From positions 64,001 through 128,000 of the IMG/VR virus record IMGVR_UViG_3300021255_002065: a stretch of DNA of 64,000 nucleotides, one strand, 5' to 3'. This document shows, piece after piece, positions 1 through 64,000 of this stretch. The stretch comes from a virus. Lineage: Duplodnaviria; Caudoviricetes. A model generated the notes under the pieces. That model was not told the DNA's origin. It made no database searches and saw only the letters and a list, made by a program, of their open reading frames with translations. Position 1 is the first letter of the stretch. Each line of letters starts with the position of its first letter. Made by a program: the position numbers and the translations under genes.

Positions 1-2
1 GT

Positions 3-1286
3 GATACATCCGGCATTCAAGTGTTGTCAAAACCAACACAATATGACATTGCAAATGTAGCTGATGATGGTAATTACAATAAGTCTATCCCGAATTCACA
101 AATGAATTGGAAGTTTACTCCAGAAGGAATTCATGAAATTTATACAACTGCACCTACCAGACAAGGTGGACTGTTTATTCCGACAGATGCATCATTAATG
201 ACATACTCTTATGATGAATATGGTTTGAAACCAGAATTAAAGAATGCATCAACAGAATTAGCATCATCCAGAATTGATAACTGGTTTGCAAATACACCAT
301 ACCATCTGGATCAAACACAATTAGAATCTCATGAGGGCTATCTTAATAAACCAACATTTATTGGCATCAATCTTGTGAAATGGAAAAATGAGGTTGAAGA
401 TGGTGGTGACACTGCAATTACTTTAATCCCCATCTCTGGATTAAAAGTAATTGATGCATATGATGCTAATAAACATGGAGCATTAACATGGGCTGATTTA
501 GGACTGGATGAAACAGTTGATCATGAACGATTATTGAAAGATGCAAATGTCTTATCACCATTTGATTTACCTTTTACAGGTGGACTCATGGTGAATGTTG
601 GGAAAGGTTTGGAAATCATGCCAACAGCAGTACCAGAACATGGCGAGGATTTCAATACACAAGGGAAAGTGAATGTGCGTATCGGTAATGGTTTGACATT
701 TGATGATTATGGACGTATTGAAATTGCGGATGGTGCATTCGGTGCGGATACTTCATTTGATCGAATCGCCGAATTCCAATACGGAGATAAGTCTTATCAA
801 TATCTGAATGAGATTGTAAACAATCCAAATCGACATCAAATTATGCATGAAGATCAGTTGTTGGATGGTTCAGCAACAAAAACCATATTCCGTTTGGGCG
901 ATGGTTTACGATTAAAATATATCGAAGAGGATTTCCCACAACTTTTGTTATTCCAATTTACTATGTCACAATTGCGAAATAGTGGAATCTTTGATGAAAG
1001 TAATGTATTAGATGACATGACATTTGTTGATTTAAAAACAAGAATCGCAACATTGTATCATTCCACTGATGGGTTGGATTATGATAAATTGGTATCCGAT
1101 AGCAAATCCATTTTATATAAAAATGATTATGTGGAAAACTTTGTTAGCTATGGTATGTTATTACATCTGGGAGCTAGACTGGGTAAAACCGCAACAGAAT
1201 TGAGTATTGGATTAACAACGTCTGATCTTGAAACATTGTATGTTACAAAATATCCAGATTACGAGGGAAAAATAAAACCAGCATAA
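3..1286 (+). CDS. Putative tail fibre/baseplate-associated structural protein (5'-partial)
   Basis: Frame is open from the window edge (DTSGIQVLSKP...). Repeated [VF]x[VIL]G[KND]GL motifs (VNVGKGLEI, VRIGNGLTF, FRLGDGLRL) resemble beta-rich fibre shafts. Confidence 0.5.
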   Translation, partial: DTSGIQVLSKPTQYDIANVADDGNYNKSIPNSQMNWKFTPEGIHEIYTTAPTRQGGLFIPTDASLMTYSYDEYGLKPELKNASTELASSRIDNWFANTPYHLDQTQLESHEGYLNKPTFIGINLVKWKNEVEDGGDTAITLIPISGLKVIDAYDANKHGALTWADLGLDETVDHERLLKDANVLSPFDLPFTGGLMVNVGKGLEIMPTAVPEHGEDFNTQGKVNVRIGNGLTFDDYGRIEIADGAFGADTSFDRIAEFQYGDKSYQYLNEIVNNPNRHQIMHEDQLLDGSATKTIFRLGDGLRLKYIEEDFPQLLLFQFTMSQLRNSGIFDESNVLDDMTFVDLKTRIATLYHSTDGLDYDKLVSDSKSILYKNDYVENFVSYGMLLHLGARLGKTATELSIGLTTSDLETLYVTKYPDYEGKIKPA

Positions 1287-1299
1287 TGGAGGTGTTAAT

Positions 1300-2052
1300 A
1301 TGCCATTGATTGAATTGAATACGGGTGATGGTTTGTCCACTTCTAAATTACAAGTAAAATTGGATACTGTCACACCAAATAATGATTTATGTGTATACGC
1401 AGATGGATTATATGTGAACGGTAGCACCTCTGATGGTTCTGGTGGTATTAAATTGAAAAAGAAACTCCATTATTATTACATCAATACAGATATGAGTCCA
1501 TGGGATGCAAACTATAATGGAGATAATGACAAATTCGAGAATCACATCTGTTGTGATTGTCAAGCACATCGTTGTTGGGATGCTACATTTGATACAGATG
1601 ATGAAGCAACCAGAGTACCAACTTTAGTATCTGGAAAAAATGAAGAAGACAAATTTCGTCCGGAAATCGATTGGGTATTACCGGGAGATTTCTTCCGTGT
1701 CAAAGTAGATGAGAACAGATATGAATACTTCATCATCACGGAAGTATCACCAGGTCCAACAACAAGAACATGTTCTGGATGTGGTCAATTAATTTATCCC
1801 TATGATGGATATTGTAAACATGGCAATCCGAAATATTATTATAATCAAACTGATAATCCCGCATATGATCCTGAAGCAGAAGGAAATGAAGTAACAAGTG
1901 TGAATGAAAATAATTATGAAGCACCAAAGATTTGTCCGATCTGTGGACAACCCATACTAAAACAATCAACCGAAGGTGTGGATGAGTTAATCGGGTTGCC
2001 AGGTAATAAACCGGTATCTTGGGCTTCTTTAGGAATTGCAGGTGATTGGTAA
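1300..2052 (+). CDS. Putative fibre-associated protein with CxxC zinc ribbon
   Basis: GGAGG RBS; N-terminus MPLIELNTGDGL; CSGC...CPIC pairs; stop overlaps the next start (TAATG). Confidence 0.55.
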   Translation: MPLIELNTGDGLSTSKLQVKLDTVTPNNDLCVYADGLYVNGSTSDGSGGIKLKKKLHYYYINTDMSPWDANYNGDNDKFENHICCDCQAHRCWDATFDTDDEATRVPTLVSGKNEEDKFRPEIDWVLPGDFFRVKVDENRYEYFIITEVSPGPTTRTCSGCGQLIYPYDGYCKHGNPKYYYNQTDNPAYDPEAEGNEVTSVNENNYEAPKICPICGQPILKQSTEGVDELIGLPGNKPVSWASLGIAGDW

Positions 2053-2465
2053 TGCCAGTGATTGAAATTACAACAGATACATCATTGGTATCAAATGATG
2101 ATGGTTTGTCATTACAATTATCCAAACGATCGGCAAATCGATTGGAATTTAATGATAAAGGTGAATTGACATTAAAAGAGGTAAAGGCGACGGGTTATCT
2201 ACCATTGAATGGTGTCATCGGAGAATATGATGTCCCCATGGAACAAATTGGTGCTGATTCCTCATGTACACGTTTGGCAAACTGGAACGATACAAATGGT
2301 GACGTGAAAGAAACTGGAGCAACTGGAATAGAAGGTAGAGATGGTGTTAATTTGATCGGTCTGTTTACTGAACTCTTGACAAATGATGGATATGATTTAA
2401 GTGTTACCTTTTGGCCAAAGGAACCTTATGCCAAAAATGAAACATACAAAGGAGAGTGGAGTTAA
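2052..2465 (+). CDS. Small fibre-associated protein, N-terminus related to neighbours
   Basis: MPVIEITTDTSL resembles the N-termini of both neighbours; TAATG coupling at both ends. Confidence 0.55.
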   Translation: MPVIEITTDTSLVSNDDGLSLQLSKRSANRLEFNDKGELTLKEVKATGYLPLNGVIGEYDVPMEQIGADSSCTRLANWNDTNGDVKETGATGIEGRDGVNLIGLFTELLTNDGYDLSVTFWPKEPYAKNETYKGEWS

Positions 2466-3358
2466 TGCCATCGATTGATATTGAAGCTGGAAAGGGAATC
2501 AAAATCACCGATGATGGTGAACTCACTGTTGCATTGGATGCTTCTAAATCAACAGAATTAAAAGGTTCTGAAAATGGGATTTGGGCAAAGGGTCAGAAGA
2601 CACTCAGTGACCAATGTACGGATGAATGGAGTGTGATCACCAAACCAAATGAAACTGGTGATGAAAAAACCATTTATGGTAATGCCAGAGTTGTTGGAAA
2701 ATGTTATGTATTTTGCATGTTTCGAACAAGACGATTGTGGTCTTCTGATGATGCAGATGATCCAGACCGTGTTCGTATCCTTCGTACAAAAGACCCATCT
2801 GTCGCAACTGCAGATGATTTAAAATCCGCAGATGATTTGGTTCGAGAAATCAATTTACAACGCTTTTATGCAGCAAAAGAATCTGATGGTTCTTATGCTG
2901 GATCTCGAGTTATCCCGAGACCCGGTTCACTAATTGCATTTTCTGATGTGGTATATGGCACAACGGTTGGTTCAACAAGAATCTACGAAGATGGATCCAG
3001 ATTTCCTTGTTTGACTACTTATACAAAGAATGGAAATACCATTGAGAAGTTAACTGCTCCACAAAAGATTTATGCATTGTTCATGGTTACACGTGCACAA
3101 TATACAGAAGCTGGTGCAAATAAACAGAATTATTCCAAATCAACATTCCCGGGTGCAACACCATCTGCTTATCGATGCTTGATGAGGATTCGACTGAAAT
3201 GTTTGTGGAGTGATCAAACATCATTCCCAATCCTTGTGAATAGTTATGGATGGACAAAAGGTTCTTATTTACTAGGAACTCATGAATCAGCATCAAGAGA
3301 CTATGGTCAGTGGGATTTAACTAACATTTATGAAGACAGCCATTACAATATTTCATAA
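2465..3358 (+). CDS. Putative tail fibre/receptor-binding-type protein
   Basis: MPSIDIEAGKGIKITDDGELTV fibre-like N-terminal motif; coupled to the upstream stop. Confidence 0.5.
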   Translation: MPSIDIEAGKGIKITDDGELTVALDASKSTELKGSENGIWAKGQKTLSDQCTDEWSVITKPNETGDEKTIYGNARVVGKCYVFCMFRTRRLWSSDDADDPDRVRILRTKDPSVATADDLKSADDLVREINLQRFYAAKESDGSYAGSRVIPRPGSLIAFSDVVYGTTVGSTRIYEDGSRFPCLTTYTKNGNTIEKLTAPQKIYALFMVTRAQYTEAGANKQNYSKSTFPGATPSAYRCLMRIRLKCLWSDQTSFPILVNSYGWTKGSYLLGTHESASRDYGQWDLTNIYEDSHYNIS

Positions 3359-3386
3359 TAACATTTATTGTAGGAGGAATGCAAAT

Positions 3387-4742
3387 ATGCAAAAAGAATA
3401 CATTGCAAATGAACAAATGTCATTCAAGGATAAATCGTCATTAGCTGAAGAAAAACATGGTCTTCGTGGTGTCATTCAGATTTATCGTAAGAACAAAGAA
3501 ACTGGTGAAGTTTCATTCTGGGATGAAAGTGAGAACACGATCGTACTGGGTGGGTATCAATGGATATTGATGAAAATGTTCGGTTTGTTCTTGGACAGTT
3601 CTCATGGTAAAGTGACAGATGATTTGACAAGAGATACAACATTGGCAATTCCAGATTTGAATAACAGAATGCAAATTGGTGTCAATCCCGGTGAAGATAC
3701 ACCAGAAGGAAGTGCATCTGGTTCAATCGATGGATATACCAGAATGGAAGATAATATCGCCGTAAATCATATCTGCCAAGGATTCATGATTGGTAATGGT
3801 GGTGCTGGCGAAGATTCTGTCACCACAAAGAATACATCTTATTCCTTTATTAATCTCCGGAATCCAATTCCATTCCGTGAAACAACTTCTACTGATACAA
3901 CAACAGCTGGGAAATATCTTGGTTGTTACTTTGGTAATGAAGATGCGAATGCTGGTAAAATTGTAAAGGCAGCATACATTAAGAAGTTTGATTCCACTCC
4001 TCATATCTATCATTCTTGGTGGGTAGATGGTCAGAGATGGGATTATGTTGATCCAGTTACACAGAACTATCTTGGTCCTGATACAGATACAACTGTTTGG
4101 AAGACAAATCGTATTGAGACATATGTGGAATGCAAATTATCCATTTCCGATACGGATTGTCAAGATTACTTCAAGCATGCTGGCGTTACCAGTACTGCAC
4201 AAATCAATGAATTAGGTTTGGTTGCATTTGATACTGTTTTGGGTGAACGCTCTATCATCGAAACATGCTACAATCAAAAGATTTATGATTTCTTGAAGAT
4301 TGTATATACTGCAAAAGGTGATAAAACTCCCACATCCAATCAGAATAAGATGTTTAAGTTGTTAGCAACCGAAATCAAAACGATTCTGATGCCTCTTGCA
4401 TCTCAAATCAGTCAGAGCAATATCCAAGCATTCATTGAAGCAATTCCTGACTTTACTGCAGAAGATTTGGAATCTGATGAATATCCAGTTGAGAATTATC
4501 AGTTGCTGCAACAAGAATTTTCCGCTGATAGTAATATCGGTGCACAAGCATTCTATAATCAGGATGACACCATCCAGTATGTGGAAGATAATTTCTTGAC
4601 TAAATTGCAAGATGCTGATACAGTGAATTTGACATTGGACGAAGCACAGAGAATCAAACTGATCACATATTATACATTCAATAGTATTCCGATTTCTCAA
4701 AACTGGGAAATTCTGATTAACTATCGAATCTATGCAAATTAA
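3387..4742 (+). CDS. Putative baseplate/tail structural protein
   Basis: AGGAGG RBS; motifs ENTIVLGG, GFMIGNGG, INELGL and C-terminal INYRIY resemble myovirus baseplate/fibre-attachment proteins. Confidence 0.55.
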   Translation: MQKEYIANEQMSFKDKSSLAEEKHGLRGVIQIYRKNKETGEVSFWDESENTIVLGGYQWILMKMFGLFLDSSHGKVTDDLTRDTTLAIPDLNNRMQIGVNPGEDTPEGSASGSIDGYTRMEDNIAVNHICQGFMIGNGGAGEDSVTTKNTSYSFINLRNPIPFRETTSTDTTTAGKYLGCYFGNEDANAGKIVKAAYIKKFDSTPHIYHSWWVDGQRWDYVDPVTQNYLGPDTDTTVWKTNRIETYVECKLSISDTDCQDYFKHAGVTSTAQINELGLVAFDTVLGERSIIETCYNQKIYDFLKIVYTAKGDKTPTSNQNKMFKLLATEIKTILMPLASQISQSNIQAFIEAIPDFTAEDLESDEYPVENYQLLQQEFSADSNIGAQAFYNQDDTIQYVEDNFLTKLQDADTVNLTLDEAQRIKLITYYTFNSIPISQNWEILINYRIYAN

Positions 4743-4760
4743 ATAGGAGGAGGTGATTTC

Positions 4761-5360
4761 GTGTCTGATGTAAATCATGAAAATGAATTGAAGATGCGAG
4801 AGGAATATTCTAATTCCATACTGAATAATGTTGCAACTGTCATTGGATACTGGAGTCATATTGGTTGGTCTACGGTAAAGATTACAATTCCAATGGAACC
4901 AAAACCTTCCCAGAGACCTAGGTTGTCTGGATATCGGGTTTACGTCCCAGGAGCATACAAAAACACAGCTTTTTTCCATAAGAATGTATTACCCAAACTT
5001 GGTGATTTATGGATTAATACACCATGTAAAACTAAAATAGATATCTATGTTAAAACACCAACTTCTTTTTCCAAAGCACAAAAGTTATTGGCTGAGATGA
5101 AAATACTTCGCCCGTGGGTTAGAGCTGGTGATATAGACAACTTTGAAAAAAGTTGTCTGGATGCGATGGTTGGTAATAAAAAAAGAAAACATAAAGGAAT
5201 CATGTCAGATGATTGCATTGTCGTGGATATGGATTCGCACAAATACTATTCCATTACACCGAGATATGAAATTGAAATCACCTACATGAACAAAGTGCCA
5301 GAATGTATCAAACGAATTTTAAAAATCGAAGAACCTCAGCGAGAGGTTGACGGGGATTAA
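4761..5360 (+). CDS. rusA: RusA-like Holliday junction resolvase
   Basis: P.PSQRPR N-terminal motif, catalytic D(I)DN..K...D motif (GDIDNFEKSCLDA), later DD motif and KYY...PR.EI.I C-terminus. Confidence 0.85.
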   Translation: MSDVNHENELKMREEYSNSILNNVATVIGYWSHIGWSTVKITIPMEPKPSQRPRLSGYRVYVPGAYKNTAFFHKNVLPKLGDLWINTPCKTKIDIYVKTPTSFSKAQKLLAEMKILRPWVRAGDIDNFEKSCLDAMVGNKKRKHKGIMSDDCIVVDMDSHKYYSITPRYEIEITYMNKVPECIKRILKIEEPQREVDGD

Positions 5361-5369
5361 TCCCCGTCA
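5348..5369. terminator. Perfect 22-bp palindrome, probable bidirectional terminator
   Basis: TGACGGGGATTAATCCCCGTCA; the central TTAA holds the stop codons of both convergent genes. Confidence 0.65.
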
Positions 5370-6544
5370 TCTCTCATTTCATTTAACATTTTTCTTTTTA
5401 GATATTTCATATCATAAACAGTAACATGGTTCAATCCCAATCTATGAACTTCTTTGATTGCCTTAGATGGTGACATATCACATTTTTTGAGAATCTTCTT
5501 CAATATTTCTCTTTCATCCTCCTTTATTTTTCGATTAAGCTTCATATTTGGAAAATTAAATTCTTTCATTGATTCTTTTACAGTACTGATGTTGGCCACA
5601 GTAATATCAGTGTATCCCATTTCATGTAATTCTTTTAACACTGGATTTCTGTCACCATTATATTTGATTAACAATTCCCTTGTCAATTCTAATACATCAT
5701 CATATAACTTTTTATAGTGTAGGATAGTAACATTTTCTCCAGATTCAATAAAGAATTTCTTCGCATTCTGAACCATGCTAATTGAGATTTCATTGTATCC
5801 CATTTTGTGTAATTCGACAGTTGTTTCATGTGGATGCCAATCATTTCGGATAAGAACATCTTTTACTAATTTTAGTAAAAATGGATTCATAACAGATTTA
5901 CTCAGATTTGTCAATCTGGCATGTTGGTTGTTTTGTGCATATGTTACAACCTCGAGATTATCAATCCTATTGTTGTCAGTGAAGCCATCAATGTGATTGA
6001 CAATTAATTCGGGTGTCAATCCTAAAAATGCATTTGCAACGATTCTGTGAATGGGGTATGTCTTTCGAGTCCCGTCTTCGATTCTGAAGAATGATTGTTT
6101 ATATCCACAACAATATGTTCCATGTAAAGGTCCGATATTGTCATGTTTAATTCTACCCCATGACGATATGAAATATCTATTTTTGACGATGGGTGGTAAT
6201 TCCACTGGTTTCCAGATTTCGACATCTTCCACCCATTGAAGATTATCGACTGAGTTATCAGTTTTATCTCCATTGAGATGTAGAATTTCCAATTCTCCAG
6301 ATATTAATTCATCTGGGATTGGTATGAATGTTAATGCAACAAGTTTATCTGTGCGAACCAGGTGGTTTGAGTGAAAATCATCAAATACGACGAGATTGTA
6401 ACTATATCCATTCGTCGAAATATACGGTTCGACTAATGTTGGACTTCCGTTGATATTGTATCTAAAATTTCCTAATGTTGAAATTTCACAAAAGGATGCA
6501 ATTGATAAATCATTAACGGAGTTCCAAATTTCATTTTTTGTCAT
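5357..6544 (-). CDS. Free-standing HNH homing endonuclease (two NUMOD4-like/HNH units plus three C-terminal helical repeats)
   Basis: ISTLGNFR..LVALTF..HLNGDKTDNSVDNL and ISSWGRIK..HRIVANAF..NHIDGFTDNNRIDNL; inserted opposite to the surrounding operon. Confidence 0.9.
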   Translation of the reverse strand: MTKNEIWNSVNDLSIASFCEISTLGNFRYNINGSPTLVEPYISTNGYSYNLVVFDDFHSNHLVRTDKLVALTFIPIPDELISGELEILHLNGDKTDNSVDNLQWVEDVEIWKPVELPPIVKNRYFISSWGRIKHDNIGPLHGTYCCGYKQSFFRIEDGTRKTYPIHRIVANAFLGLTPELIVNHIDGFTDNNRIDNLEVVTYAQNNQHARLTNLSKSVMNPFLLKLVKDVLIRNDWHPHETTVELHKMGYNEISISMVQNAKKFFIESGENVTILHYKKLYDDVLELTRELLIKYNGDRNPVLKELHEMGYTDITVANISTVKESMKEFNFPNMKLNRKIKEDEREILKKILKKCDMSPSKAIKEVHRLGLNHVTVYDMKYLKRKMLNEMRDDGD

Positions 6545-6634
6545 ATGTGTAAACCTACTTTCTATGTTTATTTTTGAGACAATGGTGATTCATATCTCAG
6601 ATTAATATTATATATCTATCATTGTGATTTTATA

Positions 6635-6814
6635 TTGCAACCGAATAAGAAACGTGGTCACAGAGGAATCTTGGCTGATGATTCACTTGTATATGAAGTA
6701 TCTGCAAATAAGTATTATTCCATCACGCCACGATATGAAATCACCATCACATATATGACGAAGATTCCAGAATGTATTAAGAATATTATGAAATTAAGAA
6801 AGGTAGATGATTGA
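6635..6814 (+). pseudogene. Orphaned second copy of the rusA 3' end
   Basis: Translates LQPNKKRGHRGILADDSLVYEVSANKYYSITPRYEITITYMTKIPECIKNIMKLRKVDD*, clearly homologous to the RusA C-terminus. No evident RBS; its end overlaps the start of the next gene. Confidence 0.85.
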
Positions 6815-8408
6815 TATGCCACGTGATGAATACAAAGATTGGATAGCACGAAATGGTGGTCCGAGTGATGAAGATTATGAGACCACTATGGATACAATTG
6901 GTAATACAAAAGATTTATATAAATCTTCACTTGGTAGATTTCAAAAGGGAATGAAGAAAGCGAAAAGTACCAAATCTATTATTGGTATGGCTTCTCGTAA
7001 TACCTTTGATTTCCCTGTGTTTATTTCCAAGAGTGTACCTCTTGATTATGCAACTGCAACAACAATGTTATTGGAACAATTGTATGCGGCATATGTACAG
7101 ATGGCTGTATCTCAGAATCCATATGTTGATGCAAAGAGTGTTGAATGTGGTGGTCTATTAGCCAAGTTCAATACCAACATCACAAAGTATGTTGAATATG
7201 TTGCATTGACAGACACAGAATATCAACACGATGCTTGTCATAATGAAATCTATACGGAAGATGCAGAATTCATATTTGATATGATTGATGTATCTGATGA
7301 AGATGCAGAAGGTATTCTACAAGAAATGGATTATGAACCATTATCTGAATTCGATGACTTCTTCCAAGAAGGCGGCGGCGCCGGTGGTGGTGCTGGTGGT
7401 GGTGCCGGAGCCGGAGCAGGTGCTGGGGCTCCCGCTATTCCAGTTATGCAGGCAAGAAACATACAAGCTCGTCAGGATATTCAAAATGTCGATGCTCGCG
7501 GAAATCGTGTGGATTATGATGCACATGGGAATATTGTCGGACGTCATCGTGATACTCCTTTTGAGCAATATAACAGGGACGTATTCCGTCGTCGTCTTAA
7601 GAACAGAGCTGATTCCGAAAAAGCTGTTGCCGATGCTGAAATTGCTGCACGTGATTTGAAGAATTACAACAAACATGAACGTGAGAACACAGAAGGGCAT
7701 CGTATGAAGATGATGAATCGTTCTCCTGAAATATTAAAAGAGGAAGACATGAGAAAGATGAATTCCATGAAACCTTTATTGATGAAACTTCAGATGAGAG
7801 TGACTCGTCCAGGTCAGCCAGATGATCCACGTGAATTTGTAATCGGTGTACACTGTCATGCTCGTTTGATTGAACCATCCACATTGCCAGATGTTGTCAA
7901 GTTCCCATTGAAAGAGATGAATGCAATTGCTCGTCGTGCAAAATGGAAAGCTGGCGAATTGAAATTCATGAGAGATATCGTATTCCAGATTAAAGAAAGA
8001 AAACAAACCGCTGTCGATGCAAAGGATCCAAAACGCAAATGGTATCGTCGTTTATATGAATTAGCACATTCTAAAGGTGATGCAAATGTGTCTGGGGCTG
8101 TATCTGGAAATGGTACAACTGGTCTAATTCCGAATGCAACGATTATGATTACAAATGGAGATGTGGAAAGTATTAAATCTCAAACCAAACTTGATGTATT
8201 AAAACCATCATTGGCAAAGAGATTGTGTAATGAATTATTCCTCATTTCATTTGTGGTAATTGATCAAGATGCAGAATCAATCAAACTTTATATTCCTGAA
8301 TTATATAAAGATTGGGAAATCCATTCACTTGCAAGTGTTGAAAAACAGCTTGCTGAATTATCTACTGCAGGTTCTAAGACAAGAGACCTGTTCAAATTGA
8401 TTAAGTAA
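6807..8408 (+). CDS. Probable virion structural protein
   Basis: 533 aa; internal FFQE/G site followed by a Gly/Ala linker, matching the window-wide cleavage-type motif. Confidence 0.55.
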   Translation: MIDMPRDEYKDWIARNGGPSDEDYETTMDTIGNTKDLYKSSLGRFQKGMKKAKSTKSIIGMASRNTFDFPVFISKSVPLDYATATTMLLEQLYAAYVQMAVSQNPYVDAKSVECGGLLAKFNTNITKYVEYVALTDTEYQHDACHNEIYTEDAEFIFDMIDVSDEDAEGILQEMDYEPLSEFDDFFQEGGGAGGGAGGGAGAGAGAGAPAIPVMQARNIQARQDIQNVDARGNRVDYDAHGNIVGRHRDTPFEQYNRDVFRRRLKNRADSEKAVADAEIAARDLKNYNKHERENTEGHRMKMMNRSPEILKEEDMRKMNSMKPLLMKLQMRVTRPGQPDDPREFVIGVHCHARLIEPSTLPDVVKFPLKEMNAIARRAKWKAGELKFMRDIVFQIKERKQTAVDAKDPKRKWYRRLYELAHSKGDANVSGAVSGNGTTGLIPNATIMITNGDVESIKSQTKLDVLKPSLAKRLCNELFLISFVVIDQDAESIKLYIPELYKDWEIHSLASVEKQLAELSTAGSKTRDLFKLIK

Positions 8409-8423
8409 TAGGAGGGTTGATTT

Positions 8424-9599
8424 ATGAAAGAACCTGAAAGCAATTTAAAAGGAAATTTGTCGGATGATCAAATTCAAAAAGCCATTGTGAATGTGATGAA
8501 AGAATTAAATGACATTTATAAGAACAAAAGTTCCGATGAATACAAGATGGCAGGAGACATTACCAAGTCTCCTGTCTATGATGGAATTGAATCTGCTGTT
8601 GCAAATCTGAGTACATTAAAAGGTTTTCCAAAACAAGATGTCTCAGATTATCAGAATCTGTTTAATGCATTACACAAACCCATGTACAAGAAGATGGTTG
8701 CTGAATATCTGAAATCTCCGAATGAACAGAATACGGCATTTACAACAATCTTCACACTTGGTTATCGTACATTATTGGGAGATTTGTCACGTATCTATGC
8801 AGCAACAGAAGCCACAGAAAGTGGTATCGTATACCATCCTGACCAAGCTGCTAAACAACGTGCATTGACAAAATCCTTTATTAAAGCATTCAATAAGAAT
8901 ATTGATGATGAATACAACAAAGCTGTTCGTAGAAATGGAAATAAACCAAAGATGCATCAGGAAGGTGCTTTGTTCTCCGCAATTGGTTCTGGTGTTACCG
9001 CATTATCTACATTCTCTCGTGCACATGAACTTGGACCGATCACTGCATTCTTCCGTGACATTTTCAATTTCATCTTCGGTGCTCGAAAGGAATTGAATCC
9101 TATCTCCTTCATTAGTCATCGTTTGACCAAAAGTTATGATTCTTTGGTAGATCGATTCGAAGATACACAGAAGATGTATAATGCAACAAAAGAAGCTTAT
9201 GAAGAATATAAGAATTCTCCCGGAAGAAAAGATATGGCGATTGAAGGTAGATATCTGAGAAACCTTAAGAAATACAATATTGCCATGAAAACATTACAAG
9301 CAAAGCTTGCACACTATGACTCTCGTGCACAAGCAGAAGCTGAAGAAAAGATGTATAAAGCAAGAATGGAACAACGTCAGAAGATGAAAGAAGAAGCAGA
9401 AAGAAAGGCTTCTGAAAGAAAGGAGAATACAAGACCAACTCCCAAACCAGAACCGACACGTCCAACTCCTTCTATTCCAAAGCCAACAACATCTGTTCCA
9501 AAAGAAATGCCGAAGCCCGAACCTTCTCCATCTGAACAAAAACCAACGGAAGAGAAACCCAAACCACCAAAGGTTGACACGGGGGATCTTGATTTCTAA
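8424..9599 (+). CDS. Probable virion/head protein with coiled coil and Pro-rich tail
   Basis: GGAGG RBS; MHQE/G motif followed by an amphipathic segment; PKPEP repeats. Confidence 0.55.
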   Translation: MKEPESNLKGNLSDDQIQKAIVNVMKELNDIYKNKSSDEYKMAGDITKSPVYDGIESAVANLSTLKGFPKQDVSDYQNLFNALHKPMYKKMVAEYLKSPNEQNTAFTTIFTLGYRTLLGDLSRIYAATEATESGIVYHPDQAAKQRALTKSFIKAFNKNIDDEYNKAVRRNGNKPKMHQEGALFSAIGSGVTALSTFSRAHELGPITAFFRDIFNFIFGARKELNPISFISHRLTKSYDSLVDRFEDTQKMYNATKEAYEEYKNSPGRKDMAIEGRYLRNLKKYNIAMKTLQAKLAHYDSRAQAEAEEKMYKARMEQRQKMKEEAERKASERKENTRPTPKPEPTRPTPSIPKPTTSVPKEMPKPEPSPSEQKPTEEKPKPPKVDTGDLDF

Positions 9600-9612
9600 A
9601 ATGATATAATGT

Positions 9613-9632
9613 GAGGGCCCATATGGGCCCTC
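9613..9632. terminator. Perfect palindrome terminator
   Basis: GAGGGCCCATATGGGCCCTC followed by a T-rich tract. Confidence 0.7.
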
Positions 9633-9649
9633 TTCTATTTTTTTAATTT

Positions 9650-9783
9650 TGTATCTATATATAATTAATATGATATAGAAATATATCTATAATATTTCAT
9701 CCTTATGATCAACTCATAAGAACCTAAGTTGAATGCATATACACATAGGTCGATCATGTAGGATTCCAAAAGGAGGTAATCTT
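9650..9783 (+). promoter_or_regulatory. AT-rich putative early promoter plus structured 5' leader (copy A)
   Basis: TATAATTAATATGATATAGAAATATATC and the leader motifs TGATCA, TTGAATGCATATA, GTCGATCAT, GGATTCC-AAAAGGAGG recur at 50484-50615 (minus). Confidence 0.7.
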
Positions 9784-10311
9784 ATGAGAAGAATGTTTAG
9801 AGAATGCAGAGAGACCAGAGACGTTGAACGTCGCTGGAGCGAAAGACTGGAAGCAGCATCCAAATTTACTCAGTCTGAAGAGTTCAAATTATCAGAGGGA
9901 ATGTCCCCTGAGGAAAGAGCCAAATATGAAAGAATGGCGAGAGAACACCTGGGTATCCCGCAGGATGCTGAAGTAGACTGGTATGTGGCTGGCAAAATAG
10001 CAAAAGAAATTCTCGAAATCAAGCGAGATCAAAAACTTGGCAAAGGGAACATCCTCTTTGGAATCGGGAAGAAAAGCGATGAGGAAATCAAGGAAATCCT
10101 CGAAGCGAGGAAGCCTGAAATGCCTAAATTAAGAGAGGTTGAAAAGTCCCTCTCTAACGAAGGCGTACTTAAGGCTGAAACCCAACCGCAGCAGTCTCAG
10201 CAGTCTTATTCGGACAAATACCAGGCTGCAATGCAGGCAGCCCAGCAATTGGCATCTTCTGGTTACTATACACTGGAAGATGCCGTTCGCATTGTAATGG
10301 CAAATCTCTAA
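9784..10311 (+). CDS. Hypothetical accessory protein; C-terminal ~58 aa shared with the next ORF
   Basis: AGGAGG RBS; ends ...KYQAAMQAAQQLASSGYYTLEDAVRIVMANL. Confidence 0.75.
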   Translation: MRRMFRECRETRDVERRWSERLEAASKFTQSEEFKLSEGMSPEERAKYERMAREHLGIPQDAEVDWYVAGKIAKEILEIKRDQKLGKGNILFGIGKKSDEEIKEILEARKPEMPKLREVEKSLSNEGVLKAETQPQQSQQSYSDKYQAAMQAAQQLASSGYYTLEDAVRIVMANL

Positions 10312-10318
10312 AACAAGC

Positions 10319-10388
10319 GACCTGAGTAAGTCATTAAACTGCTCAATCATATACAAATAAGTCCAGCTCATGACTTGAGAAACCGAGC
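10319..10388 (+). ncRNA. Tandem H-type pseudoknot intergenic element (copy 1)
   Basis: GAC-CT-GAGT-AA-GTC..AAAC-T-GCTC then AAGTC-CA-GCTC-AT-GACTT..AAAC-C-GAGC; three near-identical copies in the window. Confidence 0.7.
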
Positions 10389-10410
10389 GTAATTAAAGGA
10401 GGAAATCATT

Positions 10411-10758
10411 ATGTTTGAATTCGGTAATTTTGAAGAAATCCGCGAAATAGACGAAATAGATGAACTCGATTCCAATACTTCTAATGGATACAAGTATACG
10501 AGTGCTGAAGTATGGAAGATGGGAAGAGCTGCTATTGAAAAGCTTTTTGAAGCCAACAAAGATATCTTATTCCCAGAGGTTGAAAAAGACCTCTCTAACG
10601 AAGGGGTATTGAGAGCTGAAACCAAGGCACAGGCTCAGGCACAGCAGCAATCTTACGATGAAAAGTATAGAGCTGCAATGCAGGCAGCTCAGGAGTTGGC
10701 AGCCTCTGGCTATTATACACTGGAACAGGCAATCCAGATTGTAATGGCGAATCTCTAA
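10411..10758 (+). CDS. Hypothetical accessory protein, C-terminal paralog of 9784-10311
   Basis: AGGAGG RBS; ends ...KYRAAMQAAQELAASGYYTLEQAIQIVMANL. Confidence 0.75.
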   Translation: MFEFGNFEEIREIDEIDELDSNTSNGYKYTSAEVWKMGRAAIEKLFEANKDILFPEVEKDLSNEGVLRAETKAQAQAQQQSYDEKYRAAMQAAQELAASGYYTLEQAIQIVMANL

Positions 10759-10765
10759 CAGTAAG

Positions 10766-10835
10766 CGACCTGAGTAAGTCGTTAAAACTGCTCAATCATA
10801 AACATAAGTCCAGCTCATGACTTGAGAAACCGAGC
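10766..10835 (+). ncRNA. Tandem H-type pseudoknot intergenic element (copy 2)
   Basis: Near-identical to 10319-10388; first stem extended to CGAC/GTCG. Confidence 0.7.
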
Positions 10836-10857
10836 ATACCCTAAGGAGGTAATTATT

Positions 10858-11190
10858 ATGAAAAATATTGTTCAATTTTTGCAGGCAGTCGAAATCGCTG
10901 ATATTATCAGCAAAGAGCTTCAGAATGACTCCAGATATCTTGCTGATTATATCCTGGAAGCTGCAAAAGAATCCGGGTATTATATCTGGTCTCAGTCAAT
11001 GGAGGTTGCTGAATCCGCAGTAAAATTATCAATTCCGGTACTGAAATACGTACCTGAACAAGAGTGTGATGCTTCAGTTATCTATAAAATCCAGGCTGCA
11101 TTTGTGATCAACAATATCAAACAGTTGGACGAGATGAAGACTGCAGAAAGAAAGGCTCATCAAGAGCCAACTTTCATGTATTTCATCTAA
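10858..11190 (+). CDS. Hypothetical accessory protein
   Basis: AAGGAGGT RBS before ATG 10858 (MKNIVQF...). Confidence 0.7.
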   Translation: MKNIVQFLQAVEIADIISKELQNDSRYLADYILEAAKESGYYIWSQSMEVAESAVKLSIPVLKYVPEQECDASVIYKIQAAFVINNIKQLDEMKTAERKAHQEPTFMYFI

Positions 11191-11197
11191 CAGAACA

Positions 11198-11268
11198 TCC
11201 CTGCTGAAAAGCAGGGAGGTGAGTATATGAATTATCGTATATTGACCTCTCTGCTTTTTTCTTTTCTT
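11198..11268 (+). terminator. Long-stem terminator/attenuator with an alternative upstream hairpin (copy A)
   Basis: AAAAGCAGGGAGGT...ACCTCTCTGCTTTT plus T tract; homologous copy at 49703-49772 (minus). Confidence 0.7.
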
Positions 11269-11303
11269 GTACACACATATTGTTTAATTGAGGGGGTGAT
11301 ACA

Positions 11304-11711
11304 ATGATATTGTATCAAGCAATACAAACAAGTGCAATGATGTTATATTACTACTACTTGAGTTATAAACGGCTTCCATTACACTTAGACCAAGATGTGT
11401 TAAATCAATTTACATCACACATCATACAATTGTTCAAATGGAAATTCCCAACAATGTCATTGACAACTGATGAATTCAATGATCCGAATTTCATATTATT
11501 TGATGAACCATTTGATGAAGTATATCAATCAGATACTCGAGAGAACATGTATTCTTCTATGTTGCATGATTTAATTGAATTTCCATTAAAGCATTCGCTT
11601 ATCATAACAGATGATTATACCATACTACAAATACTACCGATTCCATTTGATAGTTTGGATATCACTCATGGTATGATAATAAACTTCTTCACTCCAATAT
11701 TGGATAGATAA
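11304..11711 (+). CDS. Hypothetical protein
   Basis: GGGGGTGA RBS; 135 aa. Confidence 0.6.
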   Translation: MILYQAIQTSAMMLYYYYLSYKRLPLHLDQDVLNQFTSHIIQLFKWKFPTMSLTTDEFNDPNFILFDEPFDEVYQSDTRENMYSSMLHDLIEFPLKHSLIITDDYTILQILPIPFDSLDITHGMIINFFTPILDR

Positions 11712-11728
11712 TATGATAACGTAGGCAG

Positions 11729-11929
11729 GTGAATATTATGACATTTAACATTCAAATTCTAGATATGAATCACAATCACGTCGCAGATGCAATGAATGCA
11801 TCCATGGAAGATGTATTAAAGTTCCTGAGAAAAGGAATGGTTGTGATTAACATGGCAACTGGATTGGAAATGAGTGAATCCGAATTACTCAATACAGTCG
11901 GTGTTGCTGATTGTGTTATGCCAGGATAA
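11729..11929 (+). CDS. Small hypothetical protein
   Basis: 66-aa ORF filling the intergenic gap; AGGTG RBS suggests the start may be ATG 11738. Confidence 0.55.
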   Translation: MNIMTFNIQILDMNHNHVADAMNASMEDVLKFLRKGMVVINMATGLEMSESELLNTVGVADCVMPG

Positions 11930-12025
11930 ATAAAATAATTTTGGCATATATAGTATTACAGTGTATTAGAGATACAATGTATCCTAATCATAAATTAATT
12001 ATTTTATTACAGGAGGTAATCTATT

Positions 12026-12466
12026 ATGATTACAACAGCAAATCATTCGTTAGCCGCTATCGCTGAATGGGGAAACCAGGCATTCAACAATGTGAATGGA
12101 ACCACTCCCGAACTTCAGCAAGCTTTCCGCCAGACTTTGAAAGCTGGCATTAAGAAAGCAAATTATCCGAGCTGTGAAGCAGAACTCGGTATCATCGATG
12201 AAATCAATGACTTCGATGTGACACCGATTGCCGAACAGATTCCCAATGCAGTTGCCAAGTACATGGCTGAAACAGGTCGTGCACTAAATCTTCCCGCACC
12301 GGATGAGAATACAGCACCTGCAACACTCAAACTCATTCACAAGGATGAAACTGTCAATACAGGTATCATTCAGATGGGTGACAAGAAAGGTCAGCCATAT
12401 GAATCCAAGGTAGCTGCTCATGATGAATACAAAATCAAGAGCAACAACAAACAGTTCAAAGACTAA
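12026..12466 (+). CDS. Hypothetical protein, weak HU/IHF-like C-terminal half
   Basis: AGGAGGT RBS; own AT-rich promoter-like region at about 11940-11965; C-terminus resembles the HU helix/beta-arm pattern. Confidence 0.6.
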   Translation: MITTANHSLAAIAEWGNQAFNNVNGTTPELQQAFRQTLKAGIKKANYPSCEAELGIIDEINDFDVTPIAEQIPNAVAKYMAETGRALNLPAPDENTAPATLKLIHKDETVNTGIIQMGDKKGQPYESKVAAHDEYKIKSNNKQFKD

Positions 12467-12482
12467 TCAGTATTACAACAAT

Positions 12483-12504
12483 ATCCCCCACATATGTGGG
12501 GGAT
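12483..12504. terminator. Perfect palindrome hairpin
   Basis: ATCCCCCACATATGTGGGGGAT. Confidence 0.6.
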
Positions 12505-12525
12505 GACTTTATGGAGGTTTTTATC

Positions 12526-13119
12526 ATGGAAAATAATGTATTTAAGATGCTCAAAGAACAGATAATGCCAGATATCGAATTCGCATATGATGCATTGATA
12601 AAGGTGGTTGACAAATTATATGAGACTTATCCGGATTTAAAATTGACAGTGAAGGGTGTTCCAAGCATGATTAATATCTGTGCTACCTTTAATACTGACG
12701 GTAGAACATTTAAATGTGACATGCGTCTCATTCCGCAGATATATACAAATGGAACACCTGTCGCATATATCGGAATAAATGAAGAAGTACAATCAGCTCG
12801 AGAACAATTCCATCATATTCCCAATGGATACACGTCAAATTTGACAAATAGTCCAACCGTGAATGTGCAAACAAGTCCAACTCTAGCAGAATTGTCTTCG
12901 AGTATCAACAATATTTGTTCCATTGATTATGGCAAGAAATATAAAAATGTCATGAAATACGACAAGGCTGTCAAGCGGTACAACAATGAAGCAATGTTTG
13001 ATTGGATTTACAATTTCATCAAAGACCTTGATAAAGAGATGGATGATGGTGGAATTCCAATTGACCTGGAGCTGGAATCAAAAATAAGACGCAATGAGTA
13101 TGATGATGAAGAATATTAA
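12526..13119 (+). CDS. Hypothetical protein
   Basis: GGAGG RBS before ATG 12526. Confidence 0.65.
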   Translation: MENNVFKMLKEQIMPDIEFAYDALIKVVDKLYETYPDLKLTVKGVPSMINICATFNTDGRTFKCDMRLIPQIYTNGTPVAYIGINEEVQSAREQFHHIPNGYTSNLTNSPTVNVQTSPTLAELSSSINNICSIDYGKKYKNVMKYDKAVKRYNNEAMFDWIYNFIKDLDKEMDDGGIPIDLELESKIRRNEYDDEEY

Positions 13120-13129
13120 TCACACAATG

Positions 13130-13157
13130 AACAACCGGGGCATATGCCCCGGTTGTT
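13130..13157. terminator. Bidirectional terminator, 28-bp perfect palindrome
   Basis: AACAACCGGGGCATATGCCCCGGTTGTT between convergent genes. Confidence 0.8.
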
Positions 13158-13168
13158 TTTCTTGTGTA

Positions 13169-16100
13169 TTAAACGCCTTTTGCAAGACGTTGAATTTGTT
13201 TTGGAATATTGTTATCTGGGAAAGCATTCTGTGGTGTTTGTTTTGGAGTTGTGGTTTGTTGTTTGCTTGATAAGTTGTCCATTTTATCCAGAATCTGTTG
13301 TAACAGAATTTCCACTTGTTCCGCACGAACATTGTACGTATGATTCATCATACGATCTATCATTTCATCTTCTGCTTTAGAAGACTTTGTGACAATCACA
13401 TTCGTAGTAGATGCTCGTGGAAGTTCGTTTGCATCAATCATTAGATTGGATAGATCATTTGTACCGACAGTTTGCATGATCTTGCTTTGGTCAATCGGTG
13501 GAATCGGTATCTCGTCACCACTACCAGCAATTCGGTTGTTGATATCTTCCAAGATAGAAGAAGTCTTTCCAACAATATAGTCGCCAGGACAAGATTTATC
13601 GGTAAACATTCTATGATACGTCCACGAACCACTGGGATCTCCAGTATATTCGAATTTCTTAATACCATTACGCTTTGCAACGTCAACTGTTAATTGTTTT
13701 GCAGATTCCATTGCAGCATCGCTAATTTCCCAACTATTATCATGGTTTTTCTTGTATCTAGCATACGCTTCCGGTTTATTTGCGATTTCAATTGTAACAG
13801 CTTTTTCATCATTATCTGGACTGCTAGATGTGTTTGGTACATTACTTTCATCTACAAACAAGCCAATTTTACCACTACCATCAACACCATATGTTGCAGA
13901 AACACCGGATCTGCCATTTGGATTTGTTTTTGCAACATCTCCAGATGTTCCGGCAAATGTTTTCTTTAAGTCATCCAAGGTATCTCCATTACTATTTGCC
14001 CATGTATGCCATGTCATTTTTGTAATCGGACCAGGTCTTGGACCAGAGTGCATATCCTTTTCACCTTTACGTTCGGTAATCAGATATGAGGGATCAGCCA
14101 ATGAAGAATTGGTGAATCCAGATGTTCCACTGCTAGTTGTTAAAGAACCTGTGCTATTCACATTTGTTCCTGATGCTGATGTGGCACTTTGTGAATACTT
14201 ATTTGCATCCACATAGTTTGCAATACCACCGATAGATCCAAATGCATAACTGGAGAAGCCTTTTCCTTGACCACTGTTACGTGCAATACCTGTGTAGCCA
14301 TATGTTTTCGCTGCCCAGTTTACTGCAGTTGGATGTTTACCAACCTGATATCCCAAGATACCTCCCGCATTAGTCGATCCAGCATTAATAGTTCCAGCTA
14401 CCAATGAATTATTTGGACGAATGACATAGTTGTATTTTCCACCTAAGGTGTCAGCGTCATTCATAACTGTTGAAATGGATTCACCATTTAGAATACGATT
14501 TGCAACACTTTGTGTGATTTTAATTGCATCTGTGGATCCATAATTCCAACCTTTCAGTTTACCATCGATCATTCCATAACCTATTTCACCATGACCTGTT
14601 CCAGCGCCATAGTCTGGATGAACAAGGATGTCACCTGGTTGTACACCTTCTTTTCCAACATTTTCCCATGGTATTGCTTCGAAATCTTGTGTCTCTTGTC
14701 CATCTTTTGTGACAGGATATTGCATACCCTTTTCTGCACGATTTCTCAATCCAGAAGCACTGATGTTGTTTGTATCATAACCTAGATAATCAAATGCATA
14801 TTGATACATGCCAGTGCAATCGATACGACCATGCAATGTTTTACCATCTAATGTAATCGGAACGGTTTTGCTCATATTATAATCGTGATGACCTTCTACA
14901 TCTGTTTGATGGATTACTCTATTGAGTGTATTGATCCATGGACTGCTTGCCAAATCAGTTGTTACATTAGCACCAAACTGACCACCGTTTACGTCAACCA
15001 TACCACCATTTGTTCCCTTGAATCGTTCATATGCTTGTTGTGCACGTTCACGACGTTTAGATTGTGCTTGACCATTGCAACGTTCAAACTTATCCATCCA
15101 TGTATCTGAAGCTGCTTGTACAGAACCAACATTTTGCATTGCGGAGTGTGCTTTCTTCTCGCTATTCTCCAATTCACTTTTCATGAATTCCAATTGCATT
15201 GGTAAGTCAGCAATCGACTTTCCATCCGATGTGGCTTTAGATAACATATTTGTTCGACGACCACCAAGCCATTGTGCAATACCGTATGGATCATTTGTAC
15301 CAAGTGGCCAACTATGTGTAGAATCAAATTTGTCAACTAAATCTCTGTTGAAGCTATCGGGTTGTGAGTGGTCGGATCCACCTTGTACATAGACTGCCAT
15401 CGGATAATATCCGCTTTCTGCGGAAAGGTTACCCATGACACCAGCAGCTGCCATTTCAGAATATCCCAAGTTATTTCTCAGATAATTCCAAATAATACCC
15501 ATATTCGTATCTTGATTGGAATATGTGGAATATGCATCAGGACCACCAGTACCAGTTCCGATTTGTGCAGCATTCTCGGCATAATTGGTTTGTGCATTTG
15601 TTTCATAAGATGATGGTGCAACTGCATAACCATTTCTCAATAACCAGTTATAGACACCGACAGCAGTACCAACATTCTCTGCCAATCCTTTTGTGGTATA
15701 AACTTTCGGAGGTTGTAAGTCACCTTGATAGAAGTATGTGGAACCTTCAATCAAGTCAGTATTCAGTTTATCTGCATAACGATCACCAGGGCTAAGTGTA
15801 AACCCAGCTCTACCAGTTGTTTCTTTAAAGACAGATTCGCCACCCTTTTTCACAATATCATTACGATATGTTCCTGAAGTGGTTTTACCATCCATTGGAG
15901 TCATTCTCCAATATCTATCTTTAATATACTTCAATTGTTCTTCTACGCTATTTGCAGCAACACCTGATTCAACCCAGTTCATGATACCTTCCGCACGTTG
16001 ACCAGATCCATCATACGTTGTTGCAGTTAAGCTCTTTGTCCCAACCAGTTTTTTTGCACCATCTTCCCAGATACCTGTGGAAATGATTGTTGCAATTTCA

Positions 16101-19100
16101 GCTGGTGTCATACCAGCGGCCGCACCTTTTTGGATAAAGGCTGGCCATTCATCGGCATATTTCTTTGCATAAACGTCCCAAGTGTTACCACTTTCAAGCG
16201 AACCTTCAAATGGGATTTCACCTTGTACGGCTCCAGCAGATGCAGTAGGCTGATGGTACTTAAAGTATGTTAATGGATTAACCCATGAACCATCTTCATT
16301 ACCGTGTCCAGGTGGATTGATTTGATAGTGGACATGTTCTCCAGTAGACTTACCTGTTGAACCAATTACACCAAGCAACTGACCGGGAGTAATTGTATCA
16401 CCAATATTCACTGTTGGCTTATCACGCATATGTGCATAACGGTGGAAGTATCCGGCAGCATCTTCGAACTGTACGGAGTTGCCCCAACCACTATCGCTAG
16501 TTTGATCGTATGGAGAATTTGCATTTCCTTCATTCGCATATCGAACGTCAATTACTTTACCACCTGTAATTGCATGTAACTCAGATTTACCAGCTTGCAT
16601 AGTAGATGCAGGATATGTGAGGATGTCAACGCCTTGGTGTGATTCATCTGTGCTACCAGTACCAGTTTTGTCAGGAGTAGAACGTCTTGTATACCAACCA
16701 CCATTTTGGGAGAACGCATATTGTGTTGCACCAGTTGTATCACTTGCACCACTTGTTTGCCAGAAGAATTCATGAACTGGTGATTTGGATAATGTGGTAC
16801 CACCATCTTCAGTAATGTCTGTATCAAAGATGGTTGGCTGATATGCGTCCGTCCACATGACAGCACCGCCATCAGAAACAAACTTACCAGCGTATGGGTC
16901 ATTGTAAGAGGATTCTACGATACCACCGCCTTGACCGAGAGCAGCATTTAACATACCGCCACTCCATGTACCGGTCTCGGCATCGTATTCACCATAAATA
17001 GAAGACATACTACCTTCGGATGCATCTACCATACCATTGACTTTCATGGCATTCATGATGTTCGCATTGTTCTTAGCAACAGCATTCAGGTATTTACGTT
17101 TAATACTTTCATTTTCCCACATGGATTTTATCCGTGCTTCATAATGTTCATCTGTTTCTGTTGCAGCCTTTGGATTATTCTGACGAAGTAATTCATATGC
17201 TTGTGATGCATAACGTTCATATTCTTCATTACCAACTGCTTCACGAATTACCTTTTCAACACGTTTCTCTTCTGCTTCCTTCACTGATTCCTCTACTTCA
17301 GAATCTTCATTTGCAGAGAACATTTTCAGAATATTAGAGAAAATGCCAGTGAGTCCACTCATCGCATTCTTAATACGTTCGGAGAAACTATCACCTTCAA
17401 TTTTTGGTATGACACTCGGATTTGCATCAGCGGAGAGCTTTTGTTCTGTGCTGATATATCCTGTACTACCACCGGGTGGTGCTGTAATAGAAGTTGTTCC
17501 ACTAGTTGTTCCAAGTGAACCTGCCGTTCCAGCTGTATCTGCAATCTCTGAATTACCAGATGTACCAGATTCTAGATTCTGCAACAATGGATTTGCATCT
17601 TTAATCTTATTGAAAATCTTACTCCAGCTCCAGTTCTTACTATTGGAATACCATGAATCAAATGTCGGTGGTTGTGAAGAAGGATTCTTACTCATGTAAT
17701 CTTGTACATAATCTTTATACAAAGCTTCCAATGCTTCAGATGCAGAGTTTGCAAAGAATTCTTCAATGGATGGAGGATTCGACGATGGATTTTGCTGCAT
17801 ATACATTGCTAAATACTGTTGATACAATGGCTCAAGTACCCTGCGACGAGCAGCTGTTAATTGTGCTTTTGCAGTAGCTGCAGTAATTGTAACTTTATTG
17901 TGTGAATAAATAGATTGAATAGCAGCAGTCTTTGCAGTTTCTACTTCGCGTGGATCTTCCACTTGTCCATACTTATTTCTGTTTAATGTGTTTAATACAA
18001 ATTCCGCACGTTTATTTTTCAACCAAGCTTTGATTGCGGGAAGCACTTGATTTATATTAGATGCAGTAATCTTTGCATCATTCAATTGAGATGCAAGCCA
18101 ATTCCATTTATCACCCTTCCATGATACAGGATCACTCTGATTCCACATATTGTCAATTACTGTCTTTTCATCACTTGTTAATTCATCATAGAAATGTTTT
18201 GTGGTCGTTTTGGTAAATGTATAATAACCGGATGGTCCGGCACCATACAAATGATACCAAGCAGCATTTGCTCCACGAACATCTCCAGAACCATATAGAC
18301 CAACAACTGAAGAAGATGCCAATTCATTTGCAGAACGACGTTCTACTCGACCACTTAATGGATTGGATACATAAGCACCACCAGCATGGTCCGTACCAAC
18401 GACGTTGATGTAGTGTGTGTTTCCAGAACGTGTTCCGAATCCAGCACCACTACCAACAAGTGTAACAGGGTTATTTGGAGTTGCACGATTCAAAGATTGT
18501 GATGTCACACCACCGACCTGATATCCCATACCCATGGATGCAGCTGTATCAATAAATCCACCAACACTTGTACCACGAGAAGACGAATAACTACCAGAGG
18601 ATGCCATGCTACTTGCTAATGCACCAGCATTTACATTTCCACCACGTCTGTTTGCAGCATCCGCTAATGCAACAGGACCACATCCACGTTGACTCATATT
18701 CAGATAAGATCCATATCTACCTTGAGAATCACCAGAACCAAAGTAATCACGATAACCACTCGCTGATGTTGTCGTAACTGGTATTGTTGGGATTGTCACA
18801 GTTGTATTAGTATTCGTATTATTAGTAGGATCATTAGAAGTTTCATTGGCAACTGGTGTATTATCTTCTGCAATCTCAGAGGATGTTGTTGTGTCAGTAG
18901 CATCAGGATATAGTGATGAAATATAGAAAGGCTGTCCTGTTGTGAGATAAGATACCTGGTTTGCTTTCGATGTGACACCTTCAGCTTGATATGCCATGCC
19001 AGACGCCGATAAACCAATTGATGTTTGGAATAAGGCTGCACCAGCAGCAGTGGATCCGGCAGCGACTAATTGTAATGCATCAGCAGCAAGTTGTTGTCCA

Positions 19101-22100
19101 TAATAAGCTTGATTATTACCAATCGACAATTTTGTCAATGACTCAATCGATTCCAATGTCGGAACAACATCTGTTTTGAATGATGCATACATCGGAATGA
19201 ATACCTTAGATGCCATCATCATTTGTTTATTGATATGCTTGGTTACATTACCCAACATCATTTCTTGATATGCATTACTATTTTCCATCGACGGTTCTAC
19301 TGTTTCTTCTTGAACAGTTCTCGTCTTGTGTAATTCATTCCAAATCGCTTCTAAGAATGGACCAAATGTTTCGATTGGATTATATCGCTGATCCTCACTA
19401 TAGGTATCACCAGAACCACGGATAGAATCCATCGTACCACCAGTTGATGGAATAGGTGTTGCAATCGCATTCGATTGATCGGATTTCAATCCAGAAGCGG
19501 ATGCATCAGATTTGGTTTCTTTATTTTTACCAGTCAATGCACCAACCGACGAATCAATTTGTTCTTTTGCACCTTCTAGTGTTTCTTCTGAAGCATTAAA
19601 CATATCTGTTCCTGCTTGTTTAATCTTCTTACCGGCACTTCCCGTAAATGGCATTAAATCTATAACAGTACCAATACCTTCTAAGATTTTACCGAGAACC
19701 ATTTGTAGACCGCCAATTGCACCTTGTATGCCCCCTGCGATAATACCGAGAATATTTGCAACCTTTGTCAAGAGCCATGTCGCACCATCAATGAATTTTC
19801 CCAATGGTCCATCTGTCACATACCAATTGATCAACATTGTTGTCAGATTTAATAATGGATTGAGAATTGGCATTAATGCACCTATCAAAGAACCGACAGC
19901 TTGCAAAATAGGAGTTAATACTCCTTCTAATATATCACCGATGGATTCTACAATCGTTCCAATTGCTGTTAAAACAGGTCCGACAACATCCATGACAAGA
20001 TCCAATATCATGTTAATTGGTCCAACCAGCACATCGATTAATCCTGTTAGCACATTTAAAATGGGATCAAGTGCTCCTATGATTCCACCTAATAAATCAC
20101 CAACTAGATCAACCAATACATTTAGCACTGGCATTAACGAATCCACTAATTTAACAACTAAATTTGCAATATATTTAATGGAGTCACCGACGGCTTTTAA
20201 TAGCTTCTTAATGGTTCCTGTCAACTTCTTAAATGCTTTATTCAATGGCTTAACCGCAGTTGTCAATGTTTTTTGTACAAGATCCATGATGGCTTTCACA
20301 GCAGTTAATGATGCAATCGCAGTCAATATCATTTTACCGAAACCCTTTAAGATACTGCCGATTCCTTTTACAACCCTCAGTATACCTCCCAATGCTCCGA
20401 CGCCTCCGGACGCAGGTGCACCAATTGTTGGATCACTTGTTGTGGTTCCGTCTTCAGAATCACCTTTCTTCTTAAAGAATTTATTTTTGATATTTGAGAA
20501 GAAGCCGCCACCAGACCCTCCATTTGTGCCTGCTTTCACACCTTCTTTGGAACCCTTTTCGGAACCTTCACGTGTACCTTTCTCTGCAGCTTTTGCTAAT
20601 GCTTTTGCTTCTTTTTCAGCTCGTTTCTGTGCACGTCTCTCTTCTTTCTGTGCCTTCTTTGCTTCTGCACGTTTCTCACGTTCTTCTTTACGTTTTTCAC
20701 GTTCCTCTTGTGTTCCCCAGATTTGTGTCCATCCTTTTTTCACATCATTCATACCGGATTTCATTCCCTTTTTCACCAGATTCAATGCTGGTGTGAGAAC
20801 TTTCTGTCCGATAAATCTAAATGCCGCACCTAATTTCTTTTTAATCCATGCACCAATGACTCCAATTGCCGGAAGAATGTATTTGGAAATCGCACTACCG
20901 AGAGGGGATTTACTAAGAGCACCGTTCACTTTGTTCTTGATACTATTCTTCATGTTAGTACCCCACATGGTGAACATCTGGCTCAGTTTGTTACCCAATC
21001 CTTTATTCTTCATTTGAGAGGTGATACGTTTTAAGAATGGCAAATCACTTGCGAGATCACCATCTGAAGCTTGTGTTTGTGCCATCTTTGTTGCAGTATC
21101 AGAAATGATTTCATCTTCTTTGGAAGTTTCTTCTCCTGCTTTTTTGTCATCACCACGACCATAGATGTTATTTAAGATAGAAGGAATATTACCACTACCT
21201 GTTGTATTTTTCACATTAAGATGGTTAATAGCACTGATGATGCCTTCCAGTTTTCCAAACAAATTTGTTTCGAAATCCGCACTAATACCAGCAGTTTCTG
21301 TTTTGGAAACCTTGGTTGCATTAGACATCTTGGTTGCATCAATGTCTTCACGAATGATACCTGCTTTCGCCCTTTTGTCCTTTTCAACAATCTCGACATC
21401 TTTCTGCTGTTCTTCATTCTTCTTCAAGTTTTTGTCGGCTAGTTCTCCAGCCCAATCATTTGGATCTTTTACACTACCTCTCTTCAATTTACTTTTATTT
21501 GCTTCTTCATATTTTTTTTCTTGCTCTTTATATTCGTCCGTCTCTTTGATTCTAGCTATTTCAGCATCACGTCGTTCATTTATGTTAGTTTGTGCAGTTC
21601 TGACTTGAGCATTGTTTTTAAAAGAATTTATGATGTCTTCTTTCGTGAGGTTCTTACTTGCACGACCCATGGCTGCATCGTCATTTTTTCGTTTTATATC
21701 AGCTTCGGTTGCTGATTGTAATATTTTAAATACATCCGCCATGAATGTTCCCGGTGTTTCTGTAGACCCTGTAAAAATATTTGCTCCAGATTCTGGATTA
21801 TTAATGGCTAACCTTAATGAATTGAACCATGTATTGAAATCATCATCACCAGCCAATCCAAAATCCGGATTGGATGTGCATATAGATTTTATTGTTTCCC
21901 AATCAAAAATTTGTTGGAATTCAGTTGCATTTTTTACTTCAATCGGATCACCCATATATCTGATTAAAACTGCCGATGAGAATGCTTCCTGATAGTTCAG
22001 TGCCTTCGTCTTTATACGATGCTGCAGTTCAGATTCGATTTGCTGTCTCTTTTTCTCTCGCATTTGTTTTTTTGCTGTTACATCAAATGCTTTCCTTGTA

Positions 22101-23545
22101 TATGTTTGACCATTATTTGAAGCTTCTTGTTCCAATTTGGTTTGTTCCTCATTCCATGCGGCTTCGAGATCAGTATCATTTATTTTTCCAGCTTCTACAC
22201 CAGATCTCTTTTTCAAATCCTTATTGATATTGGCTTGATGATCTGTGCTATTAATCGCGGTAATATTAGAACTTAAGGCAGCATCTAATACACGTTCTTG
22301 TGAATTACGAGAACCATGTTGTGAAACATGACCATTCGCATGATCCCAAGCAACCCCTGTCATGGATTGTGCAATGACTTTCAAATATCCAGGAATGATT
22401 TCTGTGATGGATTGTCTGGTGATACCATCAAAGACAGCTTTGTCTCTGTTATATTCATTCTTGATTTCAGCTTGATATTCACCAACTGTACTAGATTTCA
22501 ATGTTAATCCTTTATTTAATGCTTCGGATAACATATCGCCGAAAAATGGAATCTTGCCCAATGCATCATTGAGTTTCTTATTTCCACCTAATAGCACATT
22601 GGAGATTGCATCACCAATCATATTATTGAAGCTGCTTCCAATTGTATTGAGTGAATTATTTGCAAACTTTTCAGAAAAATTGGTTTGTTTACCACCAATC
22701 AATTCTGTAAGAAAGTCGATACCACTACCAACAGCTGCTCCAACTTTACCAGTCTTCTTATCCTTTGTATCACTCAATAACATACTGATGATACCTGCTG
22801 GTGTTAATGCATCTTTTCCCATCGATAACATCTGTGCAACGATATTGTTTGTTGCAGCATCTTTCACATTGGATTTCATTTGGTTAAACCATGAACCCAA
22901 TGTCACACGTCCATGTGAATCAATTGCCGATTGATTCTGTGCTTTCATTTGTTCTTCTTCAATTTGTGTTTGGGTTTGTAATAACTTACCCAATGCATCA
23001 ATCTTTTCACCAATACCAATGATGGATTTGTTCATATTGTTTAATGATGTTACAATTTCACTTGCACGACCATCGATATGGGATACGATCTCAGCAGCAT
23101 TGATCATGGATGCTTCTGCTTGTTTTGCACCAATTTGGTACATTGCATTCACTTGTCCACGAGCAATGTCTTTCATGCTTTCTTCATCCGCAATTTTCGA
23201 ACTCGGAGATTCTTGTTCTCCGTCACCATCACCTTCACCAACTTGGAAACCGGCATCAAAATCAGAATCATTACCTCCGTTCAACAAACCATATTCATCA
23301 GATTCATCAGAACGTTGCATGAACCAATCTAATGCTTTCTTACCACCATTTTGTTTGATATCCGCAACAATATCAACTACTTTGGATTTTCCTTGGGTTA
23401 ATTGGTCACCGACTTCTTTTGCATCATTGATAAAGGTTGTGATGTTTTCAGTATAATCACTAAAATAATCCTTAGCAACTTCTTTACCAATATAAAGAAT
23501 CTGTCCGGGAATATTCGGAATGAAACTACTACCTTTTTTTGCCAT
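13169..23545 (-). CDS. Tape-measure/tail-associated lysin polyprotein (C39-like peptidase, M23 peptidase, tail lysozyme, NlpC/P60-like, Amidase_2)
   Basis: 3458 aa; amphipathic helical repeat region about 19500-20400; GCGP..HY..NP (C39-like); HQGVD..YAHM..HVH (M23); AGVMGNLSAES..GIAQW (tail lysozyme); DCTG..GDI..GH (NlpC/P60-like); WHT..TIE..HR..CPG (amidase). Confidence 0.85.
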   Translation of the reverse strand: MAKKGSSFIPNIPGQILYIGKEVAKDYFSDYTENITTFINDAKEVGDQLTQGKSKVVDIVADIKQNGGKKALDWFMQRSDESDEYGLLNGGNDSDFDAGFQVGEGDGDGEQESPSSKIADEESMKDIARGQVNAMYQIGAKQAEASMINAAEIVSHIDGRASEIVTSLNNMNKSIIGIGEKIDALGKLLQTQTQIEEEQMKAQNQSAIDSHGRVTLGSWFNQMKSNVKDAATNNIVAQMLSMGKDALTPAGIISMLLSDTKDKKTGKVGAAVGSGIDFLTELIGGKQTNFSEKFANNSLNTIGSSFNNMIGDAISNVLLGGNKKLNDALGKIPFFGDMLSEALNKGLTLKSSTVGEYQAEIKNEYNRDKAVFDGITRQSITEIIPGYLKVIAQSMTGVAWDHANGHVSQHGSRNSQERVLDAALSSNITAINSTDHQANINKDLKKRSGVEAGKINDTDLEAAWNEEQTKLEQEASNNGQTYTRKAFDVTAKKQMREKKRQQIESELQHRIKTKALNYQEAFSSAVLIRYMGDPIEVKNATEFQQIFDWETIKSICTSNPDFGLAGDDDFNTWFNSLRLAINNPESGANIFTGSTETPGTFMADVFKILQSATEADIKRKNDDAAMGRASKNLTKEDIINSFKNNAQVRTAQTNINERRDAEIARIKETDEYKEQEKKYEEANKSKLKRGSVKDPNDWAGELADKNLKKNEEQQKDVEIVEKDKRAKAGIIREDIDATKMSNATKVSKTETAGISADFETNLFGKLEGIISAINHLNVKNTTGSGNIPSILNNIYGRGDDKKAGEETSKEDEIISDTATKMAQTQASDGDLASDLPFLKRITSQMKNKGLGNKLSQMFTMWGTNMKNSIKNKVNGALSKSPLGSAISKYILPAIGVIGAWIKKKLGAAFRFIGQKVLTPALNLVKKGMKSGMNDVKKGWTQIWGTQEEREKRKEEREKRAEAKKAQKEERRAQKRAEKEAKALAKAAEKGTREGSEKGSKEGVKAGTNGGSGGGFFSNIKNKFFKKKGDSEDGTTTSDPTIGAPASGGVGALGGILRVVKGIGSILKGFGKMILTAIASLTAVKAIMDLVQKTLTTAVKPLNKAFKKLTGTIKKLLKAVGDSIKYIANLVVKLVDSLMPVLNVLVDLVGDLLGGIIGALDPILNVLTGLIDVLVGPINMILDLVMDVVGPVLTAIGTIVESIGDILEGVLTPILQAVGSLIGALMPILNPLLNLTTMLINWYVTDGPLGKFIDGATWLLTKVANILGIIAGGIQGAIGGLQMVLGKILEGIGTVIDLMPFTGSAGKKIKQAGTDMFNASEETLEGAKEQIDSSVGALTGKNKETKSDASASGLKSDQSNAIATPIPSTGGTMDSIRGSGDTYSEDQRYNPIETFGPFLEAIWNELHKTRTVQEETVEPSMENSNAYQEMMLGNVTKHINKQMMMASKVFIPMYASFKTDVVPTLESIESLTKLSIGNNQAYYGQQLAADALQLVAAGSTAAGAALFQTSIGLSASGMAYQAEGVTSKANQVSYLTTGQPFYISSLYPDATDTTTSSEIAEDNTPVANETSNDPTNNTNTNTTVTIPTIPVTTTSASGYRDYFGSGDSQGRYGSYLNMSQRGCGPVALADAANRRGGNVNAGALASSMASSGSYSSSRGTSVGGFIDTAASMGMGYQVGGVTSQSLNRATPNNPVTLVGSGAGFGTRSGNTHYINVVGTDHAGGAYVSNPLSGRVERRSANELASSSVVGLYGSGDVRGANAAWYHLYGAGPSGYYTFTKTTTKHFYDELTSDEKTVIDNMWNQSDPVSWKGDKWNWLASQLNDAKITASNINQVLPAIKAWLKNKRAEFVLNTLNRNKYGQVEDPREVETAKTAAIQSIYSHNKVTITAATAKAQLTAARRRVLEPLYQQYLAMYMQQNPSSNPPSIEEFFANSASEALEALYKDYVQDYMSKNPSSQPPTFDSWYSNSKNWSWSKIFNKIKDANPLLQNLESGTSGNSEIADTAGTAGSLGTTSGTTSITAPPGGSTGYISTEQKLSADANPSVIPKIEGDSFSERIKNAMSGLTGIFSNILKMFSANEDSEVEESVKEAEEKRVEKVIREAVGNEEYERYASQAYELLRQNNPKAATETDEHYEARIKSMWENESIKRKYLNAVAKNNANIMNAMKVNGMVDASEGSMSSIYGEYDAETGTWSGGMLNAALGQGGGIVESSYNDPYAGKFVSDGGAVMWTDAYQPTIFDTDITEDGGTTLSKSPVHEFFWQTSGASDTTGATQYAFSQNGGWYTRRSTPDKTGTGSTDESHQGVDILTYPASTMQAGKSELHAITGGKVIDVRYANEGNANSPYDQTSDSGWGNSVQFEDAAGYFHRYAHMRDKPTVNIGDTITPGQLLGVIGSTGKSTGEHVHYQINPPGHGNEDGSWVNPLTYFKYHQPTASAGAVQGEIPFEGSLESGNTWDVYAKKYADEWPAFIQKGAAAGMTPAEIATIISTGIWEDGAKKLVGTKSLTATTYDGSGQRAEGIMNWVESGVAANSVEEQLKYIKDRYWRMTPMDGKTTSGTYRNDIVKKGGESVFKETTGRAGFTLSPGDRYADKLNTDLIEGSTYFYQGDLQPPKVYTTKGLAENVGTAVGVYNWLLRNGYAVAPSSYETNAQTNYAENAAQIGTGTGGPDAYSTYSNQDTNMGIIWNYLRNNLGYSEMAAAGVMGNLSAESGYYPMAVYVQGGSDHSQPDSFNRDLVDKFDSTHSWPLGTNDPYGIAQWLGGRRTNMLSKATSDGKSIADLPMQLEFMKSELENSEKKAHSAMQNVGSVQAASDTWMDKFERCNGQAQSKRRERAQQAYERFKGTNGGMVDVNGGQFGANVTTDLASSPWINTLNRVIHQTDVEGHHDYNMSKTVPITLDGKTLHGRIDCTGMYQYAFDYLGYDTNNISASGLRNRAEKGMQYPVTKDGQETQDFEAIPWENVGKEGVQPGDILVHPDYGAGTGHGEIGYGMIDGKLKGWNYGSTDAIKITQSVANRILNGESISTVMNDADTLGGKYNYVIRPNNSLVAGTINAGSTNAGGILGYQVGKHPTAVNWAAKTYGYTGIARNSGQGKGFSSYAFGSIGGIANYVDANKYSQSATSASGTNVNSTGSLTTSSGTSGFTNSSLADPSYLITERKGEKDMHSGPRPGPITKMTWHTWANSNGDTLDDLKKTFAGTSGDVAKTNPNGRSGVSATYGVDGSGKIGLFVDESNVPNTSSSPDNDEKAVTIEIANKPEAYARYKKNHDNSWEISDAAMESAKQLTVDVAKRNGIKKFEYTGDPSGSWTYHRMFTDKSCPGDYIVGKTSSILEDINNRIAGSGDEIPIPPIDQSKIMQTVGTNDLSNLMIDANELPRASTTNVIVTKSSKAEDEMIDRMMNHTYNVRAEQVEILLQQILDKMDNLSSKQQTTTPKQTPQNAFPDNNIPKQIQRLAKGV

Positions 23546-23584
23546 ATATCATCGGCACCTCCTTTAAGATATTTTATAATATAG

Positions 23585-23609
23585 ATACAGCGGGCATTGC
23601 CCGCTGTAT
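23585..23609. terminator. Palindromic hairpin
   Basis: ATACAGCGGGCA-T-TGCCCGCTGTAT. Confidence 0.6.
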
Positions 23610-23620
23610 GACGATTATCA

Positions 23621-26176
23621 TTAATAAGTTGGAACATTAAATGGCATATTGAAGCCCTGTGTGTCATTTGAATGCCTCATTCGATCAATGCGCGCTTTAT
23701 TTTCTTGATCAAATCCTTGGTCGATTTTGGTTTTAATCTGAGAACCGATATTTCGTGCTGTTTGATTAATATCGGATGCAAGATCAGAGCCAGCATTAGA
23801 GCTAAGATATTGACCTGTGTCTCGGAATCTTTGCCCAATATTTTGTTGCACAAGACCATTTCCATTGTCAGCTTGTGCAATCTTCATTGTTGCCATATTT
23901 GCTCTGAAATTACTTTCATCTTGATTAGCTCTCTGATTTAATTCATCTCGTGCATTTTGAACACCTTGTGCTGTATTTGACATCATATCTTTAAATGCAT
24001 CCTTAGTACTCTTCTGACCAGCTCCAACTGTAACAAATGTCGTTTTGATTGGTGGTTCTTTACCCTTGTTATTAGGATCCGCTCTCCAATTATCCATCAT
24101 TTGTTTCTCTTCAGGTGTCATTTCAACTGGAACTTCTTCACCCATTTGATTCTGAACAAGTTTCATTTCTACTTTATCACCACGAGTTTCAGATACAAAT
24201 GCTTCCCAAGACTGAATAAAGCCATTTAAAACATTGGAGACAAAGGATGTACACCATATTGTTAGTGAATTTAGACCTATCATCGTTGGTATGAGAAGTT
24301 TAGATTTACCAATAAATCCAACTGCCAATCGTGTCCACATACTATGTCTTTGTTCTAACTTAACACCTGCTTTTTTGTCAGAATTAATTTTAAAACCAAT
24401 CTTCTCACCATTCTCATTTGTTGAAGTTTTCATTACACCACCAGAGAGATCCATTCCGCCTTGTGTGGTTCTCTCTACAGTTCCAAGATTCTGAGTTCCT
24501 GACAATAGATCAACCATGTTACTTGCAAATGTATCCGGTTTGGAAAATGCATCATCGATTTTATTGATTATCATTTGTAAATTTCCCAACAATCGATTTT
24601 CATTAACACCAGCGTACACTTTCGTTTGTAACACAGCCATTAGTGTGTTTGTCGGATTGGTATTTTCACCATTTTGATCCATTCCACGGAAAAAGTTGTC
24701 CAGATTGTTTAAAGCATTTTCTGCTTCTTCTATATCTTTAGAACCATTTACCTGTATTGCTTGATCAATTACGGCATTACAAGTTTCTGCTGCAGAACAA
24801 AATACATCAGCAATGTTCTTCAATGATTTCGCACAAACATTAACAACAGCTGTGGCTGCATTATCATTATTATCCGGCGCTTTCATTCTGCGATATGTTT
24901 TTGTAATAAGATCCAAAATAATCCAGAGCCATGGTAATGATGTAACTGCACTTGTTCCAGGAATATGTCCACCAAGCAAATCATTCATGCCTGCAAATAC
25001 CTTTTGGATCGGTTCAGGTATCGGGAGACCGAAAAGTGTTAATGGTGGTCCGATCACAAATATCTGATCCACAGGAATTGTAGATGTACCATCTTTTGTT
25101 TTTGATAATTCTTGGATAAATTGACCAAGATTGTCAATTTCAGCACCATGCATCTTTAGATTCTTCATAATGTCAAGCCATCTGATATTCGTTGTTTGAT
25201 AAGCGAAGCTGCCTTTTGCACCAACTTCATTATCCATGCTTCTCGTGCCATCCATCACATAATCACCAAGATTGCTGACATTTAACACACTCAGCGACTC
25301 CATCAATCCGATAAATCCCTTTCCTGTGTCCGGAAGGGGGATAACTCCCATGTGCTTTTCAGTAATCTTTCCGATAATAAATTTGGCAGCATCTAATACA
25401 CCTTCTTGGACAACTTCATCACCCGACTCTTGTACGACCATCTCATTTGGTTCTGTATATTTTATAAATGCCGCTTGCTGAACTGTTGGTGCACTATTGG
25501 AATTTGCACTTTCATTTGCAAATGCTTCCAATCCCTCAATCAAATCTGGATGTTCATCGCCAGCCTTTTCAATCGCAGCTTCATTCTTTTGCTCAATTGC
25601 AACAGATGTTTTATCCATAATCCTTCCCATTAATTTGGAAATTCCTTGTGCAATATCATGAATCAATTTTTTTACAAAATCAACGAATTTCTGCCAATTC
25701 GTTTTTGGAACCTCACCATTCTGTTCTTGTTGCTGTTGTTGATTTTCGGCTTCGGATTGATTCTCACTCGAGGCAGGTTGCTGATTTTGTGGTTGTTGAT
25801 TTTCTCCAGCATCAGGCTGTTTTACATCTTGTTTTGGTACATTATTGGCATTGGGTTGTTGTACCACAGCAGGTGGTTGTTTTTGTTCAGCAGATGCATC
25901 AGGTGCACTATTTGCAGAAGGAGCTTCTGGTTGTGGTTGAGGTTTAGGTTGTGGCTGAGGTTGAGGTTGTGGTGTTGGATTCGGCTGAGTTTCACCATCT
26001 TCCTTAAAAATAAATGCATCATGATATGGATCTACTTCATATCCATTTTCAAATAGATACGATTCCATTGTGATTTGTTTATCATAAAACATGATCAATT
26101 TTTCAAGAACATCCATCTCCGTGTAAAAAGTCTGAAGTTCTATATCTTCTTTATATATCACATTTTCCACCTTCAA
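23621..26176 (-). CDS. Putative internal head (ejection) protein, propeptide family
   Basis: Leader TEMDVLEKLIMFYDKQITMESY; Q/P linker; amphipathic NWQKFVDFVKKLI; VVQE/S and VVQE/G sites. Confidence 0.6.
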   Translation of the reverse strand: MKVENVIYKEDIELQTFYTEMDVLEKLIMFYDKQITMESYLFENGYEVDPYHDAFIFKEDGETQPNPTPQPQPQPQPKPQPQPEAPSANSAPDASAEQKQPPAVVQQPNANNVPKQDVKQPDAGENQQPQNQQPASSENQSEAENQQQQQEQNGEVPKTNWQKFVDFVKKLIHDIAQGISKLMGRIMDKTSVAIEQKNEAAIEKAGDEHPDLIEGLEAFANESANSNSAPTVQQAAFIKYTEPNEMVVQESGDEVVQEGVLDAAKFIIGKITEKHMGVIPLPDTGKGFIGLMESLSVLNVSNLGDYVMDGTRSMDNEVGAKGSFAYQTTNIRWLDIMKNLKMHGAEIDNLGQFIQELSKTKDGTSTIPVDQIFVIGPPLTLFGLPIPEPIQKVFAGMNDLLGGHIPGTSAVTSLPWLWIILDLITKTYRRMKAPDNNDNAATAVVNVCAKSLKNIADVFCSAAETCNAVIDQAIQVNGSKDIEEAENALNNLDNFFRGMDQNGENTNPTNTLMAVLQTKVYAGVNENRLLGNLQMIINKIDDAFSKPDTFASNMVDLLSGTQNLGTVERTTQGGMDLSGGVMKTSTNENGEKIGFKINSDKKAGVKLEQRHSMWTRLAVGFIGKSKLLIPTMIGLNSLTIWCTSFVSNVLNGFIQSWEAFVSETRGDKVEMKLVQNQMGEEVPVEMTPEEKQMMDNWRADPNNKGKEPPIKTTFVTVGAGQKSTKDAFKDMMSNTAQGVQNARDELNQRANQDESNFRANMATMKIAQADNGNGLVQQNIGQRFRDTGQYLSSNAGSDLASDINQTARNIGSQIKTKIDQGFDQENKARIDRMRHSNDTQGFNMPFNVPTY

Positions 26177-26181
26177 TCATA

Positions 26182-27948
26182 TTATGTTGCATTAGCAGAA
26201 TTGACACCATTCACAACAGTTTGTATTACATCTCCACCAATACGAATAATGTTTATGATATTATTTACAACCGACATGATTCCTTGACCAACCTTGGTTA
26301 ATACACCTAGAATCTTTTGCAACAAACCTTTGCTTTCTTGGTCTTCTTGTATTCCCATTTCTGCACGAGCTTTTTGTGCAATTCCTTGTGCAACTCGAGC
26401 AGATGTCTGCATTCCAAAAATGGGATTGCTTGGATCATTAAACCAATTAACAAGTTGCTCAGACTTCTGTTTTAATTGGGTCAGTAATGGGTTCATGGTT
26501 TGATCATTCATATCTTTTACGAAACGTTCACATTCTGACATTGCTTGATCTTCTTCCGGTGTAATGTTTGAGACTTGCGTTTGTTGTGGAGTTGCAAATA
26601 ATGCGGATGGCTTCACAAATTTCTCATACCACAAATTCATCACACGAATCGTTTGTTCTGATTCTTTATCTTCAACCAATGTGAAGTTTTGTAAGATATT
26701 CTGCAATGATTGTTTGATATCCGGTTTTGGAGCATTTGGATCTGATTTGGGAATACCTTGTTGAAGCAATTGTATTTTTTTGGAAAGTTCTTGGTCACTC
26801 GATTGACAAGCTTTTTCGATCAATTCATATCTTGGAAGCTGTGTGATTTTATTTTTATCACGAGCATCTTTAATTTTGTTACTAACAAAATCCCATAACT
26901 TTCCAGCACCAATACCTGCAAGCAAACCAACACCTGTTAACACAAGACCGCTTCCACCAAGAGCAGTAGCTCCGGCAACCATACCAGCTTTTGCCGCAGT
27001 AGTCGCAACCTTTTTTGCACCATTTTCTACCATACCAAGGGCAGACCTTTTTGCAAGTTCTGCATCTGACAAATTGTCTTGACCAGTTGCAGAAGCCATG
27101 ACATTTTGTCGTGCAATTTCATTACTTGCTGCAGTTCTTGCACCTTTCGCTCCCATGACAGCACCAAATGCAGTTCCCAATTCTTGATAAATTTCATCAA
27201 ATGAACGGAAATCATGTATGGAATAATCCACCTTTGTTTCTTCTCCAGTTGGCACAGTTGAAGATGGTTGATCAGCTACAGGTGTTTCTGTATCCGTTGT
27301 CGGTGGTTGACCACCACCCTGTGTTCCCTTCTTGGCTTCAATCTTTTGTAGCAATGTATCAATCTCTTGATCTGACATATTGTCGACTATATTCGAAAAT
27401 TCCTGTTTGCTTTCAGCAAGTTTTTTGTCAACAATTTTCTCAATACATTTCGTAATCAAATTTGGAATCCACATAAAAATCTTTTTAACAGTATCAATGA
27501 TTTTTTGTAAGAATCCTGGTTCTTGATTATTAGTATTATTTTCAGCATTTTCGTTGGGTTTATCATCATTTGACACAACGGGCTCTTCTCCAGTTTCAGG
27601 TTGCTGATTTTGTGGCTGCTGATTTTCTCCAGCATCAGGTTGTTTTACATCTTGTTTCAGTGCATTATCACCAGATTGTTGTTGTTGTACCACAGCAGGT
27701 GGTTGTTTTTGTTCATCCTGAGATGGAGCACTATTTCCTACCTCAACCTCAGCATCTGTCTGTCCGTTATCAGTTGTAGATGTATTGTCGGGTGGTGGTG
27801 TTTCATCTTCCATGTAGTAACCCATGTTCTCCATGTAAATTCTCATTGACAATTCTTTCTGATAGTATTCACATAACTGAAGAAGTGATTCTGTATCATA
27901 AAATACCTGCACATCATCAATTTCACAAATTACATTACTTAGATTCAT
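26182..27948 (-). CDS. Putative internal head protein, propeptide family
   Basis: AGGAGG RBS before MNLSNV; leader TESLLQLCEYYQKELSM; amphipathic FLQKIIDTVKKIF; glycine-zipper hydrophobic segment. Confidence 0.6.
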   Translation of the reverse strand: MNLSNVICEIDDVQVFYDTESLLQLCEYYQKELSMRIYMENMGYYMEDETPPPDNTSTTDNGQTDAEVEVGNSAPSQDEQKQPPAVVQQQQSGDNALKQDVKQPDAGENQQPQNQQPETGEEPVVSNDDKPNENAENNTNNQEPGFLQKIIDTVKKIFMWIPNLITKCIEKIVDKKLAESKQEFSNIVDNMSDQEIDTLLQKIEAKKGTQGGGQPPTTDTETPVADQPSSTVPTGEETKVDYSIHDFRSFDEIYQELGTAFGAVMGAKGARTAASNEIARQNVMASATGQDNLSDAELAKRSALGMVENGAKKVATTAAKAGMVAGATALGGSGLVLTGVGLLAGIGAGKLWDFVSNKIKDARDKNKITQLPRYELIEKACQSSDQELSKKIQLLQQGIPKSDPNAPKPDIKQSLQNILQNFTLVEDKESEQTIRVMNLWYEKFVKPSALFATPQQTQVSNITPEEDQAMSECERFVKDMNDQTMNPLLTQLKQKSEQLVNWFNDPSNPIFGMQTSARVAQGIAQKARAEMGIQEDQESKGLLQKILGVLTKVGQGIMSVVNNIINIIRIGGDVIQTVVNGVNSANAT

Positions 27949-27949
27949 G

Positions 27950-28078
27950 TCAATCCTCCTTTTCTTTGATTCCATAATCCAATAAACAATATTCTTTGTA
28001 CAAATAGTCCATTTGACTCATCGCAACATCAATCAATCCTTGTTCTTGTTCATATATGATATTATCAAAATAATTCAA
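27950..28078 (-). CDS. 42-aa mini-ORF consisting only of the propeptide-like module
   Basis: GAAAGGG RBS, TTG start; MNYFDNIIYEQEQGLIDVAMSQMDYLYKEYCLLDYGIKEKED*; fills the intergenic gap. Confidence 0.6.
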   Translation of the reverse strand: MNYFDNIIYEQEQGLIDVAMSQMDYLYKEYCLLDYGIKEKED

Positions 28079-28098
28079 TTTCTTTCGCCCTTTCTGTA

Positions 28099-28857
28099 TT
28101 AGAAGAATTGAACCAATTCCAAATCGTCATAATGGAAAGATTGTGTCCATTTATCAACAAGCTCTTTACGTGCTGCTTCTGCACCACTCCAGTCATCAAT
28201 CTTAACATTGATTTCTTTAAATGCAGAACCAACTTGATTCATATTCTTTAATTGATTATACAGAACTCGTTGTACATCTAATACAGCAAGTTCCATGAAA
28301 GATTCACGACAAGATTCTGGAATCGTTTCACCAGTTAAGTCGTGTTCACATTTTACCACAAATTTCACAAAAATGTTTTCGGGGAAATTGAATAATTGTA
28401 TCTTATTATAACCCAGCCATTTAGATGTTGGAGTGGTTTGGGTAATGCCTGCATACTTATTAATGGCAGCACCAGTTTGTGTTGCGTTTAGAATATCCTG
28501 TGGATAATAAGAACCGAATCCGACAAATGGTGAACCAACCGTAAAAGCATTTGTTAAAATCTCTCCATCTTGATTTGTAGCAGACGCCACGTAGGCGTCT
28601 GCATAAATCACTGGTGTTGTTGTTAATGCTTCGGGTACATAATAGATGCAATTCTTCTTTGCAATATCATCCGGAGAACGAAGTCTCTTCTTTTCTTCAA
28701 ATCCTTCTTTGATCAAAGGTTTAAATTGAGAAAATGTCCGGATCGATACTTTTAAAATTTCTCCGATCACATTCTCTGTGGAATCTTTATATGGTAATGC
28801 AATTGTGTTCAAACCCAATGTGAGTTTGATATCATTTGTTACATCGGAGATATTCAT
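28099..28857 (-). CDS. Probable neck/head-tail connector protein
   Basis: 252 aa; N-terminal DIKLTLG and C-terminal AEAARKELVDKW pattern similar to myovirus neck proteins; genomic context. Confidence 0.5.
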   Translation of the reverse strand: MNISDVTNDIKLTLGLNTIALPYKDSTENVIGEILKVSIRTFSQFKPLIKEGFEEKKRLRSPDDIAKKNCIYYVPEALTTTPVIYADAYVASATNQDGEILTNAFTVGSPFVGFGSYYPQDILNATQTGAAINKYAGITQTTPTSKWLGYNKIQLFNFPENIFVKFVVKCEHDLTGETIPESCRESFMELAVLDVQRVLYNQLKNMNQVGSAFKEINVKIDDWSGAEAARKELVDKWTQSFHYDDLELVQFF

Positions 28858-28881
28858 ATTACATCACACCTTTGTTAAAAA

Positions 28882-30369
28882 TTAACCACGTTTTGCTTTT
28901 CTTCTCGCAGATAATGCATCGGCTTTCGCCTGTGCTTTATCCGCAGCTTCTTGCGCTTTTCTTGCTTTTTCTTCCAAGTCTGCTGCTTGTTTTTCCTTAT
29001 GATCAGCTTTACGACGTTTACCATTTCTGATGTCATAATAAGCAGTCGCTTCATCATGTGCTTGATCAAATTTATCACGATACTCTTTACCAAATTCTTT
29101 ACCTGCCATCTTAACAAGTCGCTGAATTTCTTTCTCACTGTAATCACCAGATGCACGAAGTTTTTCTTCATAACTCTGTTGTCCAGCTTTGATCGTATCG
29201 TTTTTACCCTTAGACATCACATGGTCACTTGTACCAAACAACCTCTGTCCTTCAGCACCTTTATGTTTTGCATAATTTGCATCAGCAGCAGTTAATTGAA
29301 TTGCTTGCACTTCTTGATTCATGATTTTTGCCGCATTCATAACAGCTTTCATCGGACCTGTCATTTGACCAAACGCTTGATCAACTGCTGGACCTTTTTC
29401 TGGATCGGAATACAATTGATTCATTGTCTTCTGCAAGTCGGTGAAGGCATTATTCATTTTTCGACACATGTCTCCAGCCATAAAGAAATAAGTTTTCCAA
29501 ATAGAAGGAGGGGATTGCACATTCTGATTCAATGCTTTCATCAAAACTTCTGAGCTCTGATTCAATTGTTGAATCATATTATTTCCCTCTGCGATAATCT
29601 GCTGTGCTGAAAATCCCTTTAACTTCTTTGCAATCTGACTAATTAAACCAGTCAAAGCTTGCATTGCATTTACACTGTCTTTTGACATGTGTGTGGGAAT
29701 GTTTCCTTCTCTGAACCAGATTCGATAGAACTCCTCCAATTTACCAGTATCCACATTTGCTGGTTTTGAAGGTTGTGCGCCGCTTGTTGAATCATCCATT
29801 GGTCCTTTGAACATACCACTGGATTTATTCTGCCAATTTGTCATAATTTGAGAAATGAATTCATCTTCAGATATGCCACTGGATCTGGCTTTTTCAACAA
29901 CTTGTGTCGCCTTATCAACAATTCCCTCTGTTTGTTTACCGGAAAAGAATTCGCCAATCTTTTTGAAGAATCCCATAATTGCATCAAAAATTCTTTGGAA
30001 AATGTTCCTTTTCTGTGCTGGATTACCCCCTGAGGGTTTCATTATTTTTGTTTGAGCAGATGTCGCACTGGCATTTGTAGCACCAGCCTGTGGACTTGGA
30101 ATGGTGCTTCCAGGAGTTGGTTTAATATTTCCTGGAGCATTTGGATTCGGAGCCGGGGCTGCAGTTGGTGCTTGTGTGGGGGCAGGTGCCCCACCACCAG
30201 CCGGTGGTTGTGAACCAGCCGGGGCTGGAGGTGCTGGGTTTTGTGTTGCTTCAGAATAATAAGATTCTAGAAGATTGCATTTTTGAGCATATTCGAGAAT
30301 TGCAATACATGTATCAAATTCACTGGAATATTTTTCCAATTCCAGTTCTCTCATCATAAAATCGGTCAT
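28882..30369 (-). CDS. Putative internal head protein, propeptide family
   Basis: SEFDTCIAILEYAQKCNLLESYYSE/A; Pro/Ala linker; NIFQRIFDAIMGFFKKIGEFF. Confidence 0.6.
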   Translation of the reverse strand: MTDFMMRELELEKYSSEFDTCIAILEYAQKCNLLESYYSEATQNPAPPAPAGSQPPAGGGAPAPTQAPTAAPAPNPNAPGNIKPTPGSTIPSPQAGATNASATSAQTKIMKPSGGNPAQKRNIFQRIFDAIMGFFKKIGEFFSGKQTEGIVDKATQVVEKARSSGISEDEFISQIMTNWQNKSSGMFKGPMDDSTSGAQPSKPANVDTGKLEEFYRIWFREGNIPTHMSKDSVNAMQALTGLISQIAKKLKGFSAQQIIAEGNNMIQQLNQSSEVLMKALNQNVQSPPSIWKTYFFMAGDMCRKMNNAFTDLQKTMNQLYSDPEKGPAVDQAFGQMTGPMKAVMNAAKIMNQEVQAIQLTAADANYAKHKGAEGQRLFGTSDHVMSKGKNDTIKAGQQSYEEKLRASGDYSEKEIQRLVKMAGKEFGKEYRDKFDQAHDEATAYYDIRNGKRRKADHKEKQAADLEEKARKAQEAADKAQAKADALSARRKAKRG

Positions 30370-30387
30370 ATCAATACCTCCTTAAGA

Positions 30388-31983
30388 TCAGTCTTCTGGC
30401 ATCTTCTCACTGTCTCTGAGTTGACCACGTTCATTTCTTACAGCAGTGGAGAATCCAACCGTTCTCTGGTTCTCGATATTACCGCCAGCCTGTTTAATCA
30501 TTTCAATAATAAGCTCGCAACAATGAACAGTGTAATCCAGACCTTCAGATGTCATAGCAACTGCTTCTTTCATTTTTGTCATTGCTTCAGCTAATGCTTT
30601 CACACCACTCATGTATGCACCTTGTGCACGAGGATCAATTTCAGCATCTTTCTTCTGTAATGCCTTTACAATTTTTGCAAGCTGAGAAGTTCCAGAACCA
30701 CTTACTTCATGCTGAAGATTTGTGAGTGTATCATTCATATGGTTCAATGTATCAGAAATTGCATCATACGCCTCAGTCAATTGCTGACCTGTAAAGCTTG
30801 TATGATCATCACTCTTAATGGTTTCTGTCATTTTATTATAGCACTCACGAAGTTTATTAGCTTTCGTCTCTAGAGAACGTGCCCATCCCTGTGCTTGATT
30901 GAATCCAATTGTGTATTTATCACCATGATCATTGACGTGACCACCACTTGAAGTAACTTTATTGTCAGCTCTATCAAGTTTGCCACACCAATCATTCAAA
31001 TCGTCAAGTGCTTTGCTTGCATTATTTAATGCAGAAACAAATTTCTTATTAAGAATCGGAAGTCCTTTAAATTTACCAGTAACAGCTGCATCAACAGCAG
31101 TCTTTGTGAATTTTTCATCAACGACTTCTTTTACTGTCTTTTCTTTCTTGAGTCCATCTGTAGACTTGGCCTGGTTTGCCCAGCTTTCAAAATTACCGTC
31201 TGAAATATTTGCCGGAAGCGAACCGTTACCTCTATTTGAATTGCGGCCTCCACCAGGAAGCTGATGATCGGTTGCTACACGACCTCTACTACCAGAATCA
31301 ACAGATGAACTGCGACCCGTTCCCCCATCGTTTTCTTGTCTTGCACCACCCGGAAGCTGATGACCTACGGACACAGGTCTTCCATTTTTATTACCAGCAA
31401 CAAATGTACTTCCAGCCTTTGGTGATGCCTGTCCAGGTCCAGGAAGCTGACGACTAGTACTGAGTGCAGATCTTGTCGCAGATGACAATGTACTTCCAGA
31501 ACGAATGCTTGAGGTAAATGTCGGAGTACTCCAGGAAGAATTAATTCTGCTTCTAGTTCCAGAACTTGCTCCAGATACAGCTCTTGCGGCAGTGTGTACA
31601 GTATTTCTACGACGAGTCAATCTACGAATCAACCATCTGAAGAAATTGATAATTGCCATAATCAGACGAGGCAGGAATAGCAGAAATCTTGTCAACATTC
31701 TTTCACCAGGCTGTCTTGCAAGTCTTTCATTCGCTTGATCAATTGCACGGTCTGTTTTTACACGATGTTCATACATACGAGCTCTTACTCTTGTCCCAAA
31801 TCCAGGACCATTATTTGTTGTAGCAGCTTCCATTAAGAACTCCTCAGGAATGATAGATTCATCGAAATCGTATTGCTCCAAAATTGTAGAATTCTTAATA
31901 CAATCATTCATTAAATCATAAGCTGTATCCAATTCAGCAGATACGGCATATTCGTTAATAATATCAAACATTGTTTGTGTCAT
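30388..31983 (-). CDS. Putative internal head protein, propeptide family
   Basis: AELDTAYDLMNDCIKNSTILEQY..FLME/A; amphipathic basic helix; three QLPG repeats. Confidence 0.6.
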   Translation of the reverse strand: MTQTMFDIINEYAVSAELDTAYDLMNDCIKNSTILEQYDFDESIIPEEFLMEAATTNNGPGFGTRVRARMYEHRVKTDRAIDQANERLARQPGERMLTRFLLFLPRLIMAIINFFRWLIRRLTRRRNTVHTAARAVSGASSGTRSRINSSWSTPTFTSSIRSGSTLSSATRSALSTSRQLPGPGQASPKAGSTFVAGNKNGRPVSVGHQLPGGARQENDGGTGRSSSVDSGSRGRVATDHQLPGGGRNSNRGNGSLPANISDGNFESWANQAKSTDGLKKEKTVKEVVDEKFTKTAVDAAVTGKFKGLPILNKKFVSALNNASKALDDLNDWCGKLDRADNKVTSSGGHVNDHGDKYTIGFNQAQGWARSLETKANKLRECYNKMTETIKSDDHTSFTGQQLTEAYDAISDTLNHMNDTLTNLQHEVSGSGTSQLAKIVKALQKKDAEIDPRAQGAYMSGVKALAEAMTKMKEAVAMTSEGLDYTVHCCELIIEMIKQAGGNIENQRTVGFSTAVRNERGQLRDSEKMPED

Positions 31984-31997
31984 AATAATCAATCTCC

Positions 31998-32555
31998 TTA
32001 TCTATTATATTTTGAATTTGCTTTATGCATCACTGGTGTGGTTGGGTCATTATAATATACGCGAAGTTCCGATGAAATGGATTGATTTGTGGTCAACCAC
32101 ATGTAGATTAGCATATCATCATGATTCACCTTTGCCAATTTCTTATACTGTTTTTCCGTCACTCTTGCGACATTTAATGTTTCATTATCCACACTCTTTT
32201 TCATCGCACGAATAAAAGCATTTAGTTCTTTAGAACGTTCGATGAATTTATAATTCAAATCGGGAAATTCAGATATTGTGATTTTCTTACGATACTTATC
32301 ACTCTCAAACATCTTGTTGTAAAATGTATAGGTGGATTCCAATACTTTGTGTTTATATGTCTTTTCACCAGAGCTTTTGTATTCACGATATCCTTTGAGA
32401 TATTTAATCATCTCATCCAGAATTTTTGTATAATTCAATATGGTGTGTTCACCAATTCTCGAATTACCCTGATTACGATGGGAGGAATCCTGTACCGCAG
32501 TAAACAAATCACGGTTCTTCAATACATAATCTTGTACAGCTAATGTATCTTCCAT
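31998..32555 (-). CDS. Hypothetical basic protein
   Basis: GGAGGG RBS before MEDTL; lies within the operon. Confidence 0.6.
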   Translation of the reverse strand: MEDTLAVQDYVLKNRDLFTAVQDSSHRNQGNSRIGEHTILNYTKILDEMIKYLKGYREYKSSGEKTYKHKVLESTYTFYNKMFESDKYRKKITISEFPDLNYKFIERSKELNAFIRAMKKSVDNETLNVARVTEKQYKKLAKVNHDDMLIYMWLTTNQSISSELRVYYNDPTTPVMHKANSKYNR

Positions 32556-32557
32556 AC

Positions 32558-34234
32558 TTAACCCCTCCATCCTTCAGGATAATTGACACCAACTTGCCAC
32601 ATACGATCTGTACGATTCACCGGTCTCATACGAAGAATTTCTTGGAGACATCGATTGAGATCATTCTGCATTTGTACCAGATATTGACGATTGTGTGGCA
32701 CAATGTATCGATAGTCATGTGTGTCCAAGCAGTTTAAATAGAAATCAACCAATTCCAGTTTAGAACAACAATATCCAGCAATCATAGATTGGTCATTTGC
32801 ATCACGAATTGCATTTTTCTGTGTAACAATATAGGCAACTACTTCACGAGGAATTGGTTTCAATTTCTTTGGTTTCACCAACATTGCACCAAACTCTTGA
32901 TAATATTCTTCTTCATCATATTCACGATACCGTTGTACATATTCCTTTTTCACTTGTGGAATATCCTTCACTGGAGAAGGTGGATCTGGATAAGATGATT
33001 TACTGGAAGATGCACTTGCTTTTGAAGGCATTGCATCATTCGATGAGGATATGATCTTATTATTCGTTTCAAATGAAGATTTCTGTGAGGGCATCATCGG
33101 TGGTGTTGTACCACCAGCACCAGAAGTTGTACCAGCACCTCTACCATGAACAACAGCTGGTTCATACGAACTATCACTTTCTTTTGCAAAACCAACATCT
33201 TGATCATCTACATCCTCGATGTCAATATCGATGTCTTTCTTACGACCTTTCAAGAACTTCTCGATTGATTTCTCTTTGTCAGAATCTTTGTCATGATCGT
33301 TATCGTCATCTTCTTCATTAGACTGCTTTTTATCATCGTAATATTGCTTTACTTTCTTAGCACCTTTCTTAACGACTTTCTTAGCAGCTTTCTTGGCAGC
33401 ATACTTTGCACCTTTCTTAACGACTTTCTTAGCAACTTTTGATCCGATGTATGTACCCATGATACCATTTTCATCACCGGCATCTTCTTCAGAATCCTCT
33501 TCGTCTTCCTCAGCATCATCGTCATCATCATCTTCGGATTCCCCATCCATCGGTTCCTCATCTGGTTCTTCTTCATCTGTTTCGTGGTCTAAACCAATTT
33601 CTTCATAATCATTTTCATCAACAGTATCTTCTGCTTTCACTTCTTTGATTTCCCTGATTTCTTCAGGAACTTTTGCCAAAGAATGACGAAGTTCTTTAGG
33701 TGCACCTTTTCCTTCTTTGTCTTTGATGTCAAGATAGTCTGCAGTTAAATCCATCACAGAGGTATCTTTTTCATCACCATGCTTTGTCAAGTCCATGGTA
33801 TAATTAGAACCGTTTTTCATATCTGTGTCGGAAGAACCAAAGTGCCCATCTGGATTCATGGCGCCAACCACCATACCAATTGCATGATGCATTGCATGTG
33901 GTTCATCAATATGTTTATGCATCATTCCCAAGTGTGGTAAATGTGTCATACTGATGTATTTCACTTTGTTATCAATGTCTTCCTTATCATCAAATAGAGA
34001 ACCAGATTCAATTGCATCAACGACAGCATTCTCCACATATACATCCATATCTTTGGGAATTAACATTTCAATCGAGTTACGTTCACCGAACAAACGGGGT
34101 ACGTCACCATCATATTCCATAATCAAACAATTGGAACATTTCTTTTCCGGGAACTGAATCGTTAAGACTTGATGCAGCATGTCACCGTCACGATTGTCAA
34201 TTGCTTTCTTGATTAGATCTCTCGTTAGATTCAC
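32558..34234 (-). CDS. Probable virion/head protein with acidic tract and Lys/Ala repeats
   Basis: D/E run followed by KVAKKVVKKGAKYAAKKAAKKVVKKGAKK; YYQE site before the C-terminal domain. Confidence 0.55.
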   Translation of the reverse strand: MNLTRDLIKKAIDNRDGDMLHQVLTIQFPEKKCSNCLIMEYDGDVPRLFGERNSIEMLIPKDMDVYVENAVVDAIESGSLFDDKEDIDNKVKYISMTHLPHLGMMHKHIDEPHAMHHAIGMVVGAMNPDGHFGSSDTDMKNGSNYTMDLTKHGDEKDTSVMDLTADYLDIKDKEGKGAPKELRHSLAKVPEEIREIKEVKAEDTVDENDYEEIGLDHETDEEEPDEEPMDGESEDDDDDDAEEDEEDSEEDAGDENGIMGTYIGSKVAKKVVKKGAKYAAKKAAKKVVKKGAKKVKQYYDDKKQSNEEDDDNDHDKDSDKEKSIEKFLKGRKKDIDIDIEDVDDQDVGFAKESDSSYEPAVVHGRGAGTTSGAGGTTPPMMPSQKSSFETNNKIISSSNDAMPSKASASSSKSSYPDPPSPVKDIPQVKKEYVQRYREYDEEEYYQEFGAMLVKPKKLKPIPREVVAYIVTQKNAIRDANDQSMIAGYCCSKLELVDFYLNCLDTHDYRYIVPHNRQYLVQMQNDLNRCLQEILRMRPVNRTDRMWQVGVNYPEGWRG

Positions 34235-34272
34235 ATCTTATCAGTCCTTTCTATTAAATTATTTTAAAGGAG

Positions 34273-34758
34273 ATGCTTATTATGCATATCACATTTGATT
34301 TGAATTCCATTTTCATCATAATTGGAATTCTTTGTTGTTTCGTATTTCATCTTGTCACATGGTTGCATATTGATAAAATGCAACGACAAATGAATCAGTT
34401 TGCCACGTTACTATATCGCATTCATCAAAAGTATGATGATTGTCGTGATACATTATACGAAGTAGATGAATATACCAAGCAGTTACACGAAGGTTTTTCC
34501 ATACTTCAGGCAGCATACAAAAAGGTTTATGGAGAAAAGCATATGCCAACCCCACAAGAAGCCGAACAGATTGAATCATCCATACGGGATCTATTAGCAA
34601 TTGAGATTGTCTTATCACAAGATATGAATGTACCTAGAAGAGATTCTGTAAACAATGTTATCTTATCCACAATTCGAACGTATCCAAATATTAATGAAGA
34701 ATATATTATTAAGAAAGCAACAAGTATTATCACACAATTTGTCAAGGACAATCAATAA
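34273..34758 (+). CDS. Membrane-anchored coiled-coil protein
   Basis: N-terminal hydrophobic helix SIFIIIGILCCFVFHLVTWL followed by a coiled coil. Confidence 0.6.
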   Translation: MLIMHITFDLNSIFIIIGILCCFVFHLVTWLHIDKMQRQMNQFATLLYRIHQKYDDCRDTLYEVDEYTKQLHEGFSILQAAYKKVYGEKHMPTPQEAEQIESSIRDLLAIEIVLSQDMNVPRRDSVNNVILSTIRTYPNINEEYIIKKATSIITQFVKDNQ

Positions 34759-34771
34759 TTGGAATAAGATG

Positions 34772-34791
34772 TGCGGGGCATATGCCCCGCA
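34772..34791. terminator. Bidirectional terminator (palindrome) downstream of the capsid gene
   Basis: TGCGGGGCATATGCCCCGCA, extended by TAAGATG/CATCTTA. Confidence 0.75.
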
Positions 34792-34840
34792 ATCATCTTA
34801 TCCTATATAAAATTCTTGGAGGAATTGATTATGTTAGATA

Positions 34841-37027
34841 TTAGCCGCCTGTACCGGAACCACCAGAAGCTGTTGTTGTTTGAACCAGACCAGCCTTGAT
34901 ATCAGGAACAAGCTTAGTATTCTTACAGATTACCAGACCCTGAATACCTTGGATTGCAATTGTTCTGTACTGAGAAGATGTAGTAACCAGTACAGCCTGA
35001 CCACCAGGATTGTTAATGTCTGCATAACCAGCATTTTCAGGAGAGTTGGTGAGGTGACGTGCAAATCTCAGATGCTTGTAACCAATATGGAATTTATCCA
35101 TCGGATATGCAACAATTCGGAAGAAGTATTCACGAGACTTGTCTGTTGCAGTAGAACCATCCTGATATGCATCAATTGTCATGTATGCATCAATTCTGTT
35201 GGATGCAACAACACGAATCGGAATTTCGGAATCAGTCATAACACCAAATGCATGGTTCATCATAATACCACCGATATTGGTAGACTTAGTTACTGTCCAA
35301 GATACAAACTTCTTGAGAAGTCTGGTAGCCTTCGGGTTTGCATAGATAACAAAGCCAAGGTTTTCCAATTTACCTCTGTCACAGAGTTCATAGATCAGAG
35401 AATTGATTGCATTATGAATTGCATTGGTTCTGTATTCCCAAGGATCTCCAGCAAAGCTGTTGGAAATGGAACAAGGATCCAGATCAACATATTCAGTATG
35501 TGTATAAGAATCCAGTGCATATACATCAGATTCATATCCATCATATTTTGCAAATTCATCTTCCAGGAAGTCCAGAATATACTGGTCTTCGAACATTTCC
35601 TGAGCTGTTACGAGTTCCTGAACCAGTCTGTTGTAGAGGTTGAAGTTGAGAGAAGCATTAGCTTCAGCAAAGTCTTCTACTGTAAACGGAAGCTGGAATC
35701 TCATACCATCGGAAATGAGGAATTTACGAATTTCAGGATATTCACGGAAACCAACAGTTCTCAGGTTGGTTTCATTGGACATTCTACCCTGAATATAGAA
35801 ACCGGTGATCACACCACATGTAGATGCAGTGACATAACCCTTTACAAAGTCAACAATACCTGCGAGGTAGTCGGAGATACCAGTTACAGTCTGTCCAGTC
35901 GGCAGGTTGTTTGCATCAACAATCGGAAGAACCATTTCTTCGGTGATTCTACCGTTCTCGAATACACCACCGTTCTGTACGTCGATTGCAATACCAGCAC
36001 CCGGAAGCTTTACTTTAGAACCACCAGTAACAGTACCGGTTTTCTTGTAATATTTGCCAGCTTCCCATGTAGGAGCAGATGCGCCAGTTACAGCAGTATA
36101 TGTTGTACCAGTAGATGTGTAGTAATCAGTGTACTTTGTAGCCCAATCACTCGGCTGAGAAGTGGTGAGTGCATAAGTATCAATATCAGTGCCTGCAGTA
36201 CCAATCTGCACATACTGGATGTTGAAGTCGTAAGACAGTCTGGCTCTTAGATTGGACTTTCTGTCGATAGAGAAATCATTGCCATCATCATCCAGAAGCC
36301 ATGTGTACATATCAAACTTCTTATTCGGAGAAGCCTGGATCTGGGAAATTAGCAGAGGCGCATTATCCTTGATTCTGTAACCCTTACCTGCATTCCAGAG
36401 TTTCTTCCACAGCGGCTTACCATCTTCATCCTTTACAAACCAGATCTTCGGTGTTTCATATTCTTCACCAGTCTGATTGTTTACCAGATACTTTACGAAG
36501 ATACGCTGTTCGATATTTGTAGAGTTTGCAGTCTGAACAGGAATCAGTTCCTTACCGAGGAATCTTACATACTGCTTTACGAGAGCCGGGAAGTCCAGAG
36601 TTGCAAGCGGTAGATAGTTAGATACGTTATAAGATTCCTGTACCAGGAAGGACTGTGCAGAAGAATCCCACGCTTTATCAATCTGATCGATGACAGATTC
36701 CAGATGTACCTTTTCAGCTTCTACTTCTGTTTCATCTTTCAGAGCTGTCAATTCCTGAATAACCGGTTCAAGCAGCATCTGCTTGTATTCTTCCATGATG
36801 GCAGGATTCTCCATCATTCTCTTTGCGTCCTTCATTACATTGACGCCGTTATATGCTCTTTTCAGTGTTCCAACAGTATTTTCGAAATGTCTATCAAATC
36901 CATCAGACAAGTTGTCAAGTTCTGTCTGAGATGCGGAATTGATCATTGCTTGCTGTTCCTGGAACCATGTGCCATGTGAGGCAGCGGAACGTCCGTATGC
37001 CATAGAAAACATCTCCTTTGGTATCAT
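34841..37027 (-). CDS. Major capsid protein (probable)
   Basis: 728 aa; codon usage typical of high expression (CTG, TTC, AAC); N-terminal propeptide ending FLVQE/S; downstream of the protease and scaffold-like genes; followed by a strong hairpin. Confidence 0.75.
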   Translation of the reverse strand: MIPKEMFSMAYGRSAASHGTWFQEQQAMINSASQTELDNLSDGFDRHFENTVGTLKRAYNGVNVMKDAKRMMENPAIMEEYKQMLLEPVIQELTALKDETEVEAEKVHLESVIDQIDKAWDSSAQSFLVQESYNVSNYLPLATLDFPALVKQYVRFLGKELIPVQTANSTNIEQRIFVKYLVNNQTGEEYETPKIWFVKDEDGKPLWKKLWNAGKGYRIKDNAPLLISQIQASPNKKFDMYTWLLDDDGNDFSIDRKSNLRARLSYDFNIQYVQIGTAGTDIDTYALTTSQPSDWATKYTDYYTSTGTTYTAVTGASAPTWEAGKYYKKTGTVTGGSKVKLPGAGIAIDVQNGGVFENGRITEEMVLPIVDANNLPTGQTVTGISDYLAGIVDFVKGYVTASTCGVITGFYIQGRMSNETNLRTVGFREYPEIRKFLISDGMRFQLPFTVEDFAEANASLNFNLYNRLVQELVTAQEMFEDQYILDFLEDEFAKYDGYESDVYALDSYTHTEYVDLDPCSISNSFAGDPWEYRTNAIHNAINSLIYELCDRGKLENLGFVIYANPKATRLLKKFVSWTVTKSTNIGGIMMNHAFGVMTDSEIPIRVVASNRIDAYMTIDAYQDGSTATDKSREYFFRIVAYPMDKFHIGYKHLRFARHLTNSPENAGYADINNPGGQAVLVTTSSQYRTIAIQGIQGLVICKNTKLVPDIKAGLVQTTTASGGSGTGG

Positions 37028-37028
37028 A

Positions 37029-37637
37029 TTAATTCAATTGATTATTCTCGTTTGAATCTTTTAGCTTTTTCAAGTTGTCATTTAATTGCTGGATTAGCAT
37101 TGTATATAAAGCATCGAGTTTTTGAAAGAATATTAAATTCTCACCATATTTTGCACCAACAAAGTTTCCGATCAAGTAGGATTTACCCTTATCAAGTGCA
37201 GCTTTTAATCGAGTCATATTATCATCGTTTTCTCTAATTGCTTCATATGGAAGTAATGGAATTAATCGGTTGATACTTTCAATTGTATCTTCAATCTCTT
37301 GGTTACGATCCATCATCTGTGTGTACAATCTCTGATTCAAAATTGAATTTGCTTTATCAGATAATTTAGCACCGGGATTCTGGGTACCTTCTTCTTGTTG
37401 TCCATCTTCTCCAGCGGCTGGGTCTCCACCCATATCCATTCCATCACCTGCGTCGAATGCCATGTCACCCATGTCCATTCCACCGCCATCTGGTAATGCG
37501 GGCGGATCACCCATAGAGGCATCGGGCGGAGCACCTGCTGAAGCATCCATGCCCATGTCTGCTCCACCAGCATCAAATGGTTCTGCAATACTGCCACCGG
37601 CTTCCATCACCATGACAAAGAAATTGTCTTCTTCCAT
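37029..37637 (-). CDS. Acidic scaffold/prohead core-like protein
   Basis: MVME/A site, D/G/M-rich disordered N-terminal half, coiled C-terminal half; immediately upstream of the capsid gene. Confidence 0.5.
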   Translation of the reverse strand: MEEDNFFVMVMEAGGSIAEPFDAGGADMGMDASAGAPPDASMGDPPALPDGGGMDMGDMAFDAGDGMDMGGDPAAGEDGQQEEGTQNPGAKLSDKANSILNQRLYTQMMDRNQEIEDTIESINRLIPLLPYEAIRENDDNMTRLKAALDKGKSYLIGNFVGAKYGENLIFFQKLDALYTMLIQQLNDNLKKLKDSNENNQLN

Positions 37638-37667
37638 TTGATTGCGTCACCTCCGTACATTTCATAA

Positions 37668-40463
37668 TTAAATCCATCCACCATAATCATATCCATGACG
37701 ATTCATGGGATGTAATGGTGCGGCTTTTTGCAACGAATTCGTTGTCACATTTGTTGCTTTCTCTACCATCTTACGACGGATTCTCATGAGTTGATATTTC
37801 TCCTCATGTTTCCCTTCTGCATTGGCTCGACGAATCTTATCATCGATAATCTCCAATTCTGTTACAAAATCCTTTTGGACTTCTTTCTTCATACGATCAC
37901 GGTTTGCAAATTGAATTGCTCCCCGACCAAGTGCAAGACATCCAATCAATGGACCAAGTGCAAATGCAACAGTGTACATGCCAAGATCCGTTGCAATACG
38001 GAAAACTTTACGAACGAGTGTTCGATAATTTTTATCTTCCACCATTCGTGCTTTCTGTTCGTTTTCATCTCGAGCCAGAATTGTGTCAACTTGTTTGGTG
38101 ACCCAATCACGTGTTCGTTCAAAGGGTTGACCAATTGCTTTCACAGTATTCTGAGCTTGGATAAATCCTTTCTTGGCTTTCTCTTGTTTATCCAGTAACT
38201 TGCGATCGAAATCTTGTGCTTTTACCATAAGACTTTCATGAGGTTTTGGATTATAATCGGGAATCAATCCCATATCAGCACCAAATCCACCGACAAGAGA
38301 ACCGGCGACTTTGGAGGCACCTTCTTCAACTAATAGGGGCTCTTTGGAATTTAACATATCAAATACTTCTTGAATGCTTTTGCCGGTGGAAAATGTGGCA
38401 TCATTCATTTGGTTCTGATCACTTGTATCCATAAGATTAGAGGAAGATGTGTCATTATTATAATTGTTTGATCCCCTGTTTTGGTAGGGGTTGAATCCAC
38501 GTCGATAACGATTGTTTGAAGTTCCACCCGTCGTCTTATTAATGGATCGATCAACTGTATTGGTGGAGGTACCACCCGTTGTTTTATTTTGAGAACGATC
38601 AGTTGTGATGTTATGAGAATCGGTTGTATTGGTAGTATTGTTGGAGTTGTTGTAGTTGTATGTGATGTTATACACGATATGTGAGTTTTGGTCTTTTGGT
38701 GTCACCTCAGCAGTTGCGCCGAATCCATCTTCTAAATTCATATCACCATTTTCATCCGGTTGTACTTCGTCCACACGATCTTCAATAGAATTGATTAATG
38801 TGTTGATATCATTTGTGGGAACACCTTCTGGAAGAGGTGCTTCTTCTACATCGATATCTGGTTTCTCTGTATTTTTAATACGGTCTTGCATGTACGCTGG
38901 CACTTTACCATCAATCTCATATCCAAGTGATTCACCAATGAATTCCAATAAATCATTTTCGGACAATCCGGCATTGTATGCTTTATCTGGTAATGTGGAA
39001 ATATCCATGTGACAAGCTTCTCTGATGACTTTACCAATATATGGATAATCACCCATATCAAAATCCCCAAGTGATGTAATCATGGTAAGTGCTTGTTCTG
39101 ACACTTTAGATGATGTGAGTTTCACCGGTTTCATTTTGTCATCGTCTTTTGCTTTCGTATAAGGTGTTGCTTTATTGGAATTATCATTAATACGAGCACG
39201 GACAGATTTCACAAATCCATCTTCGGTTTCAAACTCATCTTTCTTTTCAGATTGGGGTAATACATTATATAGGATATCCAGATAGATACGAGAATCAAAG
39301 ATATTAAACAGAACAAGCAATGTGTGATTGGAGATATATGCTTGTGGATCAGATACCAATCTCAGAGATAAGAAGTCTTCCAAGAATTTAATGGTTCCTT
39401 CTTTATCTGCTTTGAATGTGGTGAATAAATCATAATCCTTAAACCGTTTTACATTCTTATCTTGATCAATAATGGAATCGTAAGAATCCGTATATTTCTT
39501 CAGATTCTTTTCATTGAATAAACGATCTCTGAATAATGCGGGATCCATAAATACACGTGCAAGAATTGATGGTAATACCATAGATGTATAATCATCCGGA
39601 TTTACATGATTCTTACGATCATTCAACCAATTCTTTACATCCTCTGGTGTATTGCATTCACGTAATCCTGCAATCAGTTTCTTAATCACAGAAACAAACT
39701 GTTGGGATGGTTGAAAACGATTCTGATGATAACGAATATGATTGGGATTAATCATGGAAAAGAAATTGATTTCTGCTTGTTCGTTAAAGGATTCTTCTTT
39801 TGTAATCTCAACGGAAATATCCCGATGTTCTTTAAAACGTTTTAGTTCAGATTCCAATTTCATTGTTTTTGGTAATTGAATCTGATCCGTACGGAAGATT
39901 CCCTTGACATAGGTTTCTCCATCAAAAATACGAAATATATTTCTATCACCAATAATATCACGAATATCACTCAATGACAATTCGGAATCGAATATCGATA
40001 ATGGTCTTTGATAATGCGATGGTGTTGTGAATAATGTCATATCACATATGCCATCTAACAATTGATTGAATTCCGTTTTGTGAGAATCAATAGTTTGTGT
40101 CATTTGATATGCGATATAAGAATGAATCTTTCCCATATCCGTGTCATCATTCTCATCAGACAAGGTGTCCATTACATCTTCATAGTTACCAAGCTTTTGT
40201 GGGATATCTCGAATTTCATCCAATGCTTCTTCAATACGAGATCCATCGTGAAACCACGATGGATCAATGCGATTAAACCATTTTATCATATTAAACAGAG
40301 ATGGTTCCAACTCTTCATCATTATCTTCATCTAGATCGGGGAAATCTTTTGTCTTAAATCCAGATTGTACAAATTTACGAATGGCATCTGCTGCAGCTTT
40401 CATTTCTTCCATATAATCCGAGTCAACATGCATTTCCAATGTGTTTTCAGTTGTTGCTGCCAT
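37668..40463 (-). CDS. Large head-associated protein
   Basis: 931 aa; N/T-rich DRSxNKTTGGTS duplication; C-terminal hydrophobic hairpin and coiled coil. Confidence 0.55.
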   Translation of the reverse strand: MAATTENTLEMHVDSDYMEEMKAAADAIRKFVQSGFKTKDFPDLDEDNDEELEPSLFNMIKWFNRIDPSWFHDGSRIEEALDEIRDIPQKLGNYEDVMDTLSDENDDTDMGKIHSYIAYQMTQTIDSHKTEFNQLLDGICDMTLFTTPSHYQRPLSIFDSELSLSDIRDIIGDRNIFRIFDGETYVKGIFRTDQIQLPKTMKLESELKRFKEHRDISVEITKEESFNEQAEINFFSMINPNHIRYHQNRFQPSQQFVSVIKKLIAGLRECNTPEDVKNWLNDRKNHVNPDDYTSMVLPSILARVFMDPALFRDRLFNEKNLKKYTDSYDSIIDQDKNVKRFKDYDLFTTFKADKEGTIKFLEDFLSLRLVSDPQAYISNHTLLVLFNIFDSRIYLDILYNVLPQSEKKDEFETEDGFVKSVRARINDNSNKATPYTKAKDDDKMKPVKLTSSKVSEQALTMITSLGDFDMGDYPYIGKVIREACHMDISTLPDKAYNAGLSENDLLEFIGESLGYEIDGKVPAYMQDRIKNTEKPDIDVEEAPLPEGVPTNDINTLINSIEDRVDEVQPDENGDMNLEDGFGATAEVTPKDQNSHIVYNITYNYNNSNNTTNTTDSHNITTDRSQNKTTGGTSTNTVDRSINKTTGGTSNNRYRRGFNPYQNRGSNNYNNDTSSSNLMDTSDQNQMNDATFSTGKSIQEVFDMLNSKEPLLVEEGASKVAGSLVGGFGADMGLIPDYNPKPHESLMVKAQDFDRKLLDKQEKAKKGFIQAQNTVKAIGQPFERTRDWVTKQVDTILARDENEQKARMVEDKNYRTLVRKVFRIATDLGMYTVAFALGPLIGCLALGRGAIQFANRDRMKKEVQKDFVTELEIIDDKIRRANAEGKHEEKYQLMRIRRKMVEKATNVTTNSLQKAAPLHPMNRHGYDYGGWI

Positions 40464-40466
40464 TCA

Positions 40467-41309
40467 TTACACTCCCCTTAAAATAGATAATGCTTCACGA
40501 CGAATATCCGTTGGTAATGGAATCCACATTTTTGTCATGTCTTGTTGTTCCACAACAATGTTACCGTCTTTAATTCCCATGATTTCATCATTGGAAATTT
40601 GGAATGATTCACAAACAACCTTTAGTGTTTCAGATTGATCATGACAATAATCCGCAAGATCTTTGAGGAATAGTGTTTCTGTTGCGGCTTCCATATACTT
40701 TGCTTCAATATCCGCATCCGCACCCACATGAGATGGGAAGTCAACCATATCCCATGTGATTACCTTTGTGACTCTCATGTTCGGTTGATTACGTGGTGCA
40801 TTCGGAATCATATTTCCCAACAAACGTACGGAGAATGAGGGTACGATTCCCAAATCAATGACTTCAGAAGATGCACAGATTCCGGCCTTTGTGCCGGGAT
40901 GTGTTGTAATTCTTCCTTTGTACTTGGAACCCTCCAAACGGGGATGTGAAATAAAGTGCGAGGAATTCAATGGTTCAGGAATCGTCATACGAATATCCGA
41001 ATATTGTTGTCCTTTGATATCTGGATTGGGGTGATTGAGTTCACCTCTCCATTTATTCTGCTTCAATAATGTTTGGATTCTTTCATCATTATCAATGACA
41101 GAACAAACATTGTGTGCATCATATCTTCTACCCATTCGATTATAACAATCAAATGTTTGTAGTGTTGCTTCAAAGATACAGAAAGGCTGTCCAGTTGTTG
41201 CTTTTTTCACAATATAACCACCTTTCTCCATTTCAGAAGATTGTGGTGATTCTTGAATAAAACATGCTGTATTATATTTAGAAGAAGCACTTTGTGTAGA
41301 TTTTCTCAT
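40467..41309 (-). CDS. Prohead core protease (T4 gp21-like)
   Basis: N..GRRY, GELNHP (His), FSVR (Ser) and WDMVDFPSH motifs. Confidence 0.85.
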   Translation of the reverse strand: MRKSTQSASSKYNTACFIQESPQSSEMEKGGYIVKKATTGQPFCIFEATLQTFDCYNRMGRRYDAHNVCSVIDNDERIQTLLKQNKWRGELNHPNPDIKGQQYSDIRMTIPEPLNSSHFISHPRLEGSKYKGRITTHPGTKAGICASSEVIDLGIVPSFSVRLLGNMIPNAPRNQPNMRVTKVITWDMVDFPSHVGADADIEAKYMEAATETLFLKDLADYCHDQSETLKVVCESFQISNDEIMGIKDGNIVVEQQDMTKMWIPLPTDIRREALSILRGV

Positions 41310-41328
41310 AATGGGTTCTCTCCTTTCT

Positions 41329-42522
41329 TTAATTTCTAACTTGATTAATTTTTAGAATGATAAATGTTGCCAGTAAACAAATATATGCTTTCGCCAATAA
41401 ATCAGAACATTTATATTTCTTACAGAACGGATCGATTACCGGTTTACCAGGAATGGCACGATCAATTGCCGTTGGCATTTTCGTGATACGAGAGATGTAT
41501 GCGGTTGAATTAATATCATCAATGGAATGGTGTTCTTTGACAATAAATACATAAAAAATCAAATCAATGATATTGGCAATGTCTTTGGTTTCTACACGTT
41601 GTGCCAATTCGTATAATTCATCTGCACGAACATTCTTTTGTTCTGCGGTGGCTTTATACAATTTGCTCTTTGTCCGATAATCTCGATCATTCGTTGTAAT
41701 CAAACGAACCAAATTGTTTCGGAGTGTTGTGGTATTCGAAGTGGTTACATAATCTTCGTCACCTTTTAAGTCATCACCAATCGCATGATCTGGGTCTTGA
41801 ATATCTTTATAATATCGACTTGCCAAGGTTCTCATATTTTGTTGGAATGAGGTTCGTACACGGTTTAAAAATCCAACCATGATATTGATACTCATCTCCA
41901 ATGTCATCTTAGATCTCCAATATGCAAAACAGGTTTCGGTTGTTGTCCCAATCCAGTTCATGATATTCTCGCTCTTCACCAATCCCCATGAGTTATCCAA
42001 ATGCATATACGTATATGTCATAACCGGAATCGATGGTTCTGCGTCTGGGAAAGAATGGTTGAATACCAAACCATATGTTGTCAAACCCAATTGTTGTTTT
42101 GCGGAATCACGTAATTCACGATGCAATACTTGGTCTGCATACACTAATGCGACGGCATGAATGATATTTGTTGGAGTCGCTGTTAATGTTTTGAAGTCTG
42201 TCTTATCTGAGACCTCTTTCAATACATCTTTAAATGTTTCTTTCAAAGAAGCATTGGTGAATCCAAATAATGACACACATCTATCAACATATAATCTTGG
42301 ATAAGAAACTCGCTTTGTTGGGAATTCTTTCGCTAACATATTTGCATTTGCATCCAAGAATTCCGTACCCAATGCAATATATTCTTTTCTACCTTTTGGG
42401 GTTTCTAACACTTTCACAATTGGATTCATGATTTCGGTACAAAAGGCAGACGATGTGTCTGCCGTTTCTTGTAACCATATTGTCATTTCATGTTCGGTGC
42501 ATTCTTGTTCCATGAAATACAT
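41329..42522 (-). CDS. Hypothetical protein
   Basis: 397-aa ORF in the morphogenesis operon; N-terminal YFME and WLQE sites. Confidence 0.6.
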   Translation of the reverse strand: MYFMEQECTEHEMTIWLQETADTSSAFCTEIMNPIVKVLETPKGRKEYIALGTEFLDANANMLAKEFPTKRVSYPRLYVDRCVSLFGFTNASLKETFKDVLKEVSDKTDFKTLTATPTNIIHAVALVYADQVLHRELRDSAKQQLGLTTYGLVFNHSFPDAEPSIPVMTYTYMHLDNSWGLVKSENIMNWIGTTTETCFAYWRSKMTLEMSINIMVGFLNRVRTSFQQNMRTLASRYYKDIQDPDHAIGDDLKGDEDYVTTSNTTTLRNNLVRLITTNDRDYRTKSKLYKATAEQKNVRADELYELAQRVETKDIANIIDLIFYVFIVKEHHSIDDINSTAYISRITKMPTAIDRAIPGKPVIDPFCKKYKCSDLLAKAYICLLATFIILKINQVRN

Positions 42523-42534
42523 TAGAATCCCACC

Positions 42535-43023
42535 TTATCTATTTCTTTTCTTTTTCTTCTTATAGTATGTCTGAGGTTCTGCTTCGGTAGTTTCTTCAAT
42601 TGTGATTTCTGGAGTTTCATACGGCTCCTGTTCCACTTCTATCACATTACCAATTTTCTCAGATGTAGATGTGACTTCAACAACGACATCTGGTGTTTCG
42701 ATTTCCAAATCTGGTGATGTTTCAACTGTTACTTCAGGAACTGTTTTTTCAATGACTGGTTCTGGTGCTTTCACCACTTTCTTGGGTTCCACCTTTTTGG
42801 GAACTTCAATCGGGGTTGTCAATTTCGTTACTTCCTCTGGTTTTTTGAAGAAATCATTCACGTTTTTCTTTGTAATCAATAAACCGGTGACAGCATCACC
42901 GATTCTAAGTCTTTCAAAATTCACGAGTCTTCTGATTTCTGCTTCAGAAAGTTCTACATCATATTTTGGTGCAAGTGTGCCAATTCCGGGGATGACACCT
43001 TTTCCTAAGATATTTACTTTCAT
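42535..43023 (-). CDS. Hypothetical protein (E/V/T-rich, basic C-terminus)
   Basis: AAGGAGGT RBS; ends KKKKKRNR. Confidence 0.65.
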   Translation of the reverse strand: MKVNILGKGVIPGIGTLAPKYDVELSEAEIRRLVNFERLRIGDAVTGLLITKKNVNDFFKKPEEVTKLTTPIEVPKKVEPKKVVKAPEPVIEKTVPEVTVETSPDLEIETPDVVVEVTSTSEKIGNVIEVEQEPYETPEITIEETTEAEPQTYYKKKKKRNR

Positions 43024-43040
43024 GAGATTACCTCCTTCTG

Positions 43041-43778
43041 TTAATCACGTCCCATGATGGAACGTACCTTATCAATTGAATAATATGCTTCTGATACAAG
43101 GTCTGTTTTAATACCCATACACATGAAATATACATCTGCTTTTAGAATGGATGGTTTATCATAAACGCCTGTCTTACAATCTTCCAATTTGCAATTACCT
43201 GTTTCGGCAATTTGTTGTAACATGTTATCATATTCTTCCACATTATCCGCACGAGCACCCAAGAATTCGGACATGACAAGATCTGCACCCATTCCCGCAA
43301 GAACTTCATTTTCGATTGGTGTCATCACACCACCCTTAGAGTCACCTTTCAAACGACCTGTGGATTCATCACGATCTTTATCGTCATATGTCAAACCAGT
43401 TTTCTTAGCAACCATTTGCTGTACACGTTTGATATTCAGGTATCCAACCAATACAGGTTGTTTCGAACGATATGGTCTGTTCGGATCTTTGGATACATGT
43501 GGTAGGTAGATATATTCAAATATGGGTACTTTCAAAAACTCTGCAGCTTTGGTAACGTTCTCGAATTTTAAAATTCGAGAACCATCACCAAATTCTTCAA
43601 TATCCAGCCGGAAATTAGACTTCTCATCTTTCAAGAAATCCGTAATCCATTTGTTGAATTGTGGGTCTGACATACCATTGAACATATCTGCATATTTCTT
43701 TGCGTTAATGTTAGTGGGATCTAATAGCTGCATGGTTTTGATAACGAGATCTTGTATCTTTTTACGTTTGTCTGTCAT
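43041..43778 (-). CDS. Stand-alone RNA polymerase beta C-terminal subunit (split multisubunit phage RNAP)
   Basis: PVLVGYLNIKRVQQMVAKK...TGRLKGDSKGG...ENEVLAGMGA...EFLGARADN parallels the RpoB C-terminal VG.MY..KL.H....K...TQQP.GG...E..AL.AYGA...E.LT.KSDD pattern. Confidence 0.7.
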   Translation of the reverse strand: MTDKRKKIQDLVIKTMQLLDPTNINAKKYADMFNGMSDPQFNKWITDFLKDEKSNFRLDIEEFGDGSRILKFENVTKAAEFLKVPIFEYIYLPHVSKDPNRPYRSKQPVLVGYLNIKRVQQMVAKKTGLTYDDKDRDESTGRLKGDSKGGVMTPIENEVLAGMGADLVMSEFLGARADNVEEYDNMLQQIAETGNCKLEDCKTGVYDKPSILKADVYFMCMGIKTDLVSEAYYSIDKVRSIMGRD

Positions 43779-43800
43779 ACAGTATCACTTTCTTTCGTGA

Positions 43801-44871
43801 TCAACGAATGTCGCTTGGTGTAATTGAAGAGTGTGCATGTTGGTTAATAAATGTTTTAACCGCACTTTGAATCTTATTACAGCTAATATACCAACGCACG
43901 ATGTTACCATGATCATTCCAATATAATTCAATACGGCATTTTGAATTGTCGTCCTTATCTTCATCTCTGATGATTGCATCAATACCACTTCTTGATGCAG
44001 GTTTCTGTGTGAACACATTATCCAACTCTTCGAAAAACCGATTTAATGTCAAATTGTCAATAATCGGACGACGTTGATCATCACGACTGAAAAGTGGTGA
44101 TGCTTGTTGACGTGCACCGTTGATCAACACATTCGCAATTGTTTGTATAATTCTCATTTCTTCCACGAAACAATTTCCAAGAATTGTCATAACGTGTGCA
44201 TATTGTTGTGTCATATTTCGAGAATCTTGGAGTTGTTTCTCATCCAATTCCGTATCACGAATGACACGGATGGCTTCTCTTGACTTTACCAAATTATCAT
44301 ACACATCATTGATGGCATAGTCAATGATATTATCAATGATTTGATCAAGAATTTTGAGATTTTGTGCAACTGGTATCATCCGAACATTGTTTGCCGTCAT
44401 TCTCTGATATGCACGATGTAATCGATCCATATATCGATTTGCTGCTGTTACATGACCTGCCACATTTCGATCATATAATGTTTTCACATGACCATCTGTA
44501 ATCATCTTGACAAGTTGACTGTTGTTGAAATCATGAAGTACACTGATTACATTTTTATTCAACCATGCCATATCCCAAAAGATGGTACTCATATGCTCGT
44601 CTCCATCCGGTGTATGTGTATTTGCATAACGAGAATCTTTCTTCATCTTTTCCAAGCGTTTCTTTGCACGAGTCAATTGTCCTTTACGAATCCATCCAAT
44701 AAATCTCGTGATAACTCTGGAAAAGAAATCAGCAGCTCGACGAATAATATTGACAGGTTGTGCAGCTTCCATGGTATATTCAGCCAATGCCATTTCTTTA
44801 ATCAAGTTATTACCCATTTCCAAAAGGACATTCGTTGCATAATATTCTTCCATTGTCTCGATACTTACCAT
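43801..44871 (-). CDS. Putative internal head protein, propeptide family
   Basis: NVLLEMGNNLIKEMALAEYTME/A then NIIRRAADFFSRVITRFIGWI. Confidence 0.6.
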   Translation of the reverse strand: MVSIETMEEYYATNVLLEMGNNLIKEMALAEYTMEAAQPVNIIRRAADFFSRVITRFIGWIRKGQLTRAKKRLEKMKKDSRYANTHTPDGDEHMSTIFWDMAWLNKNVISVLHDFNNSQLVKMITDGHVKTLYDRNVAGHVTAANRYMDRLHRAYQRMTANNVRMIPVAQNLKILDQIIDNIIDYAINDVYDNLVKSREAIRVIRDTELDEKQLQDSRNMTQQYAHVMTILGNCFVEEMRIIQTIANVLINGARQQASPLFSRDDQRRPIIDNLTLNRFFEELDNVFTQKPASRSGIDAIIRDEDKDDNSKCRIELYWNDHGNIVRWYISCNKIQSAVKTFINQHAHSSITPSDIR

Positions 44872-44874
44872 TTA

Positions 44875-46011
44875 TCACACCTCCTTTAATGAAGCCGGAT
44901 TATGGTCAGGACCCAGTGTCCATCTCATCCATTGTAAAATGATGACTTGAATTTGTGTTACATACATGAATGCACGACCAAGATCTGTCATGGCATGCAC
45001 ATATGCTTCTTGACGACGCTGGATATCTTGTGAACGATTCAGATTCTGGCTCGCCAAATTATGAGCTTGCTGTCTCATTTCTGGAATGCCTTTACGAATT
45101 AATTCCAAAGATTCTTTGATCGCTTGATTTGTCACAATGATGGAATCCAAGAAGACATCCACGTTACGTGCATCACCACGTTTTGCATGTTCGGCTTTCA
45201 TCTTAAGAATTTCACCAGTATTATTATGATCTACATAGTTTCCATTGTCACCTCTTGCTTTTGCAAGTTCGATATCCACATCACTGTCTTTACCAATATC
45301 ATGACGATGTTTCAATGGACCGTGACCGTTTATGCTACTTAGATGGCGGATTTCATCATAAGAATCTTGTAACTTCTCACGAAGCTTTCCGATATTTCTT
45401 GCAACTTTTACGAAATCGGAGCGCTGATCGAAAACTGTTACATTTGCATCAACTCCGTTTGCACGTGCAACAGCGTTGTTCGGAACAAACATGATCATAT
45501 AATACATTAATGTGTCACGTGTCGGACCACCCATGTGTGATGTATGCACGTTACCTCCAGCAGACAGACGAGGTTGTCCAAAATTAATTCCACTACCATT
45601 GGAATGGTGTTTTCCGATATCATTTAATCCAATCACATCTGATACGTTTTCTTTGTACCATTTGTAATCAACCATGATTCCTTCGAATACATCATTCTTT
45701 TTATAATTATCCAGATTGCGAATGCGTCTGGCAAGTTTGTCCGCATGTGCACTGAGAAAATGGGAACGGATTCTGTTGATGATACGAGCAAACCAATCAA
45801 TGATACGATTAATAGTTGGAACATGTCCGTCATCTTGTATTGTTTCATTATGACGTTTTTTGTTACTACTACCGCCTTCTTGGAAGATATCCGCTTCTTC
45901 CATATAATATTCTTTTACTAATTGAATACCGAGCTTATCCAGTGTCATCAATTCAGATTCCAACTGGAGATCACCAAGGTCTTCAAGTGTTGTTAAGATT
46001 TCTTCCGTCAT
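44875..46011 (-). CDS. Putative internal head protein, propeptide family
   Basis: ESELMTLDKLGIQLVKEYYM..IFQE/G then TINRIIDWFARIINRI. Confidence 0.6.
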   Translation of the reverse strand: MTEEILTTLEDLGDLQLESELMTLDKLGIQLVKEYYMEEADIFQEGGSSNKKRHNETIQDDGHVPTINRIIDWFARIINRIRSHFLSAHADKLARRIRNLDNYKKNDVFEGIMVDYKWYKENVSDVIGLNDIGKHHSNGSGINFGQPRLSAGGNVHTSHMGGPTRDTLMYYMIMFVPNNAVARANGVDANVTVFDQRSDFVKVARNIGKLREKLQDSYDEIRHLSSINGHGPLKHRHDIGKDSDVDIELAKARGDNGNYVDHNNTGEILKMKAEHAKRGDARNVDVFLDSIIVTNQAIKESLELIRKGIPEMRQQAHNLASQNLNRSQDIQRRQEAYVHAMTDLGRAFMYVTQIQVIILQWMRWTLGPDHNPASLKEV

Positions 46012-46025
46012 GTTAAATCACCTCT

Positions 46026-46508
46026 TTAATTAGATACTTGATATTTTCGGAGATATAATCGATTTAGTTTGTCATATGTGATACCAATAATCACTTCTGG
46101 TATTTCTGTATTTGCAGTAATGTAATCAGAACCTTTAATGACAACGCGTAACTCATTGCAAGATTGATATGTTTTATTGATATAGACTTCGATTTCAATC
46201 CCAGTTAATTCTAATCGATTACATTGATCATAGATTGCATTTTTTATCTTTGTCGGAATCGTATTATCATCAGAATATTCAAATAAATATTGTTCGATAT
46301 CAATTCCCAATTCAGGTATACTTGGATATTGACCCGGTTTCATCATCAGTAATGTGACAATGACATTACAACACATTTCAAATGTGGAAATGATTTTTGG
46401 TTTATGAAATTCATCAATATCCATGAGTGCATCATATCCAAGTAACTGAACTGTGGAAGGATATCTAGCATTGACTTCCGCCAAAGTGATTCCTTTTGTA
46501 TCAAGCAT
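46026..46508 (-). CDS. gp25-like baseplate wedge protein
   Basis: LLMMKPGQYPSIPELGIDIEQYLFE matches the gp25-type L.T..GE....P.FG......LFE pattern. Confidence 0.65.
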   Translation of the reverse strand: MLDTKGITLAEVNARYPSTVQLLGYDALMDIDEFHKPKIISTFEMCCNVIVTLLMMKPGQYPSIPELGIDIEQYLFEYSDDNTIPTKIKNAIYDQCNRLELTGIEIEVYINKTYQSCNELRVVIKGSDYITANTEIPEVIIGITYDKLNRLYLRKYQVSN

Positions 46509-48855
46509 CTACATCATCTTCCTCAAGATCTTTCTTACCAAATAACTTGTGGCGTTTCTTCTTCGGTTTGAATTCTGGTTCATCATGATTTGATGTCATC
46601 TCACCATCATCTCTGCCTTTTCCATTTGTGAGAGCAGATTCTGTTTGTTCCAAACAACCAAGATATGTTTCCATGGTATTCATGACATATTTACCAAGAT
46701 CATCGATGGAATCAATCATTTCGACAAATGCATTACATGTATGCTGTACAGATGTATTCAGTTCTGCCAAACCCTTTTCTGTATCAGAAGCAATACTAAT
46801 ATTTCCTTCCTTCACAGCATTTTCCAATCCAGTAATCTTTTCCAAACCCTTTTCCAGTTTCTTTGTTTTCTCTGTCAATTTGGATGCGAGTTCTTCATAG
46901 AAATCAGCAATCTTAACAGCACCGGATTTCGCATTAAAGATAATACCAAGATTCAATTTACCATCCGGCATGTATGTTTCTTCCATCTGTTTGATCTTGG
47001 ATAGATATCCGGATACACAGGATTCATCTCCACTGCGCACACCAAGTGCAACACCTTCTGCAATATCAGCCCAATCATCGATATCGTCCATCATCTTGGA
47101 AATACCATTCATGTTTACGAGACCTTCCATGGTGATTTTATTTTGATTCATGGTAAGTACAGGCTTTGCATTTTTACCCATCTCTGGAGTTACCTTAGCA
47201 ACCTTATCTTTCCCTTGCTGGATGGCTGCACGAATTTTTTCGGGAGATTCTTCAATGGCTTCAGCCAATCTGGAAGTTAATGCACGAAGCATCGTATCTC
47301 GACCAAGTTCTTCTACTAATTTAGCACCTTCAGAAGCAATAAAGTCTGTTGGCTTCAAAGGTAACGGTTCGCCTTTCGCAATACTTGCAAGTGCGGCAGT
47401 TGCATAACCCGCACCACCAGCTAATGCCATCTTTGGCATATTTCTTGCTCTCTTTCTGATCTTTGCAATTTCACGATTGATCTTGACTTCAATACCGATT
47501 AACAAGCCTTTGTATGCAATAAAGGATTTGGTTTTGTGATAAAGCGTTTGTACAAGATTCTTGATGACCAGGAATGGCCAAGCAACAAGCTTGTATAATA
47601 CACCGCCCTTTTTCAAATCCTTGCTGGTACGATGTACAACGTTGCGAATGATTCCTTTACGAGGAACACCGTTCTTGAAATCGAGAATACGTTTTGCACC
47701 TTTTGCAACAGGCTTTACCAAACCAGAAGCGGTTTTGCCTGTACCACCGAAGAATCTTTCCTGTACGACTTCTTCACCATCTGCAATGGTTTCTTCATCA
47801 GATTCTACGACAACATCTTCACCATAGAAATCAGATAACATATATTCCTTATACAGATCATCAATCATGGATGTCATGATCTGACGTTCTGTTTTCAATT
47901 GATCTTCGGAAATCTGGTTAAAATAAGATTCCAATGCATATTCTTTTACAGTGTCATCATGTTCTATCATTCCAGGCTTGGGGGAATAGGAGGAAGACAC
48001 TTCTTCTTGTGTTAATGCAAGTCTTGCTTCTCTGATTTTTGCAGCTTTGTCTGCACCAGACATATTAGCTGAAGACTGCAACTTGCGAGCAGCATCTTCA
48101 CGTTGCTGTTTCATCTTTGCAAGTTCCGGATCATCGATATCCGCTTTCTTCTTTTTCTTAAAGACATCAAAGAAACCTTCTTCATCGAAATCTACATCTT
48201 CATCGGAGTCATCATCGGAAACACCTTTTTTCTTGGATGATTTCTTTTTGGATTTCTTGTCACACTCGTCATCATCACACTCATCGTCATCGCATTCTTT
48301 ATCATCACATTCATCATTATCCGAATCGAAATCATCATCTGTATCATCGTCTAAGTCAACATCTGTATCTGTTTTCTTAGATTTCTTTTTCTTGGATTTC
48401 TTTTTGGGTTTTTCATCGATGTCTTTGTCGAATTCATCGACATCATCGTCATCATCACATTCACCGTCTTCACATTCTTCTTCATCATCATCGAATTCAA
48501 GATCGGTATCTTGCTTCTTAGATTTTTTCGGTGTTGCTGCTTCGGTTGTTGTGTCGATATCGGATGAACTGGAATCATCATTTCCACCATCATCCATATC
48601 TCCAGCTGTATCATTTGCTGTAGTATCCGCAGATTCTCTTCCAAATCCAACTTTAGTGCCACAACCATCTCCACATTCTTCTACATCATCGACAACATCT
48701 CTTCTTTTGGATTTCTTTGCAGATTCTGTTCCGAATGTAATGCTCTTTCCATCTTTTGAACCACAACCATTACCACATTCCTTGAATTCATCAATCTCTT
48801 CATTGTTGGATTCTTGGAAGATGCTCTCATCATAATCTCTTCTTAAACGACTCAT
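46501..48855 (-). CDS. Internal head/core protein with long acidic, Lys-rich N-terminal region
   Basis: D/E tracts with ECDD repeats alternate with KKSKKK blocks; internal propeptide-like TERQIMTSMIDDLYKEYMLSDF; IFQE/S, YALE/S and VVVE/S sites. Confidence 0.55.
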   Translation of the reverse strand: MSRLRRDYDESIFQESNNEEIDEFKECGNGCGSKDGKSITFGTESAKKSKRRDVVDDVEECGDGCGTKVGFGRESADTTANDTAGDMDDGGNDDSSSSDIDTTTEAATPKKSKKQDTDLEFDDDEEECEDGECDDDDDVDEFDKDIDEKPKKKSKKKKSKKTDTDVDLDDDTDDDFDSDNDECDDKECDDDECDDDECDKKSKKKSSKKKGVSDDDSDEDVDFDEEGFFDVFKKKKKADIDDPELAKMKQQREDAARKLQSSANMSGADKAAKIREARLALTQEEVSSSYSPKPGMIEHDDTVKEYALESYFNQISEDQLKTERQIMTSMIDDLYKEYMLSDFYGEDVVVESDEETIADGEEVVQERFFGGTGKTASGLVKPVAKGAKRILDFKNGVPRKGIIRNVVHRTSKDLKKGGVLYKLVAWPFLVIKNLVQTLYHKTKSFIAYKGLLIGIEVKINREIAKIRKRARNMPKMALAGGAGYATAALASIAKGEPLPLKPTDFIASEGAKLVEELGRDTMLRALTSRLAEAIEESPEKIRAAIQQGKDKVAKVTPEMGKNAKPVLTMNQNKITMEGLVNMNGISKMMDDIDDWADIAEGVALGVRSGDESCVSGYLSKIKQMEETYMPDGKLNLGIIFNAKSGAVKIADFYEELASKLTEKTKKLEKGLEKITGLENAVKEGNISIASDTEKGLAELNTSVQHTCNAFVEMIDSIDDLGKYVMNTMETYLGCLEQTESALTNGKGRDDGEMTSNHDEPEFKPKKKRHKLFGKKDLEEDDVDA

Positions 48856-48871
48856 GATTATAATCTCTCCT

Positions 48872-49615
48872 TTACTCAGGTTTATTTGTATCGGACTTTA
48901 CATAGGTCTCTAAGAATTCATCATAATTCTTATCGACAATCTTAATGTAATTGATACTCGTCTTTTTCATCTCCACTTTCATTCTGGCATCTTTCAAATA
49001 TTCAATCTCACGAGCATGTTCCATTCGTGGATGGGTGTTATCTGATTCCTTGATTTCTACTTCTAATGATAAAGAAGGAATAAAAAAATCAGGAATGTAA
49101 AGATGGGTTGACCCATCTTTCCACTTGTACCAGTAATTATTAGGAGAAGGTGCGATAATGTCATCGGGAGACCAGTCCAAACTTTTCAATTGATTTAAAA
49201 AGTCTGACTCATAAGTTCCGATAACATGAAATTGATGTGTGTCATCCCAAATATAATCTTTTGACATAGGATGATTATGAATCATCTTACGTTGCATCTC
49301 TGCATCATTGAGCAAATGTTCTTTTCCATATACATTCACCATACGTTGTTTCATTTGATGAACATACGCTTCTTTACATGCGGGATTATCACACAACCTC
49401 TCATACTTCAATGTCTCTTTATTAAAGTGAACCTGGTTCTTTCGACACATCAAACATAATCTTCCCACTGGCTTGTGAACCAGTAATGAATATGCAAATT
49501 CCAATGGTTCATTTTCATCTGGAATTTGGTCATTATGTTGATATGCGATATGATGGCAATATGCATGTTTGTCATCAAAGATTCGATTACAAAAAAGACA
49601 TCTCGTGTTACGCAT
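48872..49615 (-). CDS. Zinc-finger PD-(D/E)xK nuclease (TnsA/head-completion-like)
   Basis: CLFC..H...H and CLMC..C....C; YE..F; YIPDF...VEIK catalytic motif. GGAAAGGCGGTG RBS precedes ATG 49615; the frame is also open from ATG 49741. Confidence 0.7.
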   Translation of the reverse strand: MRNTRCLFCNRIFDDKHAYCHHIAYQHNDQIPDENEPLEFAYSLLVHKPVGRLCLMCRKNQVHFNKETLKYERLCDNPACKEAYVHQMKQRMVNVYGKEHLLNDAEMQRKMIHNHPMSKDYIWDDTHQFHVIGTYESDFLNQLKSLDWSPDDIIAPSPNNYWYKWKDGSTHLYIPDFFIPSLSLEVEIKESDNTHPRMEHAREIEYLKDARMKVEMKKTSINYIKIVDKNYDEFLETYVKSDTNKPE

Positions 49616-49702
49616 AATGCGATCACCGCCTTTCCATTCGTAATGAAAGGTTTTAGCTTTTCGTTGTTGAGAAATATAAAGAACCTTTTTGATATAAAAA
49701 AT

Positions 49703-49772
49703 AAAAGAAAAAAGCAGGAGAGTCAATATACGATAATTCATATACTCACTCTCCTGCTTTTCTGCAGGATGA
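49703..49772 (-). terminator. Long-stem terminator/attenuator (copy B)
   Basis: TCCTGCAGAAAAGCAGGAGAGTGAGTATATGAATTATCGTATATTGACTCTCCTGCTTTTTTCTTTT on minus; homologous to 11198-11268. Confidence 0.7.
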
Positions 49773-50483
49773 TTATTTCTTGATGATTTTGCCATCGGAG
49801 ATTCCAAATACTTCTCCGAGTTCCTTTGACATCAGATACCACCTTTCTTCATACTCACCCTTATAGTGGTGAGCCACATGATATGATGAAAGTGGATATA
49901 CATCCTTGTCCTCCAATGGACCACAGGTCCACTCTGGGCAGCCATAGCGGCCGCGTAAATATGCTCTTCCGGCCACGAGGCCTTTTGATTCAGCGAACAT
50001 GCCGAAACATGCGCCTTCATCAAGATGCCCGTCGTGACTCAGACATTCCTGATTTCTCAGGTTTGCCTTTTTGAAGCTGACCCATTCTCCCCAGAGGCCA
50101 TCTGCCTCTGACTGCTTTTCAGCAGCTTCAGCAGCAGCCTGAGTTTCCTTGACCCACTCACTGTTTGGGTGTACAGTGATGAGGTCTGCTGAACCAGCAC
50201 CTGCGTGATGCAATTCGAAAGTGTCAAATACACCCTTTGATACATTCACGCATAATCCTGCCACCGTCCAGAAACTATCCATTCCTGCAATGGATTTTCT
50301 TGAAACCTTGCATTTCAGCCCTCTAGACGCAAGGAATCCCTTGAACATTTCTAATGTAGAAATGTACTTGTGTCCAAGATCCCAATCGAACTTTGCGTAT
50401 TGGGATTCTTCCGGGTTCTTGCAATCTTCAATCTCATAAAATTTTTCCCAAGCCTTGTAAAGTGCAGAATTGAATTGTGTCAT
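49773..50483 (-). CDS. Hypothetical accessory protein (single-gene cassette)
   Basis: AAAAGGAGG RBS before MTQFNS; visibly higher GC than its flanks. Confidence 0.7.
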   Translation of the reverse strand: MTQFNSALYKAWEKFYEIEDCKNPEESQYAKFDWDLGHKYISTLEMFKGFLASRGLKCKVSRKSIAGMDSFWTVAGLCVNVSKGVFDTFELHHAGAGSADLITVHPNSEWVKETQAAAEAAEKQSEADGLWGEWVSFKKANLRNQECLSHDGHLDEGACFGMFAESKGLVAGRAYLRGRYGCPEWTCGPLEDKDVYPLSSYHVAHHYKGEYEERWYLMSKELGEVFGISDGKIIKK

Positions 50484-50615
50484 AGTAATTCCTCCTTTTC
50501 GGAATCCCCAATGATCGACTCGGGTATATATGCATTCAACCTGAGTATACCATGACATGATCATGGAGATATAATATTATTATTGATATATTTCTATATC
50601 ATATTAATTATATTT
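50484..50615 (-). promoter_or_regulatory. Putative early promoter plus structured leader (copy B)
   Basis: Homologous to 9650-9783 with compensatory stem changes. Confidence 0.7.
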
Positions 50616-50647
50616 ATATGAAAAAATAAAATAATAGAGACAGATGA

Positions 50648-50667
50648 GGTGGGCCAATTGGCCCACC
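50648..50667. terminator. Perfect palindrome hairpin
   Basis: GGTGGGCCAATTGGCCCACC between divergent units. Confidence 0.5.
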
Positions 50668-50740
50668 AAACGAGATGTTAACTTTGTCCATATACCTTTT
50701 ATATATGGAGAAAAATTATGTAGTAAAGGAGATTTATCAT

Positions 50741-53700
50741 ATGCAATTAAATGAGATAAAGTATGATGCGAAAAATAATGAGCCAAAACGTGAATTTGCA
50801 TTCAGTCAAGAATTCCCGAATGAGATTGAATTGGCATTAAAAGCATTTGATCGCGTCTTTAAAGAATTGACATCCATCTCCAATGGGAAGATCGAATTCT
50901 CCGAAGAATATGGTGTTGTCAATAACTTGTACAAGTTCCGTTATATTACACCATCTGATGTTGCAACTTACACTTCTAATCTAATTAAGGTATTGAAGAA
51001 TCACATGATCTGTCCGCATGTGACAGATTTACAGAAGTTTTCTGTTGTATGTGCAAAGCAATACGTGGAAGACCATGGCTGTGTTCCAATTGAACATTCT
51101 TCCATCTATGGTTTGTACAATTACACCACTGACAATATGACGCTACGAGATTTGTTGGTTCTTTGTGAAAATGACTTCTATCATACCACGGTTGTTTCTA
51201 GATTTGAAATGCAAGAACGTGTGAAAGTGATGAAGGAAGATTATAAAAAGATTGCCGACATGCATTTCAATACCAATATCATGAAGATTGTGGATGGTTT
51301 ACCGAAACTCATCACACAAACTGATTTCTTGGAATTAACTTATGTGGAACAGAAAGCAGTTCAAACATTCATTGAAGAATTCATTCTGTTTACGATTATG
51401 CTGAATACAATCATCATGAGTAACATGATCTTCTTCTGTGTTCCAAAATCCACATATGATACAAAATTCATTGAAAAGAAAGAGCACGTGGATTCCAACA
51501 CATTATTGGATGATGCCGATATGGACGATGGTGGATTGTATACGGAAGCAGTTGACACATCGAAATATAAACCTGTATACATTGTTCTGATGAGTGGAAA
51601 CGGTGCCATATCAAAAGCGGTACAGAAAACCACACTCAGTTCCATATCACATGCTGGAATTTCATTTGATTCTTCCATGAATCGAATTTATTCATTCGGC
51701 ATGTTCAATAAGAATCGTACCGAAGACGCTCCACGTAAAAATGGATTCCGTATTGATTCTTTCTTTACGGAAAATCACAAAGATGTCACCATGAGTGTAT
51801 ATGCCGGATACATGTCAAATGAAAATTATAACAAAATGAAATCTTTTGTGGAAGATAATTATGTCGGTGATAAAAAGACGGATTATTCATTGGGAACAAT
51901 CTGGAAGCAGTTGTGGCATTCTGACAAAGAATCTCGAAAACCGAAAGACATGGCATTTGTATGTTCCACATTTGTCGATCGTGTATTAAAAGAAGCTGGC
52001 GTAAATGTTACTGGAAAGCACCTACCATCCCCACAAGACTTCGACAGAAGTATGGCAAATGACATGGTGCATTTCGAACGTGTGTTCAATGGAAAACCCG
52101 AACACTTCGATGAACAAGATATGCTGGATCGTGTGAAGAACTTTGCAAAATATAAGAAAACCAGCAACGCAGATGCTGTGGTAACAGAAGCTGTCGATAC
52201 ATCGAAAACAAAACCGATTTATGTGGTATTGACAGAGGGTGTGGAATTTGTATCCGACCAAGTAAAACGTCACACGCGTTCTCGTTATTCCCATTCCGGT
52301 TTGTCATTTGATGATTCCTTGCATCATGTTTATTCATTTGGCTTAATGAATCCCGTGAATAAAGACACAATTGTTCGAAATGGTTTCCGTATGGATGATA
52401 TGTTCTCCGACCATCACAAGGGTATTCGATTCACTGTCTTTGTTGCATTTGTTTCCAATGATAAATGGAATACGATGAAGAAATATGCAGACCATGTGAA
52501 AAATAGTCCTAAGTCTAAATACTCACTTGGTATTATTTGGAGACAATTGTGGAATGATGAAAAACCACATAAGAGTGATACCGCACCTGATCATGAACTA
52601 AAAGAAGTTTGTTCCACCTTTGTCAATAGTATTCTGAAATCTGCGGATATTGATTTGACGAAAAAGGTACTTCCAGCACCTGCTGATTTTGAAGCAAACA
52701 TGCTTGTGAGAATGAATCAATTCAGTCAAGTGTTCTCTGGCACATCTGATCAATTCAAGATGGATGAATTCCGTTCTCGTGTAAAAGACTTTGCAAAACG
52801 TGAAGAAACCAAGAAACTTGCAAAAGGTGATGTCATTACAGAATGCTGCTTATTAAAGACCAATCGTTCTCGTCACTTCAACAAGATTCCTTTTGATATC
52901 AATATGAGAAATATTGTATTGCAAGATATGCATCCAAAGTTCAAAGATACGGTTGCAGCAATTGAATATATTACAAAAGACACACGTTCCCCATTTGCAC
53001 AACTCATTTATCGTTATGGCAGTCCTTCCAAGGTATTAGATGGAATGGATGGTATGATGATTTGTCGTATGTTTATCAACGATCCATGTGCAAGATGCGG
53101 ATGTTATGATGAATATGAAAATCAATTACATCAAGCCGACTTCCATACGGATGTATGTTGGTTAGATCGTATTGCGTTTGGTAACAATTTCCAAGATGGT
53201 AATTACAGAACCGATGCATTAGGATTGGAACATCGTCATCCGATTAAACAAACATTGGAAACGTTGTATCACATGTTCAGTGAAACAAGACTGAAAACGA
53301 AAGAAGAATTGTGTAATCACATTCTCAAGATTGCACATGTGATGAAAGGCATCATTGACTGTTATGGAAGTAACGGATTATACAATTGGGAACTGGTACG
53401 TGATATCTTGACTGTATTGGGTGAAATCATGACAAGAAGCATGATCAAACTATATGACAGACATATGGCTTTGGTTGTATCTGATAACATGGATGATGTG
53501 GATGCTCCTGGATATATGTATACAGAAGCATTTGTATTGGAAGCAGATGAACATGAACCAAAGGTTGTGGAAACTGGTAATGACGGAAAACCAACTGGCG
53601 GTGGTGGAAATGGTCAAGTGACATCTGCACAAGCTGAACAAAAGAAAAGCTGGTGCAAACGGATGCTTGATGAATTCACCAAATGGGTACAAGGTACCTT

Positions 53701-54700
53701 GACGAAAGTTGCTGAAAAATTCAAAGGTAATTATAAAGCACAAGTGGGTTATGTTGCTGCAAATAAGACAATGAATGAACAGATCAAAACAGATTTGGGA
53801 AATGGTTCATTCAAACCAAAAGTTGAAGATTGGCCGAAGTATAATATTCCCATCAAAGAGATTGGACAGAAGAAATTATCCGAGGTCATCAAACCTTGGT
53901 TGGATGGTACGGCAAAAGAACCGCTTACAGCACTTAGTGTGAAGAAAGCATTCTATCCAGAAGCAGTTGCAGCTGTTATTACAGAATCTTATGTATTGGA
54001 ATCTGGTCAAACAACACAAATTCAAGCACCACAAGGACAACCCGCAAATGTTGGAAAGGCAGCACTTGCGGCAAAAAATGTGAAAGCAAATTTAAATGCA
54101 GCATTACAATCCAAAATAGATGCTCCAAAGAAGTTTGAACCAGACAGCGAAAATGGTAAGAAATTACAAAATTTCTTCTTGTTTGGTAAACCGGATGCAT
54201 CCAATGCTAACTATTCCAATGAATTAACTCCGGAATTATGGCAAGATACCATTAATAATATTCTGAATTGCGACAAAGCAGTTTCCGTTGGTATCAAAGA
54301 AATTACTGCTGATATCAAATCCACAAGTGATGAATTGAAATCGAAATTGGCTGCCTTAAAAGAAGCAAATGCAAACGCCGGTGAAGCACAAGGTGATGCT
54401 GCAAATGCAAATAACACGGGTAATGCAGATATTACTCGCTTGGAAGATCTGATTAAAATTGTTACCGAAATTTCAAATGAATATAGTATTGGATTTGCTC
54501 ACAGTATGCAAGATGCATTCTTTGTGACTTCTTACAAATTATATTCCGATATTATCAAAAAATACAAAGATGCTTCTGGTAGCTTCGAGCAGCAACAACC
54601 AAATGCCAATGCACAACCGGCACAAAAACCAGCATCTGCAAACGCAGCACCAGCAGCTCCTGCTCAGCCGGCCGCAAATGCACAAGCTCAACCCGCATAA
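50741..54700 (+). CDS. Virion polyprotein with two permuted papain-like (NlpC/P60, YiiX/YaeF-type) domains
   Basis: Two repeats starting TEAVDTSK.KP.Y.VL with SH[AS]G[IL]SFD...YSLG...CSTFV...P.P.DF (His before Cys); C-terminal amphipathic helix region. Confidence 0.75.
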   Translation: MQLNEIKYDAKNNEPKREFAFSQEFPNEIELALKAFDRVFKELTSISNGKIEFSEEYGVVNNLYKFRYITPSDVATYTSNLIKVLKNHMICPHVTDLQKFSVVCAKQYVEDHGCVPIEHSSIYGLYNYTTDNMTLRDLLVLCENDFYHTTVVSRFEMQERVKVMKEDYKKIADMHFNTNIMKIVDGLPKLITQTDFLELTYVEQKAVQTFIEEFILFTIMLNTIIMSNMIFFCVPKSTYDTKFIEKKEHVDSNTLLDDADMDDGGLYTEAVDTSKYKPVYIVLMSGNGAISKAVQKTTLSSISHAGISFDSSMNRIYSFGMFNKNRTEDAPRKNGFRIDSFFTENHKDVTMSVYAGYMSNENYNKMKSFVEDNYVGDKKTDYSLGTIWKQLWHSDKESRKPKDMAFVCSTFVDRVLKEAGVNVTGKHLPSPQDFDRSMANDMVHFERVFNGKPEHFDEQDMLDRVKNFAKYKKTSNADAVVTEAVDTSKTKPIYVVLTEGVEFVSDQVKRHTRSRYSHSGLSFDDSLHHVYSFGLMNPVNKDTIVRNGFRMDDMFSDHHKGIRFTVFVAFVSNDKWNTMKKYADHVKNSPKSKYSLGIIWRQLWNDEKPHKSDTAPDHELKEVCSTFVNSILKSADIDLTKKVLPAPADFEANMLVRMNQFSQVFSGTSDQFKMDEFRSRVKDFAKREETKKLAKGDVITECCLLKTNRSRHFNKIPFDINMRNIVLQDMHPKFKDTVAAIEYITKDTRSPFAQLIYRYGSPSKVLDGMDGMMICRMFINDPCARCGCYDEYENQLHQADFHTDVCWLDRIAFGNNFQDGNYRTDALGLEHRHPIKQTLETLYHMFSETRLKTKEELCNHILKIAHVMKGIIDCYGSNGLYNWELVRDILTVLGEIMTRSMIKLYDRHMALVVSDNMDDVDAPGYMYTEAFVLEADEHEPKVVETGNDGKPTGGGGNGQVTSAQAEQKKSWCKRMLDEFTKWVQGTLTKVAEKFKGNYKAQVGYVAANKTMNEQIKTDLGNGSFKPKVEDWPKYNIPIKEIGQKKLSEVIKPWLDGTAKEPLTALSVKKAFYPEAVAAVITESYVLESGQTTQIQAPQGQPANVGKAALAAKNVKANLNAALQSKIDAPKKFEPDSENGKKLQNFFLFGKPDASNANYSNELTPELWQDTINNILNCDKAVSVGIKEITADIKSTSDELKSKLAALKEANANAGEAQGDAANANNTGNADITRLEDLIKIVTEISNEYSIGFAHSMQDAFFVTSYKLYSDIIKKYKDASGSFEQQQPNANAQPAQKPASANAAPAAPAQPAANAQAQPA

Positions 54701-54721
54701 TGAATGAAAGGAGAATTCTCC

Positions 54722-56914
54722 ATGTTGAAATATCAAAAGGAGATTGTCAACATTCCCGAATTTAATCAACATGCAAAACAGAAAGTAGAAGAAATCATAT
54801 CCGGTTCGCCGGATATGATTACTGCTTTGGAATGCGTTGGTGCCATGTATGGTATTCCACCCACACATTTCACTGTTGAGCCAGAGATTAAAACATTACG
54901 AATTGTTGATGATCATGTTATGACACCACCAGATGTTCGTCCGAATACAAAAGCAATCGTATGTAGTATTGGTGGTGTATTAGATCATATCTCACAGAGA
55001 GTCAATGATAAATTAGACGAATGCCATGATGCAGAAACGAATGAAGGAAGATTACATCCTCATGTTTCTCAAAATGCAAATCCCAATAAAGGAGAAGTCA
55101 TCGAACGTCATGTAGATGCAAATGGTGACGAAATTCTCGTATATGATTCTGGATTGATGGATCTTCCCAATACAAAAGAAGGACATCTAAAAGCAGATGA
55201 ATTACGTGAAAAGAATAAAATACCAGAATTCAAACAAGATGAATTTAATAAGAAAAAGGATGATTACTTCAAAAAAGAAGATGCGATTGAATTAGAATTC
55301 ATGGCAAATATTGATTTGGATTTGGCATGTGATAATGAACCACGTCCAACTGATATGGCAAAACTCATTCAAGAAAATGCATTTCATTTGGATTTGATTT
55401 CCCATTATCATGATACGGATTATCTTGGTTATGAACTGTTACAAGAACAGGGATTTGATTATGTAAAACCAACAGAATCCTTTGCTTTGGAAGCGGGTGT
55501 GGAAAATGAGAAACCCAAGGTCAATCCAGAAGATATCAAACATATGAAGTTTGACAATACCCATATTACAAATGCAATCAAGTGTTTCAATATGGCACGT
55601 GACGAACAAGCCGACAAAGAAAAAGGTATGTTTGATTTGGATCGATTCACATCTTCTCAACATTACAAGCGTGGCATCAATGAATTGGAGAAACAGTTTG
55701 ATTGTAAACTCAGTGTGCATTTCAAAGATAATGTAAAAGAAGCAGATAAAACCAATCTGTTCACATTAGTATTCGATCACCAGCATTCTGATAAGATTTA
55801 TGTATCCAAATCCAAAGGTTTCCAATTAAATGGATTACCCATCACAATTGTTTGTGTAAATAATGCAATCGACGAAGAGATGACAAAGAATGCAGATAAG
55901 GATCTATTTGGTCAATTCATGTGTGCTTCCTTGTGTCATGAGATATTCCATAATGTTGTAAATGCCATCAGATGTAAAACGAACATGTTTATTTATACAT
56001 CTACAAGTGCAATGGCAATGGCTTTAAATACAACAGATGCTGGTACACGTCGAGAGATCTTTTCTAAGTTTGCAGATACCGTTGTAATCCAAGGCAAGAA
56101 TCTGAATGATATGGAAAAGAAGAAACTAATCAAAAAGCTTTGTTACATTTCTGCATTGTCTGATAACCAACAGGAATTGACGAAGATCCAGAATGCATTG
56201 GATCATTCTAATTCCATCAGTGATGCAGATCAACAAGTGGATGCATTGATTGCTCGATATGAAAAAGCAATTGCACAATATCAGAAGAAGATTCCACATG
56301 CTACCAAGAAAGGGAATAAATACATCAATAATCCAAGTGGTTATAAAATCTTAAATAAGATTGCAACTGGATTAAGTTGTTCCATCATCGGTGCTCCGAT
56401 TGGATTACCGATGTTAAAGCTATTACCAAACAGAAGTGATGCGGCATTGGCACAAGCATATGCGGATTATCTGAATCATACCAACAAAGAAGAATACTAT
56501 TGTGACATGTTTGCTGGCATGTATAATCTTCCATTATCATTCACCTATGGCTATACCAAACGTGACTTTGCAGCAAATGATATTTCCGATGATCGTTTGA
56601 AGTATTTACAAGATTTGGAAAAGCAACTCCGTCAGTTTACCTTATCACCATATCCGACAAATAGTGAGCGGAACTATGCAGCTTACCAAATTGCAAAAAC
56701 CATTCTGAGTGGAAAAGAAAAGATTTCACCCGAGGTAAAACGGTATTGTGAATGGATTGTCAATAACTATTCCAAGATTAGCAGTGCAAATGTGGAAAAT
56801 AATTATAACAAGACAACATTTGATCCAAAAGAAGCGCATGACTTAGATGAACATGTACAGAATTTAATTCTGAATAATAGCATTCCTGTGACGGAATCAT
56901 ATCGAATGAATTGA
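54722..56914 (+). CDS. Probable virion zinc metalloprotease
   Basis: LCHEIFHN (HExxH), EEYYCDMFA third-ligand motif, YP...ER; FALE/A and LIQE/N sites. Confidence 0.7.
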   Translation: MLKYQKEIVNIPEFNQHAKQKVEEIISGSPDMITALECVGAMYGIPPTHFTVEPEIKTLRIVDDHVMTPPDVRPNTKAIVCSIGGVLDHISQRVNDKLDECHDAETNEGRLHPHVSQNANPNKGEVIERHVDANGDEILVYDSGLMDLPNTKEGHLKADELREKNKIPEFKQDEFNKKKDDYFKKEDAIELEFMANIDLDLACDNEPRPTDMAKLIQENAFHLDLISHYHDTDYLGYELLQEQGFDYVKPTESFALEAGVENEKPKVNPEDIKHMKFDNTHITNAIKCFNMARDEQADKEKGMFDLDRFTSSQHYKRGINELEKQFDCKLSVHFKDNVKEADKTNLFTLVFDHQHSDKIYVSKSKGFQLNGLPITIVCVNNAIDEEMTKNADKDLFGQFMCASLCHEIFHNVVNAIRCKTNMFIYTSTSAMAMALNTTDAGTRREIFSKFADTVVIQGKNLNDMEKKKLIKKLCYISALSDNQQELTKIQNALDHSNSISDADQQVDALIARYEKAIAQYQKKIPHATKKGNKYINNPSGYKILNKIATGLSCSIIGAPIGLPMLKLLPNRSDAALAQAYADYLNHTNKEEYYCDMFAGMYNLPLSFTYGYTKRDFAANDISDDRLKYLQDLEKQLRQFTLSPYPTNSERNYAAYQIAKTILSGKEKISPEVKRYCEWIVNNYSKISSANVENNYNKTTFDPKEAHDLDEHVQNLILNNSIPVTESYRMN

Positions 56915-56924
56915 GGTGACAAAT

Positions 56925-58622
56925 ATGACATTGAATGATTATATTCTCGATCAAGTAATGGAAGCAAAAGAAAATGAGTTGGAAACAACACAAAAGGTGT
57001 TAGAATATCTTGTGACAGAAAGTATGAAAGAATGGGAATATCTTGATCACTGTATTACCTATCACAAAGATCCAACACTCGTTCAAGAGTCATTTTTAAA
57101 GAAAATACACACAGGTGTGAAAGATACTGCGGGAGGCATCCGCAGTATCATCACAAGACTTCGTGCATTGACTCGTCGAAATCTTGTGGTATTGAAAACA
57201 TTGTTTTCACATGTAAAAGATGTTACAGAAGGATTCAGGGGTAAATTCCGCAAGAGTGGTGCTAAGAAAAGCGCGTCTCAAATTGCACATGAAAATCTTC
57301 GTAAGAAATTGGATCCTGAGAAGAAGATGGCAGAATCACAAGCACGTGTAAAAGTACCATATGAAGGAGACATCAAACAAGATGAGATTGAATTAATTAA
57401 TTCCGCAATCTTAATTAAAGAATTTGATGATGATAACAATTTCGAAGTGGATTTGATGGGTGTAAACTATGTGAAGAATGATCGTGGTAAAGTAAGAGCT
57501 GTTTCTGATAAAGGAGAAGGAGTTCCTTCATTGGCATCTCTATTCGTTTATACAAACTCCATGATTTACTTCATCAAACATCCAAATGAAATGGAAACAT
57601 TATGTGAATTGATTACTCTGGGATTCAAGATCACAAATGGTGAACAAGAAATTGCACCAGCAGAATATGCCAAGAAAGTTAATAAATTGACCAGTGCTGC
57701 ATTCAATAAAGCAAATGGTATTGCTGCTGGTGGTACAAGATTAACCATGAAAGAACTAACGACATTCCAATCCAAATTGAACAATTTGGAAGAACAATTG
57801 GACTTTGCGCAAAATGGTAATAACAAATTGAATGATGTGGATACAAGTGTCATTCAAGCTTTGAATAATTTGGTTCACATTACAGAACATTTTCAGTTTG
57901 GATTGTCTTCCTTATCAAATGCAATGCAAAAAGTACATCTGATTGATTTGAAATACATGAACTCTATCACTGACAGAAATGTGTTGTCAAAGTTTGTATA
58001 TGATTGCATTCAGAATGGTATTCCACCCAAGTATATCGCATACAATACATGGTTAATCGCAAATGAAAGCATTCGTGGAAGTGCATCCAGATACAAACCC
58101 GTCGGTGGTCAAACACGTTGTGTATTCTTCCCGAATGACAATAAAAAGGAAATTCTTAAAATTGCCACATCTGGTATTGGTATCACATCTAATAAGAATG
58201 AAATTCGTTTCTCAGAATTCTTAAAACGTTCCAAGGAACAAGAGATGATTGATATTTCCGCACTTGTTACAAATACTTATGCCGAAGATGCCATATTGGC
58301 AATGGAACGTGTTGTCGATAGAGTTGGAAAACATCCTGACTTACAGATTCTGAATGACATGAAATCAAAATATAAAGCATTTACTGATCGACATCCTGAA
58401 TTGAGATTGGTTGTTTCCGACTTTAATGATGGCAATGTCATGTGGTCGAGTGATAAAGATCGATGGATCTGTATCGACTATGGTCTTGGTAAACGTAATA
58501 CGCAGAAACAAGAAGTTGTTGACAAGAAGGCAAATAAAGCCATCAAGCAATATCATAAACAGAACGAAACAAATGATGATGGAGGAGAACCAAAGTCATT
58601 GAAAAATGTTGCAGAAGAATAA
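56925..58622 (+). CDS. Propeptide-bearing protein with C-terminal protein-kinase-like domain
   Basis: GGQTRCVF, LKIA, NKNE, MERV, DFNDGN, IDYG; N-terminal leader ending LVQE/S. Confidence 0.75.
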   Translation: MTLNDYILDQVMEAKENELETTQKVLEYLVTESMKEWEYLDHCITYHKDPTLVQESFLKKIHTGVKDTAGGIRSIITRLRALTRRNLVVLKTLFSHVKDVTEGFRGKFRKSGAKKSASQIAHENLRKKLDPEKKMAESQARVKVPYEGDIKQDEIELINSAILIKEFDDDNNFEVDLMGVNYVKNDRGKVRAVSDKGEGVPSLASLFVYTNSMIYFIKHPNEMETLCELITLGFKITNGEQEIAPAEYAKKVNKLTSAAFNKANGIAAGGTRLTMKELTTFQSKLNNLEEQLDFAQNGNNKLNDVDTSVIQALNNLVHITEHFQFGLSSLSNAMQKVHLIDLKYMNSITDRNVLSKFVYDCIQNGIPPKYIAYNTWLIANESIRGSASRYKPVGGQTRCVFFPNDNKKEILKIATSGIGITSNKNEIRFSEFLKRSKEQEMIDISALVTNTYAEDAILAMERVVDRVGKHPDLQILNDMKSKYKAFTDRHPELRLVVSDFNDGNVMWSSDKDRWICIDYGLGKRNTQKQEVVDKKANKAIKQYHKQNETNDDGGEPKSLKNVAEE

Positions 58623-58633
58623 GAGGTGATACT

Positions 58634-60247
58634 ATGGAAGAATTAGAATATTTCTGGGAGTGTATGGTGGAATCCAAACAGAATGTGTTTGATGCAATCG
58701 TTGCAGAAAATGAAAAGGAACATATGTTGGTGGAACAATATCTGATGAAACAAGCAGAAGGTAGAATCACATTGGAAAGTTCTGATATGGGAATTCGTCT
58801 ATGGCAATTACTTAAGAAAACGAGTAAAGCCACAAGTGGTATTGCCGATCATGCAGTCAACTTGTTAAAGGGTATTTTCCATGTAAAAAATGGAAGTAAA
58901 AAACCAACAAAAACTCCAAATGCAATTGCACAACAAGTTGTACCAAGTTCCAAACTTCCAAAAGCACAACAGGAAGTGGAGAAGAATTTGAAAACTCCAT
59001 TCAAAGGAAAAGAGAATGTGGTATTAAGTGCAACTCCTATTTTTATTAAGGAAATTACACAAGATGAAGGGTTATACATCGGATTATTCGGTGTTAACTA
59101 TATCAAGAACGAAAAGGGACAGTTGGAACATGTTTCCAACTCCCATGGTATCAAGGGATTGGAAGACAATACCATCATCTACAAGAACATGGTGTATTAT
59201 ATCAAACATCCAGAAGCATTTGAAAATCTTGCAAGGATTGTGGAACAAGCCGGTGATTTGGTAGATGGTGGAAATGTTGACCAAGCAAAGCTTCGTGAAG
59301 CCATCAAAAAGACGGTTGCGAAGAGCCATGCTCCCGGTCGTGAATTCAATGCTGGTGGTACGAAATTAACCATGAAGGAATTGACAACATTCGCTGCTAA
59401 AGTGAATCAGTTAACAAATGCAATGGACAAATTCCAGAATGGTAATAATCACTTGAATGGATTTGATTCTGAAACAATTACGGCAATGAACCAATTGGTT
59501 CGTGAATTGGAAACTTGTCAACATGGTATCAATGGTTTGGCAAATGAGGTTGGTAAGCTGTACATGATCAAAGCACAATATGTGAACTCTATCACGGATA
59601 AAAATGACTTGGCAAAGTTTGTGGAAATGTGTATTGATGCTGGTGTACCACCAAAGTTTGTTGCATACAATACATGGCTGATTGCAAATGAAGAAATCCG
59701 TGGTGATAAAGTAGACTTTAATAAAGTGCCAATGGGACAAACCAGAATGGTGCTCTTCCCGAAGGATAAAAAGATCATCACCAAGATTGCGTTTAGTGGT
59801 CGTGGATTAACTTCTAACAAGAACGAAGTAAGAATGAGTGAATTTATCCAGCGGAGTAAAGAAGAGGATATGATCAAGATTGCTGCTCCGATTGTTGGAA
59901 AATATGGTAAAGACTGTGCAGTTATTGATATGGAACGTGTTGTCGATAAAGTTGGGAAACACCCCAATCCAAAAATGTTAAATCAGGTAAAGGGGCAGTT
60001 CATAGACTTTGTACAACGTCATCCTGAATTGAGATTGGTGGTTACCGACTTTAATGATGGAAATATCATGTGGTCGAGCGATCGTGATTGTTGGGTATGT
60101 ATTGACTATGGCTGTGGTCAACGTGATAACATTTCTGAAGAGAAACTGCAACAACGTGCTGAGAAGAAACAAGCGGCATACAAAACTCGCACTGGTAAAG
60201 ATAAAATATTAGATGTTACGGTAGGTGATGATAATGACAACGATTGA
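58634..60247 (+). CDS. Paralogous propeptide-bearing protein-kinase-like protein
   Basis: MGQTRMVL, TKIA, NKNE, MERV, DFNDGN, IDYG; leader ending ITLE/S. Confidence 0.75.
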   Translation: MEELEYFWECMVESKQNVFDAIVAENEKEHMLVEQYLMKQAEGRITLESSDMGIRLWQLLKKTSKATSGIADHAVNLLKGIFHVKNGSKKPTKTPNAIAQQVVPSSKLPKAQQEVEKNLKTPFKGKENVVLSATPIFIKEITQDEGLYIGLFGVNYIKNEKGQLEHVSNSHGIKGLEDNTIIYKNMVYYIKHPEAFENLARIVEQAGDLVDGGNVDQAKLREAIKKTVAKSHAPGREFNAGGTKLTMKELTTFAAKVNQLTNAMDKFQNGNNHLNGFDSETITAMNQLVRELETCQHGINGLANEVGKLYMIKAQYVNSITDKNDLAKFVEMCIDAGVPPKFVAYNTWLIANEEIRGDKVDFNKVPMGQTRMVLFPKDKKIITKIAFSGRGLTSNKNEVRMSEFIQRSKEEDMIKIAAPIVGKYGKDCAVIDMERVVDKVGKHPNPKMLNQVKGQFIDFVQRHPELRLVVTDFNDGNIMWSSDRDCWVCIDYGCGQRDNISEEKLQQRAEKKQAAYKTRTGKDKILDVTVGDDNDND

Positions 60248-61472
60248 TGAAATTGTACAAGAACAAGAGATGTCCACAGTTATTGCATTATTGGAATATT
60301 ATCAAAAACAACTGGACTTATCCGATTATGAAACGGACGTGTATGTGGAGCACGTCCGTAATATTGGTATGACAACTCCTTCCGAAAAAGCCAGAGAAGA
60401 ACAGGAGAAAGAAGAAGTAACAAATACTTCAAACAAGAAAGAATCTGTTGATGATAAACAAAGTCTTGGTACTAAAATCAAATCGGGAATTTCCAAATTG
60501 ATCAATATGATTATCAATGGATTTAAAAAGATTATTTCAAAGATAATGTCGATTGGAAAATCGGAAACAAAAGTCACAGATATGATTGTGAACAATCCAG
60601 ACGCTTGTAAAGAAGCTGGCGATAAATTACAACAGATAGCAAAGTCAAAGGTGACGCAGGAAGCCGCAACATTAACAGACGTTATCGCTCATAATAGATT
60701 TAAAGATCTCAATAAATTAAGCCCTGCTGAAAAAGCCGATCTCGTCCGTTATTATGATAAACAGCAAGCTGCCAAGAAAGCAGCAGAAGATGCAGCAAAA
60801 GATGCAGCTGAGCGAAAAGAAGCGATATCTGATGCAGTGAATTCAATAAAGAAATTTGTTCCATTTGGTTTATTAAGAAATATTGGTATTGGTGCAGTGA
60901 TTGCATTATGTGCAACTTTATTCATTCTGCTTTATAAAAGGAAAACCAATTATCAATTACCAAGTGTAACAGATATTGGTCGTTCTTGTGTAGAGCTGAA
61001 TTCACAATTACAAAAGTCCATGAATGGAAATGGACTCAAAAATGTCACAATCAATCCAAAAACAAAGGACTACATGACACGTGTTGCAAACTGGAATAAG
61101 AGATATACTAAGAATGAACCAGAATTTGAATCAAAGCATTCCGAATTCGAATTGACCAGAGAACAAGAAAAAATATTTGTTGATGCAGTTTATCTTGCAG
61201 CATCTGCAAAGAATGATCGATTCATCGGTGTGCTACAAGATTCTATTGGGTTATTAAAACAATTCAATGCTGTCATTAAAAAGAGTAATGGGATTGTGGT
61301 AAACCATTTGGTTGATGTTTCCAAACAATATGCAAATTTCATCATTGGAATTAATAAAGCAATCACAGTAGGTTCTGATCTAATCAAAAATATGGGATTA
61401 TCCTTACAACAAATTCGAGGATACCAAAATCAGAAAGAACGTGATTACAAACCTTCGAAAGCAATTATTTAA
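60234..61472 (+). CDS. Putative internal head protein, propeptide family, with a transmembrane-like helix
   Basis: QEMSTVIALLEYYQKQLDLSDY; amphipathic helix; IGIGAVIALCATLFILLY. Confidence 0.6.
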   Translation: MTTIDEIVQEQEMSTVIALLEYYQKQLDLSDYETDVYVEHVRNIGMTTPSEKAREEQEKEEVTNTSNKKESVDDKQSLGTKIKSGISKLINMIINGFKKIISKIMSIGKSETKVTDMIVNNPDACKEAGDKLQQIAKSKVTQEAATLTDVIAHNRFKDLNKLSPAEKADLVRYYDKQQAAKKAAEDAAKDAAERKEAISDAVNSIKKFVPFGLLRNIGIGAVIALCATLFILLYKRKTNYQLPSVTDIGRSCVELNSQLQKSMNGNGLKNVTINPKTKDYMTRVANWNKRYTKNEPEFESKHSEFELTREQEKIFVDAVYLAASAKNDRFIGVLQDSIGLLKQFNAVIKKSNGIVVNHLVDVSKQYANFIIGINKAITVGSDLIKNMGLSLQQIRGYQNQKERDYKPSKAII

Positions 61473-61486
61473 GGAAGTGATAATCA

Positions 61487-62473
61487 ATGATTGATATTGA
61501 GCAAGTAGTAATGGAATCAGAAATTGATGTATTATTGGAACAAACTTGTTTATTACAAAAAGAATCCATGTTATCAGATTATTATGTTGAAGCTGATGAA
61601 GTTACTGCCAATGATGAATCACCAAAGAATGACAATATCTTGAAAAAGATATGGGGTGGAATTGTTAGGATTATCCAGGCAATTGGCAATTGGTTTAAAA
61701 AGTTCTTTGATCGTTTCAAGAAGAAACGAAGCGATGGAAACTTTACACCGAAATATATCAAACTAGATGAGAATGGGAATTTCAAATATTGCATGTTTCC
61801 AAAATACAATGTAACTGATTCTACATTACCAGAACATCAACAAATCGAGAGTCAATTCCATTTACTATTGTCCTTTCTGTTTGAAGATGTCATGACATTC
61901 AATTATACAAAACATAAATTGTTTGATAATTTCTTAACTGCATTAGAGATGTATAAGAAGAATCATGAAAAACACGTGAAAGAAATCGCTGGTAAAAAAT
62001 TGAATATGACCAATCCAATTGGTAAAGAACGTGATTTGATTAAGAGATACACCAAACATATCTCAAAAGATTTCAAAATGGCAGGAAACTATCAAGCTGG
62101 TAATGAGAAACTGAACAAATGGGGAAATTATGCAATCAACCAAGGTGCGGAACATGCCATGATTGAAATCAAGAGTTTGGATGAAATCAAATTGGCTGAT
62201 CAACATATCATGGGTGCAATTAATGAAGCAAATGCTTGTTATAATGATTTAAGAAGTGCTCTGGGAATGGGTGAAAATCAAGCACGACCTCAACATTACC
62301 TGTTATCCAAAGATATTGCAAATGATGTATTACAAGTATTAAATAAGATGCTTGAATATATCAAAGACTTGACAAAGATGTATGAAATGACACTTGGTCA
62401 AGTTCGTATTGATTTAATCAACATGATCGAATATCAGAAACATCATAAACAAAACAAGAAAACTCAAAAATGA
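61487..62473 (+). CDS. Putative internal head protein, propeptide family
   Basis: ESEIDVLLEQTCLLQKESMLSDYYVE/A; NILKKIWGGIVRIIQAIGNWFKKFF. Confidence 0.6.
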   Translation: MIDIEQVVMESEIDVLLEQTCLLQKESMLSDYYVEADEVTANDESPKNDNILKKIWGGIVRIIQAIGNWFKKFFDRFKKKRSDGNFTPKYIKLDENGNFKYCMFPKYNVTDSTLPEHQQIESQFHLLLSFLFEDVMTFNYTKHKLFDNFLTALEMYKKNHEKHVKEIAGKKLNMTNPIGKERDLIKRYTKHISKDFKMAGNYQAGNEKLNKWGNYAINQGAEHAMIEIKSLDEIKLADQHIMGAINEANACYNDLRSALGMGENQARPQHYLLSKDIANDVLQVLNKMLEYIKDLTKMYEMTLGQVRIDLINMIEYQKHHKQNKKTQK

Positions 62474-62496
62474 TAACATCAACATTATTTATGTAT

Positions 62497-62520
62497 ATCC
62501 CCCGGCATATGCCGGGGGAT
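62497..62520. terminator. Bidirectional terminator (perfect palindrome)
   Basis: ATCCCCCGGCATATGCCGGGGGAT between convergent genes. Confidence 0.75.
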
Positions 62521-62531
62521 TGTGATGATGA

Positions 62532-63194
62532 TTAAATTCCAAGCTGCTTTTCTTTCGACACTGGAGATGGCGGTGTCGCAACCTTGTAACCTTTCTTTGT
62601 CACAAGGTCCTCGTATACAGTGAGTTCGCCGTCAAGATATTCGAGGGCCTCTTCGAGATTGATTGCGGGCTTAACGCCATTCTCAAACAGAAGCTCACGA
62701 GTCTTGATGTTGACCTCTTTGAGACTGAACATCTCATCGAGGTCTTCTTCACGAGGGAGACCGGTCCACTGTTCGCGGGGCAGACGGATGGCAATTGGCG
62801 CAAATTCGATATCGCCGATATTGCCGGTATACACCCAGCCTGCAATCAGTGTGAATGTTTCGGCTCTAACATCGTAATCATCCACTGCAATTACGATTTC
62901 GCGCTTACAGCCCATGTGGGTATCAAGAAGGGGGAAATGAATTCCTACCTTGTTGATGAAGTACTCATAATGGGTATCTGTAATTCCAGACTCCGGAAGT
63001 TCCTCACACAGAATTGAATTGGCTGTAAGAAGATTGACGATTTCAGCCATGATATTCTCAAGGTTGATTTCTCTGATTTCAGCCTCGGCCTGCAAATACT
63101 GCTGCCATGCAGTCTTCAAGCGGAAGTCTGTCTCTGCCTTTGTAATCTTCATTGCTTCTGTCAATGTTTTGTCAAATGTTTTCGATGCTTTCAT
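62532..63194 (-). CDS. Hypothetical accessory protein
   Basis: AAGGAGG RBS before MKASKTF; higher GC; preceded by the tandem pseudoknot element. Confidence 0.7.
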   Translation of the reverse strand: MKASKTFDKTLTEAMKITKAETDFRLKTAWQQYLQAEAEIREINLENIMAEIVNLLTANSILCEELPESGITDTHYEYFINKVGIHFPLLDTHMGCKREIVIAVDDYDVRAETFTLIAGWVYTGNIGDIEFAPIAIRLPREQWTGLPREEDLDEMFSLKEVNIKTRELLFENGVKPAINLEEALEYLDGELTVYEDLVTKKGYKVATPPSPVSKEKQLGI

Positions 63195-63218
63195 AATCAA
63201 TTCCTCCTTGGAATGTAT

Positions 63219-63286
63219 GCTCGGTTTCTCAAGACATGAGCTGGTCTTATGTTTATGATTGAGCAGTTTAACGACTTACTCAGGTC
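63219..63286 (-). ncRNA. Tandem H-type pseudoknot element (copy 3)
   Basis: GACCTGAGTAAGTCGTTAAACTGCTC...AAGACCAGCTCATGTCTTGAGAAACCGAGC; the second stem shows a compensatory change relative to copies 1 and 2. Confidence 0.7.
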
Positions 63287-63314
63287 AGATCCAACAGTAA
63301 GAATAAGTATCTTT

Positions 63315-63467
63315 TTACTGCCGGATAAGATACTGTGTAATATACATGCCGTTCAATAATTTGACAGCTTGTATATTAGATGCAACAGCATCTTTGTTTT
63401 GGGACTGGACTTTGTTTTGTATTTGTTGTTTGAGCAAGTCCAGTTCTTTGTCTGAAATTTTATGCAT
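63315..63467 (-). CDS. 50-aa hypothetical protein (not in the ORF track)
   Basis: AGGAGGTGA RBS; MHKISDKELDLLKQQIQNKVQSQNKDAVASNIQAVKLLNGMYITQYLIRQ*. Confidence 0.65.
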   Translation of the reverse strand: MHKISDKELDLLKQQIQNKVQSQNKDAVASNIQAVKLLNGMYITQYLIRQ

Positions 63468-63493
63468 GTGGATCACCTCCTAAATGCAGACAT

Positions 63494-63517
63494 GAGTGGG
63501 CCCATATGGGCCCACTC
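63494..63517. terminator. Perfect palindrome hairpin
   Basis: GAGTGGGCCCATATGGGCCCACTC. Confidence 0.55.
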
Positions 63518-63727
63518 TTATTCGGATAAAAATAATAAACCTTTTAACGACATGCTCGGGTCGGATGAAAAAGCGTCCGGCAGACGCTTGGTAAATTAAG
63601 AACATAAATTTGAATACGATCTTAATTCATATAAATGATATATATACCAAAAAATGAAAAAATGCAAATTTTGTATGCTACACCGGAAAACCGGGGATTA
63701 ACTTATATTTCGAAAGGAGTCTATAGC

Positions 63728-64000
63728 ATGGATCATATGATAAAAACAACCCAACAATGGAATGCAACATCCATGATTGGATATATCATTCCAAGTGGTA
63801 CATTATGCATTGAGATTGTGAATGATCAAGATTTTCGAGCAAAGGTTGGTGATGGTAAACGATCTTATCGGAATCTTCCATATTTGACACATAGCTACTA
63901 TCAAGAAGAAACTATTTTTTCTAACACGGAATCTTCATTAAAACATCTGGAATCATTAATTGGTGATAAAGTTGACAATAACACATTCGATGATGCAATC
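63728..64000 (+). CDS. Tail fibre/spike protein N-terminus (Mtd_N/hyaluronidase-N-like), 3'-partial
   Basis: GAAAGGAG RBS; MDHMIKTTQQW...GTLCIE...KVGDGKRSYRNLPY. Confidence 0.65.
   Translation, partial: MDHMIKTTQQWNATSMIGYIIPSGTLCIEIVNDQDFRAKVGDGKRSYRNLPYLTHSYYQEETIFSNTESSLKHLESLIGDKVDNNTFDDAI

Follow-up and report, generated by a model that had tools for sequence, protein, structure and literature searches.

A two-part N-terminal module on otherwise different proteins of an uncultured jumbo phage, a candidate cleavable head-targeting propeptide

The closest described systems come from phage T4 and from the phiKZ-type phages. In T4, the capsid-targeting sequence (CTS) is carried by IPI, IPII, IPIII and Alt and is removed by the prohead protease gp21 (Mullaney & Black 1996; PMC9026906, PMC7411985); it comprises a propeptide of 10-19 residues that targets proteins to the core (PMC9026906). 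The internal head proteins of Pfam family PF12699, including (i) gp93-95, gp162 and gp163 from phiKZ and (ii) gp53 and gp54 from SPN3US, are processed by the S80 protease gp175/gp245 (PMC5694885, PMC10052503, PMC11297242), and variable paralogue families of head proteins are known in phiKZ-like phages (PMC5694885). In cryo-EM, residues 14-84 of phiKZ gp93 and 19-134 of gp162 line the inner surface of the shell, and cleavage by gp175 parts these N-terminal regions from the helix-rich domains (PMC11297242). In addition, the 111-residue propeptide of SPN3US gp47 has been proposed to target gp47 into the prohead (PMC7411985). The published S80 sites of phiKZ read S/A/G-x-E, those of SPN3US A-x-E (PMC10052503). 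The phiKZ-like propeptides are heterogeneous, comprising 20-254 residues with no common leader described (PMC5694885, PMC10052503, PMC11297242), and publications on these long sequences define no consensus targeting signal (PMC5694885, PMC10052503). How dozens of internal or ejected proteins are selected for packaging in the giant phages with a phiKZ-type protease is an open question.

The window, the whole 64,000-nucleotide stretch analysed here, belongs to an uncultured jumbo phage of ~295 kb that encodes an S80 (phiKZ-type) prohead protease. Ten ORFs in the window, and one elsewhere in the genome, display a two-part N-terminal module: an acidic helix that extends up to a probable protease site, followed by a basic amphipathic helix (Table 1). 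The acidic segment, hereafter the leader, comprises ~35-65 residues with a median net charge of -11 and is predicted to form a long helix; the Glu of the candidate site lies at a median of 57 residues from the N-terminus (range, 34-67). All members of the family derive from metagenomes. Judged from sequence, the likeliest function of the module is that of an address tag for loading proteins into the virus head, as in T4; specifically, we assign a probability of roughly 0.6 to its being a cleavable head-targeting propeptide, a long bipartite counterpart of the T4 CTS in a phage with an S80 protease.

Table 1. Leader proteins and associated head genes; positions are those of the window unless marked, leader and helix positions are residues with DNA in brackets, iE is the E-value given with the leader score, and a slash marks the candidate cut
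Feature	Position	Strand	Leader	Candidate site	Basic helix
Leader protein, 851 aa	23621..26176	-	1-47 (26036-26176); 43.9 bits, iE 3e-12	IFKE/D, residue 59	weak, ~161-176; 3.2 bits
Leader protein, 588 aa from Met 27948	26182..27948	-	1-45 (27814-27948); 39.3 bits, iE 8e-11	YYME/D, residue 47	154-175 (27424-27489); 17.8 bits
Leader protein, 495 aa	28882..30369	-	1-43 (30241-30369); 38.4 bits, iE 1.5e-10	YYSE/A, residue 40	122-145 (29935-30006); 17.7 bits
Leader protein, 531 aa from Met 31983	30388..31983	-	1-43 (31855-31983); 39.1 bits, iE 8.9e-11	FLME/A, residue 52	94-116 (31636-31704), LPRLI motif; 18.9 bits
Major capsid protein	34841..37027	-		SWFQE/Q	
Acidic scaffold-like protein	37029..37637	-		[VI]ME/A	
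Prohead (head maturation) protease	40467..41309	-		CF[IV]QE/A	
Leader protein, 356 aa	43801..44871	-	1-39 (44755-44871); 26.7 bits, iE 7e-7	YTME/AA, leader end	39-64 (44680-44757), immediately after leader; 21.8 bits
Leader protein, 378 aa	44875..46011	-	2-44 (45880-46011); 36.0 bits, iE 8.5e-10	YYME/E and IFQE/G (residue 45)	64-85 (45757-45822); 16.8 bits
784-aa protein	46501..48855	-		ESIFQE/S, residues 10-15	
Leader protein, 565 aa, kinase-like body	56925..58622	+	4-43 (56925-57053); 21.7 bits, iE 2.5e-5	LVQE/S, residue 55	Arg-rich, after site
Leader protein, 537 aa, kinase-like body	58634..60247	+	1-39 (58634-58750); 26.5 bits, iE 7.7e-7	ITLE/S	after site, IRLWQLLKK...
Leader protein, 412 aa	60234..61472	+	1-37 (60234-60344); 32.5 bits, iE 1.1e-8	VYVE/H, residue 39	weak, 84-106 (60483-60551); 8.9 bits
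Leader protein, 328 aa	61487..62473	+	1-40 (61487-61606); 32.2 bits	YYVE/A, residue 35	49-75 (61631-61711); 30.8 bits
Eleventh leader protein	genome 11765-13417, outside window				

The statistical significance of the leader alignment, whose absence the first-pass annotation had named as one of two outcomes that would refute its proposal, is high. A profile built from the window's eleven leaders and nothing else meets no reversed decoy (the first at E = 0.25) until it has retrieved 45 ORFs from 30 related loci. All of these are N-terminal matches on the head-gene strand, and most have bodies unlike the window's proteins. The iterated profile (48 columns) reaches 77 true matches before its first decoy. 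With the iterated profile the ten window leaders obtain domain scores of 21.6-43.9 bits (E-values, 6e-12 to 4e-5), and the next-best match in their own genome has E = 3.5. A search of 1.84 billion proteins with a 60-leader profile discloses 491 cluster representatives with E-values of 1e-3 or lower, nearly all of them matched at residue 1-14; of the best 150 matches, 147 fall inside the first ~20 residues. All ten window leaders begin at residue 1-4, and the strict N-terminal position is established. A resemblance due to chance or composition between acidic, helical N-termini could be suspected from a pairwise identity of ~24% and from the weak leave-one-out result of the window-only profile, in which six of the eleven leaders rank first (E 3e-4 to 0.15); it is refuted by the 45 and 77 pre-decoy matches together with the 491 database matches, is further at odds with conserved Glu residues and with a Lys that at least 90% of the sequences carry in each of six leader alignments, five of which show it as invariant, and retains a negligible probability. 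Leader identity amounts to 23.8% within the genome and 23.9% between genomes, a comparison in which no co-evolution signal among leaders is seen. Since the window leaders display no significant DNA similarity to one another, their conservation is at the protein level. Similarity of the leader to the scaffold-like protein is not detectable by profile, nor is any detectable to solved structures.

The basic amphipathic helix that the first-pass annotation had placed after the leader is borne out. It comprises ~25 residues with the consensus K-E-S-I-I-K-R-I-L-M-F-I-P-R-L-I-K-K, preceded by a linker of variable length that is long and P/Q-rich in the 851-aa protein, Pro/Ala-rich in the 495-aa protein and charged in the 412-aa protein. 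A helix-only profile recognizes eight of the eleven leader proteins of the genome at 8.9-30.8 bits, with the best shuffled decoy at 5.0 bits and no match among the genome's other proteins; the helices of the 356-aa and 378-aa proteins belong to its training set and that of the 588-aa protein lies outside it. The AlphaFold2 model of the 328-aa protein (54-row alignment) comprises a helix at residues 4-42 (pLDDT 94-98 over residues 1-30), a loop and a second helix at residues 50-82, and that of the 537-aa protein comprises helices at residues 2-40 and 49-85 followed by disorder up to residue 132.

The leader was first described as usually ending at an xxE/[ASG] site, and this ending can be sharpened to I-[FIY]-[QM]-E/[AGS], an established motif that 171 of 208 members (82%) carry no more than 32 residues from the leader core, compared to 3-5% of background windows. 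Sites in the lineage of the window are less strict and degenerate, reading YYVE/A, YYSE/A, YYME/D, FLME/A, IFQE/G or LVQE/S. The same hydrophobic-[Q/M]-E motif is also conserved at the N-termini of neighbouring conserved families, including (i) the major capsid protein, with a conserved S-W-F-Q-E/Q, (ii) the scaffold-like protein, in which [VI]ME/A, VME/A in the window, is conserved in all distinct sequences displayed (9-12), (iii) the 41329 family, W[LF]QE/A, and (iv) the protease; in six other conserved neighbouring families, portal included, the N-terminal motif is not conserved. The protease matches Pfam Peptidase_S80 (PF20034) with 33.1 bits, above the cut-off of 23.4, as well as phrog_3014 and phrog_207 (head maturation protease), and its H93, S160 and H194 are invariant across nine aligned sequences, including LPJP1 and phiR1-37 g079, itself annotated as a head maturation protease. 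Profile match and conserved catalytic-type His/Ser/His are both of the S80 type, and this enzyme is presumed to cut after the leaders.

The leader genes are established to lie inside the head-gene cluster, in a phage whose prohead protease is of the S80 type. Conserved head genes flank them at eight or more different slots, all genes running in the same direction, and the gaps in the window measure 3-24 nt; the gene for the 356-aa protein lies 22 nt from an RNA-polymerase-beta-like gene. The major capsid protein (phrog_20655, major head protein, E 5e-10) and the scaffold-like protein, encoded between the portal and capsid genes, are both present in 30/30 related loci. This arrangement argues against a role unrelated to the virion, in which the module would send proteins elsewhere, such as to the cell membrane via the basic helix, or in which the acidic pro-segment would mask a membrane-active helix until proteolysis, like the pro-peptides of cationic peptides. 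Such a role would suit the physical character of the helix, which displays a median hydrophobic moment of 0.69 (exceeding the 95th percentile of the background in 57.5% of members) and a net charge of +4 beside the -11 pro-segment, and also the P3 of the candidate sites, bulky hydrophobic here compared to S/A/G in phiKZ and A in SPN3US (PMC10052503). Nevertheless, head proteins carry the site motif too and the acidic leaders show no signal-peptide-like hydrophobic N-terminus, and we consider the role very unlikely.

The leader genes are accessory and variable in copy number. Five relatives that are 96-100% complete carry 10, 4, 6, 7 and 1 copies, the single copy residing in a 96% complete genome, and in six related loci no leader gene is encoded closer than 10 kb to the capsid gene; given these six loci and the single-copy genome, the tag is dispensable for head assembly.

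Compared to the T4 CTS, the module is likewise an N-terminal tag common to otherwise different proteins, with a hydrophobic-x-Glu end (a candidate cut site in this family), accessory genes and enzymes among its clients, Alt in T4 and a protein of kinase-like fold in this phage. On the other hand, its pro-segment is much longer (34-67 residues, median 57, against 10-19, so that the short length of the T4 tag is not reproduced), consists of a predicted long acidic helix with no sequence similarity to the CTS, and would be cut by a protease of Pfam S80 and not by gp21. A further difference is the basic amphipathic helix, a second conserved element that would stay on the mature part and for which no T4 counterpart has been described.

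With the phiKZ internal proteins the family shares the Pfam family of the protease, variable sets of genes in the head module, N-terminal regions with x-x-Glu sites (candidate sites in this family) and a basic amphipathic helix, which in phiKZ sequences follows an S-x-E site; the bodies, mostly unrelated to one another here, constitute a difference. The sequence comparison with the phiKZ internal head proteins suggested by the first-pass annotation yields sub-threshold resemblance only. PF12699 scores 11.8-21 bits against a cut-off of 27 (best 21 in a relative; 11.8 at window positions 61634-61723), reaches E about 1e-4 in two of 114 family members and has no match at E <= 1 in the window leader proteins. 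These values bear on a capsid-lining role, in which the leader would bind the capsid lattice from inside and remain there as cement while the freed body forms an inner-body-like mass, one leader in common implying one set of lattice sites in common. The precedent is provided by the gp93 and gp162 arms, which line the shell and are cut off by gp175 (PMC11297242), a protease of the same Pfam family, and the PF12699 matches inside three leader proteins may be read the same way, all of them on the post-leader helix only. However, the leader profile misses phiKZ, LPJP1 and phiR1-37, apart from a single match of 15.4 bits to an open frame of 112 residues in phiKZ, and hhalign gives the leader family a 6% probability against the phiKZ internal proteins. 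The phiKZ segments comprise extended arms and a short helix-loop-helix, in contrast to the single predicted 39-residue helix of the leader, and relatives with 0-1 leader genes keep the same capsid genes, so the leader cannot be essential cement. Altogether, the capsid-lining role seems rather unlikely.

The variety of the bodies is established: 183 bodies, from ~200 to 850 aa, fall into 95 BLAST clusters, most without a recognisable Pfam domain. Their non-homology, as claimed at first, holds for 118 of 120 profile pairs compared with hhalign, the other two being remote homologues (93% and 81%), and does not extend to the 56916 and 58634 proteins and genome 11765, paralogues over their full length at 40% identity, or to the 23621 and 26182 proteins, which have their first ~220 residues in common. 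The body of the 412-aa protein is a singleton and that of the 328-aa protein has two close homologues among 5.8 billion proteins. One body family is kinase-like in its predicted fold; among the Foldseek matches listed for the model of the 537-aa protein, the best are mostly protein-kinase-like chains (RIO, Bud32, COQ8A, OspG). Homologues of this family keep a leader-like N-terminus in 43 of 44 cases, down to 43% identity, and the leader is thus retained in it over the long term.

A single fast-evolving paralogous family of structural, inner-body-like head proteins, with diverged bodies, an N-terminal module serving oligomerisation or co-assembly and no delivery system, would account for the scarcity of Pfam domains and the few remotely homologous clusters, in line with the paralogue families of phiKZ-like phages (PMC5694885); a feature search also puts two window bodies in the same three viral clusters, at scores of 0.78-0.79 that are below noise. 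This account is quite unlikely, considering the unrelated profile pairs, the range of body lengths and a kinase-like fold present in one body family and absent from the others; moreover, oligomerisation leaves unexplained the Glu-site motif that the capsid, scaffold-like and protease proteins also display near their starts.

Under the preferred reading as a head-targeting propeptide, (i) the acidic segment would dock on the assembling prohead, at the core/scaffold or on the inside of the shell, and any protein fused behind it would become enclosed; (ii) the prohead protease would cleave after the Glu, the capsid, scaffold-like and protease proteins probably being cut at the same motif; and (iii) the mature protein would be released, its new N-terminus lying at or close to the basic helix. 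Against this reading stand the bulky hydrophobic P3, the degenerate sites of the window's lineage, the dispensability of the tag, the lack of detectable similarity to the scaffold-like protein and to solved structures, and leaders that are as alike between genomes as within one. The packaging-and-delivery architecture of the first-pass annotation stands as far as tag, Glu-type site, linker, basic helix and varied body are concerned, as seen in sequence statistics, gene context and motifs; prohead binding, cleavage, presence in the virion and delivery to the host are what we infer from them.

The leader family provides a sequence-defined candidate packaging signal with a predicted cut site and hundreds of natural fusions to different bodies. 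If the preferred reading is correct, sequence alone would suffice to predict which proteins a large uncultured clade packages, and a CTS-like handle would be available for loading proteins into large capsids. A more tentative, somewhat doubtful extension is a two-step device that loads and arms its cargo, the acidic helix both docking the cargo in the prohead and neutralising the basic helix until the S80 cut, at I-F-Q-E/ inside the head, exposes the helix on every cargo. The unmasked helix would then serve to bind DNA or, on ejection, to cross the host envelope, and the tag would constitute a portable loading signal for S80-protease jumbo phages, with clients in at least 491 protein clusters. 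In adenovirus, the viral protease removes the N-terminal propeptide of precursor protein VI inside the capsid, and the mature protein starts with an amphipathic helix; with an unrelated protease and sequence and a eukaryotic virus, the analogy concerns solely the possible role of the retained helix.

The leader profile, scanned over the genome and its relatives as initially proposed, supports ten of the eleven N-terminal leaders listed at the outset, those of the window proteins in Table 1; the other, in the mini-ORF 27979..28078 on the minus strand, scores 7.3 bits (E 0.76) and is not supported. The internal leader claimed for the 784-aa protein finds no match with the leader-only 48-column profile, its residues 302-432 having been matched solely by a contaminated, over-extended model that scored decoys at 42 bits. 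The same protein begins with a stretch that ends in an IFQE/S sequence.

The acidic leader defines a protein family that extends well beyond the window, and chance is excluded as its explanation. The alignment by eye of eleven window N-termini is suggestive; leave-one-out testing within the window alone is weak (E-values from 3e-4 to 0.15, with 5 of the 11 members not first-ranked) and biased by the choice of the set, and for this weakness relatives were used for testing. Across 30 related loci, each comprising the capsid gene and 10 kb on either side, the core head genes are present in 16-30 loci and each leader ORF in just 2-3, and the non-homologous ORFs filling the leader regions start with the same type of sequence. 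A profile of the 11 window leaders matches 45 such ORFs ahead of the first reversed-sequence decoy (E = 0.25), all of them N-terminally and on the same strand as the head genes, and an iterated 48-column profile separates 77 true matches from the decoys. The 48-column model was kept fixed in place of a freely iterated profile, which grew C-terminally, took up lysine-rich low complexity and gave a decoy 42 bits. On the window's own genome, the fixed model recovers exactly the ten N-terminal leaders of the window plus a gene at genome 11765-13417, with the next match at E = 3.5, confirming the shared leader proposed in the first-pass annotation. Against 1.84 billion cluster representatives, a 60-sequence profile finds 491 proteins at E ≤ 0.001, including 15 at E ≤ 1e-10; among the best 150 of these, 147 match inside residues 1 to ~20; of the three exceptions, two are long repeat proteins and one is an ORF whose start is probably misplaced. 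A DNA-level repeat was rejected as the origin of the likeness, only 9-14-nt matches being found among the leaders (E ≥ 0.039); in view of this lack of significant nucleotide similarity, the conservation is placed at the protein level. Within-genome homogenisation of the leaders is not detected (identity 23.8% vs 23.9%, permutation p = 0.5).

Two further occurrences named in the first-pass annotation do not hold: the mini-ORF 27979-28078 scores a non-significant 7.3 bits (E = 0.76), and the 'internal' leader of 46501-48855 is unmatched by the leader-only profile. The mini-ORF resembles a body-less, free-standing leader and could be a remnant of cassette exchange. The product of 46501-48855 starts with ...ESIFQE/S at residues 10-15 (here and below, the slash marks the candidate cleavage position), the site motif without the leader helix, followed by two ECG[ND]GCG repeats within residues 1-70 and, around residue 420, by a basic hydrophobic helix. 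The ORF 50675-54700, first in a + strand array that four leader genes close, carries near residues 930-1030 a segment like the site plus basic helix, at a non-significant E of 0.48.

The leader consensus is roughly ..E-I-L-x-S-I-D-x-I-D....E-S-E-x-x-V-L-x-x-L...Y-x-K-x-x-x-I-x-E-x-Y, with one lysine found in at least 90% of the sequences of every leader alignment and invariant in five of the six alignments. The AlphaFold2 model of 61487-62473, built on a 54-row alignment, displays (i) a long helix at residues 4-42 (pLDDT 94-98 over the first 30), (ii) a short loop, and (iii) a second long helix at residues 50-82 (pLDDT 88-96), the relative placement of the two being uncertain given a pTM of 0.37. 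From the N-terminus to the site glutamate, the family spans a median of 57 residues with a median net charge of -11; the window's own lineage has a shorter leader and a looser site (YYVE/A, YYSE/A, YYME/D, FLME/A, IFQE/G, LVQE/S). A basic amphipathic helix of net charge about +4 and consensus K-E-S-I-I-K-R-I-L-M-F-I-P-R-L-I-K-K lies a median of 28 residues past the site, and 84 of 171 members contain its h-[IVL]-P-[RNK]-h motif vs 4 of 111 other proteins. The bipartite unit of leader and basic helix is borne out by a helix-only profile that matches 8 of the 11 leader proteins in the genome and no other protein; 5 of the 8 lie outside its training set, and the best shuffled decoy reaches 5.0 bits. 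Searches of the N-terminal module (leader, site, linker and basic helix) against the PDB, by sequence and by fold, return repeat-protein or helical noise only, and hhalign detects no relation between the leader and the scaffold-like protein. The amphipathic character of the basic helix is compatible with a non-virion role as a masked membrane-active helix; the window leader genes are packed among structural genes, on the same strand and with gaps of 3-24 nt, and we regard such a role as improbable.

The first-pass annotation had also described a Glu-type ending of the leader, which is upheld: [FIVLMYW]-[QM]-E occurs shortly past the leader core in 171 of 208 family members vs 3-5% of background windows. 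The site prefers I at P4, F, I or Y at P3, Q or M at P2, and A, G or S at P1', and many members display a second such site 4-6 residues further on. The candidate protease belongs to the S80 type represented by phiKZ gp175, and its His, Ser and His are invariant in an alignment including the annotated head maturation protease of phiR1-37. In every relative inspected, four core head-module proteins likewise keep a hydrophobic-[Q/M]-Glu motif at the N-terminus (see the table); the motif is not conserved in six further conserved neighbour families, the portal included. The case that a single protease would act on one type of site in shell, core and cargo is circumstantial but coherent. The N-terminal motifs of the capsid protein, the scaffold-like protein, the protease and the 41329-42522 family are candidate maturation cuts removing ~6-25 residues, far below the capsid and portal propeptides of more than 100 residues in phiKZ-like phages. 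The site itself is unlike the published S80 sites, S/A/G-x-E in phiKZ and A-x-E in SPN3US (PMC10052503), and its bulky hydrophobic P3 places it nearer to the style of T4 gp21.

Features discussed in the text (window coordinates unless a locus or the genome is named)
Feature	Position	Strand	Product (aa)	Match or observation	N-terminal motif
Leader gene	26182-27948
Short ORF	27979-28078	-		Other frame, just upstream of 26182-27948; ..YLYKEYCLLDY..
Major capsid protein	34841-37027	-		phrog_20655	S-W-F-Q-E/Q
Acidic scaffold-like protein	37029-37637	-			V-M-E/A
Portal-sized protein	37668-40463	-	931
Prohead protease	40467-41309	-		phrog_3014/207; Pfam Peptidase_S80, 33.1 bits vs cut-off 23.4	C-F-[IV]-Q-E/A
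Conserved head-module family	41329-42522	-			W-[LF]-Q-E/A
RNA-polymerase-beta-like gene	43041-43778	-		phrog_3233, E 9e-44
ORF with site motif	46501-48855	-	784
ORF with ClpP/crotonase-like part	50675-54700	+	1341	phrog_1128, residues 292-445, E 4e-9
Kinase-like family	56916-58622
Kinase-like family	58634-60247
Kinase-like family	genome 11765-13417
Leader gene, modelled	61487-62473
Enlarged portal genes	L006 4672-9339; L007 5633-9343; L017 5514-9350		1236-1555
Rearranged capsid proteins	L017 10001-12304; L021 9974-12277		767
Inserted gene block	L023 12185-17679	-
Second gene block	L023 1371-5586	-

Taken together, we favour, at a probability of about 0.6 and judging from sequence, a system in which the acidic helix would be a head-targeting propeptide, the S80 protease would remove it by a cut at the site glutamate, and the mature protein would retain the basic helix. 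The leader may bind either the core or the shell, and the helix may serve in DNA binding, membrane action or co-assembly. The concept of an N-terminal head-targeting tag is already known from the T4 capsid targeting sequence, which comprises 10-19 residues on IPI-III and Alt, binds the core, is removed by gp21 and accepts foreign proteins as cargo (PMC9026906, PMC5694885). The novelty lies in the form, a helical tag of ~50 residues that closes on a defined I-F-Q-E/[AGS] motif, and in its occurrence in a clade with a phiKZ-type protease, with at least 491 client clusters; its coupling to a conserved basic helix, predicted to stay on the mature protein, would be new as well. A literature search found no published description of this leader family.

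The propeptides of phiKZ-like phages comprise 20-254 residues with several cuts each and are suspected of prohead targeting, no common sequence being described there (PMC5694885, PMC7411985, PMC10052503). In the cryo-EM structure of phiKZ, gp93 and gp162 lie along the inner capsid surface with their N-terminal regions, which gp175 cleavage splits from helix-rich domains presumed to make up the inner body (PMC11297242). The leader could, by this precedent, be a retained capsid-lining anchor. The phiKZ internal head protein sequences inspected display an S-x-E site and then a basic amphipathic helix, the same order as in the leader module, and all three sub-threshold matches to their Pfam family PF12699 in leader proteins fall on the post-leader basic helix. 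The comparison with this family called for in the first-pass annotation places the module outside PF12699: its best score is 21 bits vs a cut-off of 27, hhalign of the leader family against the phiKZ proteins gives 6% probability, and the leader profile finds nothing in phiKZ, LPJP1 and phiR1-37 except one 15-bit match. Because of these three results, the link is read as an analogy in function, the helix giving no more than a hint of common origin, and a retained anchor appears unlikely.

Removal of the module from the family members leaves 183 bodies in 95 BLAST clusters, 61 of which hold a single body. Profile-profile comparison of the 16 clusters with at least three members relates 2 of 120 pairs (93% and 81% probability) and none of the others, although the shallow body alignments may miss remote homology. 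Pfam recognises almost nothing in 114 members, two bodies searched in the ESM Atlas score 0.78-0.79, under the noise level, and the body of 61487-62473 has just two close homologues. The claim of unrelated cargo is therefore sound for most pairs and fails for two groups: the ORFs at 23621 and 26182, with their first ~220 residues in common, and 56916-58622, 58634-60247 and genome 11765-13417, full-length paralogues of one family. The AlphaFold2 model of this family (mean pLDDT 68.5) finds in Foldseek mostly protein-kinase-like chains, including RIO, Bud32, COQ8A, Lpg2603 and OspG, at probabilities up to 0.99 and E-values of about 5e-3 and weaker, and its profile finds no kinase among PDB sequences. 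As many as 43 of its 44 homologues, down to 43% identity, carry a leader-like N-terminus, a Q-E site and a basic helix, the sole exception (P0189) being far shorter at 352 aa; no leaderless homologue that would prove shuffling was found among the 44. A rival reading makes all these proteins one rapidly diverging structural family that shares an assembly domain; this we hold, beside the mostly unrelated clusters, to be somewhat less likely still than a retained anchor.

The source contig (148 kb, IMG/VR), of which the window covers bases 64001-128000, is estimated to be 55% complete, and relatives that are 96-100% complete have genomes of up to 258-295 kb. A tblastn search with the capsid protein gives no match in 50,697 deposited phage records, nor does one with a typical leader-family member among GenBank phages, and megablast of the head region finds nothing. 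The nearest deposited relatives of the protease, from Listeria phage LPJP1 and Yersinia phage phiR1-37, are 26% identical to it. The unmatched capsid protein and this distant protease therefore point to a deep, uncultured jumbo-phage branch with a phiKZ-type head protease; all leader-family members are metagenomic.

The leader genes form an accessory set whose positions are fluid. All 30 loci share the order protease-portal-scaffold-capsid-h342-h325-h319-h280, and leader genes are found in at least eight slots beside or between these genes, with 0-4 copies per slot; the run from portal through scaffold to capsid is never interrupted by one. Leader copies number 10, 4, 6, 7 and 1 in five nearly complete relatives, most near the head module and some distant. 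In six loci (L013, L022, L023, L028, L030 and L031) the 10 kb on either side of the capsid gene contain no leader gene, and G005, a relative at 96% completeness, carries just one copy in its whole genome; phages with the same head genes can therefore all but lack the tag system.

The head genes of some relatives are themselves rearranged. The enlarged portals of L006, L007 and L017 carry large insertions near window-portal residue ~520-530, in L017 near ~90-105, and these may represent an intein or an additional domain. In the capsid proteins of L017 and L021, the segment equivalent to window capsid residues ~283-339 is absent from its normal position and present in two copies at the C-terminus, as if an insertion domain had moved and been duplicated. 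In L023, the capsid gene and the conserved h342 are separated by an insertion of at least 5.5 kb of - strand genes, and a second - strand block, upstream of the protease, replaces the usual RNAPb-h425-h413 genes.

Follow-up and report, generated by a model that had tools for sequence, protein, structure and literature searches.

In phage T4, Alt and the internal proteins IPI–III enter the prohead via an N-terminal targeting sequence; the prohead protease trims them after a glutamate, and once injected with the DNA they act on host proteins immediately. To our knowledge, all characterised phage kinases first need to be synthesised in the infected cell. In phiKZ-type internal proteins (gp93–97 of PF12699; phiKZ gp86 and Goslar gp65), a basic amphipathic helix comes after a propeptide that an S80 protease cuts off behind a glutamate; the respective genes lie in operons adjoining head genes and many of the proteins are injected with the DNA. 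The T4 Alt and internal protein precedent has been cited previously (PMC5694885). Phage kinases were recently shown to disarm many bacterial defences; T7K does so by phosphorylating promiscuously, with a DNA-binding domain guiding it (PMC13645617). That a kinase might be injected is not a new idea, as Iyer, Burroughs, Anand, de Souza and Aravind predicted in 2017 kinases without the C-terminal subdomain in phage proteins that enter the host together with the DNA (PMC5512222).

Here, we describe two neighbouring genes of an uncultured jumbo phage, K1 and K2, with coordinates referring to the window, i.e. the whole 64-kb stretch of DNA that was analysed. The K family has a four-part build, consisting of an acidic putative propeptide, a basic segment, a middle domain and a C-terminal minimal kinase-like domain.

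Two paralogous genes in a conserved operon

K1 (56925..58622, + strand) is an open reading frame of 565 aa that comprises leader, basic segment, middle domain, minimal kinase domain and a K/E-rich tail. Its start was assigned to the ATG at 56925, as in the preliminary description, and is preceded by a GAGGTG Shine-Dalgarno sequence; the GTG at 56916 was discarded as an alternative start since it falls within this very element. The adjacent K2 (58634..60247, + strand; 537 aa) is a paralog of the same architecture, which can be aligned to K1 through all catalytic motifs (40% identity across ~535 residues, BLASTP E 4e-127). A third paralog is encoded in the genome beyond the window, giving three diverging K-family paralogs per genome.

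Both genes belong to a tightly packed unit of six genes (50741..62473, + strand), in which neighbouring genes overlap or are spaced by 1–23 nt and which runs divergently from the head gene block. Relatives keep the order [large polyprotein]-[736-aa protein]-K-K, the large polyprotein being a multi-enzyme protein. On the opposite strand, the window encodes the major head protein (34841–37027, – strand) and a prohead protease of the phiKZ gp175 type (MEROPS/Pfam S80; 40467..41309, – strand; PF20034 Peptidase_S80, E 4.1e-8, 33.1 bits vs. a cut-off of 23.4). Peptidase_S80 was also found in three of four related viral records and is, judged from sequence, the presumed processing enzyme of the K1 and K2 leaders. 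The timing of operon expression could not be read from its promoters, as the count of sigma-70-type promoters equalled the shuffled expectation.

An acidic leader ending in a putative cleavage motif

The leader of K1 (56925..57089, + strand; residues 1–55) has a net charge of –9 and ends in LVQE/S, the slash marking the putative cut, while that of K2 (58634..58777, + strand; residues 1–48) ends in ITLE/S at the position aligned to the K1 site. The glutamate of this site is invariant in the close-family alignment of 29 sequences. Among 134 full-length relatives, the medians of leader length and charge are ~43 residues and –9, and the leader end follows the pattern hydrophobic-hydrophobic-x-Glu before Ala/Ser/Gly family-wide: P4 is I/V/L/M, P3 is Y/F/I/L/V, P1 is Glu in 107 of the 134 members and P1′ is Ala/Ser/Gly in 106. 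The hydrophobic P3 differs from the Ser/Ala/Gly found there in phiKZ and the Ala in SPN3US. Another potential site after Glu137 of K1 (AE/S) is kept only in the close K1 subfamily and is not claimed here.

An acidic leader is found in 99% of members and a basic stretch over the following 50 residues in 98%, the post-leader segment having a median charge of +8.5 family-wide. In K1, this basic amphipathic segment (57090..57329, + strand) carries a net charge of +8 over its first 50 residues and continues into a conserved K-S/T-x-D-Q-I-type motif, here reading KSASQI. A leader HMM additionally matched other, unrelated neighbouring proteins of the same genome. The succession of leader, x-x-E site and basic helix, previously noted for the two genes from the sequence alone, recurs across 134 full-length relatives; this supports the leader as a genuine module that recurs and has a putative Glu cleavage motif at its end.

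The K1 middle domain (57330..57932, + strand) gave only weak leads in the Atlas. In the full-length model, which is of low to moderate confidence here, beta strands precede a helical bundle, so the helices proposed earlier for this part were recovered, yet the domain is not purely helical.

A minimal kinase-like domain

The C-terminal domain spans 57933..58505 in K1 (+ strand; Lys412, Glu426, Asp499, Asn504 and Asp518), where two conserved helices precede it, and 59561..60133 in K2 (+ strand; Lys385, Glu398, Asp472, Asn477 and Asp491, assigned from motifs and family alignment). The kinase motifs reported in the preliminary description were all found in place in both proteins: on the + strand of K1, GQTR lies at 58107–58118, the Lys of LKIA at 58161–58163, NKNE at 58191–58202, MERV at 58302–58313, DFNDGN at 58419–58436 and IDYG at 58473–58484, and the K2 counterparts lie, in the same order and on the same strand, at 59735–59746, 59786–59788, 59816–59827, 59930–59941, 60047–60064 and 60101–60112. 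Across 135 relatives, mostly <50% identical pairwise, four positions are invariant (Gly and Arg of GQ[ST]R, Lys, and Asp of DYG) and three more, namely the Glu, the catalytic Asp and its Asn, are ≥90% conserved; conservation over so diverse a set argues that the motifs did not arise by chance.

A model of the ~190-residue C-terminal domain of K1 (pLDDT 92.4, pTM 0.82) places the catalytic residues on the expected secondary-structure elements, with Lys412 on a strand, Glu426 on the next long helix, and DFNDGN and IDYG, 14 residues apart, between helix E and strands 7/8. Foldseek returned 91 PDB matches at E ≤ 1e-3, all kinases among the matches listed, the best being Rio2, OspG, CK2, APH(2″), NleH2, Src and IRAK4 (probability 1.00). 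The VIA wide search, which is independent of Foldseek and covered 48,161 chains, likewise had only kinase-like folds among its best 50 matches, with Z from 8.6 (rmsd 3.8, 144 aligned) down to 6.5, values up to 8.6 being in the middling range by the tool's own scale. Matches in BFVD were phage and giant-virus kinases. The nearest named Atlas cluster is annotated as OspG family effector kinase. Also among the nearest named clusters is one with an 11% share of PF27024, a lead only.

At the sequence level, the relationship is faint. Neither K1 nor K2 passed the threshold of any Pfam family, and kinase families such as Pkinase were not matched at E ≤ 0.1. PDB sequences yielded no meaningful match, either to K1 by phmmer or to the close-family profile. 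With the family profile, the stretch from catalytic loop to DFG aligned with YopO, PknB and many other kinases in the PDB (E 0.01–0.5). ABC1 (PF03109) was matched weakly by two of 81 relatives and by neither K1 nor K2; one relative (P0146) passes the cut-off (23.6 vs. 22.9 bits) over the catalytic loop-to-DFG stretch only. An Exo_endo_phos_2 match of K2 (E 0.007, 16.7 bits vs. a cut-off of 27.4) was treated as chance.

The domain is also atypical. The Gly loop postulated previously is present as GQ[ST]R rather than as canonical GxGxxG, HRD is missing, and the catalytic loop reads x-D-x-H/N-x-x-N, with a His 8–9 residues ahead of the catalytic Asp in many members, but not all. Most relatives end 4–10 residues past DYG (the DFG equivalent) and have no usual C-lobe; in K1 and K2, a single poorly conserved K/E-rich helix follows. 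There is no room past DYG for an activation loop, no APE, and no recognisable substrate-binding surface. Hence, of the features that define the protein-kinase-like superfamily, the K proteins possess the Lys-Glu pair, the Asp-x4-Asn with the metal Asp, and the overall fold, and lack the helical C-lobe (helices F to I) after the DFG motif; those of canonical Ser/Thr/Tyr protein kinases (Pfam Pkinase) are absent from K1 and K2. Domain model, fold searches and the complete catalytic set together bear out the minimal kinase fold proposed earlier and support a protein-kinase-like fold for the modelled domain.

An exclusively metagenomic family

K1 has 39 close homologs, and the family comprises at least 275 clusters (50% identity), all of them metagenomic. 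Our searches retrieved no characterised or cultured member: relatives were absent from 50,697 phage records (megablast of the locus; tblastn of K1 and three divergent relatives), and no prophage copies occurred in the 185,579 bacterial genomes scanned. Relatives of 167–308 aa were considered as free-standing forms and rejected, being mostly short-contig fragments with full-length cluster mates. BFVD does, however, contain small phage kinases of similar fold that stand alone, e.g. those of Klebsiella phage RaK2 and Ralstonia phage RP12. Other K relatives carry fusions to GNAT, transglutaminase-like and PoNi immunity domains, and, by domain content, the GNAT and transglutaminase-like fusions look like cargo polyproteins.

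Similarity to internal head proteins

The commonest weak Pfam match among relatives was PF12699 (13 of 81 at E ≤ 1, vs. two for the next family); the best reached 1.1e-4, all were sub-threshold, and weak ones occurred in control genomes, too. When ten relatives were scanned singly to locate PF12699, none matched at E ≤ 0.05, and K1 and K2 themselves had no match, staying below the Pfam threshold. The cut site and basic helix of the family profile matched Goslar gp65 (E 2e-5), and hhalign aligned 48 columns with phiKZ gp92–97 (E 0.004, probability 8.5%). Like those to PF12699, these links to gp65 and to the internal proteins of phiKZ all remain sub-threshold (hhalign E 0.0014–0.004, probabilities about 9–17%). 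phiKZ gp86 was dismissed as a homologue, its hhalign E of 0.23 amounting to no real match. What the K proteins do have in common with PF12699-like proteins in sequence is a putative propeptide ending in x-x-Glu, along with a genomic S80 protease. A relative of the K kinase domain was found in neither phiKZ nor Goslar.

Probable packaging, possible delivery and alternative readings

Packaging is well supported by the S80 protease, the conserved Glu junction, the charge pattern, the shared leader, the weak matches to PF12699 and gp65, the head-gene-adjacent operon and the cargo-like fusions of relatives; on these computational grounds, the K proteins are probably packed in the capsid, and the enzymes may be delivered with the DNA. 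In the mechanism we propose, they would be produced together with head proteins and loaded into the prohead, where the S80 protease would cleave after the conserved Glu and thereby unmask the basic segment. The processed proteins would be stored with the DNA, exit alongside it at infection, and serve as ready-made ATP-dependent phosphotransferases on host proteins, possibly DNA-associated or defence proteins, before phage gene expression. As a whole, this reading (packaged, cleaved, ejected with the DNA and phosphorylating host proteins) is the best explanation available, and we give it an even chance. A more specific version is possible but, in our estimate, doubtful: pre-made, capsid-stored kinases that are masked by the propeptide until the protease acts, tethered to the genome by the basic segment, injected, and directed at host DNA-associated or defence proteins before phage expression would then be more reduced than any other catalytically competent kinase core known, working without a C-lobe. 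The preliminary description knew of no characterised virion-delivered phage kinase, and our literature search likewise found none with experimental characterisation; the idea itself, however, had been put forward in PMC5512222.

The alternatives differ in where the K proteins act and on what. They might be ordinary cytoplasmic kinases that are never packaged, with the N-terminal helices forming a coiled coil for regulation or oligomerisation and the adjacency to head genes being incidental. In keeping with this, all head-protein similarity lies under curated thresholds and the known phage kinases T7K and JSS1_004 are non-virion proteins. Unless proteolysis occurs, however, it is hard to see why a Glu-Ala/Ser/Gly junction should be kept across 134 members at the end of a leader that is otherwise poorly conserved; the leader is common to unrelated neighbouring proteins, the S80 protease co-occurs, and the operon with the multi-enzyme polyprotein is conserved, leaving this reading a slim chance. 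Alternatively, the proteins could be packaged and processed and then act or stay in the prohead or capsid, phosphorylating head or inner proteins of the phage while it assembles or serving as an anchor, rather than acting on the host. Goslar gp65, the sole solved structure matched by the N-terminal module, belongs to a vertex-binding complex that is fixed to the inside of the capsid wall, so that the module it has in common with the K proteins may mean retention rather than ejection, and the packaged Goslar proteins gp208 and gp209 are not injected. Against retention, which we consider quite unlikely, speak the doubtful ATP supply in a sealed capsid, the injection of most PF12699 proteins, the earlier view of phiKZ gp86 and its relatives as ejection proteins, and the three diverging paralogs per genome with GNAT and PoNi immunity fusions among relatives, which look more like conflict effectors than like assembly factors.

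As to the substrate, the domain might belong to a kinase-like enzyme, packaged or not, that acts on a non-protein substrate (a small molecule, lipid, sugar or RNA end) or catalyses another nucleotide-dependent reaction. The top folds include aminoglycoside phosphotransferases, ABC1/UbiB-type proteins (Rv3197, MSMEG_1954), YihE and the RNA kinase Ark1; the weak Pfam matches are ABC1 and choline kinase, not Pkinase; the D-x-H/N-x-x-N loop has neither a Lys at +2 nor HRD; and activation loop and peptide-binding C-lobe are missing. Equally good matches, however, are protein kinases with a minimal C-lobe (Rio2, OspG, NleH, Bud32 and CK2), the OspG family cluster is the nearest named one, the T7 kinase loop has the same D-x-H-x-x-N form, and Iyer et al. 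judged C-lobe-less phage kinases nearer to protein kinases (PMC5512222), which together make a non-protein substrate unlikely in our view. Lastly, the missing C-lobe, the non-canonical Gly-rich loop and the lack of the HRD histidine could be those of a pseudokinase that is inactive and merely binds or has a structural role, to which we assign hardly any chance, as all ATP-binding and phosphotransfer residues are strongly conserved across very divergent members, unlike the pattern of pseudokinases.

If injected kinases acting on host proteins are indeed what the family encodes, a kinase arriving ready-made with the DNA would close the time gap before phage gene expression, as T4 Alt does for ADP-ribosylation, and the known cargo of phiKZ-type propeptide/protease loading would include signalling enzymes in addition to structural and inner-body proteins. 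Such enzymes would, moreover, reveal the extent to which a kinase fold can shrink and still work. What was predicted in 2017, the injection of C-lobe-less kinases, has a clean testable case in the K family.

Comparison with known systems

With T4 Alt, the K proteins have no sequence relationship, and Alt is an ADP-ribosyltransferase rather than a kinase. T4-type targeting sequences measure ~10–20 residues and end in L/I-x-Glu, compared to ~43–55 strongly acidic residues of the K leader; only the Glu-specific junction is alike.

Best matched in structure (Foldseek E 3e-5 to 5e-4, probability 1.00) are OspG, NleH and the RIO kinases, which resemble the K domain in their small cores, reduced C-lobes and lack of an activation loop, but retain several C-lobe helices after DFG that most K members are without, and share no Pfam-level sequence match with them. 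OspG and NleH, too, are injected through a narrow channel, albeit by a type III secretion system instead of a phage. T7K (gp0.7) is likewise a member of the superfamily; its D-x-H-x-x-N catalytic loop aligns with that of the K family and a basic or DNA-binding part lies beside the kinase, although the hhalign match covers 22 columns over the catalytic loop and is not significant (E 0.012, probability 3.6%). T7K has a fuller kinase domain and is an early product made after entry, not virion cargo.

phiKZ-type internal proteins share with the K family the operon adjoining head genes and, as we infer for K, the propeptide cut after Glu by an S80 protease ahead of a basic amphipathic helix; unlike the K family, the known representatives carry no kinase domain. 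The polyvalent-protein kinases of Iyer et al. correspond to the K family in their predicted co-travel with DNA, in the loss of the C-terminal subdomain with ATP-binding and phosphotransfer residues kept, in their occurrence with peptidases and GNATs, and in being known from computation only. They are found as parts of multidomain polyvalent proteins in (pro)phages of Bacteroidetes and Verrucomicrobia, and their signature residues (a Glu before strand 2 and a Gln in the last N-lobe strand), compared by description, were not seen conserved in K, whose alignment has no conserved Glu before strand 2 and a Gln before the conserved Glu/Lys in four of ten sequences. GQ[ST]R, the conserved helix pair ahead of the N-lobe and the phiKZ-style propeptide are, in turn, features of the K family that set it apart from these kinases.

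Tandem K genes and their metagenomic family

The paralogous genes K1 and K2 lie next to each other on the + strand, at 56925–58622 (565 aa) and 58634–60247 (537 aa), and their products share 40% identity over nearly the full length (E 4e-127). The start codon of K1 is the ATG at 56925, immediately preceded by a GAGGTG Shine-Dalgarno sequence of which the GTG at 56916 is part, and K1 homologs begin at the same Met in the alignment. Both proteins consist of a leader (an acidic N-terminal propeptide with a predicted cut after Glu), a basic segment, a middle domain and a minimal kinase-like domain, whose kinase motifs, as read in the preliminary description, were all recovered in K1 and K2 alike at the positions assigned to them there. 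A third full-length paralog of 550 aa (profile E 7e-71) is encoded at 11765–13417 (+) of the 148-kb record, ~52 kb before the window begins. It has the leader, an IQE↓A junction (the arrow marks the predicted cut), the basic segment and the kinase residues as in K1 and K2, and ends 6 residues beyond DYG. Exactly three copies are present in a complete 294.5-kb relative.

K1 had no match in Pfam, among 50,697 phage records or, at the sequence level, in the PDB, and no relatives were found in 185,579 bacterial genomes. Its sole PHROG match was phrog_4301, a family of unknown function that was also matched by 59 of 81 K family members. Metagenomes yielded 39 relatives at 30–98% identity on contigs of up to 267 kb, and a search of 1.84 billion representatives expanded the family to 275 clusters at 50% identity (256 at E ≤ 1e-10), nearly all of ~500 aa and with a shared layout, the short members being fragments. 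None of the metagenomic relatives has been named or given an accession by NCBI or UniRef.

A reduced kinase core

As far as computation can establish it, the modelled C-terminal domain of the K family has a kinase-like fold with an intact catalytic centre. The full-length K1 model was mediocre (pLDDT 65.5), and its Foldseek search nonetheless ranked Rio2, RIOK3, OspG, NleH and Bud32 at the top. Modelling only the C-terminal 229 residues, with an alignment of 135 relatives, gave a confident structure (pLDDT 92.4, pTM 0.82); against the PDB it yielded 91 Foldseek matches at E ≤ 1e-3, kinases throughout among the matches listed, with Rio2 (3e-5), OspG, CK2, APH(2''), NleH2, Src and IRAK4 as the best. 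In a Foldseek-independent search of 48,161 representative chains, the top 50 were exclusively kinase-like folds down to Z 6.5, led by APH(2'') (Z 8.6, rmsd 3.8, 144 aligned) and including ULK4, YabT, Rv3197, Rio2, Bud32, Rio1, YihE and Ark1; as these Z values are middling by the tool's own scale, it is the uniformity of the list rather than the absolute score that argues for the fold. Matches in BFVD comprised small phage proteins (from Klebsiella phage RaK2 and Ralstonia phage RP12, 'protein kinase domain-containing') as well as giant-virus and herpesvirus kinases. At the profile level, the stretch from catalytic loop to DFG aligned with YopO, staphylococcal and mycobacterial PknB and dozens more kinases (E 0.01–0.5), and the kinase of one relative (P0146) passed the Pfam ABC1 cut-off.

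Across 135 sequences, the G and R of GQ[ST]R never vary, nor do the beta-3 Lys (Lys412 in K1) and the Asp of DYG. Conservation reaches 90% or more at the helix-C Glu and at the catalytic Asp (Asp499 in K1), Asn, Tyr and Gly; in the K1 domain model, the catalytic residues map to the strand, helix and loops where a kinase would have them. This conservation makes a pseudokinase an unlikely interpretation of the domain. The minimal kinase fold suspected earlier from sequence is backed by the domain model, three structure searches and residue conservation.

The core departs from ordinary kinases in lacking the GxGxxG loop and the HRD motif; its catalytic loop reads D-x-H/N-x-x-N, like that of atypical kinases and T7 gp0.7. 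Most members stop 4–10 residues past DYG, which leaves no room for helices F to I or an activation loop, and the C-terminus of K1 and K2 adds one K/E-rich, poorly conserved helix. Two helices ahead of the N-lobe are well conserved, with Pro, Lys and Asn residues that hardly vary; conjecturally, either this helix pair or the middle domain might stand in for the absent lobe.

Gene context and domain fusions

K1 and K2 belong to a six-gene unit (50741–62473, +) with gaps or overlaps of 1–23 nt, divergent from the block containing the major head protein and the S80 protease. Relatives at 63–67% identity retain the gene order (large polyprotein, 736-aa protein, K, K), and one relative has three consecutive K genes. 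Conserved together with K1 are its upstream neighbors, a 1341-aa protein (50741–54700, +), whose only match is phrog_1128 (residues 292–445), and the 736-aa protein (54704–56914, +), which possesses an HExxH motif (HEIFH) and has no Pfam match. Of two possible starts for the first gene of the operon, 50675 and the ATG at 50741, the latter, with its upstream AAGGAG site, is the more probable. Directly before this gene, after a very AT-rich intergenic stretch, is a hairpin (50647–50666, +) with a perfect 8-bp stem and a 4-nt loop (GGTGGGCC AATT GGCCCACC). Matches to sigma-70-type promoters occurred in the operon at background level only. Among opposite-strand genes, an HNH endonuclease gene (5357–6544, −; phrog_59, E 1e-41) may represent a homing endonuclease insertion.

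In more distant relatives the K module is fused to further domains: to an N-terminal GNAT acetyltransferase and a transglutaminase-like domain in P0183 (1494 aa), and to C-terminal PoNe-immunity (PoNi) domains in P0131 (1400 aa). Such fusions agree with the pattern described for injected effectors of the 'polyvalent protein' kind (PMC5512222). In the relative P0146 (932 aa), a 330-residue N-terminal extension precedes the module.

A putatively processed leader and the case for packaging

In 134 full-length members, the variable leader closes with a conserved junction of I/V/L/M at P4, Y/F/I/L/V at P3, Glu (107/134) or Asp (11/134) at P1 and Ala, Ser or Gly at P1′ (106/134); the predicted cut falls after residue 55 in K1 and residue 48 in K2. 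Median leader length is 43 residues and median net charge −9 (negative in 99%), while the 50 residues past the junction have a median charge of +8.5 (positive in 98%); a conserved K-S/T-x-D-Q-I motif follows the basic segment. The leader, Glu cleavage-type site and basic segment first described for K1 and K2 extend to the family at large. A candidate enzyme is a Peptidase_S80 prohead protease of the phiKZ gp175 type (40467–41309, −), which exceeds the Pfam cut-off and is also found in 3 of 4 related records; S80-group proteases and T4 gp21 cleave after Glu (PMC5694885).

Applied to the other proteins of this genome, a leader HMM retrieved the third paralog, a 328-aa protein and an internal site of a 784-aa protein. 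The 328-aa protein (61487–62473, +; E 3e-4) has an acidic leader and no kinase domain, and its basic helix weakly matches positions 100–129 of PF12699, the family of phiKZ-like internal head proteins. The neighboring 415-aa protein (60225–61472, +), likewise devoid of a kinase domain, appears leader-like by eye and was missed by the HMM. In the 784-aa protein (46501–48855, −), encoded in the head/tail gene block, the leader-like segment is internal rather than N-terminal (residues ~311–352, ending VVVE↓S, E 3e-4) and could serve in internal processing or be fused cargo.

Against PDB sequences, the family profile matched Goslar gp65 (E 2e-5); with hhalign, the match (E 0.0014) covered 71 columns spanning VQE↓G and the basic helix, and both matches are sub-threshold. 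A second deposited gp65 chain starts 133 residues in, ~10 residues past the junction. Similarity to phiKZ gp92–97 was sub-threshold (E 0.004), as were all matches to PF12699, the only Pfam family matched by many members (13/81 vs. 2/81 for the next), which gives weak matches in control genomes too. This weak but repeated likeness of junction and basic helix to chimallivirus capsid-interior proteins supports, rather than proves, packaging. Elsewhere in the window, a giant 3458-aa ORF (13169–23545, −) matched PF12699 below the cut-off (E 0.0015).

Proposed mechanism and alternatives

The best-supported reading, to which we assign about an even chance, is that of a packaged, processed and DNA-delivered kinase. 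K proteins would be loaded into the prohead, where the S80 protease would remove the acidic leader; the basic segment, now unmasked, would bind packed DNA, and the enzymes would exit together with the genome to phosphorylate their targets as infection begins.

Alternatively, K proteins may be packaged and stay in, or work within, the capsid, for which Goslar gp65, a fixed vertex-binding protein, offers a precedent; or they may never be packaged. Independently of location, the substrate may be something other than protein: the best structural matches mix protein, aminoglycoside, ABC1-type and RNA kinases and do not single out a substrate class.

Comparison with known systems

The preliminary description knew of no characterised virion-delivered phage kinase, and none was found in the literature searched; the concept, however, had already been predicted in 2017 for phage-delivered kinases with a lost C-terminal subdomain in polyvalent proteins (PMC5512222). 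No relative of the K family kinase domain was found in phiKZ or Goslar. The K family is large and entirely uncharacterised, and couples a phiKZ-style module of propeptide and basic helix to a kinase core that is reduced to an extreme degree. In T7 gp0.7, a DNA-binding domain guides a promiscuous kinase to nucleic-acid-binding defence proteins (PMC13645617), and we infer a parallel arrangement in the K family, where the basic segment beside the kinase resembles this pairing.
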